Assembly (NCBI GenBank): GCA_028284345.1
Contig: JANQRY010000007.1
Location: 5,269-69,268 of the forward strand
Length of the DNA stretch: 64,000 nucleotides
Direction of reading: 5' to 3'
Source: Hyphococcus sp.
Lineage (GTDB): Bacteria > Pseudomonadota > Alphaproteobacteria > Caulobacterales > Parvularculaceae
Shown: positions 1 to 64,000 of the stretch, piece after piece
Layout of the letters: each line of letters starts with the position of its first letter
Numbering within the stretch: the first letter of the stretch is position 1
The notes under the pieces: generated by a model
What the model saw: the letters and a program-made list of their open reading frames with translations, nothing else
What the model was told of the DNA's origin: nothing
The model's database searches: none
Program-made: the position numbers and the translations under genes

Positions 1-744
1 GCCGTTTTCGACGAGGCGCGCCCAGGCGTCTTGCGGCGTTGAGGCGTAGTGAAAAAGCTTGAGATCGTCCGGGCTGATCATGCCGTGATCGGCGATTTTT
101 CGGAAATTGACCGCCTCGGACCAATAGGACTCGTCGAACAGGACGATGGGCAGTTTCGGCGCCTTTTCGGTCTGTACGAGGGTCAGCAATTCGAACAGCT
201 CATCGAACGTGCCGAAGCCCCCGGGAAAGATCACCAGCGCGGCGGCGCGCATGGCGAAATGCATCTTCCGCATACCGAAATAATGAAACTGAAAGGTGAG
301 GTCCGGGGTCGAATAGGGGTTCGGCTCCTGTTCAAAGGGCAGGCGGATGTTGAAGCCGATGGATGGCGCGCCGGCGTCCGCGGCGCCGCGGTTCGCCGCT
401 TCCATGATGCCGCCGCCGCCGCCCGTGGCGATGACGTTGTCGCGGCGGCCATTGTGATCCCTATCGAGGGCGCCGCCCCGTTCCGATGCAATCCGCGCAA
501 ATTCCCGCGCTGCGTCGTACCAGCGGCCGTGCTCGCCATTGCCGTTTTCAATCGTCCGGGCCGAGCCGAAGACGACGATGGTGGATCTGACGCCCCATTT
601 TCTGAGGGCCTGTTCGGCCTTTTCATATTCCAGCAGAAAGCGCACGCCGCGCTGGGGATCGTCGAGGAGAAAATCCTGATCGAGCGCCGCGAGCCGGTAG
701 GCGGGCGACGCCATCTGGTCTGCATTGGGTTTTTTTCCGCTCAT
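1..744 (-). CDS. LOG family (TIGR00730-like) nucleotide phosphoribohydrolase, runs off the window edge
   Basis: Manual translation from ATG at 744: MSGKKPNADQMASPAYRL...VVFGSAR...TGGGGGIMEAANRGA...RKMHF...FPGGFGTFDELFE (LOG PGGxGTxxE motif). Its ATG overlaps the upstream stop (ATGA). Confidence 0.9.
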   Translation of the reverse strand, partial: MSGKKPNADQMASPAYRLAALDQDFLLDDPQRGVRFLLEYEKAEQALRKWGVRSTIVVFGSARTIENGNGEHGRWYDAAREFARIASERGGALDRDHNGRRDNVIATGGGGGIMEAANRGAADAGAPSIGFNIRLPFEQEPNPYSTPDLTFQFHYFGMRKMHFAMRAAALVIFPGGFGTFDELFELLTLVQTEKAPKLPIVLFDESYWSEAVNFRKIADHGMISPDDLKLFHYASTPQDAWARLVENG

Positions 745-1673
745 CGTCCTTTCGCCGCCTCGTTGGCTATGCATGTCTTGTAGAGGGTCTGCAGGCGCTC
801 GACCATGGGTCCGCGTCCGCCCGAGATGCGTCGTCCGTCAACCTCGCGGACGGGCGTGACCCCGGCGAACGTGCCGGTGACGAAGGCTTCGTCGGCGCCG
901 TAGACATCGTGCAGGGAGAAATTCTTTTCCCGCGCGGCGATACCGTTGGCGCGGGCGAGATCGAGGATTAGCCCCCGTGTAATCCCGCCGAGGCAGAAAT
1001 CCCCCGTTGAGGTCCAGAGTTCGCCGTTCTGTACAATGAAGAAATGGGTCGAGTTGCAGGTGGCGACAAAGCCGTGGGGGTCCAGCATCAGGGCCTCGTC
1101 GGCGCCGGCCTTCGCCGCCTGGATGCAGCCGAGAATACAGTTGAGTTTCGAGTGGGAGTTGAGCTTCTGATCCTGCACGTCGGGATAACCGCGCCGCACA
1201 TGCACGGTAAAGAGCGATGCGCCGGCGCGCGCAGTCTCCGGGCGCGGCGTCTTGAATTCCGGGATAATCACGATGGTCGGCGGCGTGATCGTGGCGCGCG
1301 GGTCCTGATAGGGTGTCGCCTTCACCCCGCGCGAAACCATCAGGCGAATGTGAACGCCGTCATGGGCGTCATTGGCGTCGAGGCAATCGTAAAGCCGTTG
1401 GGTCAGCGTTTCCTTCGAGACGTCCATGTCGAAATCGAGCGTCTTTGCGCCGTCGTAAAGCCTTGTAAGGTGTCGGTCGAGAAAGGCGATGACGCCCTTG
1501 CCCCCCGGGCCCGGATGGACGCGCAGGCCCTCCCAAACGCCGTCGCCGAGGACGAAGCCGGAATCGAATACGGAGACTTTGGCTTCGTCCCGGGGAAAGC
1601 GTTCGCCGTTCACGTCGATGAGAATGTGCGCATTACGCGGATCGGGCTGATAGGCGTGCGTCGCATGGGTCAT
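741..1673 (-). CDS. PLP-dependent class IV aminotransferase (BCAT/DAT/ADC-lyase family)
   Basis: SVFDSGFVLGDGVWEGLR, KLNSHSKLN, LGGITR and TGTFAGVTPV are fold-type IV motifs. Confidence 0.92.
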   Translation of the reverse strand: MTHATHAYQPDPRNAHILIDVNGERFPRDEAKVSVFDSGFVLGDGVWEGLRVHPGPGGKGVIAFLDRHLTRLYDGAKTLDFDMDVSKETLTQRLYDCLDANDAHDGVHIRLMVSRGVKATPYQDPRATITPPTIVIIPEFKTPRPETARAGASLFTVHVRRGYPDVQDQKLNSHSKLNCILGCIQAAKAGADEALMLDPHGFVATCNSTHFFIVQNGELWTSTGDFCLGGITRGLILDLARANGIAAREKNFSLHDVYGADEAFVTGTFAGVTPVREVDGRRISGGRGPMVERLQTLYKTCIANEAAKGR

Positions 1674-1765
1674 CGGATTTGCCTTATGACTGCGGTCGGG
1701 ACTGGCATGGCGCGTTGACGCCCTTTATGACTCCGCGCTCGCCATAACAACAGAGGGATTGCGCC

Positions 1766-3286
1766 ATGCGTCTGCTATCGTTCATCCTTGTTTTTGCTGT
1801 CTTTATAGCGCCGGCGGCGGCCCAGCGGACGATCGGTTTCGCGGCCCAGGTCGCCGACGGCGACGGCCTCATCGTCGCGGTGAGCGAGCCGGTCAGCCTC
1901 GACGGCCCGAAAGCGCTGATGAGCGAGGCGGCCGGCGCGCAACTGGAGCGCGCGGTCGCCGCATCGCTTTTCACGGGCGCGGTCGGCGAAACCGCGAGCT
2001 TCCTCATGGGCGGCGAGATCGGCGAGGTGCATCTCGTCGCTGTCCCGGCGGGCGACATGGCGCGCCGCGACTGGGCCGATTTCGGCGGCCGGGCCGGGCT
2101 CATCGCCAAGACCAGCAAGGCGCCGCGGCTTTCGGTGCTGGTCTCGGGCGCGAGCCCCGGCGACGCCGCGGCGGCGGCTGAAGGCGCCATTCTCGGCGCC
2201 TATTCCTTTGACAAATACAAGAGCGAAACGCCGGAACTGGTCGAGGGAACGCTGACCTTTATCGTCTCGCAACCGGGGCCCGCCCGCGCGCAGTTTGAGG
2301 GCGAAGCCCGCATCCGCGCCGAAGCGGTCAACTGGGCGCGCGACATGCAATCCGAACCGGGGAACGCGCTCTATCCGGAAGAATTCGTGCGCCGCGCCCG
2401 CGCCGCCTTTCGCGGCGTCGGCGGCGTGACTATCAGCGTTCTTAACGAGCGCGACATGGCGCGGCTCGGCATGAATGCGCTCCTCGCCGTCGGCCGCGGA
2501 TCGGTGCGCCCGCCGCGATTGCTCATTATACGGTATAATGGCGGTGCGGACGGCGATGCGCCCATGGTCTTCGCCGGCAAGGGCATCACCTTCGACACTG
2601 GCGGCGTTTCGCTGAAACCCAATTCCGGCATGTGGAAGATGAAATACGACATGACCGGCGCCGCCGCTGTGACCGGCGCCGTCCTGTCGCTGGCGAAATC
2701 AAGGGCGCCGGTCAATGTCGTCGCCGTCGCCGCCATGGCGGAGAACATGCCCGACGGCGCCGCCCAGCGGCCGGGCGACGTCTGGCGCGCGATGTCCGGC
2801 ACGACAGTGGAGATCATGTCGACCGACGCGGAGGGCCGGCTCGTGCTCGCCGACGCCGTCTGGCACGCCCAGGAAGCGTTCGATCCGTCGCTGCTCGTGG
2901 ACGTGGCGACGCTCACCGGGTCCGTCGGCCGCGCGCTGGGCGACGAATATGCCGGGCTGTTTGTGCGCGACGATGCGATCGGCGCGCGGCTCAAGGCGGC
3001 GGGCGAGGCGACCGGCGAGGATCTCTGGCGCCTGCCGCTGCACCCCAATCACGACGTGCAAATCGAATCGCTGGTCGCCGACATCAAGAACGCCGACGCC
3101 GGTGCGCCCGGCGCATCCACGGCCGCGGCGTTTATCGGTTCTTTCATCAAACCGGAAACGCCCTGGGCGCATCTTGATATCGCCGGCGTCGCCTGGCGCG
3201 AGGAGCCGACGGCGACGCAACCGATTGGCGGGTCCGGCTTCGGCGTCAGGCTGCTGGACCGGCTGGCCCGGGAAGGGGCGAATTAA
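1766..3286 (+). CDS. M17 leucyl aminopeptidase with N-terminal signal peptide
   Basis: AGKGITFDTGG, MKYDMTG, TDAEGRL and WAHLDIAG are M17 motifs. N-terminus MRLLSFILVFAVFIAPAAA-Q looks like a Sec signal. GAGGGA precedes the ATG. Confidence 0.93.
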   Translation: MRLLSFILVFAVFIAPAAAQRTIGFAAQVADGDGLIVAVSEPVSLDGPKALMSEAAGAQLERAVAASLFTGAVGETASFLMGGEIGEVHLVAVPAGDMARRDWADFGGRAGLIAKTSKAPRLSVLVSGASPGDAAAAAEGAILGAYSFDKYKSETPELVEGTLTFIVSQPGPARAQFEGEARIRAEAVNWARDMQSEPGNALYPEEFVRRARAAFRGVGGVTISVLNERDMARLGMNALLAVGRGSVRPPRLLIIRYNGGADGDAPMVFAGKGITFDTGGVSLKPNSGMWKMKYDMTGAAAVTGAVLSLAKSRAPVNVVAVAAMAENMPDGAAQRPGDVWRAMSGTTVEIMSTDAEGRLVLADAVWHAQEAFDPSLLVDVATLTGSVGRALGDEYAGLFVRDDAIGARLKAAGEATGEDLWRLPLHPNHDVQIESLVADIKNADAGAPGASTAAAFIGSFIKPETPWAHLDIAGVAWREEPTATQPIGGSGFGVRLLDRLAREGAN

Positions 3287-3407
3287 CCCGGCGTAACGAA
3301 CCCCGGCGACGCCATCGAGCGAATGCGGGCGCGGCCCGTGGAGCGTATCCTTGTCGCGCGCGCTTTGATATGGTGGCGGGCGGCCAGGGGCCGCCCCGGG
3401 GGACATA

Positions 3408-4118
3408 ATGCTGTCGCTGCTTGAACGACTTTCACGAAGGCTCGCCGATGACGGCGTGGGGGCGACGGCGGAACACCTTCGCATGCGCGCCCATGAGCGC
3501 TATCGCGACTGGCGCCTCGGCGTTGATACATGCGGGGCCATTTCCTCCAGCGCCTTGGGCGGCGATGCGTCTTGCGTCGACTACGAGCCGGTAAACTACA
3601 AATGCCTTGATGCGGCCATGGATTACCTCGATGTGCGCGCAGGCGAGGACGTGTTTCTCGACTATGGATGCGGCAAGGGGCGCGCCGTGGCTTACGCCGC
3701 GACAATGCCCTTCCGGAGGATCATCGGCGTCGATCGCGCGCCGGAACTATGCGCGGCGGCGAAAGACAATTTGCGCCGCATCAAACCGCCCGTGCGCTGC
3801 GCCGATATCGACATCGTCACGGCGGACGCGCGCGTCTTCGATCCGCCGGACGATGCAACCGTCATTTTCATGTTCAACCCGTTCACGGGACAGATACTCG
3901 CCGATGTTCAGGAAAAGATCCGGCAATCCCTGGCGCGCGCGCCGCGGAAAATGACGCTGATTTATCTCTATCCCCATCAGCGCCAGGAGGATGCGTTCGC
4001 CGGGCGGCCATGGATCAGAAAAACCTGTGAATTGCCGACCCGCTCCTGGCGCAGCATTTCGACTCTCGCCATCTACGAAAGCGTCAACGACGCCGCCGCG
4101 GCGAACGCAGCGGAATAG
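3408..4118 (+). CDS. Class I SAM-dependent methyltransferase
   Basis: FLDYGCGKG motif I, IIGVD, DAR and FMFNPF. Confidence 0.85.
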   Translation: MLSLLERLSRRLADDGVGATAEHLRMRAHERYRDWRLGVDTCGAISSSALGGDASCVDYEPVNYKCLDAAMDYLDVRAGEDVFLDYGCGKGRAVAYAATMPFRRIIGVDRAPELCAAAKDNLRRIKPPVRCADIDIVTADARVFDPPDDATVIFMFNPFTGQILADVQEKIRQSLARAPRKMTLIYLYPHQRQEDAFAGRPWIRKTCELPTRSWRSISTLAIYESVNDAAAANAAE

Positions 4119-4184
4119 TCGGGCGCCGCGATCCCTTGGCAGTGTCTTAATTTAAGCTTGAAGCGGCGTTCTTATCTGGTTCCG

Positions 4185-4312
4185 GTCATTCCGGACAAGC
4201 GCGCCTTGGCGCGCGCAGATCCGGAACCCATGGCTCAACATTTAAGACCTTATTGCGTTTCGGCTTCAGTCCCTGGATTCCGGGTTCGACCTGACGGTCG
4301 CCCCGGAATGAC
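4185..4312. repeat. Palindromic REP/RPE-like element (GTCATTCCGG...CCGGAATGAC)
   Basis: Perfect 10-bp terminal inverted repeat with two internal hairpins. A degenerate outer inverted repeat lies at 4141-4153 / 4342-4354. Confidence 0.8.
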
Positions 4313-4438
4313 AAAAGGGTAAATGTCGGTCATTGGATTTCAAACTGAGACGCTACTAATCCTGTTTTCTCCTTGGCCGAGCCCTTTGACCAACCCCCGC
4401 GCTGCGGCCTAGCATGGGGTAAAACCGGGGAGAGGCTG

Positions 4439-4819
4439 ATGTCGGACGCGAAAAAACAACCTGTCGGCTCCGTCGGCTGGCGGGATCTGACCGTTGAAAA
4501 TGCGGACGACGTACGCGACTTTTACGCCGCCGTGACGGGATGGACCGTACACGAAACGTCCATGGGCGATTATTCCGACTACACCATGATGGACGCGAAT
4601 GGCGAAGCGGTCGGCGGCGTCTGTCATGCGCGGGGGCCGAACGCCGATCTTCCAGCCCAATGGCTGATCTATGTGGTCGTTGAAAATCTCGAAAAGAGCC
4701 TCGACGAAACCCTGAAACGCGGCGGCGACGTGGTCGCGCCGCCGCGCGGGCTCATGGGCGGCAAGATGGCGGTGATCAAGGACCCCGCCGGCGCCGTCCT
4801 TGCGCTGTGGGAGGAATAG
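4439..4819 (+). CDS. VOC / glyoxalase-bleomycin resistance family protein
   Basis: GSVGWRDL...FYAAVTGW...WLIYVVVENLE...IKDPAGAVLALWE. Start moved to ATG 4439, which follows GGGGAGAGG. Confidence 0.88.
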   Translation: MSDAKKQPVGSVGWRDLTVENADDVRDFYAAVTGWTVHETSMGDYSDYTMMDANGEAVGGVCHARGPNADLPAQWLIYVVVENLEKSLDETLKRGGDVVAPPRGLMGGKMAVIKDPAGAVLALWEE

Positions 4820-4833
4820 GACGGGCCGCCGCC

Positions 4834-6075
4834 ATGTCGACTGACGTTTTCCTCAGCTATTCGTCGAAAGACCGGGACAAGGTCCGCCAGATCGTCGCCG
4901 CGCTTGAAGACGCCAACCTCTCCGTGTGGTGGGACCGCGAAATCGGCGCCGGCGTCATGTTCGAACGCAAGATCGAAGAAGCGCTCGACAACGCCAAATG
5001 CGTCGTTGTCGTCTGGTCGCGCGACTCCGTGGAGTCGGACTGGGTGCGCGCCGAAGCCCATGAGGGCCTCTCCCGCGGGGTGCTGGCGCCGTTGATCATC
5101 GACGATGCGAAACCGCCGCTCGCCTTCCGCCAGACCCATCACGTCAAGCTGAACGAAGGGGTGGACGCGCTGGTCGGCGAGGTTCGCCGTATTGTCGCCG
5201 AGAACGAAAAGGAGCCCGACCTTTCTGCACGCGTTCACTATGTAACGACGCCGGATAATGTGAGGCTCGCCTATGTGCGCCAGGGTGCTGGCCCGTCAGT
5301 TGTCAGAAGTCTCGGCTGGTCGACAAGCTGTGCGCTTGAGCTAAGCGGCGAAAACGCCCTGACCAATGCGCTCATCCGTGATTTCGATTTTATTTCCTAT
5401 GACGGGCGCGGCGGCGGCATGTCGGCGCGCGGGGATTTCAAGTGGTCGATCGAAGAACGCTTATGCGACCTTGAAACGGTGATCGACGCGGCGGACCTGA
5501 AAGAAAAGTTCGTCCTTTTCGGCATTTCCGAAGGGAGCCGCGCTGCGATCCTTTACGCTGACAAATATCCGGAGCGCGTCTCGCATCTCGTGCTCGATTC
5601 GCCGTCCCTGCCGTTCATTAATCCCGGTAAAGACGACTACGCATCGATGGCGTGGCTTGTCGACTTTGTGCGCGATCATTGGGGTACGGAAAACCCGCTT
5701 GCGAGCCGGATGATTTGTTCCATCTGGAGCCAGTCGGCGACGCCGGGAGAGCAACGCACCTTCATGCGCCGCCAGCGTGAAAGCATGAGCGCGGAGGCGG
5801 CGTCGCGATATATTTATTTAACGGGAACGCAAAATCTCGACCCGGGGCTGTCAAACCGCATCTGGAGCGCCGTCGCCGCCTTGAAAATCCCGACACTGGT
5901 CTTTCACACGATTGACGATCCGCTGGCGGCGTACGATCTTTCAAAGAAACTGGCGGAAACGGCGCCTAATGCGGAACTCGTGACGTCAACGCTGCCCGAT
6001 CATGGATGCGTCCTCAGCGCGTCTTTTTCGCGGCTGCAGGCGAAGGAAGTGCGGCGGTTTGTTTTAGGGCGCTAG
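4834..6075 (+). CDS. TIR_2 domain fused to alpha/beta-hydrolase
   Basis: N-terminal DVFLSYSSKDR...VWWDREI...CVVVVWSRDSVESDWVRAEA is a TIR. C-terminal YDGRGGGMS, GISEG nucleophile elbow and YPERVSHLVL. Confidence 0.88.
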   Translation: MSTDVFLSYSSKDRDKVRQIVAALEDANLSVWWDREIGAGVMFERKIEEALDNAKCVVVVWSRDSVESDWVRAEAHEGLSRGVLAPLIIDDAKPPLAFRQTHHVKLNEGVDALVGEVRRIVAENEKEPDLSARVHYVTTPDNVRLAYVRQGAGPSVVRSLGWSTSCALELSGENALTNALIRDFDFISYDGRGGGMSARGDFKWSIEERLCDLETVIDAADLKEKFVLFGISEGSRAAILYADKYPERVSHLVLDSPSLPFINPGKDDYASMAWLVDFVRDHWGTENPLASRMICSIWSQSATPGEQRTFMRRQRESMSAEAASRYIYLTGTQNLDPGLSNRIWSAVAALKIPTLVFHTIDDPLAAYDLSKKLAETAPNAELVTSTLPDHGCVLSASFSRLQAKEVRRFVLGR

Positions 6076-6106
6076 CCCCACCGAAAACCAGTTGATCTAA
6101 TTCCCG

Positions 6107-6220
6107 CCCTCATCCTGAGGAGGGCGCGTCAGCGCCCGTCTCGAAGGATATGTGGCAGGCGCTGTGCTCGCGGCTGATCCTTCGAGACGCAAGGCTTCGC
6201 CTTGCTCCTCAGGATGAGGG
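6107..6220. repeat. Palindromic REP/RPE-like element (CCCTCATCCTGAGGAG...CTCCTCAGGATGAGGG)
   Basis: 16-bp terminal inverted repeat, inner GTCTCGAAGGA/TCCTTCGAGAC stem and two side hairpins. It lies between convergent genes. Confidence 0.85.
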
Positions 6221-6271
6221 TGGCGCGTGGATCAAGGCAGCTTCGATACGCTCTAAGCGGCGGCCCTCGCG

Positions 6272-7198
6272 TCAGGAGATCCCAAACTTCTCCAGCGCGG
6301 CTTTTGCAATCGGCTCGCCCCATTCCTGGACGAAATGGCCGGCCTCGGCGACCTCCATCGGTTCCGGACAATTGCGGATGATCTTTTTGAGGATGTGCAT
6401 CGCCTTGGGGCCGAGCACCGGGTCCTGCATGCCGATGGCCATGAAACTGTCGCCGGTCCAGTCCTCTGACCAGAACTGCCGCGCCTTGAGCGAGGTCTCG
6501 ACGCCTTCCGACGACAAGGGCGTTAAGTCCTTGCCTTCCTCTTTCAACATGACGAGTTCCGGGAAGCGGCGCACGCCGCCTTTGTAGGACTGATCCGGGA
6601 AGGGCGCGTCATAGGCGGCGGCCTCCGCATCGGAAAGGATCGGCGTCGCCCGTTTCATCAGCCCGCCGACGTTGAGATCGGGATTGGCGCGGTTGAAGGC
6701 GCGCCATTGGGCGAAGCCCTGGCCCGCTTCCTCGCCGCCCGGGAGCCCCGTATTCATGACGATGAGCCGCGTATAGCGCTCGGGCGCGGCCATGGGCAGG
6801 GTGAGGCCGAGAAGCCCGCCCCAGTCCTGCACGACGAGGCAGACATTTTTAAGGTCAAGCTTCTCGACAAAAGCGAGGAGGGCGTTCCGATGAAAATGAT
6901 AGGTGTAGGTCTCATCGTCGACCGGCTTGTCCGAGCGTCCGAAGCCGAACATGTCGACGGCGACGGCGCGATGGCCGGCTCCCGTAAAGACGGGGATCAT
7001 CTTGCGGAAAAGATAGGCCCATGACGGTTCGCCGTGGATGCACAGGAAGGTAACGTCTGCATCTGCGGGGCCCGTGTCCGCATAATGCATGCGCAGACCC
7101 TCGTAGCCCTTGAGGTCATCTACATAGTTCGGCGCATAATCCCAGCCGGGGAGGTTGTCGAACCGGTCGTCGGGGGTGCGGAGCGCTTCAATGGTCAT
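6272..7198 (-). CDS. Haloalkane dehalogenase, DhlA-like
   Basis: LRTPDDRFDNLP, HGEPSWAYLFRKMIP, VVQDWGG (nucleophile Asp followed by Trp) and AGHFVQE. Confidence 0.88.
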   Translation of the reverse strand: MTIEALRTPDDRFDNLPGWDYAPNYVDDLKGYEGLRMHYADTGPADADVTFLCIHGEPSWAYLFRKMIPVFTGAGHRAVAVDMFGFGRSDKPVDDETYTYHFHRNALLAFVEKLDLKNVCLVVQDWGGLLGLTLPMAAPERYTRLIVMNTGLPGGEEAGQGFAQWRAFNRANPDLNVGGLMKRATPILSDAEAAAYDAPFPDQSYKGGVRRFPELVMLKEEGKDLTPLSSEGVETSLKARQFWSEDWTGDSFMAIGMQDPVLGPKAMHILKKIIRNCPEPMEVAEAGHFVQEWGEPIAKAALEKFGIS

Positions 7199-7210
7199 GG
7201 GGAGTTTCCT

Positions 7211-7606
7211 TTAGCTGGTAAGGCGCAACGCCATCATGATGAGGCCGACAAAACCGGCGAGCCACATGAGCGTGCGCAGGCCGAAGACGCCGAAGAAATA
7301 GGCCGGCAGATAGGCCGCCCGGGCGATCACGAAAACCAGCGCGCCGGTGAGCGCTATGCCGTCCGCCTTGTCGGTGATGATGAGGAGCAGGGCCAGCGGC
7401 AGGAAGAAAAAGAGGGCCTCTTCCATATTGCGCTGGGCGCGGCCGCAGCGCTGCGCGCTGACGGACTTTTCCAGCACCGTGTCGCGGGGCCCGAGGCCGA
7501 CGACGAGGAGGTTGCCCTCGCCCTTGCTGGAATTGAGTTTCAGGACGGCGTGAACGGCGACATACGCGAAATAGAGAAGCAACGCCCAGAGAATATAACT
7601 GATCAT
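7211..7606 (-). CDS. MAPEG family membrane protein
   Basis: Multiple hydrophobic segments, RAQRNMEE, ARAAYLPAY and RTLMW. Confidence 0.8.
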   Translation of the reverse strand: MISYILWALLLYFAYVAVHAVLKLNSSKGEGNLLVVGLGPRDTVLEKSVSAQRCGRAQRNMEEALFFFLPLALLLIITDKADGIALTGALVFVIARAAYLPAYFFGVFGLRTLMWLAGFVGLIMMALRLTS

Positions 7607-7735
7607 TTTGTCTCTCCTCGGTTTGCCGGGTTTCCTTGCCCGGTCTCGCCGCTATAGTCGCGCCGAATGCGGCCGTCGCCAAGCGCCGGCGACAGTTGCC
7701 CCTTAGGATGAGGGACAGAGAAGAAAAGGGAAGAC

Positions 7736-9163
7736 ATGACCGATCATTCCGTAGATCTTGTCGTCATCGGCTCCGGCCCCGGCGGATATGTGGCCGCCAT
7801 TCGCGCCGCGCAGCTGGGGATGAAAACCGCCATCGTCGAGCGCGACGCCCTCGGCGGGGTCTGCCTCAACTGGGGCTGCATCCCGACCAAGGCGCTGCTC
7901 CGGACGTCGGAAATCTACACCAACATGAAGCACGCCGAGGCGTTCGGCCTCAAGGCGGAGAATATCGGCTTCGATATTGAAAAGGTCGTGAAACGCTCGC
8001 GCCAGGTGGCGGGCAAGCTTTCCGGCGGCATCGGTTACTTGATGAAGAAGAACAAGATTGCCGTGATCGAGGGCGAGGCGACATTGGCCAAGGGGCCGGG
8101 CGGAACGGCCGGCGCGCCGCTTGTCAAAGTGAAAACCAAAGACGGTGAGGATACGGTCAAAGCCAAGCACGTGATCCTTGCGACCGGCGCCCGGGCGCGC
8201 ACGATCCCGCAAGCGGGGTTAGAGCCCGACGGCAAGTTCATCTGGACCGCAAAAGAAGCCATGGTCCCCGATGTTATGCCGAAGTCGCTCCTCGTCATCG
8301 GCTCCGGCGCCATCGGCATCGAGTTTGCGAGCTTTTATCGCGCGTTGGGCGCCGAAGTGACCATCGTCGAAATGCTCGATCGCATCCTGCCCGTGGAAGA
8401 CAAGGAAATCTCCGCCTTCGCCGATAAGCAGTTCCAGAAGCAGGGCATGAAAATCCTGACCTCAGCGCAGGTGGAAAAGCTCGACACAGGTGGAAAGCTT
8501 GCCAAGGCGACCATCAAGATGAAAGACGGCAAGACCGAGACCGTGGAGGCCGAGCGCGTGGTGCTCGCCGTGGGCATTGTCGGCAACACGGAGAACATTG
8601 GGCTTGAGGCGGTGGGCGCCAAGGTCGAGCGTGGCCATATCGTGGTCGACGAATGGCTGTCGACCGGCGTGCCCGGTCTCTATGCGATTGGCGATGTCGT
8701 CGGCGCGCCCTGGCTTGCCCACAAGGCGTCTCATGAAGGAGTGATCTGTGTAGAGAAGATCGCCGGCGTCAAGGACGTCCACCCCTTAAATGTCGCAAAT
8801 ATTCCGGGCTGCACCTATTGCCAGCCGCAGATTGCCTCGGTCGGCCTCACCGAAGACAAGGCGAAGGAGCAGGGCTACAAGGTCAAGGTCGGCCGCTTCC
8901 CCTTCAATGGCAACGGCAAGGCGATCGCGCTCGGCGAGCCTGAGGGCCTTGTCAAAACCGTATTCGATGAAAAAACCGGGGAACTGTTAGGCGCCCACAT
9001 GATCGGCGCCGAAGTCACCGAACTCATTCAGGGCTTCGGGCTGGCGCGTTCGGCCGAACTCGTCGAACAGGATTTGATGCACGCCATCTTCCCGCATCCG
9101 ACCCTGAGCGAGATGATGCATGAAAGCGTCCTGGATGCGTATGGACGCGTGATGCATATATAA
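7736..9163 (+). CDS. lpdA: Dihydrolipoyl dehydrogenase (E3)
   Basis: GSGPGGYVAA, GGVCLNWGCIPTK redox disulfide, GSGAIG and HPTLSE. Confidence 0.97.
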   Translation: MTDHSVDLVVIGSGPGGYVAAIRAAQLGMKTAIVERDALGGVCLNWGCIPTKALLRTSEIYTNMKHAEAFGLKAENIGFDIEKVVKRSRQVAGKLSGGIGYLMKKNKIAVIEGEATLAKGPGGTAGAPLVKVKTKDGEDTVKAKHVILATGARARTIPQAGLEPDGKFIWTAKEAMVPDVMPKSLLVIGSGAIGIEFASFYRALGAEVTIVEMLDRILPVEDKEISAFADKQFQKQGMKILTSAQVEKLDTGGKLAKATIKMKDGKTETVEAERVVLAVGIVGNTENIGLEAVGAKVERGHIVVDEWLSTGVPGLYAIGDVVGAPWLAHKASHEGVICVEKIAGVKDVHPLNVANIPGCTYCQPQIASVGLTEDKAKEQGYKVKVGRFPFNGNGKAIALGEPEGLVKTVFDEKTGELLGAHMIGAEVTELIQGFGLARSAELVEQDLMHAIFPHPTLSEMMHESVLDAYGRVMHI

Positions 9164-9164
9164 T

Positions 9165-9224
9165 CGTCATCCCGCGCGCGGCGCGCAGCAACATTTCATG
9201 TTGCGGCGCAGAACCGGGATGACG
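9165..9224. repeat. Short palindromic element (CGTCATCCCG...CGGGATGACG), possible terminator for lpdA
   Basis: 10-bp terminal inverted repeat with internal GCAACAT/ATGTTGC stem, starting 1 nt after the lpdA stop. Confidence 0.65.
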
Positions 9225-9301
9225 CGTTTGGCGGCCTTGGCTGGTGTTTCCGTCGGGCCACACCCGGGGCAACAAACGGCGCCGCGGGCCTCCCGCGACG
9301 G

Positions 9302-9330
9302 TTGCATTTCCGCCTGCAACAGCCCATATG
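9302..9330 (+). promoter_or_regulatory. Putative sigma70 promoter of cspA, giving a long 5' UTR
   Basis: TTGCAT-N17-CATATG about 130 nt upstream of the csp ATG. Long leaders are typical of csp genes. Confidence 0.4.
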
Positions 9331-9462
9331 GCGTCCGCGCCCATGATTGAAGGCCGTATACGGGCCTTGTTCTGCAAGATTCTACACCCCTCCAAACATC
9401 GGCAGCACTAAAAGGGTCCGAACGATCTGGATCCCCCACGCCTGTTTGAAAGGACTAACATC

Positions 9463-9669
9463 ATGGCGACTGGAACAGTGAAATGGTATAACGCCCAGAA
9501 GGGTTATGGCTTCATCGAGCCGTCCGACGGCGGCAAGGATGTTTTCGTCCACGCCACGGCGGTTGAGGCGGCGGGTCTGCGCGGCCTCAATGACGGCCAG
9601 CAGGTCAGCTACGAGCTGCAGGAAGACCGCGGCAAGACGTCTGCCGGTAATCTGAAAGCCGTCGAGTAG
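9463..9669 (+). CDS. cspA: Cold-shock protein
   Basis: GTVKWYNAQKGYGFI (RNP1) and DVFVHA (RNP2). GAAAGGA SD. Confidence 0.97.
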   Translation: MATGTVKWYNAQKGYGFIEPSDGGKDVFVHATAVEAAGLRGLNDGQQVSYELQEDRGKTSAGNLKAVE

Positions 9670-9781
9670 TTTTTTCGGGCGTTTTGCCCTGAACGACTGA
9701 TGAGGGCGGATCGGCGTCGCAGGGTTTCCCGCGACAAGCCGGTCCGCCTTTTTCTTGTGCGACGCGCAAAGGCGCGCGGCG

Positions 9782-10414
9782 CTATTCTTTCTTGCGGACC
9801 GTTGCGCGCTTCGGCTTTTTCTCCGCCGCATCGCTGCCGCCGGTTTCGACAAAATCAATCTCGGCTGTGCCGGCCGCGTCGCCGCCGCCGGCGACCTCGA
9901 CGAAGTCGATTTCAGCCGTTCCGGCCGAATGGGTCGATGAACTGATCTTGTTGTAATAAAACGCGACTTCTTCCGTAGGCCGATCATCGGCGTCGCCGCT
10001 GGTCGACCAGCTCTTAACGAAGCAGCGTTCCAGCTTGTATTTAAGATAGGCCCGGGCGCCGCCATCCGCCGGCGTTGCGAATTCCAGCACCGGGATTTCC
10101 GTCTTGCCGCGATAGGCGCGCTGCAACGCATCGCGCCCGGCAAAGCCTTTGGGCAGGGTGAGGGTGACGGTTCCGGCGTCTGGCGGCGATGCGGTTCCGC
10201 CGGTCGCGGCGGCAAGGGCGCTGCTGGCGGCGCCTGCGCGCGTCGCGGCGTCCCATTTAACGTCGAGCACTTCGACGCCGCCAGCAGGCGCTCCGGCGCT
10301 TTTCGATTCCCCGTCAATGTCGGGGATTTTCAGATAGCCGGTCATGGCCGCCGTCGCAGGCGCCGCCGCCAGGCACAGCGCCGCCGCGATCAGCGCGGAT
10401 TTCAACATGTTCAT
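9782..10414 (-). CDS. hcp: Hcp (type VI secretion tube) family protein with N-terminal signal peptide and C-terminal extension
   Basis: GYLKIPDIDGES and YLKYKLERCFVKSWSTSGDADDRPTEEVAFYYNKI match the N- and C-terminal Hcp signatures. Strong SD (GGAGGAGGGAG) precedes the first ATG. Confidence 0.8.
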   Translation of the reverse strand: MNMLKSALIAAALCLAAAPATAAMTGYLKIPDIDGESKSAGAPAGGVEVLDVKWDAATRAGAASSALAAATGGTASPPDAGTVTLTLPKGFAGRDALQRAYRGKTEIPVLEFATPADGGARAYLKYKLERCFVKSWSTSGDADDRPTEEVAFYYNKISSSTHSAGTAEIDFVEVAGGGDAAGTAEIDFVETGGSDAAEKKPKRATVRKKE

Positions 10415-10517
10415 GGGTCTCCCTCCTCCACGATGGTCAAGGCGATGAGCCTAGCCGATCGGGTGCGCGAAGTCGAAAACGCCGCCCCAGTAAGGGCGAG
10501 CAGCGGCGCAGGGACCC

Positions 10518-11321
10518 TCAGTCCCGCAGCCCGTAGGTCATGAGCCGTTTGCCGACAGCCTGGTCGATCACCCGGAAGCCGTGGCCTTCAAGGATTGCGC
10601 GGCAGGCTTCGTGGGTGCGCGCGCCCTGGCGCTCGGCCCCGGTGTCGAGGGCGACGGCGCGGGTGCGGGCGAGCATCGCCGCCGCGCCCTCAAGCACCTC
10701 CGGCTCCGCCCCTTCCGCATCGCATTTCAGAAGGTCGATATGGGCGATGGCGTTGTCGGCGCAGAACCGGTCGAGGGTCGTAGCGCGGCGCGTTTCCGAC
10801 GGCGCCGCGTTTGCGGCGAAGACGGAACTGTCCGCATGGTCGGGGATGGAGGCGAAGGGCACGTCCGCCTCCTCCTTCCAGAGTAGGGCGTCATGGGCCG
10901 AAGCGTTGGTCAGGGTAAGGATGTTCTGCGTCAGGCAGGCGCGGACGGCGGCGTCGGGCTCAAGGCAAAAGACCCGCGCGCCGAAGCGGGCGCAGACATG
11001 GGCGAACTCGCCGGCGTTGGCGCCGGCGTCGATGACGATGCTGTCGGCGGCGAGCTCCGCATGACGGCCGACGCCGTACTCCGCCGCCAACTGGTCAAGG
11101 CGCGCCGTCCACCCCTTGCGATAGAGCTTCCAGCGATAGGGCGAGGGAACGATGAAGCGCCCGTCGGCGACGATGACTTCGGCGCCGAGGGGGTGGGGTG
11201 CGAGCGCAACGCGCACATGCCCGCGCACATGCGCCGCGGCGAGCAGATCCTGGCGAAAGAGTTTCCAGCGGATCTTGAACGGCAGTTGAAGGGTGCGGTC
11301 GGGGTCAGGCGCAGTGCGCAT
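10518..11321 (-). CDS. FkbM family methyltransferase
   Basis: IDAGANAGEF, CLEPD, TLD and LLKCDAEGAE. Confidence 0.88.
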   Translation of the reverse strand: MRTAPDPDRTLQLPFKIRWKLFRQDLLAAAHVRGHVRVALAPHPLGAEVIVADGRFIVPSPYRWKLYRKGWTARLDQLAAEYGVGRHAELAADSIVIDAGANAGEFAHVCARFGARVFCLEPDAAVRACLTQNILTLTNASAHDALLWKEEADVPFASIPDHADSSVFAANAAPSETRRATTLDRFCADNAIAHIDLLKCDAEGAEPEVLEGAAAMLARTRAVALDTGAERQGARTHEACRAILEGHGFRVIDQAVGKRLMTYGLRD

Positions 11322-11345
11322 TGAAAACGGTCCCTGCGGCGGCGC

Positions 11346-12134
11346 CTAACGGCGCACAAATTTACGCACCTGCATCTGGATCGGGCCGTCGGCGCGTCCG
11401 TGTACGAACTGGTCGACCATCGGATTGCCGGAATCGTTGAGTTCGTCCGGCCCGCCGCGCCAGATGATGACGCCCTGATAGATCATGGCGACTTCGTCGG
11501 CGATCTTGCGCGCCGAGGCCATGTCGTGGGTAATGGAGATGGCGGTCGCGCCGATGGCTTTGACGCGGTCGACGATCAGATTGTTGATGACGTCGGACAT
11601 GATGGGATCAAGACCGGTGGTGGGTTCGTCGAAGAATAAAATCTGCGGGTCCGAGGCAATGGCCCGGGCGAGGCTAACGCGTTTCTGCATCCCGCCGGAA
11701 AGTTCCGACGGGCGTAAGTCGCCCACCTCTGGCGCCAGTCCCACCTGGGCGAGGCAGTCGATGGCCTTTTTCTTTGACGCCCTGCGGCCGCCCCGCTCGC
11801 CATAGAGGAGGCGAAACGCGACATTCTCCCAGACGCTTAAGGAATCGAATAACGCCGCGCCCTGAAACAGCATGCCGGTCTGGGCGGCGACGAATTTCTT
11901 GTCTCTCGCCGATTGCCGCGCCACTTCGCGCCCGTCGACTTTTATCGACCCGCGATCCGGCTTGACGAGACCCAGGATGCTTTTCAGGAGCACCGACTTG
12001 CCCGACCCCGACCCGCCAATGATGACAAGAGACTTGCCAGCCGCAATGTCGAGATCGATCCCGCGCAGGACGTGGTTCGCGCCGAAAGATTTCTGCAAGC
12101 CCTGGACTTCGATTTTGACCGGCGTTTCGCGCAT
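11346..12134 (-). CDS. mlaF: MlaF/Ttg2A ABC transporter ATP-binding protein
   Basis: GGSGSGKS Walker A, LSGGMQKRV and FDEPTTGLDP. Start moved to ATG 12134. Confidence 0.92.
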   Translation of the reverse strand: MRETPVKIEVQGLQKSFGANHVLRGIDLDIAAGKSLVIIGGSGSGKSVLLKSILGLVKPDRGSIKVDGREVARQSARDKKFVAAQTGMLFQGAALFDSLSVWENVAFRLLYGERGGRRASKKKAIDCLAQVGLAPEVGDLRPSELSGGMQKRVSLARAIASDPQILFFDEPTTGLDPIMSDVINNLIVDRVKAIGATAISITHDMASARKIADEVAMIYQGVIIWRGGPDELNDSGNPMVDQFVHGRADGPIQMQVRKFVRR

Positions 12135-12138
12135 GGTT

Positions 12139-12912
12139 TCAGAAATCCACAAACAGCGAGGTGAGGACGTAGTTTGCGGCGAAAATCGAAACCGCCGCGG
12201 CGACGACGGCGGTGCGCGTCGCATTGCCGACGCCGGTGGCGCCGCCGCTTGAGCGATAGCCGTAATAGCAGCCGGTGACGGCGATGAGGAAACCGAAGAC
12301 CGTCGCCTTGATAAGGCCGCTGGTGACGTCCTCGGAACTGATGAAGTCGATCAGCGTGTTGATGTAAATCGGCGCCGACATGTCGAGGAGGTAGACGGAA
12401 ACGAGATAGCCGCCATAGACGCCGATAATGTCGGCGGTAAGGACGAGCAAGGGCATGGCGATGGTCGTGGCGAGCACGCGCGGGCCCACGAGATAGCGGA
12501 ACGGGTTCACCGACAGTGTCGACATGGCGTCGATCTGTTCGGTGACGCGCATGGCGCCGATCTCCGCCGCCATGGCTGACGAACATCGCCCGGCGACCAT
12601 AAGCGCGGCGAGCACCGGCCCCAGCTCGCGCACGATCGAAACGCCGAGGATCTGCGGAATGAAGGCGTTCGCATCCGGGAAGATGCTGCCTTCGTAAATG
12701 TTGAGGGCGAGGGCGCCTCCGGTGAAGAGGGCGGTGAGGCCGACCACGGGGAGCGACGCATAGCCGATGCGCGCCAGCGCCTGCAGGAACGGCCGCCAGT
12801 AAAATGGCGGCGTTATCGCAGCGAACGCGCCTTCGATGGCAAAGTTCGTCATACGGCCGACCTCGCCAAGAACGTCGAGGCTGAGGCGGCCGACGGCGGC
12901 GATAGGGTTCAT
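12139..12912 (-). CDS. mlaE: MlaE/Ttg2B ABC transporter permease
   Basis: RELGPVLAALMVAGR, AEIGAMRVTEQIDA and GATGVGNAT. Confidence 0.93.
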   Translation of the reverse strand: MNPIAAVGRLSLDVLGEVGRMTNFAIEGAFAAITPPFYWRPFLQALARIGYASLPVVGLTALFTGGALALNIYEGSIFPDANAFIPQILGVSIVRELGPVLAALMVAGRCSSAMAAEIGAMRVTEQIDAMSTLSVNPFRYLVGPRVLATTIAMPLLVLTADIIGVYGGYLVSVYLLDMSAPIYINTLIDFISSEDVTSGLIKATVFGFLIAVTGCYYGYRSSGGATGVGNATRTAVVAAAVSIFAANYVLTSLFVDF

Positions 12913-12939
12913 CCGGCCGGTCCCGCTTGCATCCAGGCC

Positions 12940-14037
12940 CTAGACGTAGCGGCGATCAACGCGCCCGCCAAGCCCGGTGAGTAATTCATAAGGGACCGTG
13001 CCGCAGGCCCGCGCCGCTTCGAACAGAGGGACGGATTGGCCGAAAAATTCGGCGGTTTCGCCGACCTGCGGCGGCGTTTTCAGCGCCGTGACGTCGAGGC
13101 CGATGAGATCCATGGAGACGCGGCCGGCGATTTTGGCCCGCGCGCCGGCGACGGCGGCTTCGGCCCGGTTCGATCCCCCGGTCGGGAATCCGTCGCCATA
13201 GCCAAGCGCCGCGGTGGCGATACGGGTTGGTTTTTGCGCCGTGAAGGTTGCGCCATATCCGACGGTTTCGTCCGGCGCGATTTCGCGTATCTGCACGATC
13301 GGGGCGTTGAGCGTGGCGACGGGTTTGATGCGCGCGTCATCGACGTCGAACGGACTGCCCCCGTAAAGGGCGACGCCAACGCGCGTGAGATCGAAGTGAT
13401 AAGACGCGTCCATCAACGCGCCGGCCGACGCCGCCAGCGATCGCCTTGCGTTGGGGAACAGGGTTGCCGCTTGCGCGAAGGTGTCCCGCTGTTCGCTGTT
13501 CTTGCCGTCGTCCGGGTCGGCGCCGCAGGCGAGATGGCTCATGACGACATTGACATTGAGGTCCGACAGCGCCGCCAGTTCAGCGAGGTCTTCTACCGGA
13601 GCGCCCAGCCGGTTCATGCCCGTATCCACATGCAAGGCGCATGGGGCGCCGGGTTTGCGCGACGCCCATTCGCGCGCCTGCGCGACGCTGTTGACGACGG
13701 GCGTCAGTTGCGCGTCGTTAAAAATCCCGATTGTGTCGGGCAGGGGCCCGTTAAAGACATAGATCGTCGCATCGGGCGCGGCGGTCGCAAGGGCCTTGCG
13801 CAATTGCGCGCCTTCTTCCGGATAGGCGACGAAAAAGGTCCGGCAGTTTTCGCGGGTCGCGAGCGCCTCTGCGACCGGCGCCAGCCCGAGACCATAGGCG
13901 TCGCACTTAACAACCGCCGCCGTTTCAGCGCCTGAGGCCGCGCCGCGCAGCATGGCGAAGTTGGCGCAGAGCGCGGCGAGATCGATCTCAACCCACGGGC
14001 CTGCGGTCTTCCGGTTTGCGGTGTCGGCGCTGTGCAT
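12940..14037 (-). CDS. alr: Alanine racemase
   Basis: AVVKCDAYGLG (PLP Lys), VDTGMNRLG, MSHLACG, VGYGATF and GRVSMD. The start is uncertain: 14037, or 14133 inside the repeat. Confidence 0.95.
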   Translation of the reverse strand: MHSADTANRKTAGPWVEIDLAALCANFAMLRGAASGAETAAVVKCDAYGLGLAPVAEALATRENCRTFFVAYPEEGAQLRKALATAAPDATIYVFNGPLPDTIGIFNDAQLTPVVNSVAQAREWASRKPGAPCALHVDTGMNRLGAPVEDLAELAALSDLNVNVVMSHLACGADPDDGKNSEQRDTFAQAATLFPNARRSLAASAGALMDASYHFDLTRVGVALYGGSPFDVDDARIKPVATLNAPIVQIREIAPDETVGYGATFTAQKPTRIATAALGYGDGFPTGGSNRAEAAVAGARAKIAGRVSMDLIGLDVTALKTPPQVGETAEFFGQSVPLFEAARACGTVPYELLTGLGGRVDRRYV

Positions 14038-14109
14038 GGGGGAAGCAGTAAGGAGTTTTTGTTTGGGAGCAAAGGGTCTGCCGGTGCAGCGCAACCTTCC
14101 AGCCCGATC

Positions 14110-14236
14110 TTCCCGGCGAAAGCCGGGATCCATGTTTCCGTGGGAGTATGGGAGAAAAGGAATCGAACGGTACGCGCAAACGGCTTACCGTTATCGAAAA
14201 AATGAACGCTTCTGGACCCCGGCTTTCGCCGGGGAG
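14110..14236. repeat. REP-like paired palindromes (CCCGGCGAAAGCCGGGATCCA ... TGGACCCCGGCTTTCGCCGGGG)
   Basis: Two inverted copies of a GAAA-loop hairpin about 80 nt apart in the dnaB-alr spacer. Confidence 0.82.
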
Positions 14237-14296
14237 AGCGGGATGCGGGAGTTTTTGCAGAGCGAGGCGAGACAGGCGGCGCTGATGGAATACGCC

Positions 14297-15778
14297 TTAG
14301 TCTTCCCGCGAATAGCGGTCGCTGGCGAGGTTTGAGAACTTGGTGAATTTCTCTTCGAAATGGAGGTCGACCTTGCCGATGGGGCCGTGGCGTTGTTTGC
14401 CGATGATGACCTCGGCGGTGTCGCCCACTTCCTCGCAGCGCGATTGCCATTTGACGTGGTCTTCCGTTCCCTCGCGCGGTTCGGCGCGGGAGAGATAATA
14501 TTTTTCGCGAAAGACAAAGAGGACGACGTCGGCGTCCTGTTCGATAGAGCCGGACTCGCGCAGGTCGGCCAGTTGCGGGCGCTTGTCGTCGCGCTCTTCG
14601 ACTTTCCGCGACAATTGCGCGAGGCCGATCACCGGAATGTTCAGTTCCTTCGCCAGCGCTTTCAGCCCTTGGGAAATCTCGGTGATTTCCTGCACGCGAT
14701 TGTCGTTGCGCTTGCCGGACCCGGTGAGCAACTGAATGTAGTCGATGATGAGGAGGTCGAGGCCGTGTTGACGCTTCAACCGCCGCGCCCGCGCCGCCAC
14801 TTGCGCAATCGAAAGCCCACCCGTGTCGTCAATAAAGATCGGCAGGGATTCAAGCTCGCGCGTCGCATGATAGATGTCGTCGAACTCGCTTTGCTCGATT
14901 TCCCCGCGGCGGATTTTCTCCGACGGCACCCGCGCGAAGTCGGAAATAATCCGCGTTGCGATCTGTTCCGCCGACATTTCCAGCGAGAAGAGGCCGACAA
15001 CGCCGCCGGAGATCGTCTTGAGCGTGCCGTCGGGCTGCCGTTCCGTTTTATGCGCCTTGGCGGCGTTGACGCCGATATTAACGCCCAGGGACGACTTGCC
15101 CATGGAGGGTCGGCCCGCAAGGATCAGAAGATCGGAAGGGTGAAGCCCGCCAAGCTGACGGTCGAGATCGCGCAGGCCCGTCGAAATGCCGGCGAGGCCG
15201 CCGCCGCGGCGAAACGCGGCGTCGGCGAGTTCGATGGCTTCGGTCAGCGACGAGCGAAAGCTTTTAAAACCGCCGCCGTATTTGCCGGTTTCCGCAAGCG
15301 AATAAAGCGCCTGTTCAGCCTCTTCGAGTTGCTTTGACGGCGTGTCCTCAAGGCTCGTCGTCTTGGCGCGGTCGACCATCTCCGCGCCGATCGCCATCAA
15401 CCCGCGGCAGGTCGATAAATCAAAGACGATGCGCGCATAGTCGATGGCGCCGGTGGTGGACGGGACATTGGCCGCGAGTTGTTCGAGATATTTGCGCCCG
15501 CCCGCTTCCTGATAGCCGGGCGAACTTGCGAGATACGTATCAAGGGCGACCGGCGAAGCGAGACGGCCGCCGTCGACGAGCGATTTCGCGGCGTCGTAGA
15601 CCAGTTGATGGACGGGGTCGAAAAAATGCTCGCTTTTCAGGAACTGCGACGCGCGGATCAGGATTTCATTGTCAAACAGGATGGCGCCGAGGATCGCCTG
15701 CTCGGCGTCGAGGCTGACCGGCGCTTTTTCTTCTGTGTCCGGATTAAACGGCTCGATATTGTCTGCGGGGTTCGCCAT
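14297..15778 (-). CDS. dnaB: Replicative DNA helicase
   Basis: AEQAILGAIL, LAGRPSMGKS, IIDYIQL, LAQLSR, DLRESGSIEQDAD and KQRHGP. Confidence 0.98.
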   Translation of the reverse strand: MANPADNIEPFNPDTEEKAPVSLDAEQAILGAILFDNEILIRASQFLKSEHFFDPVHQLVYDAAKSLVDGGRLASPVALDTYLASSPGYQEAGGRKYLEQLAANVPSTTGAIDYARIVFDLSTCRGLMAIGAEMVDRAKTTSLEDTPSKQLEEAEQALYSLAETGKYGGGFKSFRSSLTEAIELADAAFRRGGGLAGISTGLRDLDRQLGGLHPSDLLILAGRPSMGKSSLGVNIGVNAAKAHKTERQPDGTLKTISGGVVGLFSLEMSAEQIATRIISDFARVPSEKIRRGEIEQSEFDDIYHATRELESLPIFIDDTGGLSIAQVAARARRLKRQHGLDLLIIDYIQLLTGSGKRNDNRVQEITEISQGLKALAKELNIPVIGLAQLSRKVEERDDKRPQLADLRESGSIEQDADVVLFVFREKYYLSRAEPREGTEDHVKWQSRCEEVGDTAEVIIGKQRHGPIGKVDLHFEEKFTKFSNLASDRYSRED

Positions 15779-15795
15779 GGGGAGACGGTTAAATC

Positions 15796-15827
15796 AAAGA
15801 AAACGCCGGCTGGAAAGCCAGCCGGCG
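15796..15827 (-). terminator. Intrinsic terminator after rplI
   Basis: Perfect 10-bp stem CGCCGGCTGG/CCAGCCGGCG, followed on the minus strand by a T-rich tract. Confidence 0.75.
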
Positions 15828-15886
15828 CCGAAACTTTTCCCCGCACCCTGTGCGCCCTCCTGACGTCGGGCGCAAGGCGACGGGCG

Positions 15887-16519
15887 CTAGTCTTTGTCTT
15901 CGCTCGCTTCTTCGCCGCTTGCTTCATCGGCGGCTTCTTCATCAGCGACGGCTGCCTGCGCTTCCGGGTCAAAAAATTCCGCGGATTTTTCTTCCGCCTC
16001 GTCTTCTTCCTGCGCCGCGACATCTTCCTCGCGGGCGAGAACATTTTCGCCGCGGGCCTGACGTTCCGCTTCGTCTTCGGAGCGAGCGACGTTGACTTCC
16101 ACATTGGCGCTGACATCGGGGTGCAGGACAATGCGAACCGGAACAATGCCGATGGTTTTCAACGGCTTGTCGATGCGCACCTGGCTGCGTTCGATTTTGA
16201 CGCCCTCTTCTGAGGCGGCGTCGGCGATGTCGCGCGCCGTCACGGAGCCGTAAAGCGCGCCGGCTTCCGACGCCTGGCGGATAACGACAAAGCTGCGGCC
16301 GTTCAGTTTTTCCGCAGCGGCGTCAGCCTCGTTCTTGCGATCAAGGTTGCGCGCTTCAAGGTCGGCGCGCTGGTTTTCGAAAACCTGCTTGTTGGCGTCG
16401 TTCGCCCGCAGGGCTTTTTTCTGCGGCAGCAGATAGTTGCGGGCAAAGCCTGATTTGACTTTGACCACATCGCCCATCTGGCCGAGATTTTCGACGCGTT
16501 CGAGAAGAATGACTTCCAT
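15887..16519 (-). CDS. rplI: 50S ribosomal protein L9 (acidic C-terminal tail)
   Basis: [32 protein letters not shown] and LYGSVT. Confidence 0.98.
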
Positions 16520-16524
16520 CGGTC

Positions 16525-16749
16525 TTACTCCGAAACGTATGGGAGAAGGGCGAGAATGCGGGCGCGTTTGATGGCGCGCGCAAGTTCGCGCTGCTTTTTC
16601 TGGGAAACCGCGGAAATGCGCGACGGCACGATTTTGCCGCGTTCGGAAACATAGCGTTGCAGCAGTTTCGGATCCTTGTAGTCGATCTTCGGCGCGTTAT
16701 CGCCGGAGAACGGGCAGGATTTGCGGCGGCGGAAAAAGGGTTTAGCCAT
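16525..16749 (-). CDS. rpsR: 30S ribosomal protein S18
   Basis: IDYKD...[10 protein letters not shown]...[12 protein letters not shown]. Confidence 0.98.
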
Positions 16750-16769
16750 GACTGTTTCTCTCCTTGCCG

Positions 16770-17129
16770 CTAGCGACGCTTGTCGCGGTCGCCGCGATCG
16801 CTGCGGTCGCGACGGCTGAGGACGGGCGAGGGTTCCGGATCGAGTTCGTCGACGCGGATGGTGAGGGCGCGCAGGACGTCGTCATTGATCTTTTCCTGAC
16901 GCTCCAGTTCCTGAACGGCGACCGCCGGTCCCTCGATATTAAAGAGGCTGTAGTGGCCCTTGCGGTTCTTGTTGATTTTGTATTGCAGGTTGCGAAGCCC
17001 CCAATATTCGGACTTCTCAATCTTGCCGCCATTGTCGGTGACAATCTTGGCGAGGGTTTCGGTGAGGCCTTCGACCTGCGCGGGCGAGATATCCTGGCGC
17101 GCAATGAAGACGTGCTCGTAACACGGCAT
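16770..17129 (-). CDS. rpsF: 30S ribosomal protein S6
   Basis: [10 protein letters not shown] and [20 protein letters not shown]. Confidence 0.97.
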
Positions 17130-17260
17130 GAAGCCAGCTCCTGATTGGCGACGGAGACCAGTTGGAACGGCTGGGGTTCCGACCGACCTGCGGCTCGCAA
17201 AGGCTAAGGGACCATCCCTTGAACCGATCCATCGGATCGGCGCCCGCGACCGTCGCTCGC
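17130..17260 (-). promoter_or_regulatory. Possible structured rpsF leader (S6:S18 autoregulatory RNA)
   Basis: CTCC can pair with the GGAG SD just upstream of the ATG, with a CCG adjacent. The position matches known S6:S18 leaders. The fold was not computed. Confidence 0.3.
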
Positions 17261-17324
17261 GAAGGCGGCGGAATAGCGGAGGCGGGCGGGGTTTGCAAGC
17301 GCGAAGTGGGGATTAGCCGCTTTT

Positions 17325-17443
17325 ACCTCCCCCTTGAGGGGAGGTCGAAAACGCGAAGCGTTTTCGGGTGGGGGTATGCCGTGCGCTCTGACGCATCACC
17401 CCCCTCGAAATCGTAGATTTCGATCCCCCCTTCAAGGGGGGAT
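17325..17443. repeat. Palindromic REP/RPE-like element (CCTCCCCCTTGAGGGGAGG ... TCCCCCCTTCAAGGGGGGA)
   Basis: Two terminal hairpins in inverted orientation, inner GGTGGGGG/CCCCCC stem and TCGAAA..TTTTCG side hairpins. Confidence 0.8.
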
Positions 17444-17499
17444 ATGCGACTTGCCCTTGAGGCTCGCCATAGTTAATCCCACGCCAAAAGGAGCCATTT

Positions 17500-18435
17500 A
17501 TGACGCGCGCTTTCATCTTTCCGGGGCAGGGCAGCCAGGCTGTGGGCATGGGCAAGGCGCTGGCCGAGGCCTTCCCGGCGGCGCGGGAAGTCTTTGAGGA
17601 GGTCGACGAGGCCCTCGGACAGAAGCTCGCCGCCCTGATGTGGGAGGGGCCGATGGAGGAGTTGACCCTGACCGCGAACGCCCAGCCGGCGCTGATGGCC
17701 CATTCCATGGCGGCGATGCGGGTGCTGGAAGAAGAGGCGGGCGTCCAAATCGCGGACGCCCTATTTGTCGCCGGGCATTCCCTCGGCGAATATTCGGCGC
17801 TGTGCGCGGCCCGGGCCCTCAGCCTTGCCGACGCGGCGCGGCTCTTGCGCATTCGCGGCGAGGCGATGCAGGCGGCGGTTCCGGTGGGCGAGGGCGCCAT
17901 GGCGGCGCTGATCGGCGTCGATCTTGAGGGGGCGCAGAAGGCGATCGATGCAACCGACGGCGGGATCTGCGAAATCGCCAATGACAATGCGCCAGGACAG
18001 GTGGTGATTTCCGGCGACAAGGCCCGCGTCGAGGCGGTTTGCGCGGGCGCCAAAGAATTCGGCGCCAAGATCGCGAAACTCCTGCCGGTTTCGGCGCCGT
18101 TTCACTCGTCGCTGATGGCGCCGGCGGCCGACCGCATGGCCGAAGCCCTGGCCGATGCAAATATCTCCGCGCCGGCGACGGCGCTGATCGCCAACGTCAC
18201 GGCGGAGAAAGTTCAATCGCCGGACGACATTCGCGACCTTCTCGTCAAACAGGTGACGGGCCGCGTGCGCTGGACCGAAAGCGTTTCGGCGATGGTCGCG
18301 GCGGGATGCGAAACCTTTGTCGAGGTCGGCGCCGGCAAAGTCCTGTGCGGTCTTGTCCGGCGCATTGAGAAGGGCGCCGCGACGATGAGCGTGGGCGCGC
18401 CCGACGATATCGATGCCTTCGCGAAAACAGCTTAA
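17500..18435 (+). CDS. fabD: Malonyl-CoA:ACP transacylase
   Basis: FPGQGSQ, AGHSLGEY and VSAPFHS. Confidence 0.97.
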   Translation: MTRAFIFPGQGSQAVGMGKALAEAFPAAREVFEEVDEALGQKLAALMWEGPMEELTLTANAQPALMAHSMAAMRVLEEEAGVQIADALFVAGHSLGEYSALCAARALSLADAARLLRIRGEAMQAAVPVGEGAMAALIGVDLEGAQKAIDATDGGICEIANDNAPGQVVISGDKARVEAVCAGAKEFGAKIAKLLPVSAPFHSSLMAPAADRMAEALADANISAPATALIANVTAEKVQSPDDIRDLLVKQVTGRVRWTESVSAMVAAGCETFVEVGAGKVLCGLVRRIEKGAATMSVGAPDDIDAFAKTA

Positions 18436-18454
18436 AAACAACGGGAACGACGAT

Positions 18455-19192
18455 ATGTTTGATCTTGACGGAAAACGCGCGCTGGTCACCGGCGCGACCG
18501 GCGGCATTGGCGGGGCGATTGCAAAGGCATTGCACGACGGCGGCGCAACGGTCGCCATCTCGGGAACGCGCGAAGAAAAACTCAGCGCGCTAACGGAGGA
18601 CCTGAAGGAGCGCGTTCACCCAGTCCCGTGCAACCTTTCCGATCTCGACGCCGTTGACGCCCTGCCGAAACAGGCGAGCGAAGCCATGGGCGGTCTCGAC
18701 ATCGTTGTCGCCAACGCCGGCGTCACCCGCGACACGCTGATGATGATGATGAAACCCGACATGTGGGACGAGGTGATCAAGATCAACCTCACCGCCTATT
18801 TCCGGCTCGCCAAGGCGTCCTTGCGCGGCATGACCAAGCAACGCTTCGGCCGTATCATCGGCGTTACGTCCGTCGTCGGCGTCACCGGCAATCCGGGGCA
18901 GGCGAATTACGCTGCGTCAAAAGCCGGCATGATCGGCATGTCGAAATCCCTCGCCGCGGAAGTGGCGAGCCGCAATGTCACGGTGAACTGCATTGCGCCG
19001 GGATTTATCGAAACCGCCATGACCGACGCGCTCAACGATCAGCAGCGCGAGGCGATTCTGGGGAAAATCCCCGCCGGCGCCATGGGAACGCCGGACGATA
19101 TCGCCGCTGCGGCGCGATATCTTGCCTCGGATGAGGCGAAATATGTAACCGGTCAGACGATTCACGTTAATGGCGGCATGGCAATGCTCTAG
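18455..19192 (+). CDS. fabG: 3-oxoacyl-ACP reductase
   Basis: TGATGGIG, NAG, YAASKAG and GQTIHVNGGM. Start moved to 18455. Confidence 0.97.
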   Translation: MFDLDGKRALVTGATGGIGGAIAKALHDGGATVAISGTREEKLSALTEDLKERVHPVPCNLSDLDAVDALPKQASEAMGGLDIVVANAGVTRDTLMMMMKPDMWDEVIKINLTAYFRLAKASLRGMTKQRFGRIIGVTSVVGVTGNPGQANYAASKAGMIGMSKSLAAEVASRNVTVNCIAPGFIETAMTDALNDQQREAILGKIPAGAMGTPDDIAAAARYLASDEAKYVTGQTIHVNGGMAML

Positions 19193-19330
19193 GCGAGCGC
19201 TTGTATCTGCTGGCCTTTTGGCGTTGCAACAATCGAAAATATGCCGTAATGCGCCCGCAACCCGGCAAAACAAGGCATTGACTGCGGCCCCGCCGCGACC
19301 CGAAATAACAATGCAATCAAGGAGCCCTGG

Positions 19331-19567
19331 ATGTCTGATCTTGCAGAACGCGTGAAGAAAATTGTTGTCGAGCACCTCGACGTCGATATGGCGAAAGTCG
19401 AGCCGAAAGCGAGTTTTATCGACGATCTCGGCGCCGACAGCCTCGACATTGTCGAACTCGTCATGGCGTTCGAAGAAGAATTCGACGTAGAGATTCCCGA
19501 TGACGCCGCCGAGACCATTCAGACGGTCGGCGATGCGATAAAATTCATCGAAGAGCAAAAAGGCTGA
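19331..19567 (+). CDS. acpP: Acyl carrier protein
   Basis: [20 protein letters not shown]. Confidence 0.98.
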
Positions 19568-19661
19568 CGCGCCGAATTTCACTCGGCAGGCCGTCGCAGC
19601 CGCTTCCTGAAATGATCAAGGCAATGCGCGCGGTCATACCCTCGCGCGAGGAAACGTAAAG

Positions 19662-20948
19662 ATGCGTCGCGTCGTTGTTACGGGGCTGGGGATTGTCTCG
19701 CCGCTCGGTGTCGGCATCGATGCGGTGTGGCGACGGTTGATCGCCGGCGAGACCGGCGCCGGCGTCATTGAGAAATTTGATACGTCTGCAATGGCGTGCC
19801 GCATTGCCGCAGAAGTGCCAAAGGCCGATGGCTATGGCGGCGGCGCGGCGGCGGGCGATGCGGCGTTCAACCCGGACGACTGGGTCGAGCCGCGCGATCA
19901 GAAGCGCATGGGCGATTTCATCGTCTACGGCATCGCCGCGGCGCAGATGGCGTTCGAGGATTCCGGCATTGAGCTGAAAACCGATGAAGACCGCGAACGC
20001 TTCGGCGTGATGAACGGCTCCGGCATCGGCGGGCTTCAGGGCATCGAAGAACAATCGCTGGTGCTCGATAAAAAAGGTCCGCGGCGCGTCTCGCCTTTTT
20101 TTGTCGCCGGCAATTTAATCAATCTCGTCTCCGGGCAGGTTTCGATCCGGTTGGGGTTGAAGGGACCGAATCACGCCGTCGTCACGGCCTGTTCGTCGGG
20201 CGCCCACGCCATCGGCGACGCGGCGCGGCTGATTGCGTTTGACGATGCGGATATGATGCTCGCTGGCGGGTCGGAAGCATCGGTTTGCCCGATCGGCATC
20301 GCGGGCTTCGCCGCTTGCAAGGCGCTGACGACCCATTTCAACGACGCGCCGGAAAAAGCTTCGCGTCCTTACGACCGTGATCGCGACGGGTTTTTGATGG
20401 GCGAGGGCTCGGGCTTTTTCGTGCTTGAAGAATACGAACGCGCGAAGGCGCGCGGCGCAAAAATCTACGCCGAAATCGTCGGCTACGGTCTTTCCGGCGA
20501 CGCCTATCACATCACCGCGCCGGCCGAAGACGGGAACGGCGCCTTCCGGTCCATGAAGATGGCGCTGAAGCGGGCCGGGATCGCGCCGAAAGACGTCGAC
20601 TATGTGAACGCCCACGGCACGTCGACGCCGCGCGGCGACGAGATCGAACTCGGCGCCGTGGAACGCCTCTTTGGCGACGCCGCCGACGGGCTTCTGATGT
20701 CGTCGACGAAATCGTCGATTGGGCACCTTCTGGGCGCCGCCGGCGCGGCGGAGGCCATATTCTGCGTGCTCGCCATGCGCGACGGCGTCGCCCCGCCGAC
20801 GCTCAATCTGGACAACCCGTCCGTGGAGACCCCGATCAACCTCTGCGCCAACCGCGCTGTGGAAAAACCGATCAACACGGTCCTTTCCAACTCATTTGGC
20901 TTCGGCGGCACCAATGCGTCTCTGGTGATGCGCCGTGTTGACGGCTAA
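19662..20948 (+). CDS. fabF: 3-oxoacyl-ACP synthase II
   Basis: RRVVVTGLG, TACSSG, NAHGTST, KSSIGH and SNSFGFGG. Confidence 0.97.
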   Translation: MRRVVVTGLGIVSPLGVGIDAVWRRLIAGETGAGVIEKFDTSAMACRIAAEVPKADGYGGGAAAGDAAFNPDDWVEPRDQKRMGDFIVYGIAAAQMAFEDSGIELKTDEDRERFGVMNGSGIGGLQGIEEQSLVLDKKGPRRVSPFFVAGNLINLVSGQVSIRLGLKGPNHAVVTACSSGAHAIGDAARLIAFDDADMMLAGGSEASVCPIGIAGFAACKALTTHFNDAPEKASRPYDRDRDGFLMGEGSGFFVLEEYERAKARGAKIYAEIVGYGLSGDAYHITAPAEDGNGAFRSMKMALKRAGIAPKDVDYVNAHGTSTPRGDEIELGAVERLFGDAADGLLMSSTKSSIGHLLGAAGAAEAIFCVLAMRDGVAPPTLNLDNPSVETPINLCANRAVEKPINTVLSNSFGFGGTNASLVMRRVDG

Positions 20949-20969
20949 ACTGACGCCTTCGCAGGTTTT

Positions 20970-22037
20970 TTGATTCGGCAGGGGAATTTGACGGTGAACG
21001 CGAAGGCGCATGACGTGGAACTGCACGCCGGCCAGCGCGGCGGCGCCGTTAAATCGTTCCTGCTGTTTTTAGCCGGGCTCGCTGTCCTCGCCATCGCTGC
21101 GCTCGGCGTCGGCGGCTATCTCGGTTATCGCGAAGCCCATAAGCCCGGACCGGCGAGAGAAGACGTCACTGTCCTTCTCGCGCAGGGGAGTTCCGTATCC
21201 GCCATTGCCGACGATCTCGAAGACGCCGGCGTTATTCGATATCCGGAGCTTTTCACCGCGGTCGTGCGCGTTCGCGGCGCCGAGAACGACGTGAAGGCCG
21301 GCGAATACGAAATTCCCGCCGGGGCGAGCGTCAACGACATCATCGATCAACTGATCGAGGGCAAAAGCATTCTCCATTACTTCACGGCGCCCGAGGGCCT
21401 GACGACGGCGCAGATCCTTCGCCTTGTGGCGGCCGACGACGTTCTGACGGACGATCTGACCGTGACGCCGGAGGAAGGGGAGTTGCTGCCGGAAACCTAC
21501 GCCTTCACCCGCGGCGAAAGTCGCGATGAAATGGTTCAGCGGATGATGGCGGCGCAGGATGCACTGCTTGACGCCCTGTGGGACGACCGCGCCACGGAAC
21601 TGCCTCTGGAGACCAAAGAGGACGCCGTCATTCTCGCGTCGATTGTTGAAAAGGAGACCGGCGTTGCTGAGGAACGCGCGCGCATCGCCGGCGTTTTCAT
21701 CAATCGGCTGAAGCGCGGCATGCGCCTCGAATCCGATCCGACGATTATCTACGGTCTCACACAGGGCGAACCCCTCGGCCGGGGCCTGCGCGTCAGCGAG
21801 CTGCGCGGCGAAACGCCTTACAACACCTATATCATTCGCGGCCTGCCGCCGACGCCGATCGCCAATCCCGGCGCGGACTCGATCATGGCGGTCCTCAATC
21901 CAGCGGAGACCGACGAGTTGTTCTTTGTCGCCGACGGCACGGGCGGGCACGCTTTTGCCAGAACCAACCGCGAGCATGAACGAAACGTCGCCGCCTGGCG
22001 ACGGATCGAGCGCGAACGCCGGCAACAAGGCGGGTAG
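20970..22037 (+). CDS. mltG: Endolytic transglycosylase MltG
   Basis: N-terminal TM, ASIVEKET, RLESDPT, YNTY and GLPPTPIANPG. The start is uncertain. Confidence 0.95.
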   Translation: MIRQGNLTVNAKAHDVELHAGQRGGAVKSFLLFLAGLAVLAIAALGVGGYLGYREAHKPGPAREDVTVLLAQGSSVSAIADDLEDAGVIRYPELFTAVVRVRGAENDVKAGEYEIPAGASVNDIIDQLIEGKSILHYFTAPEGLTTAQILRLVAADDVLTDDLTVTPEEGELLPETYAFTRGESRDEMVQRMMAAQDALLDALWDDRATELPLETKEDAVILASIVEKETGVAEERARIAGVFINRLKRGMRLESDPTIIYGLTQGEPLGRGLRVSELRGETPYNTYIIRGLPPTPIANPGADSIMAVLNPAETDELFFVADGTGGHAFARTNREHERNVAAWRRIERERRQQGG

Positions 22038-22042
22038 CGGCG

Positions 22043-22927
22043 ATGTCCGTCTCCTCCATGACCGGTTTTGCGCGCGTTGACGGCGCCCATGACGGCAAGC
22101 GCTGGATCTGGGAATTGAAAAGCGTCAATGGACGCGGCCTTGAAATGCGGTTCCGCTTGCCCGCCGGTTTCGATGAACTGGAACCGGCGCTGCGGCAGGG
22201 GCTATCGGGACGCCTCAAACGCGGGTCGGTTTTCGCCAGCTTGCAGCTTGGGTCGGCCTCAGGCGAGACGCGCATGCGTCTCAACAAGGCGGCGCTCTCG
22301 GACGCCCTTGCCGCTGTTGAAGAAATCCGTGCACAGACTGACTGCGGTCCGCCACAGGCGGAGGGTCTGCTCGCCTTGCGCGGCGTCATGGAGCCAGCCG
22401 ACGATGAGCCCGATGAGGCCGCGCGCGCCGCGTTCAACGACGCCGTCCTGAAGAGTTTTCACGAGGCGGTCGACCTGCTCGGGGACGCGCGCGTGAAAGA
22501 AGGCGCCGCCATGGCGGGCGTCGTCGCCGGCCATGTGGACGAGATCGAAACCCTGACGGCGAAAGCAGGCGCTGACCCCGGCGCCTCGCTGCCCGCCATA
22601 CGCGACCGAATTGCCGCGCAACTCGCAGACCTCATCGCAGATGGCGCCGTTCCGGAAGACCGTCTCGCGCAAGAGGCCGCGCTGCTCGCGGTCAAGGCCG
22701 ATGTCCGCGAAGAGTTGAATCGCCTTGCCGCCCATGTGGATGCGGCGCGCGCGCTCCTCAAGCGCGGCGGCGCCGTTGGGCGCGAGCTTGACTTTCTCAC
22801 CCAGGAATTAAACCGGGAAACCAATACGCTTTGTTCGAAGGCGCAGAACATGGACCTTAAAAGGCTTGGTCTCGACCTGAAGAAAGTCATCGATCAACTG
22901 CGTGAACAGGTTCAGAATATCGAGTAG
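22043..22927 (+). CDS. yicC: YicC/YloC family endoribonuclease
   Basis: SMTGF, ELKSVNGRGLE, GRELDFLTQELNRETNT and LREQVQNIE. Confidence 0.95.
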   Translation: MSVSSMTGFARVDGAHDGKRWIWELKSVNGRGLEMRFRLPAGFDELEPALRQGLSGRLKRGSVFASLQLGSASGETRMRLNKAALSDALAAVEEIRAQTDCGPPQAEGLLALRGVMEPADDEPDEAARAAFNDAVLKSFHEAVDLLGDARVKEGAAMAGVVAGHVDEIETLTAKAGADPGASLPAIRDRIAAQLADLIADGAVPEDRLAQEAALLAVKADVREELNRLAAHVDAARALLKRGGAVGRELDFLTQELNRETNTLCSKAQNMDLKRLGLDLKKVIDQLREQVQNIE

Positions 22928-22953
22928 GCCGGAATGTCTGGTAGGAACGGGGA

Positions 22954-23598
22954 ATGATCGGCGGCGACCTCAAAGTAGCCCGCAGGGGGCTGATGTTTAT
23001 CCTGTCGAGCCCGTCGGGCGCCGGCAAGACGACGCTTGCCGACCGGCTCCTCAAAAAAGAAGACCAGATGACGCTGTCGATCTCGGCGACAACGCGGCCG
23101 CGACGACCGGGCGAAGCGCACGGACAGGACTACTTTTTCGTGGCCGAAGAAGAATTCTTCCGTATGCGCGACGGGGGCGAATTCCTGGAATGGGCCAATG
23201 TGTTCGGCCACTATTACGGCACGCCGCGCGACTTGGTGGAGAACACGCTGGCGAAAGGCCAGGACGTTCTCTTCGACATTGACTGGCAGGGCGCTCAGCA
23301 ACTGGCGCAGGTCGCCGGCGACGACGTGGTCAAGGTTTTCATTCTCCCGCCGTCCCGCGAGGAGCTGGAGCGGCGCCTGCGTCAGCGCGCGCAGGACTCC
23401 GAGGAGGTCGTGCAGAAGCGCATGGCCAAGGCCGACGCGGAAATCTCGCACTGGGCGGAATATGACTATGTGATCGTCAACTACGATCTCGACGAGTCAG
23501 AACAACTGTTAAGCGCGATCCTCTTCGCCGAGCGACTGAAACGCCGCCGCCAGGTGGGCTTGGCTTCCATCGTCAAAGGCATGACCCGAGAGGAGTGA
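22954..23598 (+). CDS. gmk: Guanylate kinase
   Basis: SSPSGAGKTT, TTRPRRPGE, YYGT and DIDWQGA. Confidence 0.97.
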   Translation: MIGGDLKVARRGLMFILSSPSGAGKTTLADRLLKKEDQMTLSISATTRPRRPGEAHGQDYFFVAEEEFFRMRDGGEFLEWANVFGHYYGTPRDLVENTLAKGQDVLFDIDWQGAQQLAQVAGDDVVKVFILPPSREELERRLRQRAQDSEEVVQKRMAKADAEISHWAEYDYVIVNYDLDESEQLLSAILFAERLKRRRQVGLASIVKGMTREE

Positions 23599-23619
23599 GC
23601 GGGTGTTTAAACTCGCACA

Positions 23620-23654
23620 AAATAAAAACGCGCCGCCAATGACAGGCGGCGCGT
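23620..23654 (-). terminator. Terminator between convergent gmk and greA
   Basis: 10-bp stem ACGCGCCGCC/GGCGGCGCGT with a T-run on the minus strand. Confidence 0.75.
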
Positions 23655-23679
23655 CCAGAAGCGTACTTTCCGACGCGAT

Positions 23680-24153
23680 TTACTTGTAAACCACCTTCGC
23701 GATCTCAAAGGACCGCGCGCCGCCGGGGGCCGCGACTTCAACGCTGTCGCCGACGGTCTTGCCGATGACGCCGCGGGCGATGGGCGAGGTGACGGAAATC
23801 TTTTTCTGTTTCACGTCCGCTTCGTGTTCGCCGACGATCTGCCAGATCTTTTCGTCTTCCGTGTCCTCGTCGATGAGCGTCACCGTGGCGCCGAACTTGA
23901 CCGTGTCGCCGTTGAGCCTGGCCACGTCGATGACTTCGGCGCGGGTGATCTTGTCCTCGATTTCGAGGATCTGGCTCTCGATCCAGCCCTGGCGGTCCTT
24001 GGCGGTATGATATTCGGCGTTTTCCGAAAGGTCGCCATGGGCGCGTGCTTCCGCGATCGCTTGGATGATCGCCGGGCGTTCCTCGTTCTTCAGCTTTTTC
24101 AGGTCCGCCTCCAGTTGCTGGAAGCCATTCATTGTCATCGGGACCTTTTCCAT
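23680..24153 (-). CDS. greA: Transcription elongation factor GreA
   Basis: [13 protein letters not shown] and [10 protein letters not shown]. Confidence 0.98.
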
Positions 24154-24219
24154 CTTGGCCGCCTTCCTCTCTTCGTCCGCCTGAAGCCGCCGGCGCCCTC
24201 GATTTCGGAACGCCGAAGC

Positions 24220-24262
24220 AAAAAAAGAGCGCGGCCGCGGCGGGTTGCGCCACGGCCGTCGC
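24220..24262 (-). terminator. Intrinsic terminator between carB and greA, about 65 nt upstream of the greA ATG
   Basis: 11-bp stem (one G-U pair, on the minus-strand transcript only) followed by U7. Confidence 0.7.
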
Positions 24263-24389
24263 TTCAGGCAAGAGCGGAGAGATAGACGCTCCGCGCCGAT
24301 ATTTCAATATATTTTCGGTCCGGGCGGCGCCCGGAAAATGCGGAAAATAAGTAAATTCAATGGCTTACTGCGCCGCCGTCAACGTCCGA

Positions 24390-27300
24390 TCATTCGAAAT
24401 AGGATTGCAGCGGCGCGACTTCGACGCCGCCGGCGCGGAGCGCTTCGATGGCGCGGACCGCCGCGCGGGCCCCGGCGGCCGTGGTGATGCAGGGAATTTT
24501 CTGGGCGAGGGCGGTGGTGCGAATGGACCGCGAATCCTTGATCGCCTGCGCGCCCTCGGTCGTGTTGAAGACAAGCTGCACGTCGCCGTTCTTGAGCGCA
24601 TCGACGATATGCGGGCGCCCTTCAAGCACCTTGTTGACGGTCTCGACGTCGAGGCCGCGGGATTTGAAAAACTCCGCCGTGCCGCGGGTGGCGATGATGG
24701 TGAAGCCCATCTCCAGAAGCCTTGCGGCCGCCGGCGCCAGCGCATCCTTGTCGGCGTCTTTCAGCGAAATAAAGACGCAACCTTCAAGCGGCATGTGCGC
24801 GCCGGCGGCGATGAGGCTTTTAAGGCGCGCTTTGGCGAAGCCTGCGTCGATGCCCATGACTTCGCCGGTCGAGCGCATTTCCGGGCCGAGGACCGTATCG
24901 ACGCCGGGAAAGCGCGAGAACGGGAAGACGACTTCCTTCACCGACATATGCGCCGGCGTCGCCGCGGGCAGCGTCATGGGCGCCAGCTTTTCGCCCGCCA
25001 TCACCTTCGCGGCGATGCGCGCAATAGGCAGGCCGGTCGATTTTGCAACGAACGGCGCTGTACGCGAGGCGCGCGGATTGACTTCCAGAATGTAGATATC
25101 GTCGTCTTTGATCGCATACTGAACATTCATGAGGCCGACGACGCCAAGGGCCCTGGCGAGGGAAACGGTCTGCGCTTCGAGGGCGGCGACCGTCGCGTCG
25201 GAAAGGGTATAGGGCGGCAGGGAGCAGGCGCTGTCGCCGGAATGAATGCCGGCCTCCTCGATGTGTTCCATGACGCCGGCGATAAAAACGTCTTTGCCGT
25301 CGCAAATGGCGTCGACGTCGACTTCAACGGCGTTCTGCAGATATTGGTCGAGGAGCAGCGGCTCGTCTTCGCTGATCTCGATCTGCGCCGTTGCAAGGTA
25401 TTGGCGCAAGGCCGCGTCGTCGCGCACGATTTCCATCGCCCGTCCGCCCAGCACATAGGACGGCCGCGTCACCAGCGGATAACCGACGGCGTCGGCGATA
25501 TCGGGGGCGGCCTCGCGCGTGGGCGCCGTTGCATTTTTCGGCTGCCGGAGGCCCAGCTCGTTAACGAGGCGCTGGAAGCGCTCGCGATCTTCGGCGAGAT
25601 CGATAGCGTCGGACGGCGTGCCGAGAATGGGAACGCCTTCCGCGTCGAGGGTGTTGGCGAGCTTCAGCGGTGTCTGGCCGCCATACTGGACAATGACGCC
25701 GAGGAGGTTGCCGGATCGGCGTTCAACGTCGACGATTTCGAGCACGTCCTCGATGGTGAGCGGCTCGAAATAGAGCCGGTCGGACGTGTCGTAGTCGGTG
25801 GACACCGTTTCCGGATTGCAGTTCACCATGACTGACTCAACATCGATATCCGCGAGCGCGAACGCCGCGTGGCAGCAGCAATAGTCGAACTCAATGCCCT
25901 GACCGATGCGGTTGGGGCCGCCGCCGAGAATGATAACCTTCTTGCGGTTCGATGGGCGGGCCTCACATGCGGCGGCGTCGCTGTAGGGCGGTTCGTAAGC
26001 GGAATACATGTAAGGCGTTTTCGCGGCGAACTCCGCGGCGCAGGTGTCGACGCGTTTGTAGACCGGCCTGACGCCGCGTTCGCGCCGAAAATCGCGCACC
26101 AGCTTTTCGTCGCCGTCGCAAAGTTGGGCGAGGCGCTGGTCCGAAAAGCCCATGGCCTTCAGGCGTCGCAAGGCGTCGGCGTCGTCAGGCAGGCCTTCCG
26201 CTGCAACCGTCTGTTCAGCGACGACGATTTCCTCGATGCGGTCTAGGAACCACGGATCGTATTGCGTGATCGCGCGCACCTGTTCGATGGGAAGGCCATG
26301 GCGAATGGCCTGCGCCGTGACGCGCAGGCGGTCCGGCGTCGGCGCGGCCAGCGCCGCGCGGAAGGCGTTGGCGTCGTCGCCTTCGCCGAGCCCCGGGATT
26401 TCAATCGGATCGAGGCCGCAGAGTCCAGTTTCGAGCGAACGCATGGCTTTCTGCATGGACTCTGCGAAAGTCCGCCCGATGGCCATGGCTTCGCCGACGG
26501 ATTTCATCGCCGTCGACAGCATCGGTTCCGCGCCCGGAAACTTCTCGAACGCAAAACGCGGGATCTTCGTCACGACATAGTCGATGGTCGGTTCGAAGGA
26601 GGCGGGGGTCGCGCCGGTGATGTCGTTGTCGAGTTCGTCAAGCGTATAGCCGACGGCGAGTTTCGCCGCGATGCGCGCAATCGGGAAGCCGGTCGCCTTT
26701 GACGCAAGCGCCGAGGAGCGCGAGACGCGCGGGTTCATCTCAATGACCACGAGCCGGCCATTCTCCGGGTTGACGGCGAACTGCACGTTCGAGCCGCCGG
26801 TCTCGACGCCGATTTCGCGCATGACCGCAATGGATGCGTTGCGCATGATCTGAAACTCTTTGTCGGTGAGCGTCAGCGCCGGCGCCACGGTGATCGAATC
26901 GCCCGTATGAATGCCCATGGGGTCGACGTTTTCGATAGAGCAGATGATGACGCAATTGTCCGCCTTGTCGCGGACGACTTCCATCTCGAATTCTTTCCAG
27001 CCGAGCAGGCTTTCGTCGATCAGCACCTGACCGACCGGAGAGGCGTCAATCCCGGTACGGATGAAATATTCGAACTCTTCGCGGTTATAGGCGACGCCGC
27101 CGCCCGTGCCGCCAAGGGTGAAGGCGGGGCGAATGATGGCGGGGAGGCCGATGTCGTCGAGATGGCGCATGGCCTCGGCGACCCCTGTCGCGCGGTCGTA
27201 ACCGACGATCTGTCCGTCATCGCCTTTGATCGGCGGCGACGAAGCGATGGCCGAGCGCGGATTTTCAAGGCCGATCTTCTCCATCGCCGCGCGGAACTTT

Positions 27301-27689
27301 TCCCGGTCCTCGGCCTTTTCGATGACGTCTGCACGGGCGCCGATCATCTCAACGCCGTGCTTTTCCAAAACGCCCATGCGCTCGAGTTCCAGAGCGCAGT
27401 TGAGGGCGGTCTGGCCGCCCATGGTCGGGAGAAGCGCGTCGGGCTTTTCGCGGGCGATAATTTTTTCCACAAATTCCGGCGCGATGGGCTCGATATAGGT
27501 GGCGTCGGCGAGCTCCGGGTCCGTCATGATCGTCGCCGGATTGGAGTTTACGAGGATGACGCGGAAGCCTTCTTCTTTCAGCGCCTTCACCGCCTGAACG
27601 CCGGAATAATCGAACTCGCAAGCCTGCCCGATAACGATAGGACCGGCGCCGATGATGAGGATGGATGATAAATCGGTGCGTTTCGGCAT
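24390..27689 (-). CDS. carB: Carbamoyl-phosphate synthase large subunit
   Basis: [30 protein letters not shown], duplicated ATP-grasp domains and a C-terminal MGS domain. Confidence 0.99.
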
Positions 27690-27913
27690 CGTTACTCGCG
27701 CGCAATCGCCGGCCGCGCGTCTTGTCCGGCGCGCGCCGGCGGAAGAATCAATTGTCGATTAAAGCGGTGTCTTAGGCGAAGCATCCCGAAAGGGGAAGCC
27801 CCCTCCGAGCGCTTTGCGGCCTTTTTGCTCACAAAAATTTTAGGATACGCCCCGGCCGTCCAGCGGCGCCTGTGGTAAATTCAACCTTCGCGGAAAAATC
27901 GGGAGCGGGCGAT

Positions 27914-28921
27914 ATGAATTTCTGGGTGGCTTTGCTGGTCGGCTGGCTGGGCCTTTTCCTCGCCGGCGAGGCGGGGGCGCAGGCAACCGTCGACATTCGC
28001 GAATGGAAAGTCCCTTACGAGGACTCGCGGCCCCGTGATCCGTTCGCCCATGAGGCGGCGTCTGTCTGGTTTGTTGGTCAGCGCGCCGGTTACCTCGCGC
28101 ATCTCAACGCGGAGACCGGCGATATTCACAAGATCGATCTGAAGGAGGGCTCCGGCCCGCACAATCTTATCGTCGGGTCGGACGGCGTTGTCTGGTACGC
28201 CGGCAACAAAACGGCGCTGATCGGCCGATACGATCCGACGTCGGAGACGATCGAGGAAATCGAGATGCCCGACCCGGAAGCGCGCGACCCGCATACGCTG
28301 ATCTTCGATGCGGGCGAGGAGAATATCTGGTTCACCCTGCAAGGATCGAACATGATCGGCAGGCTGAACATCGAAACGCGAACGGTCGATCTGATCCCGT
28401 CGAAGACGGAACGCTCGCGGCCTTACGGCATTAAACTCGCGCCGGACGGCTCGATCTGGGTTGCGCTGTTCGGGACGTCGAAGCTTGCGCGGATTGATCC
28501 GGAAACCATGGAGCTTACGGAAATCGACCTGCCTCGCGATGCGGCGCGACCGCGACGGCTTGAAGCGCTCGCCGACGGCGGCGTCTGGTATGTCGATTAT
28601 GCTGGCGGCGTGCTCGGGAAATATGATCCGGAAGCGGAAGACTTTGAGGAGTGGATGCTGCCCCAGGGCGAGGGATCGCGCCCCTACGGCATGGCGTCGG
28701 ACGACGAAGGCCGTCTCTGGATGGTCGCTACCGGCGTTTCGCCGAATGTGTTTTTGGGGTTTGATCCCAAGAAAGAAGAATTTTTCAGCGCCACCGATAT
28801 CCCGTCCGGCGGTGGAACGGTACGGCACATGCATTACCACCAGCCGTCCGGCGCCGTCTGGTTCGGCGCTGACACGAATTATATCGGCCGCGCCATCGTG
28901 ACGCCGTCGCTGACGGAGTAG
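27914..28921 (+). CDS. Secreted virginiamycin B lyase (Vgb)-like beta-propeller protein
   Basis: Signal peptide MNFWVALLVGWLGLFLAGEAGA-Q. Seven repeats of the type PxGi..d.dG.vW. Confidence 0.8.
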   Translation: MNFWVALLVGWLGLFLAGEAGAQATVDIREWKVPYEDSRPRDPFAHEAASVWFVGQRAGYLAHLNAETGDIHKIDLKEGSGPHNLIVGSDGVVWYAGNKTALIGRYDPTSETIEEIEMPDPEARDPHTLIFDAGEENIWFTLQGSNMIGRLNIETRTVDLIPSKTERSRPYGIKLAPDGSIWVALFGTSKLARIDPETMELTEIDLPRDAARPRRLEALADGGVWYVDYAGGVLGKYDPEAEDFEEWMLPQGEGSRPYGMASDDEGRLWMVATGVSPNVFLGFDPKKEEFFSATDIPSGGGTVRHMHYHQPSGAVWFGADTNYIGRAIVTPSLTE

Positions 28922-28924
28922 GCT

Positions 28925-29446
28925 TTGCCCGCTGATCGCCTTTTCGCGTTTGTCGCCGCCGCTGTTTTTTGCGCGTCGCCGGCTGTCGCTCACCCGGAAG
29001 GGGCGCCGTGGGGGTCCGCAGATTCCGACACATTCAATTCATGCGCCGCCTGCCATTTCGATCATGAGCCCATCGGGCGCTCACCGTCGATCATGCTCGT
29101 CGGCTTGCCGGAATACGTTGCGGCTGGTGAGGAATATGAGGTGACGCTCCGCTTTGACGCCGGCGCGGCGGCGAAGGCGGGGTTTCTTCTGTCTGCATCG
29201 AGTGGCGCCTTTGCGGCGATTGACGATTTCGTTGAGGCGAAAGACGCAGAAGCGCGGTCCGCAGCGCCGTCGCCGCCCCGCGGGGGCGTCGCCGTCTGGT
29301 CGGTCGTCTGGCGCGCCGGCGAAGATGTGTCGGACATTGTGACCTTCCGCGCTGCGGCGACCGCCGCCAATGACGACGCGTCGCCTTTCGGCGACAAGGT
29401 GCATTTCCGGAAATTCGACGTGCTAATGCGAACGGGCGAAGACTGA
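28925..29446 (+). CDS. Secreted CxxCH-containing Reeler / choice-of-anchor V-like protein
   Basis: Signal peptide ending AVA-H, then GAPWG...SCAACH, GEEYEVTL, GFLLSA, WSVVWRA and AAANDD. TTG start 3 nt after the upstream stop. Confidence 0.65.
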   Translation: MPADRLFAFVAAAVFCASPAVAHPEGAPWGSADSDTFNSCAACHFDHEPIGRSPSIMLVGLPEYVAAGEEYEVTLRFDAGAAAKAGFLLSASSGAFAAIDDFVEAKDAEARSAAPSPPRGGVAVWSVVWRAGEDVSDIVTFRAAATAANDDASPFGDKVHFRKFDVLMRTGED

Positions 29447-29447
29447 T

Positions 29448-30179
29448 TTACGTCCAGCGCTTGGACAGCTTCTGATCCATCTCGTTCGCGTCGGTTTTTT
29501 CCGCGCCGCCATAGCCGGTGATCTTGTCGGCGACGAACGGGTTGCTTTTTCGTTCCGCGCCGAATGTGGATGTCGGCCCGTGGCCCGGCACGAACTGCAT
29601 GTCGTCGCCCAGCGGCCACAGCTTGCCGGTGATCGAGTCAATCAGCGTCTGGTGATCGCCGCGGGGGAAATCCGTCCGCCCGATGGATCCCGCAAACAGA
29701 ACATCGCCGACAAAGGCGACGCGCGCGCCGTCGTGATAGATGACTACATGGCCCGGCGTGTGACCCGGCGTGTAAACGACGTCGAACTTGATCCCGTCGA
29801 GTTCCAGCGTATCGCCGTCATTGAGCCAGCGGTCCGGCTTGCAATCCTCGCCCATGCCGGGGTGGCCATATTGCGCCCAGTGGCCGGCGATTTCATCGAG
29901 CCAGAACGTATCTTCTTTATGCGGCCCGATGATCGGCGCGCCGGTTTCGCGTTTTACCGCCTCGGCGCCGCCGGCGTGATCGAGATGGCCGTGGGTGAGC
30001 CAGATCTGTTCGATCTCCGCGCCAAACTCTTCCGCCGCTTTCAGGATCTTTTCCGGCTCGCCGCCCGGATCGACCACGGCGGCCTTGCCCGACGGCGCCT
30101 TGATGATCGAGCAGTTCTGCTGGAACGGCGTCACGGGCACGACGCGGATCTGGAAGGGGGGCTGTGCGGTTGAAGTCAT
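29448..30179 (-). CDS. MBL-fold hydrolase (YcbL/GloC-like)
   Basis: THGHLDH, TPGHTPGH, GDVLFAGSIGRTD and PGHG. Confidence 0.92.
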   Translation of the reverse strand: MTSTAQPPFQIRVVPVTPFQQNCSIIKAPSGKAAVVDPGGEPEKILKAAEEFGAEIEQIWLTHGHLDHAGGAEAVKRETGAPIIGPHKEDTFWLDEIAGHWAQYGHPGMGEDCKPDRWLNDGDTLELDGIKFDVVYTPGHTPGHVVIYHDGARVAFVGDVLFAGSIGRTDFPRGDHQTLIDSITGKLWPLGDDMQFVPGHGPTSTFGAERKSNPFVADKITGYGGAEKTDANEMDQKLSKRWT

Positions 30180-30188
30180 GATTGAGCT

Positions 30189-31361
30189 TTACGCCGCCTT
30201 CAGCCCTTCGATGAACCGCCGGAAGATATAGAAACTGTCCTCCGGGCCGGGGGAGGCTTCCGGGTGGTGCTGCACCGACATGGCCGGCGCGTTGGTGAGG
30301 GCGATGCCGCTGTTGGAGCCGTCGAACAGGGAGACGTGGGTTTCAACCACATTGTCCGGCAGGCTTTCGCGGTCGACCGTGAAGCCATGGTTCATGGAGA
30401 CGATTTCGACCTTGCCGGTTTTGACGTCTTTGACCGGATGATTGGCGCCGTGATGGCCTTGCGTCATCTTTTTCGTCTTGGCGCCGGCGGCGAGAGCCAG
30501 CATCTGATGGCCGAGGCAGACACCGAAGGTGGGAACCTTGTTTTCGATCAGTTGACGGATCACCGGCGCTGCATATTCGGCCGTCGCCGCCGGATCGCCC
30601 GGACCGTTCGACAAGAGCACGCCGTCCGGCGCTTTCTCCATGATGTCGTCATAGGACGCTTTGGCCGAAACGACCGTCACCCGACAGCCTTCGCTGGCGA
30701 GGCGGCGCAAAATGTTCCGCTTGGCGCCGTAGTCGATGACCACAATATGCGGACCCGACCCGTCATGAACGCCGTATCCTTGTCCCCACGTCCATCCGGT
30801 TTCATCATGGGCGTAGGTTTGCAGTGTGGTCACGTCGCCGGCGAGGTCGCGGCCTTCAAGGCCCGCCCATTCGGCGGCGCGCTTTTGCATCGCCTTCACG
30901 TCAAAGGCGCCCGACGGCGAGTGCGCGATAACCCCGTGGGGCATGCCCTGTTCGCGAATCTGCGCCGTCAGCGCCCGGGTGTCGACGCCGGAGAGGCCGA
31001 TAATGCCGCGCCGGCGCATCCAGACCGAAAGATCCGTATGGGATCGATAATTGGAAGGGCCGGTGACGGGGCCGCGAAAGATGGCGCCGCGGGCGGCGCG
31101 CGCTGCGGCGGGCGAGGCGTCCTCGACGTCTTCGGTATTGACCCCGACATTGCCGATATGCGGGAAGGTGAAGGTGACGATCTGCGCCGCGTAGGACGGG
31201 TCGGTGAGGATTTCCTGATAGCCGGTCATCGCCGTATTGAAGCAGATTTCGCCCACCGCCTCGCCGACGGCGCCCCATCCCGCCCCGTAAAGCGTTGTTC
31301 CATCAGCTAAAACCAGCGCAGCGGTTGGTTTGCGGGCGGGTGCTTGACTAATGCGCATCAA
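30189..31361 (-). CDS. carA: Carbamoyl-phosphate synthase small subunit
   Basis: FNTAMTGYQE, SNGPGDP, GVCLGHQ and QHHPEASPGP. Confidence 0.98.
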   Translation of the reverse strand: MMRISQAPARKPTAALVLADGTTLYGAGWGAVGEAVGEICFNTAMTGYQEILTDPSYAAQIVTFTFPHIGNVGVNTEDVEDASPAAARAARGAIFRGPVTGPSNYRSHTDLSVWMRRRGIIGLSGVDTRALTAQIREQGMPHGVIAHSPSGAFDVKAMQKRAAEWAGLEGRDLAGDVTTLQTYAHDETGWTWGQGYGVHDGSGPHIVVIDYGAKRNILRRLASEGCRVTVVSAKASYDDIMEKAPDGVLLSNGPGDPAATAEYAAPVIRQLIENKVPTFGVCLGHQMLALAAGAKTKKMTQGHHGANHPVKDVKTGKVEIVSMNHGFTVDRESLPDNVVETHVSLFDGSNSGIALTNAPAMSVQHHPEASPGPEDSFYIFRRFIEGLKAA

Positions 31362-31592
31362 AGAATATCTGTTCCCTGCTGTTTCACGCGACTGCGAAGC
31401 GCGCGGACGCTTTCGGCGGGAGCCGAGCCGCGGCCCCGCGCAAATTGGCCGGAAGCTATGCGAAGGGGCCCATTTGGGTCAATAACGGATAAGCCTGAAA
31501 TTATCCAAACGAATCAAAACCCTCAAAAATAAACGGCCATGCGGCGCGAAATTTGCGTAGGCGCGGAACAGACGTTCGGAGAATCGGTAACA

Positions 31593-32051
31593 ATGCTCAG
31601 AGACAAAATTGACGAAGCGCTGAAAACGGCCATGAAAGCGAAAGACGACAAGCTGCGCGTCGCCACGCTTCGGTTGATCAACGCCGCCATCAAGGATCGG
31701 GACATCGCCGCGCGCGCGGAAGACCGCTGCAACGGGATTTCCGACGAAGAGATTCTCGCCCTTTTGACGAAAATGGTGAAGCAGCGCGATGAAAGCGCCG
31801 CCGCCTTTGAAAAGGGATGCCGCCCGGAACTCGCCGAACAGGAGCGGGCCGAAATCGAGGTGATTCGCGGCTTTCTCCCGCGCCAGCTTTCCGAAGACGA
31901 AATCAAGTCGGCGGTCAAAGACGTCATCGACGAATATGAAGCCTCAGGCCTCAAGGACATGGGGCGCTGCATGGGCGCCCTGAAAGAGCGCTTCAACGGC
32001 TCGATGGATTTCGGCCGCGCCGGCGAGTTGATGAAACAAAGCCTGAGCTAA
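31593..32051 (+). CDS. GatB/YqeY domain protein
   Basis: AMKAKD...LRLINAAIKD...MVKQRDESAAAFEKG...DMGRCMG. Start moved to 31593. Confidence 0.92.
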   Translation: MLRDKIDEALKTAMKAKDDKLRVATLRLINAAIKDRDIAARAEDRCNGISDEEILALLTKMVKQRDESAAAFEKGCRPELAEQERAEIEVIRGFLPRQLSEDEIKSAVKDVIDEYEASGLKDMGRCMGALKERFNGSMDFGRAGELMKQSLS

Positions 32052-32062
32052 AGCGGCTCGAC

Positions 32063-33937
32063 TTACGCCTGCTCCTTCGCCCGCTTCTTGCGCAAATGCG
32101 GTTTCAGGGCTTTCTTCCGTAAGCGGATAGATTGTGGCGTCACCTCCACAAGCTCGTCCTCGTCTATATAGGAAATCGCCTGTTCCAGCGTCCGGCGCGT
32201 GGGCGGGGTTAGCCGCACGGCCTCGTCCTTGCCGGCGGCGCGGATATTGGTGAGCTGCTTTCCTTTCAGCGGATTGACGTCGAGATCGTCCGCTTTCGCA
32301 TTCTCGCCGACGATCATGCCTTCATAGACGGTTTCGCCCGGACCGATGAACATGACGCCCCGCTCTTCGAGGTTCCATAGGGCGTAGGGCACGGCCGCGC
32401 CGTCGCCATTGGAAATGAGGACGCCGGTGCGCCGTCCCTCAATCGGGCCCTTATAGGGCGCATGGGCGAGGTACGATCGGTTCATGACGCCGGTGCCGCG
32501 GGTGTCGGTCAGGAAGTCGCCGTGATAGCCGATGAGCGCGCGTGACGGCGCGTGCATGATGAGCCGCGTCTTGCCCGCGCCGGACGGGATCATCTCCGCT
32601 AGCTCGGCTTTTTTCTGGGACAGTTTTTCAATGACGACGCCGGAATGCTCGTCGTCGACGTCGATGACGACTTCCTCGATAGGCTCCAGCACGGCGCCGG
32701 TTTCGTCGGTCCGGGTGAGCACGCGCGGCCGCGATACGGCGAGTTCAAAACCTTCCCGGCGCATGTTTTCAATCAGGACGCCGAGCTGTAGTTCGCCGCG
32801 GCCGGCGACCTCATAGGCGTCCTTCGATTCCGTTTCCGTCACGGTGATGGCGACATCGCCTTCGGCCTGACGCAACAGCCGTTCGCGAATGACGCGGGAC
32901 TGGACCTTGTCGCCTTCGCGCCCGGCGAGGGGCGAATCGTTTGCAGCGATGGTGATCGACAGCGTCGGCGGATCAATCGGCTGGGCGGGAAGGGGCGTAT
33001 CGACGTCGAGTGCGCAAATGGTGTCCGACACGGACGCTTTCGAGAAGCCGGCGATGGCGACAATGTCGCCGGGGAGGGCTTCGTCGACGGGCTGGCGCTT
33101 CAGTCCGCGAAAGGCGAGCACTTTCGAGATGCGCGCCTGCTCAACCGGGTCGCCGGTGCGCGACAGCGCCTTGATGGTTGTGTTGGGTTTGGCGACGCCG
33201 GCGATGATGCGCCCCGTCAGCAACCGGCCGAGATAGGGGTCGGCTTCCAGCGTCGTCGCCAGCGTGCGCAAGGGCGCGTCTGCGCCGCCTTCGATCTCCG
33301 GCGCCGGCACATGGGAAACGACGGCGTCGAACAGGGCATTGAGGTTCTCCCGCGGGCCGTCCAGCGCCGTCGCGGCCCAGCCGTCGCGGCCGGCGGCGTA
33401 GAGCACCGGAAAGTCGAGCTGTTCGTCATTGGCGCCGAGGGCGGCGAACAGATCGAAAGTCGCATCAAGGGCGCGATCGGGCTCGGCGCTCGGGCGATCG
33501 ACCTTGTTCAGAACGACAATCGGTTTGAGGCCCAGCGCCAGCGCCTTTGAAAGCACGAACTTCGTTTGCGGCATCGGCCCTTCGGCGGCGTCGATAAGCA
33601 GTAGACAGCCGTCGACCATGGAGAGGATGCGCTCAACCTCGCCGCCGAAATCGGCGTGACCCGGCGTATCGACGATGTTGATGCGGATGTCTTCGCCGCC
33701 CTGGTTTTCAGTTTGGCCGCCTTTGCGGCCGGGCCACACAACGCTGGTGCACTTGGCGAGAATGGTGATGCCGCGCTCGCGCTCGATATCGTTTGAATCC
33801 ATGGCGCGCTCGGCCATCTCGGCGCCGGCGCGCACGGCGCCCGACTGACGCAGCATCTCGTCGACGAGCGTCGTTTTGCCGTGGTCCACATGGGCGATGA
33901 TGGCGATATTGCGCAATGCTGAAAGGCTGCCTGTCAT
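32063..33937 (-). CDS. typA: Translational GTPase TypA/BipA
   Basis: [37 protein letters not shown] and NIRAAGKDE. Start moved to 33937. Confidence 0.98.
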
Positions 33938-34089
33938 AACGGCGCGCGGCGTGCCCGGTTTTTCCGCCCATTGCAAGCGGTTTGACCAAGGACGCCGGCT
34001 TGATTTGCCGCCTTCGCGGCCTCGCGCTATGTCCTTATCGTTCCGGATTTGCCTTTGACGCCGTTATCGGCCGGGGAGTCGCGCGCAAG

Positions 34090-36078
34090 ATGGCGCATAT
34101 TTTCATCAGCTACGCCCGCGCCGATCGGCCGACGATCGAAAAGCTGGCGAGCGTGCTTGAAAGCGCCGGGCACTCCGTCTGGTGGGACAGACATATTCGC
34201 GGCGGCGCAGCCTTTGCAAAAGACATTGAGGCGCAGCTTCAAAAAGCCGACGCTATTGTCGTCGCCTGGTCCGCCGCGGCGAATGAATCGGACTGGGTGA
34301 AGGACGAAGCGGTGTTCGCCCGCGACAAGGGCGTCCTGATCCCGATCTGTCTCGACGCTGCCGAGGCGCCCCTCGGTTTCCGCCAGTATCAGACCCTTGA
34401 GTTCGAAAAGTGGCGGGGCGACGCCGAGGCAAGCGCCGTTCAGTCGTTGCTCGGCGCCATTGCCGATCTCAGCGGGGCGGAGCGGCCGCTCGCGGCGGCG
34501 CCTGCGCCGACATCGTTTGCGGCGCGGGTGCAATCGGACAAGCGGTACTGGGCGGCGGCCGTTGTCGTCGCCATCGCGTTGATCGCCGGGATTTTCCTGC
34601 TGCGGGGCGCGCCGGCGCCGGATGTCGGCGGCGCGGCGGAAAGGGAGCGCAGCGCCGCGTCCGCAGAGAGCGCGCCGTCAATCGCGGTTTTGCCGTTCGC
34701 GGATATGTCGCCCGACGGCAATCAGGAATATTTTGCCGACGGCCTGTCGGAAGAGCTACTGAACGTTCTGGTGCGCGTCGACGGTCTGCAGGTCGCCTCG
34801 CGCACGTCATCCTTCGCGCTCAAGGGCAGGGTTTTATCGATTGCCGAGATCGCCGAGCGCCTTAACGTTGATCATGTGCTCGAAGGCAGCGTGCGCAAGA
34901 TGAACAACCGTGTGCGCATCACCGCGCAGTTGATCGACGCCAACACCGACAAACACCTCTGGTCCGAAACCTATGACCGGCATCTGTCGGACATCTTTCG
35001 CATACAGGACGAGATCGCGACGGCGGTTGTCGGCGCCTTGCGCGAGGAGCTGGGCATTGCCGATGATGCGCCGATCGAAATTCGTCCTGCGACGGAGGAT
35101 CTCACCGCCTACGACGCTTATCTGAAGGCGCGCGAACTGTATCTCGCGCGCGGGAAAGCGAATGTCGCCGAATCCATGCGTCTTTTTGAGCAGGCGGTTG
35201 AGTTGGACCCGAGATTCGCCCGCGGATGGGAGGGGCTCGCCGGCGTCTACGCCATTGCCACGAGCTGGGGCATTCTTGACCGGGATTATTCGGCGATGTC
35301 GCTGGTGGCGGCGAAGAGAGCGCTGGAGATCGACCCGGATTTATCCGCGCCCTATGCGGTGATCGGGCTGACCTACCGCACCCACTATCCGACGCCATGG
35401 GCGGAATCGATCGACAATCTGCAAAAAGCGATCGAGCGCGACCGGAAGGCGACGGATCCCGTTCTCTGGCTCGGCATGAATTACGTGGCCGTGGGCGATA
35501 TTGACGGAGCGATTGAAACCTTCGGCAAATGTCTTGAGATGGACCCGGCCCATAAGCTTTGCCGCAAATATCGTTCGCTTTCCTATCTGACGAAAGGCGA
35601 TACGCGGAGAGCCGTCGCGGACGCCACGATCAACGCGGAAGTTGGATATTACTCCGACTTCGACGCCTATATCCCGCATTTTCTCGGCAGGGGCGAGCGG
35701 CTGCTCGCGTTTACGATCTCGCGCACGGTCAACTGGTGGTCGAATTTTCCGCATCAGGAACTCATCGCAGCAATTGAAGACGGCGATAATCCGTCATCGG
35801 AACGAATTCAGAAATTCATGCGATGGGGCGCCGATCAGAACGTCAAGGTCAGGAGCCACGCCCACACCATGTTGACCATCCGCGCCTATGAAAACCTTAC
35901 CGTCGACAACTGGAACAATGATTATGAAATGCTGTGGCTGCCGCAGTTTTCGCATTTCCGCCAGTCGTCGGAATTTAAACAGCTCGCCGGCGATCTGGGA
36001 CTCACGGCCTATTGGCGCGAGCATGGCTTTCCGCCCCAATGCAGGGCGCTGGGCGACCTTGATTTCGAATGTAGCTAG
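34090..36078 (+). CDS. TIR_2 - TM - TolB-like - TPR membrane protein
   Basis: HIFISYARADR...WWDRHI...SDWVKDEA (TIR), TM YWAAAVVVAIALIAGIFLL, SIAVLPFADMS...EYFADGLSEELL (TolB_N-like), TPR-like helices and C-terminal YWR..GFPPQC...DFEC. Confidence 0.87.
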   Translation: MAHIFISYARADRPTIEKLASVLESAGHSVWWDRHIRGGAAFAKDIEAQLQKADAIVVAWSAAANESDWVKDEAVFARDKGVLIPICLDAAEAPLGFRQYQTLEFEKWRGDAEASAVQSLLGAIADLSGAERPLAAAPAPTSFAARVQSDKRYWAAAVVVAIALIAGIFLLRGAPAPDVGGAAERERSAASAESAPSIAVLPFADMSPDGNQEYFADGLSEELLNVLVRVDGLQVASRTSSFALKGRVLSIAEIAERLNVDHVLEGSVRKMNNRVRITAQLIDANTDKHLWSETYDRHLSDIFRIQDEIATAVVGALREELGIADDAPIEIRPATEDLTAYDAYLKARELYLARGKANVAESMRLFEQAVELDPRFARGWEGLAGVYAIATSWGILDRDYSAMSLVAAKRALEIDPDLSAPYAVIGLTYRTHYPTPWAESIDNLQKAIERDRKATDPVLWLGMNYVAVGDIDGAIETFGKCLEMDPAHKLCRKYRSLSYLTKGDTRRAVADATINAEVGYYSDFDAYIPHFLGRGERLLAFTISRTVNWWSNFPHQELIAAIEDGDNPSSERIQKFMRWGADQNVKVRSHAHTMLTIRAYENLTVDNWNNDYEMLWLPQFSHFRQSSEFKQLAGDLGLTAYWREHGFPPQCRALGDLDFECS

Positions 36079-38291
36079 GCCGCCGCGCGCCGTGTTCGCG
36101 GATTGACGTTGCGCAGGATCAGCGCTCGCCACGCCCAGCGCAGGAGCGCCAGGATCGTCGCCGGCACAAACGCAATGGTGAGCCAGAGCGCCAGCGCTTC
36201 GGCGGGGAGCGCGGAGGCGATCAGCAGCCCGGCGTAAGCGGCGACGGCAAAGAGCGAAACGACAACAGCGACGCGCGCAACCGGGCGCAGGCCGACGATC
36301 CAGAAAAAGCCTTTAAACAGTAACGCGATCAGCAACAGGGCGAAGGCGATGACGAAACCCTTCGCCAGCAAGTACAATCCACGCCCCGGGTCTTTTGCAA
36401 AGTTCACCGGCACCGGCGCTTGGCTGGAGACGAAGGCCGGCGGCGTATCGATCGCCATGGGAAGGTCGATGGCGGAATCGATGTGGCCCATGGTGACGCG
36501 GTTCTCGCCGTCCGCCGCGCGCCAGATGCGCGCCGTATTGTCCCGGGAGCCGGAAACGATCCACTCGCCGTCGCTTGTTGAGTCGAGACCGCGCACGCCG
36601 TCCTTGTGCCCTTCCAGTTCGCGCGCCATGGCTCCGGACGCGATGTCCCAGACGCGAATGACGGGATCAACGCCGCTCGTGGCGAGGACGGCGTCGCCGT
36701 CCGCAAAGGCCACCGAGAAGGCCCGCTCTGCGCCGTGGTTGAGGCTCGTCACAAGGTTGTTGTCGATGGTGCGCCAGACCCGAATGACGCCGTTGTCGGC
36801 GGCCGCGGCGAACATCGATCCGTTATTGGAGAACTTCACGTCATTGCCCGGCCCGCCGATGGACAGGGAGACGAGGCGCGCGCCGGAACGCCAGTTCCAG
36901 AGCGACACCGTGCCGTCGGCCGAGGCCGCCGCCAGAATGTCGCCGTCCGGGTGGAAATCGACCGCGTTGATATCGTCTACATGAATCGAAAGCGTGCGCA
37001 GCCGGTCGCCGGTTTCTGGATTCCAGAGGATAATCAAATTGTCGCTCGACGCGGTCGCGACCGCGGCGCCGTCCGGCGACCAGGCGACGTCGTAAACGCT
37101 GGCGCCGTGGCCGCTCAGCGTCGTGATGGGTTTTGCGTTGCCGGTGTCCCAGACAATCGCCGTGCGGTCGCGCGACGCAGAGACGGCGCGAGCGCCGTCC
37201 GGCGAGAAATCCGCGCCCCAAATCCAGCATTTGTTTTCATCATCGGCGCAGTTTTCCTTGTGACCGACAAATTCGCCCCGTTCGACCCCGGTCGCCGCGT
37301 CCCACAGCTTGATCGTATTGTCGTCGGATGCCGTCACGACATAACGCCCGCTCGCATCGAATGTAACGCTGTTGATGTCGGCGCCTTCGATGCCTTTGAC
37401 CTGCACCCCTTCGAGCGCGGCCGCATAGATGCGGCCTTCAAGAACGAGGGGCGAAATGGTGATCAACGAAAACAGGATGAGCGCAATATAAGATCGCGGC
37501 AGCAAGGCCAGCGAGGCGGCGCCGGCGGCGCGATCGGCCTCCAGCGTTCCGTACCGTGACAAAAAGGCGAGAACGCCCATGGCCGCGATGAAAATCGGGC
37601 GGTAGGCCGCGAAGACAAAGTCAGACGCATAGGCTAGGGCGCCGAAGGCGGCGGCGATCAGCACCGCCATGAACACGGCCTGACCGAACAGCGCCAGGCG
37701 CCGGCGCGAACCCGTCGTCGTGTATTTGGACGCGCGTTTTGAAACCTTGGACGGCGATTTGCGCGCCGGCTTGGGTTTCGTTTTCGGCTTTGGGGGCGGA
37801 ACGGGTTTGGGCTTTTCCGCTTCCGGCGCCGGTTTCGGTGCTTCCGGCTCGGGCTGCGGCTCAGGTTCCGGCCGGCGGTCCGGCGCGCCGGCGCCCGCTT
37901 TTGCGCCCTCGGCGACGGCGTCGATAAACGCCTTGAACGCATTGTCGTTTACATTGCCGCGCCAGTGGGTGAGGTCCGCCGTCTGAATCTGCCGAAAGCC
38001 GAGCGGTATATCCACGTTGTCGATGAGCGCCGGAAAGAGAATATCACGCGCCGCGCCTTCGTCCGCTTCGTCAGCGACGAACCGCGAGGCCACGGAATGT
38101 CGCGACCAGATGACGATAACGGACCGCGTGGAACTCAGCGCTTCGGAAATTTCCTGGCGAAAGCCTGCGCCGGTTTTGATTTTCGGGTCCCACCAGACGT
38201 GGAGGCCCTTTTGGCCGAGCGCGTTTGCGATCTTCTCGACCTTCGCGCGATCCTCGCGCGAATAGGAAATGAATACGTCGTGATGCCCCAA
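36075..38291 (-). CDS. TIR_2 - Pro/Lys linker - 3 TM - 7x WD40 - 3 TM membrane protein
   Basis: DVFISYSREDR...WWDPKI...SRFVADEA (TIR). Seven WD repeats end in IKLWD, AIVWD, IILWN, VSLWN, IRVWR, IRVWD and ARIWR. Two clusters of three hydrophobic segments. Confidence 0.87.
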   Translation of the reverse strand: MGHHDVFISYSREDRAKVEKIANALGQKGLHVWWDPKIKTGAGFRQEISEALSSTRSVIVIWSRHSVASRFVADEADEGAARDILFPALIDNVDIPLGFRQIQTADLTHWRGNVNDNAFKAFIDAVAEGAKAGAGAPDRRPEPEPQPEPEAPKPAPEAEKPKPVPPPKPKTKPKPARKSPSKVSKRASKYTTTGSRRRLALFGQAVFMAVLIAAAFGALAYASDFVFAAYRPIFIAAMGVLAFLSRYGTLEADRAAGAASLALLPRSYIALILFSLITISPLVLEGRIYAAALEGVQVKGIEGADINSVTFDASGRYVVTASDDNTIKLWDAATGVERGEFVGHKENCADDENKCWIWGADFSPDGARAVSASRDRTAIVWDTGNAKPITTLSGHGASVYDVAWSPDGAAVATASSDNLIILWNPETGDRLRTLSIHVDDINAVDFHPDGDILAAASADGTVSLWNWRSGARLVSLSIGGPGNDVKFSNNGSMFAAAADNGVIRVWRTIDNNLVTSLNHGAERAFSVAFADGDAVLATSGVDPVIRVWDIASGAMARELEGHKDGVRGLDSTSDGEWIVSGSRDNTARIWRAADGENRVTMGHIDSAIDLPMAIDTPPAFVSSQAPVPVNFAKDPGRGLYLLAKGFVIAFALLLIALLFKGFFWIVGLRPVARVAVVVSLFAVAAYAGLLIASALPAEALALWLTIAFVPATILALLRWAWRALILRNVNPRTRRAAA

Positions 38292-38541
38292 TTGATCCCC
38301 GACACGCCCATGCGGCGCCGACCGTCCCCATTCGCCGGCCCGCTGATTTCAAAGCTGCGGCGCTCTCTCCCCGCTGCCCGTCTATGGCAATATCTATCAA
38401 ATGGCGGCGCCAGCGGCAATTCCGGCCCGCAACAGGACGCGACTGTGGAGAAATAGTCGGCCGAAAAGCGGCGAAAACGGCTAGGTAGGTGAACGGCGGC
38501 GGGCTTGATGCTGCGCTGCACAACCCTAAATCTGTACACGT

Positions 38542-40491
38542 ATGGCCCGTTTCACCCCCGATTTTCTCGACGAATTGAAAAGCCGCCTCAGGCCGTCGGA
38601 CGTCATCGGGCGCTATGTGAAGCTACAGAAGCGCGGCAATGCGTGGTGGGGCCTGTCGCCCTTCAACAAGGAAAAGACGCCGTCCTTTACTGTCAATGAC
38701 GACCGCGGGTCGTATCACTGCTTCTCCTCGCAAAATCACGGCGACATCATCACCTTCCTGATTGAGACCCAGGGCATGACCTTTCCGGAGGCGGTGGAAA
38801 GCCTCGCCGCTGATGCCGGCATGGAACTGCCCAAATCGTCGCCCGCGGATGCGGCGCGCGAGCAACAGATCAAGGGGCTTGCAGAAGCGTGCGAAGCGGC
38901 GGCGATCTTTTTTCACAAGTCGCTGCACCGCAATCAGGGGCGGGGCGCGCTCGATTATTTAAAGGATCGCGGCGTTACGGACGATCAGATCAACGAATTC
39001 GGAATTGGCTTTGCGCCGTCAGGGCGGACGGACCTCAAGGACTACCTTGTCAATAAGGGGTTTACGGAGGATGTGCTGGTCGAGGCCGGCCTTGTCATCA
39101 AACCCGACGAGGGCGGCGCAACCTTCGATCGGTTCCGTGGGCGGATCATGTTTCCCATTCACGGGGGCCGCAACCGCGTCATCGCTTTCGGCGGGCGCGC
39201 GCTCGATCCCAACGCCCGTGCAAAATATCTGAACTCGCCGGAAACGCCGCTCTTTCACAAAAGTTCCGTTCTTTACAGACTTGACGCTGCGCGCCGGGCC
39301 GCCGCTGAGGCAAAGGCGCCGCTGATTGTCTGCGAAGGCTATATGGACGTCATCGCGCTTTGGGGCGCCGGATTGAAACACGCCGTCGCGCCCCTCGGCA
39401 CGGCGCTGACGGAAGACCAGCTCGGTCTTTTATGGCGCGCCTCGGACGAGCCGGTTTTATGTTTCGACGGCGACAAGGCCGGGGTCGGCGCCGCGCATCG
39501 ATCTGTCGATCGCGCGCTGCCCATGCTGAAGCCGGGCAAGTCGCTCAACTTTGTCTTTCTGCCCGATGGTCAGGATCCGGACGATCTCGTGCGTGACGGC
39601 GGGCGCGCCGCCTTCGATGCGGTCGTCGCAAAGTCGCGGCCCCTTGTGGATGTCCTTTGGGACCGGGAGCGCGCGGTCCGGCCGCTCGATACGCCGGAAC
39701 GGCGCGCCGCCTTCCGCGCGCAATTGCGCGACCTTGTTAAGAACATCGCCGATAAGGACGTTCGCGCGGCCTATGGCGGGGAGCTGGCCCAGCGGCTTGA
39801 TGCGGAATTCGGCCAGCGGGCGCGGCAGGGTCCGGCGCGCAGCAATCCGTGGCGCGGGGGCCCGGACCGCGGTCGACCCCGCGGCCGTCAGGGCTTCCGC
39901 TATCAGGAGCCGCCCCGGCCCAGTCCGGACCTCAAACGCCGCGGCGCCCCCGCCGCATGGCGGCGCGAAGCGGCGCTGGTGCTGGCCGGGATCAACCATC
40001 CCGCGCTGATCGACCGCCAGGAATCAGCGTTTTTGGAGCTGGAGCTTGCCGATCCCGCCCTTCAGTCCCTCTTAAGCGCCATTTTGAGCGCATTTTCGGC
40101 CGATCCCGGCCTTGACAGGGCGGGGTTGAAAAGCCATCTCACGGCTTCCGGCGCGGCAGGTTCATTGGAGCGGGTCCTGAATGACCCTGAGCTCTCGAAA
40201 CATCGTTTCCTCCGCCCCGAAACCGAGATAGACGAGGCCGAGCAGGGATTTCTCAATGCTCTGGCCCATCACCTGTATGAATCGACGCTCAAACAGGAGG
40301 TGGCGAGGTCGGCGTCTCGGATATTCACCAGCGGCGATGAAGGATGGAAAGCGGCGGCGGCGGCGCGCGAAGAATTGGTGAACGTCAACCGGGCGGGCGA
40401 CGCGGACGCCAGTGAGGACGAGGAACTGGATCGCCTCAACGCCGTGCGCGAGCGAATGAAACAAAGCGTCACGAAGAAATTCGGACGGTAA
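38542..40491 (+). CDS. dnaG: DNA primase
   Basis: Zn-finger-like [13 protein letters not shown]...[30 protein letters not shown] and PDGQDPDD. Confidence 0.97.
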
Positions 40492-40505
40492 AAGGTATTC
40501 AAACG

Positions 40506-42494
40506 ATGGCGAAAAAAGCGGCGGCGAAAAAGCAGCAGCCCGAAACGGCAGAACCGGCGGACGGCCCGATTCTCGATCTGACGGACGCGGACGTTAAAAA
40601 ACTGATCAAGTCGGCGAAGTCGCGCGGCTATGTGACGTATGACGAGCTGAACAAGGTCCTGCCGTCGGAGGAAGTCTCTTCCGAACAGATCGAAGACATC
40701 ATGGCCCAGCTTTCCGAAATGGGCATCAACGTCGTCGAGCACGAGGAAGAAGACGACGACGCCGAGGGCGACGGCGACAAGACCGCAGCCGCGTCGAAGT
40801 CGAAAGCCGTCGCCACGAAAGACGCCGGCAAGGGCGGGCAGGTCGTCACCACCAATACGAGCTCGTCCGCGGACCGCACCGACGATCCCGTGCGCATGTA
40901 CTTACGCGAAATGGGCACCGTCGAGCTTCTGTCGCGGGAAGGCGAAATCGCCATCGCCAAGCGCATCGAGGCGGGCCGGGAAACGATGATCCGGGCCTTG
41001 TGCGAATCCTCGCTCACCTTCGAGGCCATCACGGTCTGGCGCGAAGAACTGATGGAAGGCCGCGTCCTGTTGCGCGACATTATCGACCTCGACGCCACCT
41101 ATGGCGGCGGGCCGGAATCGCGCCCCGACATGACGCAGCCGGAAGTCGCCGAGCGCGTCCATAAGGAAGAGGCTGAAAAGGCCGAAGCGGCAACCGACGA
41201 CGATGAGGACGAGTTCGACGAGGGCGCCTTGTCGCTGTCGGCCATGGAAGCGGAATTGCGCGACGGCGTCATGGACCGGTTCGACGAGATTTCGTCCGAC
41301 TACAAGAAATTGCGGCGCCTCCAGGACATCATGATCGAGGAACAGCGCCAGGGCGCGGACCTCACCGCCTCGCAGACGCGGCGCTTCAAGAAGCTGCAGA
41401 AAGACATTGTCGAGCGCGTGCGTCAGGTGCGCCTCAACAATCAGCGGATCGAAGCGCTGGTTGAGCAGCTTTACGACATCAACCGCAGGCTGATGGCGCT
41501 TGAGGGCAAGCTGGTGCGTCTCGCAGACTCCTACGGCGTCAATCGGCAGGAATTTCTCGCTGAATATATCGGCGCGGAACTCGATCCCGAATGGTTTGAC
41601 CGCATCGGCAAAAAAACCGGCAAGGGCTGGCAGAACTTTGTCGGCAAGGCGGAACGCCAGATCATGAATATTCGCGAGGAGATCGGCAACCTTGCGACGG
41701 AGACGGGCCTGACCGTCACCGATTTCCGCCGCATCGTTTCCATGGTGCAGAAAGGCGAGCGCGAGGCGCGCATCGCCAAGAAAGAAATGGTCGAGGCGAA
41801 CCTGCGTCTCGTCATTTCCATCGCCAAGAAATACACCAATCGCGGCCTGCAGTTCCTCGACCTCATTCAGGAAGGCAATATCGGCCTCATGAAAGCGGTC
41901 GACAAATTCGAATATCGCCGCGGCTACAAATTCTCGACCTACGCGACGTGGTGGATCCGTCAGGCGATCACCCGCTCTATCGCTGATCAGGCGCGCACCA
42001 TCCGTATTCCGGTGCACATGATCGAGACGATCAACAAGATCGTCCGCACCTCGCGCCAGATGCTGCATGAGATCGGCCGCGAGCCGACGCCGGAGGAACT
42101 GGCGGAAAAACTTTCGATGCCGCTCGAAAAAGTCCGCAAGGTGATGAAAATCGCCAAGGAGCCGATCTCCCTCGAAACGCCCATCGGCGATGAGGAAGAC
42201 AGCCATCTCGGCGACTTTATCGAGGACAAGAACACGATCCTGCCCATCGACGCGGCGATCCAGTCGAACCTGCGCGAAACGACGACGCGGGTGTTGGCGA
42301 GCCTGACGCCGCGTGAGGAGCGCGTCCTGCGCATGCGCTTCGGCATCGGCATGAACACCGACCACACCCTCGAAGAAGTCGGCCAGCAATTCTCCGTCAC
42401 CCGCGAACGCATCCGCCAGATCGAAGCGAAAGCGTTGCGCAAGCTAAAGCATCCAAGCCGAAGCCGGAAGCTGCGGAGCTTTTTGGATAATTAG
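40506..42494 (+). CDS. rpoD: RNA polymerase primary sigma factor
   Basis: [43 protein letters not shown] and [13 protein letters not shown]. Confidence 0.99.
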
Positions 42495-42537
42495 GCTGCT
42501 ATTGAATTCAGTTTAGGTCGTTTACATATGGTTGTGT

Positions 42538-43347
42538 ATGGTGACGCAACCTACGATTGAACTGTTTTCCGAGTTTCTTGATGATATTATTGCGTGTGCG
42601 ACCGAGGAATTGGGTCGTGCTTTGGCGCAAGCAAGGCTCAGACTTGGGCGAGATAATGCGCAATATTCTTCTCGCGCTTTGCACGTCATTTTTGACATAG
42701 CGCACAAGGAATATAATGCCGCATTGGACAGAGCGTTTGGTGCGTTAAAGCAAGCAAATGAGAAGTCCGGCTTGAACACGGAAGAATTGCGTAGCATCAC
42801 CGAATCAAAGCTGCGAGAGTTCGCCGAATCAGTGAAACAAATGAATAGAGCGGAGAAACTCCCACAAGCATGTCTTGGAACTATGGGCAGCTACGTTGGC
42901 GATCAGCTGCTAAAGTTCGACAAACGGTTGGATTTTTTGCTTAGGCAATTTGATGCGGGATTTTATGAGCCTGCTTGCGCGGAAATCGTTGCGCCTATGA
43001 AAAATACTATCAATATTTCGAATATGGACGGTGGGGCCATACAACAAGGCACGCAACAATCAACACAGAATATCTCTATACAAATTGATCAAGCGCAAAC
43101 GCTCTCATCTCTCCGCGAGTTTGAGAATGCGCTGAGTGAATTAAAGATCAATCAAGACACGATGGCGAGCGTTCAGGGTGATATCGACACGATAAAAGCA
43201 CAGCTCGCAAAACCTAACCCGTCAGAATCCATTATCTTAGAGGCGGGGCGTTCATTGAAAAACGTTGTTGAAAACGTCATTGCGGGTGTGTTGACACCAC
43301 CAGTGTCAAACGCAGCCGCTGCTTTATGGGCTGCGCTAAGTTTGTAA
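42538..43347 (+). CDS. Hypothetical protein, low GC, probably horizontally acquired
   Basis: Open frame of about 270 codons in an AT-rich patch (hand-counted lines about 40-45% GC). Mostly helical. C-terminal IQQGTQQSTQN...DIDTIKAQLAKPNP region. Confidence 0.75.
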   Translation: MVTQPTIELFSEFLDDIIACATEELGRALAQARLRLGRDNAQYSSRALHVIFDIAHKEYNAALDRAFGALKQANEKSGLNTEELRSITESKLREFAESVKQMNRAEKLPQACLGTMGSYVGDQLLKFDKRLDFLLRQFDAGFYEPACAEIVAPMKNTINISNMDGGAIQQGTQQSTQNISIQIDQAQTLSSLREFENALSELKINQDTMASVQGDIDTIKAQLAKPNPSESIILEAGRSLKNVVENVIAGVLTPPVSNAAAALWAALSL

Positions 43348-43500
43348 AAAGGCGATCAACTTTGATGTTGCCTATCATGTTCATTAGTTGCGCTGCGTTC
43401 TAACGGCTGCTTTCGGCGCCGCAGCATGACTGTGTCTGGCGCTCTTTGGAAGCAAACCTCTTCCTGCTACGGTGTGCCCGGGTAGCGCGGGAGCGGGGAG

Positions 43501-44946
43501 ATGACATCCGGACATTCCTTCATTCGCATGATCGCGGGCGGCCTCGTTGCGATCTTTCTTTATGGATGCGCGGCGACGGGCGGGCCGCTCGGGCTTTCGC
43601 CGACGCAGGAAGAAGCGCTGGGCCAGCAGCAGCATCCGCAAATTCTGGCGGCGTTCGGCGGCGAACTCGATGACCCGCAACTGACGGCTTATGTGGAAGG
43701 CGTCTTTGACCGCCTGATGGCGGCGTCGGACCAGCCGGATGCGGACATCAACGTTTATGTCCTCGACAGTCCGGTGGTGAACGCCATGGCCGTGCCCGGT
43801 CATGTTTACGTGACCCGCGGCCTTCTCGCGCTCGCCAATTCCGAAGCCGAACTCGCCGGCGTTTTGGGGCACGAGATCGGACACATCTTCGAGCGCCATA
43901 TCGCCAAGCGCGTCAGCCGGTCCAACATTGCGCAACTGGGAACGGTTGCGGCGGCGATCCTGACGGGCGACGCCGACACGGCGCAGTTGGTCGGGCAGGG
44001 GGCGCAGCTTTATCTTCTCAGTTTCTCGCGCGATCAGGAATATGAATCCGACCTTGTCGGCACGCGGCTCCTTGCTTCCGCCGGATATGATCCCATCGGC
44101 GCCGCGCAGTTTCTGAACACGCTGGGCGCCTGGACTGATCTCGACGCACGGATCGCCGGCGTTCAGCAACCGCCGGAATATTTAAAGACGCATCCGAACT
44201 CGGCAAACCGCGTCGCCCGGGCGGCGCAGGAAGCCAATGCGTTGCGCCAGGCCGGCGCAACCTCCGACGAACGCAATCGCGCGGTTTACCTCAACGCCGT
44301 CGACGGCCTTCTTTATGGCGACGACCCGATCAAGCAGGGCTTCATCCGCGGGCGCGATTTTGTTCACCCGCAACTGCGTTTCGCGTTCACCGCGCCGAAC
44401 GGATTTGAGATGCGCAATTCCTCGCAAGCGGTGACGGCGCGATCCTCGTCAGGGGCGCAGATGCAGTTCACGAGCGCGTCGTCGCAGAACGGGCCCGAGG
44501 CGCTGATCAACCAAGCCATATCGCAGGCGCTGAAGGTTGATCTGTCGCCGGCGCAGCGCATCAGCGTCGCCGGCCGTCCCGGCGCGGCGGGACGGGCGCG
44601 CGCCAATACGCAAAACGGCGCCGTCGACGTCACAGCCTACGCCGTTCAATGGCAGGGCGCCGCGCACTGGGTGTTTCTCTGGGTGACGCCGGCAAACCAG
44701 ACGCGCCAGCTCGAACGCGCGATCAATCAGTCCGTGCAGTCGCTACGCGATATTGATCCGGGATCAGTCAATGCGCCGGCGGCGCAGCGGGTCGATGTGG
44801 TGACGGCGCAGCGCGGCGATTCCGTGTCGGCGTTGTCGCGTTACATGGCGTTTCCGTCCTATCGCCAGGAACGCTTTTTAATCCTGAACGCCCTCGGCGA
44901 AGATGAGGCGGTCACGGCCGGCGAACGCTACAAGCTGGTCCGTTGA
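43501..44946 (+). CDS. M48 family metalloprotease lipoprotein with C-terminal LysM-like domain
   Basis: Lipobox LYGC, VNAMAVPG, HEIGH zincin, FSRDQEYESD, THP and terminal VVTAQRGDSV...ILNAL. Confidence 0.88.
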   Translation: MTSGHSFIRMIAGGLVAIFLYGCAATGGPLGLSPTQEEALGQQQHPQILAAFGGELDDPQLTAYVEGVFDRLMAASDQPDADINVYVLDSPVVNAMAVPGHVYVTRGLLALANSEAELAGVLGHEIGHIFERHIAKRVSRSNIAQLGTVAAAILTGDADTAQLVGQGAQLYLLSFSRDQEYESDLVGTRLLASAGYDPIGAAQFLNTLGAWTDLDARIAGVQQPPEYLKTHPNSANRVARAAQEANALRQAGATSDERNRAVYLNAVDGLLYGDDPIKQGFIRGRDFVHPQLRFAFTAPNGFEMRNSSQAVTARSSSGAQMQFTSASSQNGPEALINQAISQALKVDLSPAQRISVAGRPGAAGRARANTQNGAVDVTAYAVQWQGAAHWVFLWVTPANQTRQLERAINQSVQSLRDIDPGSVNAPAAQRVDVVTAQRGDSVSALSRYMAFPSYRQERFLILNALGEDEAVTAGERYKLVR

Positions 44947-45050
44947 TTACAGCTCATGCGCCGCGCCCTTGCATGGGCGCCCGCAATCGGTAAGGTCCGC
45001 GCCGGATAACGAAACGGCGACCTCAATCGAGGTCGACAAAGGAGGATTGA

Positions 45051-45347
45051 ATGGCAGTCGACGGCAAATGGAACCTCGTCATTAAAACGCCCATGGGCGA
45101 TCAGACGGGCGTTTTGACCCTGAAACAGGAAGGCGATGCGCTGACGGGCGAAATGACGGGCGCCGCAGGTGCGACGCCGATCGAAAACGGCCGCGTTGAA
45201 GGCGATACGCTGAAATGGGACGCCAAGGTGACGTCGCCGATGCCGATCACCCTTTCCTTCGAAGGCAAGCAAGAGGGCGACAACCTCAGCGGCAATGTCC
45301 AGCTTGGCGCCTTTGGCGCCTCGACCTTCACCGGCGTCGCCGCTTAA
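45051..45347 (+). CDS. Small beta-strand-rich hypothetical protein
   Basis: AAAGGAGG SD, typical codon usage and alternating beta pattern (GKWNLVIKTPMG...GAFG). Confidence 0.75.
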   Translation: MAVDGKWNLVIKTPMGDQTGVLTLKQEGDALTGEMTGAAGATPIENGRVEGDTLKWDAKVTSPMPITLSFEGKQEGDNLSGNVQLGAFGASTFTGVAA

Positions 45348-45365
45348 GGCTGAGGGCGCTCCCCT

Positions 45366-46715
45366 GTGAAGTATCTCCTCGCCGCCGGCGCCGCGCTGCT
45401 CCTTGTCGCGGCGTGCGGCGGCGGCGACGCCCCGGCGCCGGAAGACGCCGCACAGAAGGAAACGGCGCTCGCCGACGCCGCGCCGGAAATGGACGCAGCG
45501 GCGGACACGCTCGACGCCGTCGCAGAAGATTTTGTAAAACTGGCGCTTGCGGCCGGCGTTCATGATCCGGCGTTTGTCGACGCCTATCACGGTCCGGAGG
45601 AGTGGGCCGAAGACGCCGAAGAGGCGGCCCGTTCGCTTGATCTCGTGGAGGCGGACGCCGATGCGCTCCTGACGCGCGCGAAAGCCGCCGCCAGGGCCGA
45701 GCCCGGCGTCCGGTCCGCGATGCTGGAGAAACTCGTTCGCGCGGCCCGCGCGCGCATCCGCATGGCCGGCGGCGTTGAATTTGATTTCGATGAAGAGACC
45801 CAGCGCCTTTATGACGCCCGCGCGCCGCAATATGACGTGCGCGACTTCCACGCCGCCCTTGCGGAAATTGATGCGCTGATCCCCGGTCCGGCGCCGCTTC
45901 ATGAACGGGTTGATGCGTTCCGCAACAGCCTCGCCATACCGGAAGACAAACTACAAGCCGTGTTCGAAGCCGCGATTGCGGAATGTCGAGCCCGCACGCT
46001 CGCTCATTACGCCTTGCCGGAAAACGAACGGTTTGAGCTTTCCTTTGTCACCGACAAACCGTGGAGCGGCTACAACTGGTATCAGGGCGACTTTGAAAGT
46101 CTGATCGAGGTCAATACGGATTTCCCGATCATTATCGACCGCGCCGTCGATCTTGGCTGTCATGAAGGATATCCCGGTCATCATACCTGGAACGTTATAC
46201 TGGAGCGGGATCTGTTGCGCGAAAAGGGCTGGATTGAGTATTCCGTTTATCCCCTGTTCTCGCCGCTCTCCGTGACTGCGGAGGGGTCCGCCAATTACGG
46301 GATTGAGCTGGCCTTTCCGGGCGAGGAGAAGATTGCGTTTGAGCGGGAGGTTCTCTTTCCGCTCGCTGGTCTTGACCCCGAAAAGGCGCAAACGCTTGCG
46401 GCGCTGAACGATGCGCGGCGCAAATTATCGCACGCCCGCAACCATATTGCGCGACTCTATCTCGACGGCGGCGTCGATCGCGACGAGGCGATCCGGATGT
46501 TGATGGAATTCGGCCTGCAATCGCGCGCCCGCGCGGAACAGGGCGTCGACTTCATCGAGACCTATCGCGGCTATGTCATCAACTACAATCTCGGCCGCGA
46601 TCTTGTGGCGGATTACATCGCTGCGGCGGAGCGCGACGGCGCGGATCGCTGGGACGCGTTTGAAACGCTGCTGACGACGCCGCTCGCCGCGTCCGACCTC
46701 GCCTTGGCAAAGTGA
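45366..46715 (+). CDS. Lipoprotein with zincin-like HExxxxH motif (DUF885-like putative metallopeptidase)
   Basis: Lipobox VAAC, CHEGYPGHH, AEGSANYG and YNLG. Confidence 0.65.
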   Translation: MKYLLAAGAALLLVAACGGGDAPAPEDAAQKETALADAAPEMDAAADTLDAVAEDFVKLALAAGVHDPAFVDAYHGPEEWAEDAEEAARSLDLVEADADALLTRAKAAARAEPGVRSAMLEKLVRAARARIRMAGGVEFDFDEETQRLYDARAPQYDVRDFHAALAEIDALIPGPAPLHERVDAFRNSLAIPEDKLQAVFEAAIAECRARTLAHYALPENERFELSFVTDKPWSGYNWYQGDFESLIEVNTDFPIIIDRAVDLGCHEGYPGHHTWNVILERDLLREKGWIEYSVYPLFSPLSVTAEGSANYGIELAFPGEEKIAFEREVLFPLAGLDPEKAQTLAALNDARRKLSHARNHIARLYLDGGVDRDEAIRMLMEFGLQSRARAEQGVDFIETYRGYVINYNLGRDLVADYIAAAERDGADRWDAFETLLTTPLAASDLALAK

Positions 46716-46718
46716 TGC

Positions 46719-46754
46719 AAAAAAAACGCGCCGGGCGGGTTCGCCGCGGCGCGC
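46719..46754 (-). terminator. Intrinsic terminator between convergent genes
   Basis: GC-rich stem followed by T8 on the minus strand. Confidence 0.7.
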
Positions 46755-46779
46755 ATCATCGGGTCAACGGGGTGAACGG

Positions 46780-47115
46780 TTAAAAGCCGAAATAGATCGG
46801 CTCCGGGCCGACCAGCGCTTTCTTTTCTTCCGGCTCGGCTTCCGTTTCCGCGTCGGCGGTTTCCTCGGCCTCGCACCCCTCATTTGTATGATAATAGCGA
46901 AGCGTGATGTCGTCTTCGTGTTTGTCGCCGGCGGCGAACGCCATACCGAATGCGCTCGCCGTTGACTCGAGAACGGTTTCAATGAGGCCGCGGGACTCCG
47001 CTTTCGCCTCGCCGCGCTCGGCGTCGGCGGAAGCGCTGAACGAAAACGGGGATGCGGCCGCTGTCGCGCCCAATGACAAGGCGGCGATGGCGGCGGTAAT
47101 CGCTAGATTTCGCAT
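46780..47115 (-). CDS. Small secreted acidic hypothetical protein ending GPEPIYFGF
   Basis: GAAGGAGAG SD, signal peptide MRNLAITAAIAALSLGATAAA, and its own terminator. Confidence 0.75.
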   Translation of the reverse strand: MRNLAITAAIAALSLGATAAASPFSFSASADAERGEAKAESRGLIETVLESTASAFGMAFAAGDKHEDDITLRYYHTNEGCEAEETADAETEAEPEEKKALVGPEPIYFGF

Positions 47116-47263
47116 AGCCAGTCTCTCCTTCATTCGGTTATGCCCGGGGCGCGGACGGCATTTCAAGTCGGTTCGTCGCAAACCTTGTCGACGAAGCGTT
47201 ACGAGGCTGTAACGAAGCGGTGAAAACCGTCATTGCTGCAGCGCAATAACGGCGCTGGGCCGA

Positions 47264-48376
47264 TTACCCCAGGGCCGCCAGCGGATCCTCATAGCCGACC
47301 CCGAGGGCGTCTGAGACCGCCCTGTAGGTGACTTTGCCCCGGTGAATGTTGAGCCCGTTGCGCAAATGGTCGTCGGCGCGCAGGGCGTCCAGACCCTTAT
47401 TGGCCAGCATTAACCCGTATTGGAGAGTCGCGTTGTTGAGCGCGTGGGACGAGGTGAGGGGGACGGCGCCCGGCATGTTGGCGACACAATAATGCAGCAC
47501 GTCGTCGACCACATAGGTTGGGTCTTCATGGGTCGTCGCCTTTGACGTTTCGAAACAGCCGCCCTGATCGATGGCGACGTCGACGAGCACAGATCCCTCT
47601 TTCATGCCTTTCAGCATTTCGCGGGTGACAAGTTTCGGCGCGCTGGCGCCGGGAATGAGCACCGCGCCGACGACGACATCGGCCGTATCCGTTTCCTCAT
47701 CGAGCGCTTCATAGGTTGAGTACCGCGTCTTCGCCCGGCCGCCAAAAATTTCATCAAGCTCGGCAAGGCGGCGCTGGCTGCGATCAAGGATGGTCACGTC
47801 CGCGCCGAGACCGACCGCCATGCGCGCCGCATGGGTGCCGACAACGCCGCCGCCGATGATCAGCACCTTTGCCGGCAGCACGCCCGGCACGCCGCCCATA
47901 AGCAGCCCGCGCCCGCCCTGATGGGCGGTAAGAGCGTATGCGGCGGCCTGTATGGAAAGCCGGCCGGCGACTTCGCTCATGGGCGCAAGAAGCGGCAGGC
48001 CGCCGCGGGCGTCCGTAACCGTTTCATAGGCGACCGCGGTTACGCCGGACTCCATCAGGCCGCGGGCCTGACCCGGGTCCGGCGCAAGATGAAGGTAGGT
48101 GTAAAGGATCTGGCCTTCGCGAAGCTGCTTCCATTCAACCGGCTGCGGCTCCTTCACCTTCACGATCATGTCGGACTCGGCGAACACCGTCGCCGCGTCA
48201 GGGGCGATCGTCGCGCCCGCCGCTTCGTAGTCGGCGTCGCTCGCCTTGACGCCGGCGCCGGCGCCGGTCTCCACCAACACCGAATGTCCGTTCGCCACAT
48301 ATTCGCGCACGCTCCCCGGCACGAGGCCGACGCGAAATTCAGAATTCTTGATTTCCCTGGGCACTCCGACGCGCAT
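47264..48376 (-). CDS. ald: Alanine dehydrogenase
   Basis: [41 protein letters not shown] and CVANMPG. Confidence 0.97.
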
Positions 48377-48463
48377 GATTTCCTCCTGTGGCTGTGTTTT
48401 GCTGAAATATATCCGTCAGAAGCGAATTATTTTGATATTTTTTCTATTTCTGTTCATAATTCA

Positions 48464-48478
48464 GAACGATATTCGTTC
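48464..48478. promoter_or_regulatory. Lrp/AsnC-type operator in the ald / regulator divergent spacer
   Basis: Perfect palindrome GAACGA-TAT-TCGTTC in an AT-rich spacer. Confidence 0.55.
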
Positions 48479-48499
48479 GCGCTGACCTATGAGGAAATA

Positions 48500-48964
48500 A
48501 TGTTCGTCAAGATTGATGCGTTTGACAGAGCCATCCTGAAAGTCCTGCAGGCGAACGGACAGACCTCGTTTTCCGAACTGGGCGAGCGGGTGGGACTATC
48601 GCCGTCGGCCTGTCACAAGCGGGTGGCGGATTTGCGCGAAGCGGGCGTTATCACGCAGACCGTAACGCTGATCGACGAACGTCTTGCAGGGCTCGAAACG
48701 TCGGTCTTCGTTCAGGCGACCTTGAAGAACCAACAGCAGCCGACCTTGAAAGCGTTTGAAAAAGCCGTCGCCCGCCATGACGAAATCATGGAGTGCTATC
48801 TCATGTCGGGACTGTCCGATTATCTTTTGCGTATCCTCTGCCGAGACGGCGCCCATTACGAACGCATTCACAACGATATTCTGACGCGCCTGCCCGGGGT
48901 CGACCGGGTGGTTACAAATTTCTCTATTCGCAAAGTGCTGCGTCGCACGGCTGTGCCGCTATGA
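48500..48964 (+). CDS. Lrp/AsnC family regulator (AldR-like), divergent from ald
   Basis: IDAFDRAILKVLQ, VGLSPSACHKRV HTH and ECYLMSGLSDYLL. Confidence 0.92.
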   Translation: MFVKIDAFDRAILKVLQANGQTSFSELGERVGLSPSACHKRVADLREAGVITQTVTLIDERLAGLETSVFVQATLKNQQQPTLKAFEKAVARHDEIMECYLMSGLSDYLLRILCRDGAHYERIHNDILTRLPGVDRVVTNFSIRKVLRRTAVPL

Positions 48965-49131
48965 GGCGAAATACGCGCAATTGAATCATTACGATTCAGT
49001 CAGCTGACTGATTTTCACACGGATTTCGGCGAGGTCTGACAAATGCGATTAAATTTTCGCGGCGCCAGTTAAACGAACCGAAAAAGCCTCGGCCCATTCT
49101 CCGAAGGGTTGGAGCTGTTGGAGAGTAAACA

Positions 49132-49854
49132 ATGTTGTCGACCGCACGCGTTTCCATTCCCGTTCCGGTCGCTGCGCGGCTGCGAAGCAACGCGGCCTTC
49201 AACGATAATGTGAACGACTATGCGCGCGAAGACCTGATCGGTTTCCGGCGGCCCATTGCGGCGGCGTTTGCGTTGATTGCGCCCGTCGCGGTGGCGTTTG
49301 TCTATCAGGGCGCCGGCCTCGTGCCGGCGTTGCAGGTCGGGCTGGTCATTAGCCTGATTGTCGCCGTCGGCGTTTATCTTGTCGGCAAACAGGAATGGCC
49401 GAATATCGTCGCCGAATTTCAAAGCCACGCGACGGCGAAGAAAAAAGCCGTCGCTGATTTGAGATGCGGCTTCGGGGAGTCGTCCTTCCTCAGCAACGGC
49501 CGGGCGCCGCGATTTTTTGAACATGAGCATGGCGTGCTCGTTCTCGCCGACGCGGGCGATCTCAAAACCCTCTTTTTCGACGTCGGCAATGACGGCGAGG
49601 ATCCTCGCTGGGCGCTTTATGAGAATGGCGAAATGAACCGCCGGGTCTGGCGCTGGCTGCGCCTGCCGGTGTCGCGCGAGCTGGTGAAATTCTCCGCCGA
49701 AGGCTCGAAGCTCAATCAGCGGGGTCCCGCGCCGCGGATTGAGTCGATCGACGCATGGGAGGCGGTCAATCTGGCGCTTGGCGAGCCGCTCGACGGCGCC
49801 GTCATTCACCGCAACTTCGACGAATTGGTTGAAAGCGTTGAACGGCTTGTTTGA
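49132..49854 (+). CDS. Hypothetical membrane protein (2 N-terminal TM, soluble C-terminal domain)
   Basis: GGAGAG SD, two hydrophobic segments and genome-typical codon usage. Confidence 0.7.
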   Translation: MLSTARVSIPVPVAARLRSNAAFNDNVNDYAREDLIGFRRPIAAAFALIAPVAVAFVYQGAGLVPALQVGLVISLIVAVGVYLVGKQEWPNIVAEFQSHATAKKKAVADLRCGFGESSFLSNGRAPRFFEHEHGVLVLADAGDLKTLFFDVGNDGEDPRWALYENGEMNRRVWRWLRLPVSRELVKFSAEGSKLNQRGPAPRIESIDAWEAVNLALGEPLDGAVIHRNFDELVESVERLV

Positions 49855-49929
49855 TAAAAGATATTCCTGCAAAGGGCGGCGCGGCTGAAAGGCCCGCCGC
49901 CCCTTACATTCCGGGGCGCCCGCGGCTAT

Positions 49930-50934
49930 ATGGGCGCCATGGCGACCCTCATCGACATGGAAAACGCGTCGGCCCGACCAAAGCAATCGGAGAAGTCTGC
50001 GCAGCCGGAAAAGCCCAGGCATCCGGAGAAACAGGCGCGGCCTGACAGCGAGATCCTGCGCAAGCCGCCGTGGATCCGCGTTAAGGCGCCGTTGTCCAAG
50101 GGCTATCAGGAAACCCGCGCCATCGTGCGCGCGAAGAACCTGACGACGGTTTGCGAAGAAGCGGCCTGTCCCAATATCGGCGAGTGCTGGGAGCAGAAGC
50201 ACGCCACCATGATGATCATGGGCGACACCTGCACCCGGGCCTGCGCCTTCTGCAACGTGAAGACCGGACTGCCCGAGGCGCTCGATGCGGACGAGCCGCG
50301 CCATGTGGGCGAGGCGGTGGCGGAGATGGGGCTTTCCCATGTGGTCATTACGTCTGTCGACCGCGACGATCTTGCCGACGGCGGCGCGCAGCATTTCGCC
50401 GATGTCGTCGGCGCGATTCGCAAGGCGGCGCCGCAGACGACGATTGAAATTCTAACGCCTGACTTTCTTCGCAAGACGCAAGCGGCGGAAATCGTCATCG
50501 ATTCCAAACCCGACGTCTTCAACCACAATCTCGAAACCGTGCCGCGGCTCTATCTGTCGATCCGCCCGGGCGCGCGCTATTTCCATTCCCTGCGCCTCCT
50601 TGAACGGGTCAAGGAACGCGACCCGCAGATGTTCACGAAGTCCGGCATCATGGTCGGCCTCGGCGAAACCCGCGAGGAAGTGATGCAAGTGATGGACGAC
50701 ATGCGCGCGGCGCAGGTCGATTTCATCACCATCGGGCAATATCTGCAGCCGACGCGCAAACATGCGCCCATCGATCGTTTCGTGCATCCGGACGAATTCA
50801 AGGCCTATGAAACCATGGCGCGGGCCAAGGGGTTCCTCATGGTCTCGTCGTCGCCGCTGACCCGGTCATCCCATCACGCCGGCGAGGATTTCGCGCGGCT
50901 GAAAGCGGCGCGGGAGCGTTCGCAATCGCGCTAG
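49930..50934 (+). CDS. lipA: Lipoyl synthase
   Basis: [21 protein letters not shown] and RSSHHA. The start may be 49939. Confidence 0.98.
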
Positions 50935-50949
50935 AAGTTTAGGCTTTCA

Positions 50950-51489
50950 TTGGTTTACGAATTTTCCGGACCGTCGATTGAATCCGTCTTCGGCTTACTA
51001 GCGATTGCAATTCTTCTTATCGGTGTTGCGATTTGGTTTGTTCTCTCCATGCCATGGTTATCATATGGCAAGGTCGTATCGCTGCGGGATTTTGATAACG
51101 AACCCTCGAATAGATCCAATTCATTTGTCTTCGGTCTTTTGATTGGCGTGATCGGCATAAGCGTGGGAGCATTCGCAGTTTTCCGCGGCATCGCAATGAA
51201 TGAAAGTCCCGACGAGCGTTATATCGACAGCCTGCCTATTGCTCGCGGCGAAATATCGGGTATGCAACACGTCGTGATTCCTCGAAGCAGGTTTCGGGGA
51301 ACGAAATGGTGCATCGGAACGTTTGAAGTGGACGCCAAAACCTTCGATTTATCGCCGGGACTAAACACCACGACAATCTGCCGTTTCAGAAGCGCGCCGG
51401 TTGTTTTGCAGAACGGCGATTTCATTGAAATCGCGCATGATGGCGGGCGCATATACCGAATCACAAAGCGTCGACAGGTGGATTCATGA
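50950..51489 (+). CDS. Hypothetical two-TM membrane protein, reduced GC
   Basis: TTG start, two TMs, and a stop overlapping the next ATG (ATGA). About 45-55% GC in sampled lines. Confidence 0.6.
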   Translation: MVYEFSGPSIESVFGLLAIAILLIGVAIWFVLSMPWLSYGKVVSLRDFDNEPSNRSNSFVFGLLIGVIGISVGAFAVFRGIAMNESPDERYIDSLPIARGEISGMQHVVIPRSRFRGTKWCIGTFEVDAKTFDLSPGLNTTTICRFRSAPVVLQNGDFIEIAHDGGRIYRITKRRQVDS

Positions 51490-52166
51490 AGCTCTACGAT
51501 CTCGCCCTTGCCGATATCGACGTACGCCTCAGCCCCTGGTGCTGGCTGGTAAAATTCGCCCTGCTGCACAAGGGCGCCGCGTTCGAAACCGTGCCCGTGC
51601 GCTTTGCCGACAAGACACAGTACCCCGATCCCGAGCATGGTCGCGTGCCGGTCCTGATGACGGCGGAAGAAACCATCACCGACAGCGCGCGCATTGTTGC
51701 GTGGCTTGAAAAGAACGTCGCCGGCGAGCCCTTTACGACGACCGACGCCGAACGGGCGGCGTCCGATTTCTATCAGGCGTGGCTCGGCGCGCGCATCTAT
51801 CCGTTTCTGGGGCCGATGCTGTTTTTAAAAATCTGGGCGAACGTCCATGAGGACGACAAGGAGTATTTCCGAACAAGCCGGGAAGAACGGCTCGGAAAAA
51901 CCCTGGAAGAGGCCGCCGCAACGCCGGGGCTCGCCGACAATCTGGAAACATCGCTGCAGACGCTGGCCGCGCCGCTCGCCCGTCACAAGTTTCTCGGCGG
52001 CGAAAAGCCGAATCTCGCCGACTATCAGGTGATGAGCGCGTTCATGTGGCAGCGCGCGGTGACGGCAAAGCCTCTATACGAGGCGCCGCAGGCGGTCGAG
52101 GCGTGGAAGGAACGGATGCTCGATCTCTTTGACGGTTACGCCCGCAAGGCCAAGTCTGCTGAATGA
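51486..52166 (+). CDS. Glutathione S-transferase (LigE/beta-etherase-like N-terminus)
   Basis: SPWCWLVKFALLHKG, RVPVL, DSARI and FLGGEKPNLADY. Confidence 0.85.
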   Translation: MKLYDLALADIDVRLSPWCWLVKFALLHKGAAFETVPVRFADKTQYPDPEHGRVPVLMTAEETITDSARIVAWLEKNVAGEPFTTTDAERAASDFYQAWLGARIYPFLGPMLFLKIWANVHEDDKEYFRTSREERLGKTLEEAAATPGLADNLETSLQTLAAPLARHKFLGGEKPNLADYQVMSAFMWQRAVTAKPLYEAPQAVEAWKERMLDLFDGYARKAKSAE

Positions 52167-52642
52167 CGTCCCGGCGCACGACGACCGACGTCCCGTTCAC
52201 GGCGCAGCAGATGTTCGATCTTGTCGGCGATGTCGAAAGATATCCGGAATTCCTGCCATGGTGCGTCGCCCTGCGCGTTGTCGACCGCGACATCAGCGAC
52301 GGCGCTGGGACGCTGCGCGCCGACATGGTTGTCGCGTACAAAGTCCTCCGCGAAAAATTCCGCAGCAAAGTGACGCTCGACCCGGAAGCGCACTCGATTG
52401 ACGCTCATTATACGGAAGGGCCGTTTTCCGCTTTGCGCACCCGTTGGCGTTTCGCCGATTACGCCGAAGGGGGCTCGAACATCGATTTCTTTATCGAGTT
52501 CCGGTTCCGCAGCATGTTGCTGCATACGACTGCGACCATGGTTTTTGAAAAAGCGTTTGCGCGCATGACCGACGCTTTCGTCGCGCGGGCGTTTGAAATC
52601 TACGGCGACAACGGCTCAGACGGCGAGGCCGCTCAGCAATAG
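52163..52642 (+). CDS. ratA: RatA/Coq10-like START (SRPBCC) protein
   Basis: QMFDLVGDVERYPEFLPWC, GPF and WRF. Confidence 0.88.
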   Translation: MTSRRTTTDVPFTAQQMFDLVGDVERYPEFLPWCVALRVVDRDISDGAGTLRADMVVAYKVLREKFRSKVTLDPEAHSIDAHYTEGPFSALRTRWRFADYAEGGSNIDFFIEFRFRSMLLHTTATMVFEKAFARMTDAFVARAFEIYGDNGSDGEAAQQ

Positions 52643-53113
52643 CTGCAACCCCGTTTCCACCGCTTTGGTGCGAACGTAATCGCGCGATCCGATCGAAAAG
52701 ACGCGCCGCTCGACGCGTGCATATCCGTCCGCTTTCGCAAGTCCGAACCAGACAAGGCCGACCGGCTTTTCGGCCGTGCCGCCGTCCGGGCCGGCGATGC
52801 CGGTGACGGAGACGGCGACATCGGCGCGGGAGTTTAAGACCGCCCCTTGCGCCATGGCCCGCGCAACGTCGGCGCTGACGGCGCCGAACCAGGAGATCAG
52901 CGCCGGCGAAACCGCGAGCATTTCCGTTTTCGCTTCGTTTGAGTAGGTGACGAAGCCGCGATCGACGACGGCGGACGAGCCGGGAACATCGGTCAGCGCC
53001 GCCGTAATCATGCCGCCGGTGCAGGACTCTGCTGTCGCGACCATGGCGCCGTCGGCGCCGGCCTTATCGATGACGCGTTGCGCCAGCGACCATATGCGGT
53101 GGGTTTGGGTCAC
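52616..53113 (-). CDS. cinA: CinA C-terminal domain protein (NMN deamidase, PncC-like)
   Basis: ATAESCTGG, GFVTYSNEAK, SVTGIAGPDGG and KPVGLV. Confidence 0.92.
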   Translation of the reverse strand: MTQTHRIWSLAQRVIDKAGADGAMVATAESCTGGMITAALTDVPGSSAVVDRGFVTYSNEAKTEMLAVSPALISWFGAVSADVARAMAQGAVLNSRADVAVSVTGIAGPDGGTAEKPVGLVWFGLAKADGYARVERRVFSIGSRDYVRTKAVETGLQLLLSGLAV

Positions 53114-54297
53114 GCCCCGGCAGGCAGCGCTATCGTCGCCGTCGCCATGGCCGCGATGCCCTCCCGGCGGCCGGTAAAACCTAACTGTTCCGTCGTCGTC
53201 GCTTTGACGGATATGCGCGCCGCGTCAATCTTCAGGATTTCGGCGAGAGCGTTTCGCATCGCATTGCGGTGAGGCCCGATTTTCGGTGCCTCGCACATCA
53301 GCGTGACGTCGCAATGGGTGATTCTGCCGCCGCGATCGGCGACGCGGTCGCGCGCCTTTTCCAGAAAAACCCGCGACGGCGCGCCCTTCCACTGCGGGTC
53401 GGAGGGCGGAAAATGATCGCCGATATCGCCTTCGCCGATGGCGCCGAAGATGGCGTCGGTCAGCGCGTGCATGCCCACATCGGCGTCGGAATGGCCTTTC
53501 AGTTTTTTCTCATGGGGGATTTCAACGCCGCAGATGATGACGGCGTTCCCATCTTCAAAAGCGTGCACGTCGAAGCCGTGGCCGGCGCAGTATTCCATAG
53601 TTGCGTTCTTCCGTCCAAGGATCAGTTCGGCCATGCCGAAATCCTCGGCCTGGGTGATCTTCATATTGTCTGGCGAACCGGCGACAAGTTTTACTTGTAT
53701 GCCCGCCGCTTCCGCCACCGCGGCGTCGTCGGTGAGCACGTTGCCTTCGGCGGCGCGGTGGGCGGCGAGGATTTTATCAAAGCGAAACCCCTGCGGCGTT
53801 TGCGCCCGCCACAGGGCGTCGCGCGGCACCGTCGTTTCGACCGTGGCGCCGGCGGCTCGTTTGATCGTGTCGTGAACGGGTAGGGCGGCGATGGCGCCGT
53901 CGCTGTCGTCAAGGCTCTCGATGACGCGGACGATAGTCGCCGCATCGACGAACGGCCGCGCCGCGTCGTGAATGAGAACGCGCGCCGGCGCATCGTCGGT
54001 GATGCTTTCGAGGCCGAGGCGGACGGAGTCCTGCCGTTCCGCGCCGCCCGTCACCGGCGAGAGGAGCTTTTCATGAGCGAGAAGCGCGCCCATGGCTCGC
54101 TCATATTCATCATGGTCGTCGCGGTGGACGATGACCCGCGCCGCGTCGATTGCCGGATGGTCGAGAAACGCCTTTGCGGTCCAGGCGATGACCGCCTTGC
54201 CGGCGAGGTTGCGATATTGCTTCGGCCCGCCCGCGCCGGCGCGCGCGCCGCGCCCGGCGGCGACAATAATGGCGATGGTTTTTCTATTGCGGGCCAT
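53110..54297 (-). CDS. ispDF: Bifunctional IspD/IspF
   Basis: VAAGRGARAG, RQDSV, IHDAARP, AQTPQGF, TDDA, then GFDVHAF, GHSDADV and KATTTEQLGF. Start moved to 54297. Confidence 0.96.
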   Translation of the reverse strand: MARNRKTIAIIVAAGRGARAGAGGPKQYRNLAGKAVIAWTAKAFLDHPAIDAARVIVHRDDHDEYERAMGALLAHEKLLSPVTGGAERQDSVRLGLESITDDAPARVLIHDAARPFVDAATIVRVIESLDDSDGAIAALPVHDTIKRAAGATVETTVPRDALWRAQTPQGFRFDKILAAHRAAEGNVLTDDAAVAEAAGIQVKLVAGSPDNMKITQAEDFGMAELILGRKNATMEYCAGHGFDVHAFEDGNAVIICGVEIPHEKKLKGHSDADVGMHALTDAIFGAIGEGDIGDHFPPSDPQWKGAPSRVFLEKARDRVADRGGRITHCDVTLMCEAPKIGPHRNAMRNALAEILKIDAARISVKATTTEQLGFTGRREGIAAMATATIALPAGA

Positions 54298-54370
54298 GGA
54301 GACCGTGTTGCGTTTGTTTTCTTTACGTCTAGCGGGTAAAGGCGATGCGCGCCAAGTCAAGCAAGAGCCC

Positions 54371-55396
54371 ATGTTGAAAATCGCTGGCACAGAACTGGTT
54401 AACAACGTCATCGTTGCGCCCATGTCGGGCGTTTCCGACTTGCCGTTCCGGCGGGCGGCCGCCCGCTCGACATCGATAGGCGGCGGCGCGGGGCTCGTCG
54501 TTTCGGAAATGGTGGCGAGCGAGGAACTGGCGCGAGCGCGGCCTGACGTCGTACGCCGCGCCGCCGGCGATGGAGAGATCTTCCCCTTCGTTGTTCAGCT
54601 CGCCGGACGCGAAGCGCGCTGGATGGCCGAAGGAGCGCGTCTCGCCGAAGCCGCCGGCGCGGATATCATTGACATCAACATGGGCTGCCCGTCGCGGCAG
54701 GTGACGGGCCAGCTTTCCGGCTCCGCGCTGATGCGCAATATCGATCATGCGCTGGGCCTGATCGAAGCGACCGTTGCGGCGACGACGAAGCCTGTAACCT
54801 TGAAAATGCGCCTGGGCTGGGACTGGTCGAGCCTCAACGCGCCCGAGCTTGCGGCGCGGGCTGAGGCTGCGGGCGTTCAACTGATGACCGTCCACGGCCG
54901 TACACGGAGTGATTTCTTCGATGGGTGCGCCAACTGGGCGGCGGTGCGCGCGGTGAAGGACGTCGTATCCGTTCCCGTTATCGTCAATGGTGATATTGCC
55001 GATGCGGCGAGCGCCCGCGATGCGCTGACGCAATCGGGCACCGACGGCGTGATGATTGGGCGGGCCTCATTGGGGCGGCCCTGGCTCGCCGGCGCCGTCG
55101 CCAAGGCGCTGGAAGGGGGCGGCGATGAAATTCATCCGCCCGCAAACGAGCAACGCGATATGGCGCTGCGCCATTATCGCGAGACGATTGACCATTATGG
55201 TGCGCCGCTGGGCGTGCGTATGGCCCGGAAACACCTCGCGGCCTATATCGACCTCGCCCCTGTTGCTATGGCGGAGGCGGAGCGCCGGGCCTTTCGCGCC
55301 GCCATTTGCCGGCTGGCGTCGCCAGAGGCCGTGACGGACGCGCTCGCGGGCTTTTATGACGGCCGGGCGGAAACGGGGGTTCGCGACGCTGCGTGA
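54371..55396 (+). CDS. dusB: tRNA-dihydrouridine synthase B (NifR3)
   Basis: APMSGVSD, IDINMGCP, VHGRT, VNGDI and MIGR. Start moved to 54371. Confidence 0.95.
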   Translation: MLKIAGTELVNNVIVAPMSGVSDLPFRRAAARSTSIGGGAGLVVSEMVASEELARARPDVVRRAAGDGEIFPFVVQLAGREARWMAEGARLAEAAGADIIDINMGCPSRQVTGQLSGSALMRNIDHALGLIEATVAATTKPVTLKMRLGWDWSSLNAPELAARAEAAGVQLMTVHGRTRSDFFDGCANWAAVRAVKDVVSVPVIVNGDIADAASARDALTQSGTDGVMIGRASLGRPWLAGAVAKALEGGGDEIHPPANEQRDMALRHYRETIDHYGAPLGVRMARKHLAAYIDLAPVAMAEAERRAFRAAICRLASPEAVTDALAGFYDGRAETGVRDAA

Positions 55397-55611
55397 CAGA
55401 ATCACGCGCTGTTTCGAACTGTTTCATTTTGGCAACATAGTTGTTGATTTTCTGCAACAACCGTCCCATCGTGCAACCTCGCGCGACTGAAGCCCGCTTG
55501 GTTTGGCGATTGCAGACAAAACTGTTGCTCTTCGACCACGCCGGGGTTCGTTTCAGATTGGCGCAATTCGGGGGGTGGTGGTTGAGTTGAAATCCCGCTG
55601 GACGGCGTAAG

Positions 55612-57915
55612 TTGGGTCACAAACAGAGCGATATCGTAAATACGGTCGATCAAAGCGCGCGCCCGAAAGCGGCGCTGCGGTTCCTGCCGCAATGGGCGCT
55701 TTCCAACACGACCACCGCCGCGGCGCTGATTGGCGCCGCGGCGGTCGCGTTTTTCACGACCTGGTTTTTGATGACGCCGCTGGTCGAACGGGTCGACCGC
55801 ACGTTCCTCATGTCGATGATCGTCGGCAACATCGTCATCGCCGCCGGTTTCGCCGTGCTCGTCGGCGTGCGCCTCTGGCATGTGCTCGCCGAGCGCCGGC
55901 ATCAGCTCGCCGGCTCGCGCACCCATTTGCAGCTTGTCGGCCTTTTTTCCCTGCTAGCGGTCATTCCTGCGGTCATCGCCTTTCTCTTCGCGTTCACCAT
56001 CCTGCGCACAAGCCTCAACGACGTCTTCAGTGAACGGATCGATCAATATCAGGAAACGGCGCGGGCCTTAGCCAACGCCCTTTGGCAGAACGAAACGAAC
56101 GCCGCCGGCATCAATCTCAACCAGATGGAGCTGGACCTTGAGCGCGGCGCGGCTTTCGGCGTCACCGCGTCGACGCCGATCAGTTTCCGGCGAGCGTTAA
56201 TGGAACAGGCGCTCGTTCGCGATCTCGCCGCCATCATCGTTCTCGACGGCGAGCGAAACATTATCGCCCGCATCAAACTCTTCGATGCGGATTACGCGCT
56301 GCCGCCGAAGGAGGTTTTCGATGCGATTGATCTCGCCGCCGCCGAAGACCGCCCCCGGCAGGAATGGGGCAATTTCGACGCCAACAACGAGCAGATTTTC
56401 GATCTTTATCGCGGCATCCTGAAAATCAACGCCTATGACGGCGGCTATATCGTCACCTATAAGGTCATTCCGCCGGCGATTTCCGAACGCCTTCTTGCGG
56501 TGCGTAATGTGCGCGACGACTGGGCGGAAGCGACGGCGAGCCGAGCGCGGCTCGAGCGCGTGTTTTTCACCGGCTATATTGTGCTTGCCGTCATTATCCT
56601 CTTTGGCGCCATCTGGGCGGCGCTGTGGGCGGCGACCCGGCTCGTGCAGCCTATCGGGCGCCTCGTTAACATGGCCGAGCGCGTCTCCGGCGGCGAGTTG
56701 GGCGCGCGAACGGAAGTGCGCAAAGAGGACGGCGAGTTCGGCGTTCTCGCCCGGTCCATGAACCACATGACCGCGCAGTTGCAGACCCAGCGCGACGACC
56801 TGATCGACACCAACCGGCAATTCGACGAACGCCGGCGCTTTACGGAAGCGGTTCTGTCCGGCGTCTCCGCCGGCGTGATCGGCCTCGCCGCGAGCGGGCG
56901 CATCACGATCGCGAACAGATCCGCCGCGCTTCTTCTGGGCGAGGAAGCCGGCCAGCTCACCGGGCGACGGATACAGGACGTCATGCCGGAACTGACGGAC
57001 CTGTTGCAACGCGCCGCCGCGTCTACGGAAACGGAAACCGGCGACCAGATTGAACTGACCCGCGATGGCCTGGCGCAGACGTTAAATGTCCGTATCGTGA
57101 AAGACCGCTTTAACAGCGAAGACCGGTTCGTCGCGACGTTTGACGACATCACGCAACTGATCTCGGCGCAGCGGAACGCCGCCTGGGGCGATGTCGCCCG
57201 CCGCATCGCTCATGAAATCAAAAACCCGCTGACGCCGATCCAGCTTTCCGCCGAACGGTTGCGCAGAAAGTATCTGACCGAGGTCACGTCGACGCCTGAC
57301 GTGTTCGACAAGTGCACCGAGACCATCATTCGCCAGGTCAAGGATATCGGCCGCATGGTCGATGAATTCTCGTCCTTTGCGCGCATGCCGAAGCCGGTCG
57401 TCGGGCGCGAGGACTTGCGGGATCTGGCGCGCGCCGCGGTGTTTCCGCAGAAAGTGGCGTTCCCGGACGTCGACTTTGAAATTGAGATGTCGGACGAACC
57501 GAGCTTTGTCGACTGCGATGGCCGGCTGATTGTGCAGGCGTTGTCCAATCTTCTGAAAAACGCCGGCGAGTCGATTACGGCGCGGGCGGCCGAGCCCGGT
57601 CACGGGTATCCGGGGCGCATTCGCGTTGAAGTTGTCAACAGCGCGTGTTTTGCGGTGATCCATATTCTCGACAACGGCTTGGGCCTGCCGGCGAAAGAGC
57701 GCCATCGCCTGGCCGAGCCCTATATGACCACGCGCGCGAAAGGGACCGGCCTTGGTCTCGCCATCGTCAAAAAGGTGGCGGAGGAGCATGGCGGGTCGCT
57801 CGCCTTTGCCGACGACGGCAGCCTCGGCCCAAGCGGCGCGCGCATGACGCTGACATTGCCGCGTGTCGAGGCGGCGGAAATCGAGACGCCGAAAACAGCG
57901 GCGGCGGCGGAATAA
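55612..57915 (+). CDS. ntrY: Sensor histidine kinase NtrY
   Basis: Multiple N-terminal TMs, periplasmic region, HAMP, PAS, AWGDVARRIAHEIKNPLTPIQLSAE and DNGLG...GTGLGL. The TTG start is uncertain. Confidence 0.93.
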   Translation: MGHKQSDIVNTVDQSARPKAALRFLPQWALSNTTTAAALIGAAAVAFFTTWFLMTPLVERVDRTFLMSMIVGNIVIAAGFAVLVGVRLWHVLAERRHQLAGSRTHLQLVGLFSLLAVIPAVIAFLFAFTILRTSLNDVFSERIDQYQETARALANALWQNETNAAGINLNQMELDLERGAAFGVTASTPISFRRALMEQALVRDLAAIIVLDGERNIIARIKLFDADYALPPKEVFDAIDLAAAEDRPRQEWGNFDANNEQIFDLYRGILKINAYDGGYIVTYKVIPPAISERLLAVRNVRDDWAEATASRARLERVFFTGYIVLAVIILFGAIWAALWAATRLVQPIGRLVNMAERVSGGELGARTEVRKEDGEFGVLARSMNHMTAQLQTQRDDLIDTNRQFDERRRFTEAVLSGVSAGVIGLAASGRITIANRSAALLLGEEAGQLTGRRIQDVMPELTDLLQRAAASTETETGDQIELTRDGLAQTLNVRIVKDRFNSEDRFVATFDDITQLISAQRNAAWGDVARRIAHEIKNPLTPIQLSAERLRRKYLTEVTSTPDVFDKCTETIIRQVKDIGRMVDEFSSFARMPKPVVGREDLRDLARAAVFPQKVAFPDVDFEIEMSDEPSFVDCDGRLIVQALSNLLKNAGESITARAAEPGHGYPGRIRVEVVNSACFAVIHILDNGLGLPAKERHRLAEPYMTTRAKGTGLGLAIVKKVAEEHGGSLAFADDGSLGPSGARMTLTLPRVEAAEIETPKTAAAAE

Positions 57916-57944
57916 TTTCGGAGTATCGTAAGGGAGCCTGACGG

Positions 57945-59333
57945 ATGAGCATCGACATACTGGTGGTGGACGACGAGGAAGACATCCGGGAGCTGGTTTC
58001 CGGCATTCTCGAGGATGAAGGGTTCAGCCCGCGCAAGGCGCACGACGCCGGGTCTGCGCTGGCCGCCGTGCGCGAACGCGTGCCGGCCCTCGTTGTTCTT
58101 GATGTCTGGCTGCAAAACTCCGCCATGGACGGCATCGAAATTCTTACCGAACTGAAGAAGGTTCATCCCGAACTGCCTGTCGTCATTATTTCCGGACACG
58201 GCACGATTGAAACGGCGGTCGCGGCGATCAAGAAGGGCGCCTATGACTTCGTCGAAAAGCCTTTTAACGCCGACCGCCTGGTGCTGGTCGTCAATCGCGC
58301 GCTGGAGGCGACGCGCCTGCGGCGGGAAAATTCCGAATTGCGCCAGCGCGCGCCGGACTGGGGCCTGATCGGCTCGTCGGCGGCCGTTTCGTCCTTGCGC
58401 AGCGTCATCGAACGGGTCTCCGACGCGCGCTCGCGCGTGCTGATTTCGGGCCCGCCGGGATCCGGCAAGGAGGTCGTCGGGCGTCTGATTCATTCGACCT
58501 CCGTCCGCGCCGATCAGCCCTTTGTCGTTGTCAGCGCTGCGACGATTTCGCCCGAGAACATGGAAGAGGAACTCTTCGGCATTGAGGGCGACGACGGGGG
58601 GCCGCGCGCCGTCGGGTTGATGGAAAAAGCCCATGGCGGCACGCTGATGTTCGATGAGATCGGCGACATGCCGCTTGAGACACAGGGCAAGATATTGCGC
58701 GTTCTGATCGACCAGCGGTTCAAACGCGTCGGCGGCCAGCAGCCCGTATCCGTTGATGTCCGAATTATCTCCACCACGTCGCGCGATTTGCTGACTGCGG
58801 CGGAGGCCGGCGAGTTTCGCGAAGACCTCTATCACCGTCTCAATGTGGTTTCGATTACGGCGCCGGGACTGGAAGAGCGCCGCGAGGATATACCGGCGTT
58901 GTCGGCCTATTTCGTTGACCGCATTGCACGGGCGTCGGGTCTGCCGAAGCGCCCGTTCTCATCCGAAGCGATGGCCGCGCTGCAGACCTATCACTGGCCC
59001 GGCAATGTCCGTCAGCTTCGCAACATCATCGAGCGAACGCTGATCCTTATGCACCGCGACCCGGAGGTTGAGATCACCTGCGAAAAGCTGCCGTCGGAAA
59101 TTATGGACGCCGGCCTTTCGATTCCGGCGGGCGAGGGGCTCGAACTCGTGATCTCGCTGCCGTTGCGCGATGCGCGCGAGCGCTTCGAGAGGGAATATCT
59201 GATTGCGCAGATTAACCGTTTTGGCGGCAATATTTCACGCACGGCGGCGTTCATCGGCATGGAGCGCTCGGCGCTCCACCGCAAGCTGAAAGCCCTTGGC
59301 GTCAGCGGCCAGGCGCGCGCCGAAAGCGCTTGA
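57945..59333 (+). CDS. ntrX: Response regulator NtrX
   Basis: Receiver domain, AAA+ (GPPGSGKE) lacking GAFTGA, and C-terminal IGMERSALHRKLK HTH. Confidence 0.94.
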   Translation: MSIDILVVDDEEDIRELVSGILEDEGFSPRKAHDAGSALAAVRERVPALVVLDVWLQNSAMDGIEILTELKKVHPELPVVIISGHGTIETAVAAIKKGAYDFVEKPFNADRLVLVVNRALEATRLRRENSELRQRAPDWGLIGSSAAVSSLRSVIERVSDARSRVLISGPPGSGKEVVGRLIHSTSVRADQPFVVVSAATISPENMEEELFGIEGDDGGPRAVGLMEKAHGGTLMFDEIGDMPLETQGKILRVLIDQRFKRVGGQQPVSVDVRIISTTSRDLLTAAEAGEFREDLYHRLNVVSITAPGLEERREDIPALSAYFVDRIARASGLPKRPFSSEAMAALQTYHWPGNVRQLRNIIERTLILMHRDPEVEITCEKLPSEIMDAGLSIPAGEGLELVISLPLRDARERFEREYLIAQINRFGGNISRTAAFIGMERSALHRKLKALGVSGQARAESA

Positions 59334-59382
59334 TTGCACGCGGGATTCGTGAGATCGGGCGCGGCATGAAGGCGCGTTTCCC

Positions 59383-64000: not shown

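Follow-up and report, generated by a model that had tools for sequence, protein, structure and literature searches.

The region considered here lies in a continuous stretch of 64,000 nt (the window), and its features are listed in Table 1. The host is a marine alphaproteobacterium in which one protein, P0001, joins an immune-type, probably NAD-cleaving TIR domain to an esterase-like domain. The gene is a single open reading frame. A GTG at 4807, upstream of its ATG, is an unlikely start, because all homologues begin with MS(A/T)DVF.

Table 1. Positions in the window of the fusion gene, its domains and predicted catalytic residues, and the adjoining features
Feature	Position	Strand	Description and basis
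VOC/glyoxalase-family gene	4439..4819	+	126 aa from ATG; Pfam; neighbour, not component
TIR-alpha/beta-hydrolase fusion gene (protein P0001)	4834..6075	+	413 aa plus stop; ATG at 4834, TAG at 6073-6075
TIR_2 domain	4834..5217	+	residues 1-128; Pfam, AlphaFold2 (AF2) model, nearest solved structures
W70-V-R-A-E74 motif	5041..5055	+	Glu74 (5053-5055), predicted catalytic glutamate
Alpha/beta-hydrolase domain	5218..6072	+	residues 129-413; Pfam, PDB profile matches, AF2 and Foldseek
Ser232 in G-I-S-E-G	5527..5529	+	predicted nucleophile; conservation in fusions and module relatives
Five-helix lid of the hydrolase	5641-5877	+	residues 270-348; AF2 model
Asp362 in I-D-D362-P	5917..5919	+	predicted triad acid; conservation in module relatives
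His390 in P-D-H390-G	6001..6003	+	predicted triad histidine; conservation in module relatives, invariant in alignments
Repeated palindromic (MITE/REP-like) element	6082..6240	.	spacer downstream of the fusion gene

The first-pass annotation had described an N-terminal TIR with a WVRAE motif and a C-terminal hydrolase with GISEG and a late Asp and His. Both domains were recovered by Pfam, and the motifs correspond to Glu74 and to the candidate triad Ser232, Asp362 and His390, which follow one another in the canonical order. TIR_2 (PF13676) is found at residues 5-109 (E 6e-25, 88.5 bits against a gathering cut-off of 28), and residues 179-383 match both Hydrolase_4 (E 3e-13) and Abhydrolase_1 (E 1e-11), each above its cut-off. 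An AlphaFold2 model of P0001, built from 15 homologues, is confident (pLDDT 86, pTM 0.70). It contains a flavodoxin-like TIR (E5-8, H11-26, H43-53, E56-61, H69-81, E84-88, H110-125) whose BB-loop region 36-42 is disordered or of low confidence, a linker of approximately 8 residues, and a canonical alpha/beta-hydrolase core with the five-helix lid.

The fusion gene had been reported to start 14 nt after a VOC-family gene, and this spacing is correct, as the stop of the VOC gene is at 4819. A functional link between the two genes does not hold. Co-occurrence of the VOC gene with the fusion is confined to the Marinicaulis clade (four loci, closely related), and the VOC gene is absent beside every other locus of a fusion homologue that was examined. 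Conversely, genomes G003, G021, G022 and G023 contain VOC orthologues without the fusion. In G003, the VOC gene is followed by an SGL-family gene in place of the fusion. G023 has an "empty site", where convergent VOC and dehalogenase genes have their stop codons 6 nt apart. Only 2 of the 25 sampled genomes of the genus carry the fusion. The fusion gene is thus accessory, an indel located at a variable junction, and the VOC gene is rejected as a functional partner by the phyletic pattern, in which either gene occurs without the other, and by the empty site of G023.

The spacer downstream of the fusion gene is occupied by the palindromic element, with an inverted repeat at 6092-6122 and 6205-6235 and a fold z-score of -10.5. 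At least five further copies with 89-98% identity are present in the genome. A scan of positions 4050-6400 for promoters and terminators produced nothing above chance.

No gene neighbour is conserved outside the Marinicaulis clade across the homologue loci examined, where the fusion gene is flanked mostly by convergent or divergent genes. This is in keeping with a self-contained protein in which input and output are combined. One distant fusion homologue is located near genes for Trypco2 and Asp_protease_2. A "detoxification neighbourhood" (VOC, GST, MAPEG, GFA, quinone reductase) was considered, as such genes were seen in several loci, and was rejected as inconsistent across loci. No defence island was observed at any locus examined, the neighbours being housekeeping or metabolic genes. 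The sole PADLOC match among these neighbours was that of a methyltransferase to mad2, through a generic MTase domain.

Spread, conservation and age of the fusion

A search of 5.8 billion clustered proteins produced 15 full-length clusters with both domains, at identities from 85% to 29%. A further 16 fusion proteins came from an exhaustive profile search of 1.84 billion representatives, bringing the total to 31 with the same domain order. Ten of the 16 added proteins were scanned with Pfam, and all ten have an N-terminal TIR_2 and a C-terminal hydrolase; indeed, the TIR is N-terminal in every TIR-hydrolase fusion collected. The possibility that two genes had been joined by an assembly or frameshift artefact, raised in the first-pass annotation, is ruled out by these 31 proteins of the same architecture, which come from independent assemblies including the complete chromosome OZ253943.1.

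The fusion is present in five of 185,579 species genomes: two Marinicaulis MAGs (one of them a complete chromosome), a Pseudomonadales MAG, an uncultured alphaproteobacterium and a Caulobacteraceae MAG. It is found in both Alpha- and Gammaproteobacteria, with identity down to 29%. The TIR glutamate and the hydrolase serine are kept in all 31 fusion proteins, the triad acid in 29 of the 29 complete sequences and the triad histidine in 27 of 29. Judging from these residues, both active sites are under selection and the catalytic centres look intact; at the level of sequence, the concern that neither domain is active was not borne out. A literature search found no paper describing the TIR-alpha/beta-hydrolase architecture. 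The TIR-hydrolase family is real, rare and unstudied, with a predicted catalytic TIR joined to an undescribed putative sensor partner.

The hydrolase half had been described as more AT-rich than the TIR half, and a recent fusion had been suggested on this basis. The observation is numerically true: GC is 0.580 in the hydrolase half (GC3 0.673; the 8th percentile of 800-nt windows of the analysed stretch for GC) against 0.630 in the TIR half (GC3 0.807). The suggested age failed. The difference in GC3 is reversed in loci L002, L004, L007 and L009, and the fusion is common to relatives with identities down to 29%. Divergence was compared within the Marinicaulis clade for both halves of the fusion and for the flanking genes. 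Identity to clade relatives is 81-84% for the TIR half and 78-85% for the hydrolase half, and for the flanking genes it is 72-84% (PepA), approximately 85% (MAPEG) and 83-87% (VOC). Neither half departs from the other or from the flanking genes in its degree of divergence. Recent fusion was thus rejected, as the architecture is shared and its GC3 difference is not reproduced in relatives.

Relatives and partners of the two halves

A careful maximum-likelihood tree of the hydrolase was constructed from 21 TIR-fused rows and 38 others, the comparison rows having been picked after inspection of a quick tree. The TIR label requires 13 changes on this tree, at least 10 of which are forced by supported branches. 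Placing the TIR-fused rows in a single clade costs 523 log-likelihood units (AU test, p = 1.8e-69). The quick tree of 166 rows gives the same picture. On the tree of TIR domains, which has few columns, the hydrolase label requires 11 changes, at least four of them forced. An example is P0124: its TIR has TIR-TPR proteins as nearest relatives, whereas its hydrolase is the sister of the clade of the window protein. TIR and hydrolase have been joined repeatedly and independently, and their order is fixed. This pattern provides the best evidence for joint action of the two modules.

The hydrolase half resembles esterases, lactonases and aryl esterases in PDB profile searches (E 2e-24). Foldseek aligns its model to esterases with probability 1.00 and TM up to 0.83 on the target, with small soluble esterases and lactonases as the best structural matches. 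Very few members of the module stand alone (6 of 130), the remainder being multi-domain. Among the 101 closest non-TIR relatives of the module, the partners are a winged helix (Trans_reg_C) with BTAD in 18, a class III cyclase (Guanylate_cyc) in 13, a Ser/Thr kinase (Pkinase) in nine, LuxR/GerE in seven, and REC and AraC in two each. The module is C-terminal to kinase, cyclase, BTAD or TIR, and N-terminal to GerE or cyclase. The hydrolase of P0001 clusters with the subfamily fused to cyclases, BTAD, LuxR and kinases, within one branch of it. This agrees with the earlier statement that the subtype is usually fused to LuxR, winged-helix and cyclase domains, to which Ser/Thr kinases can be added. 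As far as domain architecture goes, the module is a promiscuous partner of signalling outputs, and its position matches the usual sensor slot of those outputs.

The candidate triad is well conserved among 166 relatives of the module: the position of Ser232 is Ser in 163, that of Asp362 is Asp or Glu in all 166, and that of His390 is His in 160. Approximately 95% of the modules have an intact triad, and the eight that lack the Ser or the His are still parts of multi-domain proteins. Retention at this level would be equally compatible with an ordinary enzyme and with a receptor-enzyme.

The nearest solved relatives of the TIR half by sequence are AbTir, BtpA/TcpB and PdTIR (E 1e-7 to 1e-2). Glu74, situated on the alpha-C helix, is aligned to the Glu of the WTNYE helix of the AbTir NADase, the best solved match; we take this Glu to be E208 of AbTir, and the Trp four residues before it to be W204. 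Most of the TIR clade retains the W-x-x-x-E motif. The TIR half is 50-62% identical to TIRs situated N-terminally of TPR/TolB-like, FGE-sulfatase and kinase modules. A further 16 clusters of about 275 aa have an N-terminal receiver with the phospho-acceptor Asp and a C-terminal SDWVRAE TIR that is approximately 50% identical. By its architecture, the receiver-TIR protein is a response regulator with the TIR as its predicted output, and the TIR clade of P0001, as read from these arrangements, behaves as an output domain. In PADLOC, the TIR half matches the SAVED_TIR (2e-13), PDC-S66 (6e-13) and ThsB models through the generic TIR core only, and it also matches the NCBIfam retron-TIR and Thoeris models, all below cut-off.

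Comparison with known systems

P0001 has in common with AbTir of A. baumannii (PDB 7uwg/8g83), BtpA/TcpB (4lzp, 4lqc) and PdTIR (3h16) the TIR_2 fold and, on the W-x-x-x-E helix, both the catalytic Glu and the Trp before it. In those proteins the TIR is C-terminal, with an N-terminal coiled coil or nothing, whereas in P0001 it is N-terminal and followed by an entire serine hydrolase; the alignment spans 75 residues at only about 30% identity.

The hydrolase belongs to the same subfamily as that of hydrolase-cyclase (LipJ/Rv1900c type), SARP(BTAD)-hydrolase, hydrolase-LuxR and kinase-hydrolase proteins, with 27-34% identity and with common invariant positions D141, G151, G153, W162, R192-G193, S232, D362 and H390. 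The partner is normally a signalling output, and in P0001 it is a TIR. To our knowledge, all these hydrolase-fused signalling proteins are uncharacterised except LipJ. P0001 is not a LipJ orthologue, as the NCBIfam LipJ model NF058673 scores 18 bits against a cut-off of 800; unlike the LipJ (Rv1900c) equivalog, it has no cyclase domain by Pfam.

RsbQ of B. subtilis and D14/KAI2 of plants are lidded alpha/beta hydrolases that can act as hydrolytic receptors. They offer a conceptual analogy to P0001, in that a lidded hydrolase with a triad may serve as a ligand-perceiving input. RsbQ and D14/KAI2 are separate proteins acting through partner proteins. None of them is among the top 60 sequence and top 50 structural matches, and no homology closer than the fold was detected.

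The likeness to Thoeris consists of a TIR with an intact catalytic Glu and of weak matches to the ThsB models. Thoeris combines a ThsB TIR with a separate effector, whereas P0001 has neither an adjacent effector gene nor a defence island, and no Thoeris-like effector neighbour with a signal-binding domain was found in the window or in the homologue loci examined. P0001 is thus not a Thoeris system, as there is no effector operon. In a survey of Thoeris types V-XI, stand-alone TIR proteins are discarded by design, the validated "hydrolase" effectors are HIT and CMP hydrolases, and the supplements, so far as available, contain no alpha/beta-hydrolase effector and no WVRAE TIR (bioRxiv 10.64898/2025.12.03.692087). 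The type XI "hydrolase effector", which is a HIT hydrolase, was rejected as a precedent.

In plants, TIR enzymes are functionally linked to alpha/beta-hydrolase-fold proteins through EDS1-PAD4/SAG101, and the first-pass annotation had drawn this analogy. It stands at the level of the fold. EDS1-family proteins contain Lipase_3 and EP domains and bind TIR products at the EP interface of a heterodimer. Pfam gave no Lipase_3 or EP match in P0001 at E <= 0.01, and for this reason P0001 is not EDS1-like beyond the fold. No EDS1-family structure was among its best sequence or structural matches; the relatives of its hydrolase are bacterial esterases and lactonases, unlike the EDS1 family.

Proposed function and alternatives

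P0001 is most likely a self-contained sensor that switches its TIR, because the hydrolase domain is elsewhere attached to gene regulators, cyclases and kinases. We hold with moderate confidence that it may be a one-component signalling protein, in which a putative, catalytically competent hydrolase "receptor-enzyme" gates NADase activity or signal production by the TIR. The architecture fits the one-component class, in which input and output share a single polypeptide and no phosphotransfer takes place; we infer the assignment of input and output, both modules filling sensor or output slots elsewhere. That each module stands where known sensors or outputs stand is an architectural argument, consistent with such a role. 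The hydrolase had originally been considered either as a sensor gating the TIR or as an effector of the TIR product. The former is favoured by the slots of the modules and by the receiver-TIR proteins, and the latter is disfavoured because transcription factors are among the partners of related hydrolases.

A TIR NADase site becomes complete when TIR domains assemble via the BB-loop, as in SARM1, plant TIRs and AbTir. In the proposed mechanism, P0001 would be a self-contained cytoplasmic protein with the hydrolase as input and the TIR as output. The lidded pocket would bind, and probably turn over, a small ester-, lactone- or thioester-like ligand. Occupancy of the pocket or acylation of Ser232 would rearrange the lid and the short linker, permitting TIR-TIR assembly, and the Glu74 site would be completed only by this self-association. 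The assembled TIR, using Glu74, would then cleave NAD+ as a glycohydrolase or cyclase, leading to NAD+ depletion or to an ADPR-derived signal. In this scheme, we infer which domain controls the other, the chemical nature of the ligand, a requirement for oligomers and what the TIR makes.

The main rival has identical wiring and differs in the biological role, which would be immunity. P0001 would be a single-gene anti-phage (abortive-infection) protein, whose hydrolase senses a phage molecule or protein and whose TIR depletes NAD+, so that growth stops. Among the bacterial TIR proteins that have been characterised, the majority function in phage defence or virulence. The gene is accessory, with 2 of the 25 sampled genus genomes carrying it, and lies at an indel hot spot adjoining the MITE-like repeat. 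One distant homologue is near Trypco2 and Asp_protease_2, and the TIR half resembles the PADLOC defence TIRs (SAVED_TIR, PDC-S66, ThsB) and, below cut-off, the retron-TIR and Thoeris models of NCBIfam. We nevertheless consider this role unlikely, as the contexts examined contain housekeeping or metabolic neighbours and no defence island, the PADLOC matches are limited to the generic TIR core, the gene diverges within its clade at the rate of the flanking genes, and the other partners of the hydrolase are transcription factors, cyclases and kinases. The partners also bear on a Thoeris-like or plant TIR-EDS1-like arrangement, in which an ADPR-derived nucleotide made by the TIR would activate a cell-damaging lipase or esterase. 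In its favour, the two active sites are conserved, hydrolytic effectors occur in Thoeris and CBASS, and phospholipases and hydrolases are among the putative Thoeris effectors. On the other hand, a diffusible signal would be pointless within one chain, and an effector role makes no sense where the module is fused to DNA-binding, cyclase or kinase domains. Moreover, the validated Thoeris "hydrolase" effectors are of the HIT and CMP-hydrolase type and not alpha/beta, the supplements of that survey, so far as available, contain no alpha/beta-hydrolase effector or WVRAE TIR, Pfam detects no Lipase_3 or EP domain, and the best structural matches are small soluble esterases or lactonases. We regard this arrangement as quite improbable.

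A bifunctional metabolic enzyme without a signalling role, catalysing consecutive steps on one substrate (for instance, de-esterification and N-glycosidic cleavage of a nucleotide- or NAD-related metabolite), would account for the strict conservation of both catalytic centres, the short linker of the AF2 model and the metabolic or detoxification neighbours (VOC, dehalogenase, MAPEG, GST). It has a similarly small probability in our estimate: no pathway neighbour is conserved across the loci examined, the partners of each module are signalling domains, and repeated fusion with different TIR lineages is more typical of the shuffling of sensors and outputs. The least probable of the alternatives is a non-catalytic adaptor TIR that contacts the five other TIR proteins of the genome, so that several sensors converge on a shared complex. 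TIRs are well known for homotypic interaction, six TIR_2 genes are present in the genome (three within the window), and in genus relatives there are up to 15 matches to P0001 per genome, nearly all to the TIR part. Against an adaptor, all 31 fusions retain the catalytic Glu, most of the clade keeps W-x-x-x-E, and the nearest solved relatives are active NADases.

Bacterial TIRs have been studied almost only as phage-defence or virulence enzymes, and the fusion and the receiver-TIR proteins place a predicted catalytic TIR in the usual slot of a cyclase, a kinase or a DNA-binding domain. If the one-component reading of P0001 is correct and the hydrolase gates the TIR, the protein would be a compact and genetically tractable system for small-molecule switching of TIR assembly, and would provide a handle on whether NAD-derived signals serve ordinary bacterial physiology. 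More tentatively, and in our opinion with a rather low probability, the TIR may be a general-purpose signalling output outside immunity in Marinicaulis/Hyphococcus-like and other Alpha- and Gammaproteobacteria. In that case, TIRs, cyclases, kinases and HTH domains would substitute for one another, and TIRs would be connected to receivers (REC), to receptors of the TPR and WD40 types and to hydrolase receptor-enzymes. Several TIR paralogues, such as the 6 of the source genome, would feed one circuit of an NAD-derived second messenger or of the NAD level. In bacteria, the TIR-hydrolase family would correspond to the hydrolytic receptors of the D14/KAI2 type, with a direct coupling to NAD chemistry.

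The hydrolase "sensor" modules form a very large uncharacterised class, for which the fusion, if its hydrolase gates the TIR, would give a first functional handle. A profile that includes the TIR has 7861 matches at E <= 1e-30, and most of the best 150 of these cover the hydrolase part only; these proteins reach 3463 aa.

The VOC-dehalogenase junction and its surroundings

The junction between the VOC-family gene and the haloalkane dehalogenase gene, where the TIR-hydrolase gene resides, is an indel hot spot within the genus. In G023, a genome of the genus that has the VOC gene and lacks the fusion, the stop codons of the VOC and haloalkane dehalogenase genes are 6 nt apart. In a second such genome, G003, the VOC gene is followed by an SGL-family gene. 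L001, a locus of a TIR-hydrolase homologue, carries two extra genes, one a DAO gene and the other coding for 380 aa.

Over its generic methyltransferase core, the class I methyltransferase resembles the PADLOC model mad2 (E 6e-13). A connection of this gene with the TIR gene is unlikely, since other genes take its place both at L001, where the position is occupied by a GGT gene, and at the homologous locus L002.

The spacer downstream of the TIR-hydrolase gene contains a palindromic element with nested hairpins and a fold energy of -106.5 kcal/mol (z = -10.5). At least five more copies, full or partial, were found in the genome at 89-98% identity, and thus the element is a member of a MITE/REP-like repeat family.

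Features of the window and of related loci
Feature	Coordinates	Strand	Remark
Class I methyltransferase	3408-4118	+	two genes upstream of the TIR-hydrolase gene
VOC-dehalogenase junction	4819-6272; L087 1490-1505; L085 454-1929		L087, L085: further loci
Palindromic element, ~150 nt	6082-6240 (arms 6092-6122 / 6205-6235)		spacer
Other TIR_2 genes	34090-36078; 36075-38291	+; -	genome contig C7
Low-GC ORF	42516-43344	+	behind rpoD; composition

TIR domains in the genome and the genus

The genome contains six TIR_2 genes, three of them within the window. Same-genus genomes have from 0 to 15 matches each to the TIR-hydrolase protein P0001. Nearly all of these matches cover its TIR part. Most fall within ORFs 550-1100 aa long, suggesting that the family of receptor-like TIR proteins has expanded.

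Sixteen clusters (P0047, P0051, P0064, P0078 and 12 others) consist of proteins of about 275 aa that combine an N-terminal REC domain, retaining the phospho-acceptor Asp, with a C-terminal SDWVRAE TIR domain approximately 50% identical to that of the window. They form a single clade in the TIR tree and, judging by this architecture, are predicted response regulators. To our knowledge, there is no experimental work on such receiver-TIR proteins.

Partners of the hydrolase module

Proteins that carry the hydrolase module reach a length of 3463 aa (P0122-P0268, representative library). The first-pass annotation named LuxR, winged-helix and cyclase domains as its usual partners; all of these, the winged-helix type as BTAD, are present among the relatives, and Ser/Thr kinases (9 of the 101 closest non-TIR relatives) extend the list. 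The catalytic Ser or His is lost in 8 of 166 modules, all eight still residing within multi-domain proteins.

The ORF behind rpoD has GC content 0.465 and GC3 0.47, compared with the window mean GC of 0.62.

Follow-up and report, generated by a model that had tools for sequence, protein, structure and literature searches.

Sensor-linked TIR_2 proteins in a Hyphococcus genome and a candidate SLATT-type partner

Descriptions of TIR signalling in bacteria have so far concerned compact defence operons, in which sensing is thought to be intracellular. We analysed a 64-kb (64,000 nucleotide) stretch of DNA from Hyphococcus sp., referred to below as the window, which encodes three proteins, A, B and C (Table 1), each with an N-terminal match to Pfam TIR_2 (PF13676). 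Are these TIRs related to one another, what are they attached to, and do they act separately or through a shared partner encoded elsewhere?

Related TIR modules on unrelated partner domains

The sequence-only reading had described three related N-terminal TIR_2 modules with a common motif, attached to unrelated partners, and both points held. The TIRs of A, B and C match the family at 80.3-88.4 bits and they, together with that of a fourth gene, D, lie above the Pfam gathering cut-off of 28 bits. They are 36-40% identical to each other in pairwise alignment, and the motif FxSY..D, VWWD, G, WS, S.WV..EA, L.P, P.GFRQ is aligned in all three. This motif characterises a large TIR_2 subfamily and is neither a chance pattern nor private to the host genome: 9,585 clusters at 50% identity match the subfamily profile at E<=1e-30, and F6, S8, Y9, W32, D34, W61 and E74 are invariant or near-invariant among 170 relatives. 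The partners are a hydrolase in A, a TolB-like/TPR region in B and a WD40 propeller in C.

Table 1. Coordinates of the TIR genes, their parts and other genes discussed (positions without a prefix are those of the window; the prefix C7 denotes a contig of the host genome)
Feature	Position	Strand	Description and matches
VOC gene	4373-4819	+	glyoxalase/VOC family; PF00903 31.3 bits; ends 14 nt before A
A	4834-6075	+	soluble TIR_2 + alpha/beta-hydrolase fusion, 413 aa; TIR_2 88.4 bits, Hydrolase_4, Abhydrolase_1
A, TIR	4834-5208	+	
A, hydrolase	5239-6072	+	
B	34090-36078	+	single-pass membrane protein, 662 aa; TIR_2 82.5 bits, TPR families, weak FlgO/TolB_N-like match
B, TIR	34090-34464	+	predicted cytoplasmic
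B, TM helix	34546-34602	+	
B, TolB_N-like module	34645-35049	+	
B, TPR + C-terminus	35050-36075	+	Cys-rich C-terminus
C	36075-38291	-	polytopic membrane protein, 738 aa; TIR_2 80.3 bits, WD40 184.6 bits, hydrophobic segments
C, TIR	37917-38291	-	
C, linker	37698-37916	-	disordered, Pro/Lys-rich
C, three TM helices	37443-37697	-	
C, WD40 propeller	~36432-37421	-	seven blades
C, three TM helices	36135-36371	-	followed by an Arg-rich tail
D	C7:13798-15609		fourth sensor-TIR copy; TIR_2 90.6 bits (six-frame search)
SPARTA	C7:508508-511473		Aga_TIR-PNTD 267.8 bits beside pAgo_I 561.7 bits
CHAT protein	C7:543094-545397		
E	C7:573703-575700		TIR paralog, catalytic Glu replaced by Gln; TIR_2 20.1 bits, under the 28-bit cut-off
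S	C7:575859-577697		SLOG/DrHyd-like N-domain + SLATT-type membrane region, 612 aa; borderline profile matches

A hydrophobic-segment scan of A found no TM segment. Its hydrolase triad, Ser232-Asp362-His390, is intact and is also kept by homologs, fusions to cyclase, BTAD and LuxR domains among them; the input domain of A would be a catalytic-looking alpha/beta-hydrolase. The third-position GC content (GC3) of the hydrolase half is mildly lower, at 0.674. The VOC gene upstream may be co-transcribed with A; the adjacency is kept in two close A orthologs (G359 and G013) and lost around more distant ones.

The likely start of B is the ATG at 34090, within an ORF that is open from 33982, and the protein has one hydrophobic segment (aa 153-171). 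Thousands of proteins of ~605 aa match its predicted periplasmic module at 45-50% identity and have a short TM anchor where B has the TIR. B orthologs show 59-87% identity and keep their synteny across Marinicaulis. An AlphaFold2 model of C, built on 27 orthologs, placed the TIR at aa 1-132, disorder at 135-182, helices at 194-294 and 635-729, and 28 strands, i.e. seven blades, at 306-602 (pLDDT ~95). The TIR is the most conserved domain in B and in C, and among C orthologs it is 80-94% identical, against 57-88% for the WD40 region. Between TIR and repeats C has the disordered linker and three TM helices, and B has one TM helix; a domain-family search detected no STAND NTPase at this position in A-C.

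These TIR domains are probably NAD-cleaving, judging from sequence conservation and from modelled structure. The catalytic Glu is invariant (170/170 subfamily members), with the aromatic residue of WxxxE being W in 89% and F in 11%; in A, Glu74 of WxxxE aligns with the catalytic Glu of AbTir (DWVRAE compared with DWTNYE). The AlphaFold2 model of the TIR (pLDDT 93.2) gave as its best Foldseek match 7UXU, the AbTir filament with the NAD+ mimic 3AD (TM 0.77, rmsd 2.5 Å), followed by SARM1, BtpA, BtTir and PdTIR. The TIRs of MAL and MyD88 were also among the fold matches, as might be expected if the TIRs were instead non-catalytic assembly modules that oligomerise or recruit partners in the manner of animal TLR adaptors. 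The C TIR has ~45 invariant positions in orthologs down to 48% overall identity, which exceeds catalytic need and suggests interaction surfaces, and the paralog E keeps the TIR fold motifs despite having lost the catalytic residue. However, with the Glu present in every member, the WxxxE aromatic kept and NADases as the nearest structures, we consider a purely structural role very improbable, and the TIRs are probably enzymatic.

Genomic setting, phylogeny and the question of defence

A is flanked by ilvE-like, pepA, methyltransferase, VOC, alpha/beta-hydrolase and lpdA genes, and B and C by carA, yqeY, typA, dnaG and rpoD. No ThsA, Argonaute, STING or CBASS gene adjoins A, B or C, and no mobile or defence genes lie close to them; the neighbouring genes thus confirm the housekeeping setting that had been proposed. 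The order rpoD-dnaG-C-B-typA is syntenic across Marinicaulis, and the occurrence of three TIR_2 genes in 64 kb mostly reflects this conserved B-C adjacency. The chance of A lying in the same window (four other copies, 3.4 Mb genome) is ~0.15 and not significant.

The stop codon of B (TAG, 36076-36078) overlaps that of C (TAG on the minus strand, 36077-36075) in the palindrome CTAG (36075-36078). The overlap is not conserved: in relatives, C and B are separated by 6-120 bp or by inserted unrelated genes. A functional B-C operon was ruled out by the convergent orientation of the genes, the unrelated insertions in some congeners and the absence of B at three loci. Recent horizontal acquisition, or membership of a defence island, was ruled out for B and C by their synteny, their divergence at about the rate of DnaG and their native GC3. 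A is present in 2-3 of 40 congeners and B is missing from 3 of the 14 loci that retain C, so A, B and C do not form an obligate set.

The proposal of a lineage-specific TIR expansion did not survive phylogenetic analysis. The TIRs of A, B and C fall in three separate, well-supported clades of the tree, with TIRs from other taxa and other architectures between them, and each is 50-62% identical to TIRs of other architectures in other taxa. Together with their lower mutual identity this rules out a recent expansion within the genome, and the subfamily is global. The copy-number side of the proposal fared better, as the genus is enriched: Marinicaulis genomes carry a mean of 4.6 TIR_2 genes, with at least two in 28 of 36 congeners, whereas the subfamily is found in only 18 of 300 other Alphaproteobacteria.

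Support was also obtained for a use of these proteins resembling one-component signalling systems. A, B and C each hold input and output domains in one polypeptide, with no phosphotransfer domains; modular TIR heads sit on unrelated sensors, and the A-type hydrolase module occurs elsewhere, at ~30-34% identity, with adenylate cyclase, BTAD or LuxR domains as outputs. In addition, REC-TIR proteins of the same subfamily are found as response-regulator outputs in operons encoding a binding protein, a His kinase and REC. These operons and the module swaps lead us to infer a signalling-output role for the TIR. None of the architectures TIR-TM-TolB/TPR, TIR-3TM-WD40-3TM, TIR-hydrolase and REC-TIR was found described as a signalling device in the literature searched.

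Could these simply be ordinary anti-phage genes carried in the core genome and acting by abortive infection? They would then comprise TIR-TPR/TM systems of the single-protein kind, comparable to E. coli TIR-II, and a Thoeris pair of type VII or resembling type III. In E. coli, one-protein systems of the TIR+TPR and TIR+TM kinds give protection against phages (PMC11350192), and TIR+SLATT is a validated defence system (bioRxiv 10.64898/2025.12.03.692087). TIR_2 copy number within the genus ranges from 0 to 20 and includes tandem arrays, and one homolog lies beside AbiE, AEP and ResIII genes. PADLOC returned only weak matches, confined to the TIR region and all to defence TIRs; known defence systems were ruled out for A-C on this basis. 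We nevertheless regard an anti-phage role of this kind as unlikely. B, C and D have sensors with a predicted periplasmic location, in contrast to the cytoplasmic action of known phage sensors, the STAND NTPase is missing, and B and C are fixed between dnaG and typA across the genus, with DnaG-like divergence and native GC3. Mobile and defence genes are lacking nearby, whereas the sixth TIR of the genome, that of a SPARTA system, does sit within a defence island. None of A-E has the SPARTA arrangement of TIR-APAZ with a short pAgo.

A candidate shared partner

The sequence-only reading had placed a possible shared messenger or adaptor elsewhere in the genome, and we searched for stand-alone effectors. 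No SIR2_2 or Peptidase_C14 was found in the host genome, nor was Macro (control positive in 8 of 14 genomes) or STALD, the last being a weak negative as the control was positive in no control genome. A ThsA of the Thoeris type I form (SIR2 plus SLOG/STALD) was found neither at the TIR loci nor in the genome, no Macro or caspase-like effector as in types II and IV lies beside a TIR, and the one CHAT protein is near no TIR. The SIR2, Macro and caspase branches of the search were therefore empty, and the SLOG branch produced a candidate with weak matches, gene S.

S scores 24.9 bits against DUF4231 of the SLATT clan, just over the cut-off of 24.7, and 40.1 bits against NCBIfam SLATT_1, just under the cut-off of 41. 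Its N-domain is assigned as SLOG-like from motifs and sub-threshold matches only (Nuc_deoxyrib_tr 0.032, YpsA 0.015), and profile and sequence searches found no relatives of it among PDB sequences. S lies 158 nt upstream of the catalytically dead TIR gene E, an adjacency seen at 12 of 12 congener loci and at 22 NCBI loci. None of A-D is adjacent to S in the host genome, where E is the sole S-adjoining TIR.

Elsewhere S homologs adjoin intact TIRs. They directly adjoin C orthologs in two other Parvularculales; in Alphaproteobacterium M2410 a C ortholog follows S by 90 nt on the same strand, and in Parvularcula lutaonensis the C ortholog, which is the only TIR_2 gene of that genome, is convergent with S at a distance of 13 nt. 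In Chlorobiaceae, Dehalococcoidales and other Alphaproteobacteria, S homologs adjoin tandem-TIR, TIR-TPR, TIR-FHA and TIR-FGE genes. Among evenly drawn Alphaproteobacteria, the TIR subfamily is present in 6 of 9 genomes with the S N-domain, against 18 of 300 overall (Fisher p = 1.5e-6; p = 2.6e-5 after collapsing genera). Within the genus, S is associated with B-C at p = 0.0012, which could reflect a single clade. A candidate for the shared partner that the earlier reading had placed elsewhere exists, and its family is linked to the TIR family by neighbourhood and co-occurrence.

On this evidence we tentatively favour a model in which several sensor-TIRs feed one Thoeris-like SLATT effector, S. 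In the model, each of the four proteins A-D is a self-contained fusion of sensor and TIR; for B, C and D a cytoplasmic TIR and a periplasmic TPR or WD40 module are predicted, a layout like that of Toll-like receptors. A stimulus at the sensor would cluster the TIRs and so complete the NAD+-cleaving active site, and the TIRs would then release an NAD+-derived nucleotide, probably of the cyclic ADP-ribose type. We infer that the TIRs converge on one such messenger, which would be read by a single, separately encoded membrane protein, S; S would in turn alter membrane permeability, leading to growth arrest, death or ion flux. E, the dead TIR beside S, is proposed to be a scaffold or regulator. 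The overall design would be that of a hub-and-spoke, chromosomally dispersed relative of Thoeris.

It is also possible, if not quite probable, that A-D work independently as self-sufficient sensor-NADases, each lowering NAD+ on firing like SARM1 or TIR-SAVED, with no common receptor and with S tied to E only or serving an unrelated role. S is absent from 12 of the 18 Alphaproteobacteria with the TIR subfamily, so the TIRs can function in its absence; no conserved neighbours were found for A-type (TIR-hydrolase) and B-type (TIR-TolB/TPR) homologs in other taxa; the phyletic patterns of A, B and C differ; and the empty effector searches above fit this explanation. It does not readily account for the fact that, in several unrelated lineages, S homologs adjoin intact TIRs, C orthologs among them, or for the co-occurrence of these homologs with the subfamily, and a dead TIR beside S needs a signal source.

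A broader version of the favoured model, which we hold to be possible but on balance doubtful, is an outside-in TIR pathway of Parvularculaceae. Membrane receptors with periplasmic TPR/WD40 sensors and cytoplasmic TIR enzymes, plus a cytosolic hydrolase-TIR, would convert envelope or environmental cues into a diffusible NAD+-derived messenger for one SLOG-like/SLATT reader, with the dead TIR paralog as adaptor. Such a pathway would amount to a bacterial counterpart of signalling by Toll-like receptors, serving physiology rather than, or alongside, phage defence. In P. lutaonensis it would be reduced to its minimum of two genes, the single TIR-WD40 gene and S, and the culture-collection strain KCTC 22245, with its single TIR gene adjoining S, offers a tractable model. 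If true, TIR chemistry would serve transmembrane, outside-in sensing, one effector would serve many dispersed sensors, and Thoeris-type immunity, ordinary signal transduction and the Toll-like-receptor layout would become linked.

Comparison with known systems

Type III Thoeris combines several TIRs with a SLOG effector, and the proposed arrangement is similar in having several TIRs with one SLOG-like effector. It also resembles type VII Thoeris, in which the TIR protein ThsB signals to the SLATT effector ThsH through canonical cADPR (bioRxiv 10.64898/2025.12.03.692087), in that genes of a TIR family neighbour those for a membrane protein of SLATT type (the S match being borderline). It differs in that the putatively active TIRs are dispersed in core-genome loci and not placed in an effector operon, they carry large sensors (three of them predicted to be extracytoplasmic), the S-adjoining TIR lacks the catalytic Glu, and a SLOG/DrHyd-like domain is added at the N-terminus of S.

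The best sequence and structure matches, AbTir, BtTir, PdTIR and BtpA/TcpB (PDB 7UXU, 7UXR, 3H16 and 4C7M), share the fold and WxxxE, but their TIR is paired with a coiled-coil or short N-terminal region and has no membrane-spanning sensor or hydrolase fusion. SARM1, a top structural match of the TIR, is comparable in that a sensor controls a TIR NADase through oligomeric state within one polypeptide, in a role other than classical pathogen sensing; it differs in being an ARM-SAM-TIR protein that forms a cytosolic octamer and senses NMN/NAD+, with no homology beyond the TIR. E. coli TIR-II, compared here with B by description only, is the most widespread TIR system type in the survey of PMC11350192 and likewise has TIR and TPR in one protein; B has in addition a TM helix, a predicted periplasmic TolB-like module and a conserved housekeeping locus.

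Partner modules are also shared with proteins that have other outputs or none recognised. The TolB_N-like + TPR membrane proteins, some of them labelled 'adenylate cyclase' or 'TolB-like protein' in databases, have the B ectodomain and a short N-terminal TM anchor, without a recognised output domain, where B has its TIR. The hydrolase-cyclase, hydrolase-BTAD and hydrolase-LuxR fusions have the module of A with its conserved triad, whereas the output of A is a TIR and not a cyclase or DNA-binding domain. Toll-like receptors, finally, join a cytoplasmic TIR across a membrane span to a repeat-rich sensor outside the cytoplasm, as is predicted here, and such receptor features have been remarked on as seemingly absent from bacterial TIR systems (PMC11350192). 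In the proteins described here, however, the order is inverted, with the TIR at the N-terminus, the repeats are TPR or WD40 and not LRR, and the TIR is probably an enzyme and not a scaffold; the resemblance to Toll-like receptors is one of analogy, not orthology.

TIR fusion genes of the window and their inheritance

Three ORFs of the window carry an N-terminal Pfam TIR_2 domain, all well above threshold (A, B and C in the table), and alignment located in each of them the TIR motif that the sequence-only reading had quoted. That reading had also placed them among housekeeping genes, as annotation of the neighbours bears out: A is flanked by an ilvE-like gene, pepA, a methyltransferase gene, a VOC gene, a second hydrolase gene and lpdA, and B and C, the stop codons of which overlap as CTAG, at one end by carA, yqeY and typA and at the other by dnaG and rpoD. 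The end of the small glyoxalase/VOC gene and the start of A are 14 nt apart; of the A orthologs, just the two close ones keep this adjacency. Two ORFs of the window have no Pfam match, one of them just after rpoD in the window's lowest-GC stretch (42001-44000, GC 0.547).

Coordinates of the TIR genes, their candidate partner and related loci (C7, a contig of the same genome; L numbers, individual loci)
Feature	Location	Strand	Description
A	window 4834-6075	+	N-terminal TIR_2 + alpha/beta-hydrolase (Pfam)
A hydrolase module	window 5239-6072		G-x-S-(E/Q)-G, Asp, His triad
B	window 34090-36078	+	N-terminal TIR_2, one hydrophobic segment, TolB_N/FlgO-like stretch, TPRs
C	window 36075-38291	-	N-terminal TIR_2 + WD40 repeats (Pfam)
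VOC gene	window 4373-4819		small glyoxalase/VOC gene
ORF	window 9382-10317	-	311 aa, no Pfam match
ORF	window 42532-43347	+	271 aa, no Pfam match
D	C7:13798-15609		architecture as B
E	C7:573703-575700		TIR-TM-FGE-sulfatase
S + E	C7:573703-577697 (L069)		S, 612 aa
SPARTA-type pair	C7:508508-511473		TIR-APAZ + short pAgo
CHAT protein	C7:543094-545397		membrane-anchored, caspase-like, about 767 aa
Protease	C7:546542-547450		secreted, trypsin-like serine protease
REC-TIR	L060, L061; 6001-6830		response regulator, about 275 aa
Tandem array	L062 (G034:C222) 6814-17227		five TIR-TM-TolB/TPR genes
S homolog + C ortholog	L105, 5743-9921		Parvularcula lutaonensis KCTC 22245
S homolog + C ortholog	L102, 5908-10071		
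TIR-FHA + S-N-domain gene	L115/L116, 4967-6693		334 aa and 308 aa

Six TIR_2-like genes are present in the genome as a whole. In the paralog D, the TIR is 56% identical to that of B; in the paralog E, FxSY and VWWD are gone and Gln replaces the catalytic Glu. The sixth is a TIR-APAZ gene overlapped by a short pAgo gene, i.e. a SPARTA-type pair (PADLOC: pAgo_I 562 bits, TIR-APAZ 268 bits). A ParB-like gene, a type IIG-like methylase/restriction gene (966 aa) and a relaxase gene surround the pair, whose TIR is the only one of the genome to lie in a defence or mobile island.

The sequence-only reading had taken the three modules for a lineage-specific expansion. A tree of 171 TIR domains puts A, B (together with D) and C into three distinct clades, all with good support and each with an architecture of its own; REC-, FGE- and kinase-linked TIR clades of other organisms fall between them. 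A, B and C are therefore old, distinct members of the subfamily, and we rejected a recent expansion within the genome. The subfamily is large (9,585 50%-identity clusters at E<=1e-30) and patchy, 18 of 300 evenly drawn Alphaproteobacteria being positive, mostly with one copy. Genomes of Marinicaulis, the genus name used here for the congeners, average 4.6 TIR_2 genes (range 0 to 20). One congener has a receptor-like tandem array of five back-to-back genes on the same strand, with stops and starts that touch or overlap and a short TIR-only gene upstream.

Of 14 informative Marinicaulis loci, 11 preserve the order rpoD-dnaG-C-B-typA; C occurs without B at three loci and is separated from B by unrelated genes at three. 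Identity among congeners (C, 62-89%; B, 59-87%) is similar to that of DnaG (65-92%), and the GC3 of B and C is native. The full C architecture also occurs in other Parvularculaceae at 44-56% identity, with the TIR kept in every full-length homolog. Among 40 congeners, close A orthologs turned up in no more than two, with a further ortholog at 34% identity, and the loci of more distant A orthologs in other taxa revealed no conserved neighbours.

Probable catalysis and signalling-type wiring

The TIR of A aligns with the enzymatic TIRs AbTir, BtTir and BtpA, with Glu74 on their catalytic Glu. All 170 aligned subfamily TIRs have this Glu, and they also keep the aromatic residue of WxxxE. The nearest structure to the TIR domain model (pLDDT 93.2) is the AbTir filament with the NAD+ mimic 3AD, followed by SARM1, BtpA, BtTir and PdTIR. 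Within B and C, orthologs also differ least in the TIR, which has about 45 invariant positions in C. Catalysis by the subfamily TIRs is therefore likely, given the invariant Glu, the NADase-like fold of the model and this conservation.

The partner domains differ in membrane layout. A hydrophobicity scan of the A protein found no membrane segments; its hydrolase aligns with solved esterases, with an intact Ser-Asp-His triad that is kept in all homologs examined. The same module (also in P0026, P0041 and P0048) is elsewhere fused to adenylate cyclase, BTAD or LuxR domains, and its recurrence with these and with TIR suggests a ligand-sensing input domain. B is predicted from its hydrophobic segment to be single-pass, and thousands of membrane proteins match its ectodomain at 45-50% identity but carry a short anchor where B has the TIR. 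An AlphaFold2 model of C, built from 27 orthologs, runs from the TIR through a disordered Pro/Lys-rich linker and three helices to a seven-bladed propeller (28 strands, pLDDT about 95) and three more helices. With basic residues at the cytoplasmic helix ends, the positive-inside rule predicts a periplasmic location for the propeller.

The same TIR subfamily also occurs in REC-TIR response regulators, the genes for which follow several periplasmic binding proteins (ABC_sub_bind), a dCache-HAMP-GAF histidine kinase and a single REC. Gene order puts the TIR of these operons at the output end of a two-component pathway. Three features lean towards a role in envelope and environmental signalling, namely the sensors with their predicted periplasmic location, the loci in the core genome and the operons with REC-TIR genes; copy-number variation and published defence precedents lean towards phage defence.

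S as a candidate shared partner

The sequence-only reading had also suggested that the TIRs might converge on one messenger or adaptor. Its observation of three TIR fusions is confirmed and its interpretation is supported in part: the genes are not a lineage-specific burst, and a candidate partner was found in S. A profile search of the genome for SIR2_2, STALD, Macro and Peptidase_C14 gave no match. On the same strand as E, and 158 nt upstream of it, lies S, which resembles SLATT-type membrane proteins with borderline scores: 24.9 bits against DUF4231, a SLATT-clan family (cut-off 24.7), and 40.1 bits against NCBIfam SLATT_1 (cut-off 41). Its N-terminal 190 residues contain strongly conserved GVTGHR, LAxGAD and WDG..G.GGT motifs, and have only sub-threshold matches (Nuc_deoxyrib_tr, YpsA and YAcAr), all of the TIR-DrHyd-SLOG class (defined in PMC9503650). 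The same contig encodes a CHAT protein near a trypsin-like protease; neither is adjacent to any TIR gene of the genome.

S and E make up a conserved module of two genes beside comM: the order comM, S, E is present at 12 of 12 congener loci and at 22 NCBI loci. S homologs adjoin other TIR genes elsewhere. In Alphaproteobacterium M2410 a C ortholog lies 90 nt 3' of an S homolog (40% identical) on the same strand. In Parvularcula lutaonensis the C ortholog, the only TIR_2 gene of the genome, is convergent with the S homolog, 13 nt apart; with its two genes this pair would be a minimal version, and the strain is a named one from a culture collection. At L105 and L102 the C ortholog directly beside the S homolog has the architecture TIR-3TM-WD40-3TM. 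Further neighbours of S homologs are a TIR-FGE gene just upstream (a Parvularculaceae MAG), a tandem-TIR gene (Chlorobiaceae) and a TIR-TPR gene (Dehalococcoidales). In two Alphaproteobacteria a TIR-FHA gene abuts a gene for the S N-domain alone; at L115/L116 the TIR-FHA gene is the upstream one of the two, in a genome with 23 TIR_2 genes.

Among the 300 Alphaproteobacteria the S N-domain occurs in nine genomes, six of which also have the TIR subfamily (Fisher p 1.5e-6; 2.6e-5 after collapsing genera), the genes being 0-3.4 kb apart in two of the six. Within the genus, S is present in 19 of 41 genomes, all TIR-rich; in complete genomes that lack S the B-C pair is absent and the TIR_2 count is 0-4, a pattern that may reflect a single clade. 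As the likeliest of several readings, though a tentative one, we propose a dispersed hub-and-spoke variant of the Thoeris type, in which A-D, as sensor-fused and probably active TIRs, would all signal to a single SLOG-like/SLATT effector, S, adjoined by the dead TIR paralog E. Its main rival, only slightly less likely, has the TIRs working singly as regulated NADases. Of the 18 TIR-positive Alphaproteobacteria, 12 lack S, which counts against an obligate link; the rival has in turn to accommodate the co-occurrence and adjacency of S and TIR genes.

Comparison with known TIR systems

A literature search found no account of TIR-3TM-WD40-3TM, TIR-TM-TolB/TPR, TIR-hydrolase or REC-TIR proteins as signalling devices. 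E. coli is defended by TIR+TPR and TIR+TM systems that consist of one protein, and in that work the authors remarked that bacterial TIR systems seem to lack TLR-like membrane features (PMC11350192). In type III Thoeris several TIRs go with a SLOG effector, and in type VII a TIR goes with a SLATT effector, the signal of type VII being canonical cADPR; the paper describing them makes no mention of WD40 or periplasmic sensors (bioRxiv 10.64898/2025.12.03.692087). The link by gene neighbourhood between TIR genes and the S family, a borderline SLATT match, resembles the pairing in type VII Thoeris.

Follow-up and report, generated by a model that had tools for sequence, protein, structure and literature searches.

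Gene Content of the Locus

The window, i.e., the whole stretch of 64,000 nucleotides that was analysed, contains a minus-strand gene for a protein in which a TIR domain is combined with six transmembrane (TM) helices and a WD40 propeller, and its neighbours there are typA, a second TIR receptor gene, dnaG and rpoD (Table 1). The TTG start codon agrees with the MGHHDVFISY N-termini of the homologs in the alignment, and given that approximately 85 full-length homolog clusters share 44-84% identity with the protein, a chance ORF was rejected and a conserved gene accepted. The source genome is placed here in the genus Marinicaulis.

Together with its convergent partner, which encodes a TIR-1TM-TPR protein, the gene forms a two-gene island that fills the gap between typA and dnaG, which are separated by only 145-160 bp in three congeneric genomes that lack the island. 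The pair is kept in Marinicaulis genomes, and the distribution is patchy even among congeners, some of which have an empty site; the TIR-WD40 gene is an accessory gene. The partner, for which the Met at 34090 is the probable true start, matches Pfam TIR_2 (E 4e-23) and TPR, as well as the NCBIfam models of the CadC periplasmic region and of Thoeris III ThcB4, both under the cut-off. Its predicted layout resembles that of the ToxR/CadC-like and adenylate-cyclase receptors (TM + TolB-N-like + TPR), in which a single TM likewise separates a cytoplasmic output at the N-terminus from a periplasmic sensor at the C-terminus, but the output is a DNA-binding or cyclase domain instead of a TIR.

Table 1. 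Features of the TIR-WD40 gene, its convergent partner and the proposed effector gene.
Feature	Position	Strand	Remarks
Whole TIR-WD40 gene	36075..38291	-	738 aa, TTG start; TIR, linker, 3 TM, 7-blade WD40, 3 TM, basic tail
TIR domain, residues 4-130	37902..38282	-	predicted cytoplasmic; Pfam TIR_2, PDB sequence matches
Codon of E75	38067..38069	-	Glu at the catalytic position, motif SRFVADEADEG; alignment with RUN1
Pro/Glu/Lys-rich flexible linker, residues 131-189	37725..37901	-	length varies among homologs; many alignment gaps
Conserved YTTTG-x-RRR motif and TM1-TM3, residues 190-284	37440..37724	-	includes the conserved basic loop 2-3 (SRYGTLEADRAAGAASLALLPRS)
Seven-bladed WD40 propeller, residues 303-603	36483..37385	-	predicted periplasmic; AlphaFold2, Foldseek, Pfam
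Clade-specific acidic insert KENCADDENKC	37227..37259	-	Cys pair C348/C355; loop joining blades 1 and 2
Conserved Pro-rich segment leading to TM4, residues 604-634	36390..36482	-	IDSAIDLPMAIDTPPAFVSSQAPVPVNF; pLDDT 86-90
TM4-TM6, residues 635-729	36105..36389	-	basic loop RPVAR in the TM4/TM5 gap, acidic turn PAEA in the TM5/TM6 gap
Basic C-terminal tail (NPRTRRAAA) and stop codon	36075..36104	-	stop codons of the two convergent genes overlap
Convergent partner gene	33982..36078	+	TIR (Glu intact, WVKDE), 1 TM, TolB-N-like/CadC-like domain, TPR; Pfam, NCBIfam
Own-genome SLOG-SLATT gene, proposed partner	C7:575859-577730		unlinked to the island

Domain Architecture

The order of domains read by the first-pass annotation (TIR, linker, three TM, seven WD40 repeats, three TM and an Arg-rich tail) was recovered by Pfam, hydropathy and an AlphaFold2 model of the 738-aa protein (pLDDT 87, pTM 0.80) with 3+3 helices and seven blades. 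The absence of a NACHT/STAND ATPase also held: the best 25 of the 44 Pfam families matched include neither NACHT nor NB-ARC nor any other NTPase domain, and the region between the TIR and the WD40 consists of a disordered linker (pLDDT <50 at residues 141-162) and three TM helices, and not of a STAND NTPase. A likeness of this linker to TonB was discarded, as the matches were weak and are explained by composition.

The N-terminal TIR carries, as far as can be read from its sequence, every hallmark of a catalytic TIR. Its residues 6-113 match Pfam TIR_2 with an E-value of 2e-22 and 80 bits (cut-off, 28), a PDB sequence search returned PdTIR, RUN1 and AbTIR, and residues 6-132 are modelled by AlphaFold2 as an alpha/beta domain with the TIR fold. 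The Glu noted earlier at the catalytic position (FVADE) lies in the alpha-C motif, where E75 is aligned with the Glu of SRWCLDEL in RUN1, the catalytic E100 of that protein, and E75, D74 and D77 are invariant in the 80 homologs.

The propeller is spanned by Pfam WD40 at about 300-600 (E 8e-56), and its 28 strands form seven blades at residues 306-602 of the AlphaFold2 model, i.e., a canonical WD40 propeller, which Foldseek matches to the WD40 of PkwA (5yzv; TM 0.92, rmsd 1.9). The segment that follows is Pro-rich, with A607, D615, P617, A625 and P626 invariant and P611, P618 and P628 nearly invariant in the homolog alignment. The Cys pair previously read as fitting a periplasmic disulfide is real, and both C348 and C355 are kept wherever the insert of the closer clade occurs, with a variable loop sequence between them. 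As an argument for a disulfide or for the periplasm it is weak, given that the insert belongs to one clade and is missing in distant homologs (exactly two Cys in this region in 29 of the 80 homologs, one in a single homolog and none in 50), and the scarcity of Cys is uninformative on location because cytoplasmic bacterial WD40s are just as Cys-poor (0.22% against 0.25%).

Membrane Topology

Both Kyte-Doolittle hydropathy and the AlphaFold2 model place three helices on the N-terminal side of the propeller (194-222, 228-255 and 266-284), which is the odd number expected earlier, and three on its C-terminal side (635-665, 669-694 and 697-729). A profile of the TM1-TM3 module, searched among 1.84 billion representatives, matched TIR/TM/WD40 proteins only.

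The basic residues that had suggested a positive-inside reading (RRR before TM1, RPVAR between TM4 and TM5, and RTRR in the tail) are all present, and the reading is now backed by 80 homologs and four distant members of the family rather than by one sequence. From the N- to the C-terminus, the mean K+R counts of the 80 homologs are 6.9 before TM1, 0 in loop 1-2, 3.4 in loop 2-3, then 2.1 and 2.5 (the latter before TM4), 1.6 plus K660 in loop 4-5, 0 in loop 5-6, which has one D/E, and 5.3 in the tail (718-738). Added up, the side predicted to be cytoplasmic has about 17 K+R and the opposite side about 4.6, with a mild violation of the positive-inside pattern in the approximately 2.5 K+R found on the propeller side just before TM4. 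The same pattern is kept in the four distant members (P0128-P0131), and loop 1-2 of P0131 has eight acidic residues and no basic ones. Only the topology with the TIR inside and the WD40 outside fits these counts, which, together with the 3+3 helices, strongly favour it and make it clearly the best computational reading and a probable one.

Genomic Links to SLOG-SLATT Proteins

In distant lineages, the orthologue is adjoined by DUF4231/SLATT proteins (loci L018/L022, L021, L025 and L048), and at other loci (L019, L020 and L023) by TrkA_N-RyR proteins, which are 2TM-TrkA_N-RyR-SLOG membrane proteins. These two kinds of neighbours have one domain in common, which, modelled from the homolog in the own genome, folds as SLOG (pLDDT 86), with YpsA (2nx2) as the top Foldseek match (TMt 0.65, prob 1.0), followed by Moco carrier protein, ShosA and DprA. 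The own-genome protein joins this SLOG fold to a SLATT 2-TM domain, for which NCBIfam SLATT_1 scores 40 bits, just below the cut-off of 41, and Pfam DUF4231 exceeds its cut-off in P0124, a homolog with 39% identity.

While a TIR gene and an effector gene are neighbours at the orthologous loci (L018-L023, L025 and L048), in this genome they are found only in trans. As no effector gene adjoins the TIR-WD40 gene in this window, its coupling to the SLOG-SLATT protein rests on co-occurrence: in 61 genomes of the family, both genes are present in seven, one alone in two and the other alone in two, and neither in 50, with a Fisher p of 2.8e-6 that is inflated by kinship, as five of the nine positive genomes belong to one genus. 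A TIR or TIR-like gene was also found in the 5-kb flanks of 34 of 40 SLOG-SLATT-related loci from several phyla, nearly always adjacent. In the own genome, the adjacent gene encodes a TIR-like-1TM-FGE protein in which the catalytic Glu is replaced by Gln, and this Gln occurs at all the Marinicaulis loci examined. The genome's repertoire of TIR-TM-sensor proteins further includes two copies of TIR-1TM-TPR, and in both kinds of protein the single TM would put the C-terminal domain outside. The first-pass annotation overlooked both the links to SLOG-SLATT and RyR-SLOG proteins and the accessory-island status of the gene.

Comparison with Known Systems

In the Thoeris systems, a TIR protein is combined with a SIR2-SLOG effector, ThsA (type I), several TIR proteins are combined with a SLOG effector (type III), or a TIR protein, ThsB, with a SLATT effector, ThsH (type VII). 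The present family resembles these in the catalytic Glu of its TIR, in the pairing of its orthologues with a SLOG- and SLATT-bearing membrane effector, in the several TIR proteins per genome and in its accessory, patchy distribution. On the other hand, known ThsB proteins are, to our knowledge, soluble cytoplasmic sensors, whereas the present TIR shares its chain with a 6-TM module and a WD40 that is predicted to be periplasmic, the effector is unlinked in this genome, and SLOG and SLATT are joined in one chain. Curated models do not recognise the protein either: the PADLOC check suggested by the first-pass annotation returned no system, its matches being to the TIR domain and, at a weak level, to the WD40 region, and the PADLOC and NCBIfam models of Thoeris stay far below their cut-offs (ThsB1, E 1.3e-3 and 16 bits; ThcB4, 17.7 bits against 220), with matches confined to the TIR part.

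The Toll-like-receptor analogue proposed earlier stands as regards the overall layout, with a repeat-domain sensor predicted outside, a membrane span and an inside TIR that would be activated by ligand-induced proximity, as in the Toll-like and IL-1 receptors. The output departs from it, being more likely a diffusible signal to an effector than an adaptor cascade. Those receptors are single-pass proteins with an LRR or Ig sensor and a C-terminal TIR that acts as an adaptor scaffold, in contrast with the WD40, the polytopic 3+3 TM arrangement and the N-terminal, apparently enzymatic TIR (Glu intact) found here, where MyD88-like adaptors are absent. The likeness is one of analogy, and not of orthology. 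Bacterial NLR-like proteins (TIR-STAND, with NACHT or NB-ARC, and WD40 or TPR) share the N-terminal TIR and the C-terminal WD40 arm, and provide the closest WD40 sequences. They differ in having an NTPase, in place of which a membrane module would replace the oligomerisation switch here, and in that the present sensor is predicted to be extracytoplasmic.

Proposed Mechanism and Alternatives

The explanation favoured here, although the case for it is evenly balanced, is that the protein is a ThsB-like transmembrane sensor of a Thoeris-like system, in which the clustered TIR would make an NAD-derived signal that opens a SLOG-SLATT pore. An extracytoplasmic cue, which at the simplest guess would be a phage component or damage to the envelope, would bind the propeller or perturb the membrane module and cluster the receptors. 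Since the tether of approximately 60 residues is floppy, the TIR domains would be brought together by proximity and not by rigid coupling, and, once assembled, they would cleave or cyclise NAD+ to a cADPR-type nucleotide. The SLOG-SLATT membrane protein may then recognise this nucleotide through its YpsA-like SLOG domain, and would permeabilise the membrane and lead to growth arrest or abortive infection. Given that the SLOG-SLATT gene is unlinked and that its adjacent TIR-like receptor has a Gln, the signal may be supplied in trans by the catalytically competent membrane TIRs, i.e., the TIR-WD40 protein and its TIR-1TM-TPR neighbour. The neighbourhoods and the co-occurrence with SLOG-SLATT and RyR-SLOG proteins make it likely that the output is an NAD-derived signal that diffuses to a pore-forming effector, as in Thoeris. 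In the literature, TIR+SLATT has been described as type VII Thoeris with cADPR as the signal (bioRxiv 10.64898/2025.12.03.692087), YpsA-clade SLOG domains as sensors of cADPR variants, and SLATT as a predicted permeability effector gated by an ADPr derivative (PMC9503650).

A housekeeping signalling role must also be considered, given that the island is surrounded by core genes, is normal in G+C and lacks marks of mobile elements. In such a non-immune receptor of the environment or of the envelope state, the TIR nucleotide would be an ordinary second messenger that gates SLOG-SLATT here and TrkA_N-RyR-SLOG in relatives, with ion flux and osmotic or envelope homeostasis as the outcome, and no suicide. 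This fits the one-component-receptor modules (CadC-like/TPR and FGE) of the genome's TIR-TM-sensor proteins, the RyR/TrkA_N neighbours, which resemble regulated channel-type proteins more than toxins, and the lack of phage, restriction-modification or other defence genes near the island. The role is nonetheless unlikely, as the patchiness within the genus and the empty sites are typical of accessory conflict genes, and the TIR+SLATT and TIR+SLOG pairs characterised to date are anti-phage (bioRxiv 10.64898/2025.12.03.692087; PMC9503650).

The protein may alternatively both sense and kill, with a clustered TIR that depletes NAD+ and neither a diffusible signal nor a separate effector, which would be consistent with the intact Glu, with the lack of an effector gene in the island of this genome, and with the best PADLOC TIR matches, which are effector-type TIRs (SAVED_TIR and PDC-S66). 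Direct depletion of NAD+ by a TIR is seen in the TIR-STING or TIR-SAVED effectors and in SARM1. A self-contained NADase is rather improbable here, however, as the orthologue is found repeatedly beside SLOG-bearing membrane proteins and co-occurs with SLOG-SLATT, and the second catalytic TIR receptor of the island and the pseudo-TIR receptor of the SLOG-SLATT locus suggest a network and not a killer that works alone.

A canonical PF00400 WD40 propeller is nearly always a cytoplasmic domain, and the WD40 sequences most closely related to this one (33-38% identity) form the arms of STAND or kinase proteins of the cytoplasm. Soluble TIR...WD40 proteins also exist (P0107), and a described periplasmic PF00400 WD40 was not found in the literature, nor is one reported in PMC5587647. 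If a weak segment did not span the membrane, most plausibly TM2, which contains the conserved R231-P232 and has the lowest Kyte-Doolittle hydropathy of the six segments (1.92), or if the helices were a mere anchor, the WD40 would face the cytoplasm and detect a ligand inside the cell, at the membrane, as the WD40 arms do in STAND/NLR-like defence proteins. This is distinctly improbable, as a non-spanning TM2 would leave two basic loops (2-3 and 4-5) as well as the +5 tail outside and reduce the K+R bias from about +12.5 to about -1, AlphaFold2 models TM2 with high confidence as a helix of 28 residues within the 3+3 layout, loop 1-2 of the distant members is extended into an acidic, K/R-free segment, and the sensor domains of the sibling TIR proteins are placed outside through their single TM.

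Returning to the ThsB-like transmembrane sensor, a periplasmic WD40 and an outside-in logic both appear to be undescribed so far. If this explanation is true, the TIR-WD40 family would represent a Thoeris-type immune sensor of bacteria that works from the outside in.

Domain architecture and extent of the family

The start assigned to the TIR-6TM-WD40 gene is sound, given that the full-length homologs begin at the same MGHHDVFISY motif in the alignment. Pfam places a TIR_2 domain at residues 6-113 (E 2e-22) and a WD40 array at residues ~300-600 (E 8e-56), with no NTPase domain, and hydropathy recovers three hydrophobic segments N-terminal to the propeller and three C-terminal to it. The AlphaFold2 model computed with 80 homologs (pLDDT 87, pTM 0.80) presents, in addition to the elements listed in the table, a short strand at residues 191-192. 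The propeller is the sole part matched by Foldseek, which found no structure resembling the whole architecture; the best match is the prokaryotic PkwA WD40 domain 5yzv (TM 0.92). Neither TM module matched a known membrane-domain family (best Pfam E ~0.2). Given these Pfam, hydropathy, AlphaFold2 and Foldseek results, the domain description provided by the first-pass annotation (TIR, linker, 3+3 helices and seven WD40 blades) was accurate, as was the claimed absence of a NACHT/STAND NTPase.

The same annotation had recognized a Glu at the catalytic position (FVADE), and this residue, E75, is well supported. In a PDB sequence search, SRFVADEADEG aligns with RUN1 SRWCLDEL, PdTIR and AbTIR, and E75 matches the Glu that we take to be the catalytic E100 of RUN1. 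E75 is invariant in the 80 homologs (44-84% identity), together with D74, D77 and the block DIPLGFRQIQTADL, a conservation pattern which, judged from the alignment, reads as that of an enzyme rather than of a decaying adaptor.

A profile built from the N-terminal TM module matched only 11 of 1.84 billion representative proteins, all of the TIR/TM/WD40 type. These 11 representative clusters make up a small, well-defined family, and the possibility that the module is a reusable receptor scaffold was rejected, given that no other sensor or output domains accompany it in 11/11 matches. Four shorter homologs (P0056, P0058, P0088 and P0089) were rejected as a separate “TIR-less” architecture, as they begin within TM1 or later and appear to be truncated gene calls. 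The searchable literature, the coverage of which is incomplete, yielded no account of a polytopic TIR receptor into which a WD40 array is inserted.

Coordinates of the genes, loci and protein segments discussed in the text (C10, the contig that contains the window; C7, another contig of the same genome; L, homologous loci)
Feature	Location	Strand	Details
TIR-6TM-WD40 ORF	window 36075-38291	-	longest ORF, 738 aa, TTG start
Disordered linker	residues 141-162		AlphaFold2
Pre-propeller helices	residues 194-222, 228-255, 266-284		AlphaFold2
Propeller	residues 306-602		28 strands = seven blades, AlphaFold2
Post-propeller helices	residues 635-665, 669-694, 697-729		AlphaFold2
TIR-1TM-TPR neighbour	window 33982-36078	+	TIR Glu intact, 1 TM, TolB-N-like/CadC-like periplasmic domain, TPR
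Paralogue of TIR-1TM-TPR neighbour	C7:13798-15684
Soluble TIR	window ~4684-6075 (C10:9952-11343)	+	motif WVRAE, alpha/beta-hydrolase-like C-terminal half
271-aa ORF	window 42532-43347	+	no Pfam match, directly behind rpoD
Lowest-G+C 2-kb bin	window 42001-44000		0.547 vs ~0.62 elsewhere; holds the 271-aa ORF
SLOG-SLATT gene	C7:575859-577730	-	108 bp upstream of TIR-like-1TM-FGE-sulfatase gene
TIR-like-1TM-FGE-sulfatase gene	C7:573703-575751	-	beside SLOG-SLATT
MoCoBD and 2Fe-2S (Fer2) oxidoreductase subunits	L013:6757-9606		genome G003, between the island's TIR genes
Pentapeptide-repeat protein and AraC regulator	L024:10210-14048		between the island's TIR genes
DUF4231/SLATT neighbours	L018/L022 (Parvularcula lutaonensis), L021, L025, L048		~600-670 aa; in L021, 78 bp upstream, same strand
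RyR-SLOG neighbours	L019:7071-9458, L020:11345-13870, L023:10898-13123		~740-840 aa, 2 TM, TrkA_N, RyR, SLOG-like; three other Parvularculaceae genomes
PrsW-family membrane protease and HTH_3 regulator	L025:6728-7753 and 9703-10383		between the clustered genes
Different TIR gene directly adjoining a SLOG or SLOG-SLATT homolog	L060/L061:3976-5570, L058:3693-6554, L057:5001-8123		uncultured Alphaproteobacteria, Dehalococcoidales, Chlorobiaceae

Genomic context and distribution

The TIR-6TM-WD40 gene and the convergent TIR-1TM-TPR gene, the stop codons of which overlap, sit between typA and dnaG-rpoD. As only 145-160 bp separate typA from dnaG in three congeneric genomes, the two TIR genes constitute an accessory island, with typA lying outside it. 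The same island is found in other Marinicaulis genomes (the genus name used here for the source genome and its congeners), some of which carry extra cargo between the TIR genes, and it behaves as a small hot spot. Full-length orthologues are present in 9/61 genomes of the family and 5/8 of the genus. The G+C content of the island is native, and no flanking repeats or mobility genes were found around it, only the 126-nt WD40 periodicity. The 3.4-Mb genome contains six TIR ORFs in all, including the soluble TIR of the window.

Membrane topology

The mean number of Lys and Arg residues, counted per segment over the 80 homologs, is 6.9 before TM1, 0.0 in loop 1-2 (three residues, usually including Asp), 3.4 in loop 2-3, 2.1 after TM3 (vs. 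2.9 Asp/Glu), 2.5 before TM4, 1.6 in loop 4-5 (plus the near-invariant K660), 0.0 in loop 5-6 (one Asp/Glu) and 5.3 in the C-terminal tail. With the TIR inside and six spanning helices, ~17 basic residues lie inside vs. ~4.6 outside, and the positive-inside reading first made from the single sequence thus holds across the 80 homologs and four distant members. The latter (P0128-P0131, very distant and among the 11 profile matches) retain the 3+3 arrangement and the charge pattern, and in P0131 loop 1-2 has 22 residues, eight acidic and zero basic, and loop 4-5 has five basic residues. An even number of N-terminal helices, which would place the WD40 array in the cytoplasm, was not seen, given that hydropathy and AlphaFold2 both give three before the propeller. 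The weakest segment is TM2, which carries the conserved R231-P232; if it is taken as non-spanning, the charge bias drops to about -1.

Among the other proteins of this genome are two TIR-1TM-TolB-N-like-TPR proteins and one TIR-like-1TM-FGE-sulfatase protein, in which the single TM puts the C-terminal domain outside, and one of these proteins shows an alignment to the CadC periplasmic sensor region. Taken together, the charge counts, the distant members and these single-TM siblings make it likely that the TIR is inside and the WD40 array outside.

The Cys pair initially read as a sign of a periplasmic disulfide (C348/C355) does exist, flanking an acidic insert in the blade 1-2 loop, and is probably a single insertion event. 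It is nevertheless a weak argument for the periplasm, since the insert is confined to the closer clade (two Cys in this region in 29 of the 80 homologs, none in 50 and one in the other) and cytoplasmic WD40 proteins are just as poor in Cys. Cys scarcity as evidence of export was rejected for this latter reason (0.22% vs. 0.25% in the comparison with control cytoplasmic WD40 arms).

Candidate effectors

Beyond Marinicaulis, the orthologue lies elsewhere in the genome and always adjoins a membrane protein, of either the DUF4231/SLATT type or the RyR type, the two types having one soluble domain in common (BLASTP E 1e-11). The source genome has no RyR-domain protein, and the RyR-SLOG partner therefore applies to relatives only. 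That a RyR domain lies next to a TIR, potentially a source of cADPR, strikingly parallels eukaryotic cADPR/ryanodine-receptor signalling.

The SLATT-type homolog of the source genome, on C7, is 39% identical (AlphaFold pLDDT 86, pTM 0.85). The best structural matches of its N-terminal domain are YpsA, the Moco carrier protein, ShosA, DprA and TM1055, which we take to be SLOG superfamily members, and its helical C-terminal half reaches 40 bits with SLATT_1, vs. a cut-off of 41. The SLOG likeness came from this fold search, given that a PDB sequence search with the domain returned noise only. In L025, the TIR-6TM-WD40, SLOG-SLATT and TIR-TPR genes are found inside a single 9-kb cluster, where the protease and regulator genes that lie between them may be additional components.

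Across 61 family genomes, seven have both TIR-6TM-WD40 and SLOG-SLATT, two have each singly and 50 have neither (Fisher p 2.8e-6, phylogeny ignored), and the two “WD40-only” genomes are those in which a RyR-SLOG protein adjoins the orthologue. A TIR or TIR-like gene lies inside the 5-kb flanks of 34/40 SLOG-SLATT-related loci from several phyla, nearly always adjacent, which matches published themes, namely TIR+SLATT (type VII Thoeris, with a cADPR signal) and TIR+SLOG (bioRxiv 10.64898/2025.12.03.692087; PMC9503650). Given the adjacent TIR genes at L060/L061, L058 and L057, TIR plus SLOG-SLATT is a two-gene module across phyla.

In Marinicaulis, the gene beside SLOG-SLATT is TIR-like-1TM-FGE-sulfatase, and the pair (C7:573703-577730) adjoins dnaK-dnaJ. 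In its TIR-like domain, the catalytic Glu is replaced by Gln (...RLHEQAREAL...) in all ~25 Marinicaulis/Parvularculaceae loci examined, whereas Asp-Glu is kept in TIR-6TM-WD40 and its TPR neighbour. This protein is apparently a conserved pseudo-TIR receptor that forms a pair with the effector, and the Gln suggests that its TIR is probably inactive, in which case any nucleotide signal would need to be made by catalytic TIR receptors encoded at other sites, for example by the pair in the typA-dnaG island. A signal supplied in trans agrees with the co-occurrence data and with a network in which multiple sensors act on one effector.

Proposed mechanism and alternatives

The anatomy, intact catalytic motif, flexible tether, 3+3 helices, charge asymmetry, accessory status and SLOG link are all computed features, from which a tentative reading may be outlined, that is, a conceptually new outside-in TIR pathway in bacteria, represented by TIR-6TM-WD40. 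The propeller, taken to be periplasmic, would detect a cue from outside the cytoplasm (envelope damage, for instance, or a phage adsorbing to the cell or a predator in the periplasm), which the polytopic membrane module would relay by clustering the receptors. A linker as long and disordered as that in the model favours activation through TIR proximity over a rigidly transmitted conformational change. The cytoplasmic face of this relay may include the invariant YTTTG-x-R motif and the basic loop 2-3, which is conserved. The clustered cytoplasmic TIRs would then turn NAD+ into a cADPR-type messenger, to be bound by the SLOG domains of the responders, which would be SLATT pores here, permeabilising the membrane, and TrkA_N-RyR-domain proteins in relatives. 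Several catalytic and pseudo-TIR receptors, with WD40, TPR and FGE ectodomains, may converge on one effector.

In its predicted function, TIR-6TM-WD40 works most like the ThsB sensor of Thoeris, although it belongs to none of the curated types, given the lack of an adjacent effector in the window and the sub-threshold model matches. The PADLOC check that had been proposed gave, with NCBIfam, matches to the TIR part only (PDC-S66, SAVED_TIR, ThsB1 and ThcB4), far below any system-level cut-off (17.7 bits vs. 220 for ThcB4). A second-messenger receptor with no role in immunity would sit less easily with the Thoeris-like partners and is unlikely. The intact catalytic motif would also suit a stand-alone effector that depletes NAD+, a reading rendered more doubtful still by the co-occurrence with SLOG-SLATT.

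Canonical WD40 propellers are normally cytoplasmic. No case in the periplasm is reported by a systematic survey (PMC5587647). Even so, the charge asymmetry leaves a cytoplasmic propeller as the least probable of these alternatives.

Implications

The lack of an NTPase excludes TIR-6TM-WD40 from the NLR-like TIR-STAND-WD40 class, and the analogy with Toll-like receptors that was drawn at first stands for the architecture only, the closest functional likeness being with ThsB. To our knowledge, the TIR-based bacterial immune systems described so far detect infection inside the cell, and no canonical WD40 propeller has yet been assigned to the periplasm. If a periplasmic sensor does drive this TIR, NAD-derived immune or second-messenger signalling could be triggered from outside the cytoplasmic membrane, prior to or independently of genome entry. 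Given that the family is small and well delimited, that candidate effectors can be identified and that a pseudo-TIR paralogue occurs naturally, its topology, enzymology and signalling are directly testable in laboratory hosts by standard methods. If true, TIR-6TM-WD40 would present the first canonical WD40 propeller located in the periplasm and the closest prokaryotic architectural analogue of Toll-like receptors, and prokaryotes would have a counterpart both to surface sensing in the TLR style and to signalling of the cADPR-to-RyR type.
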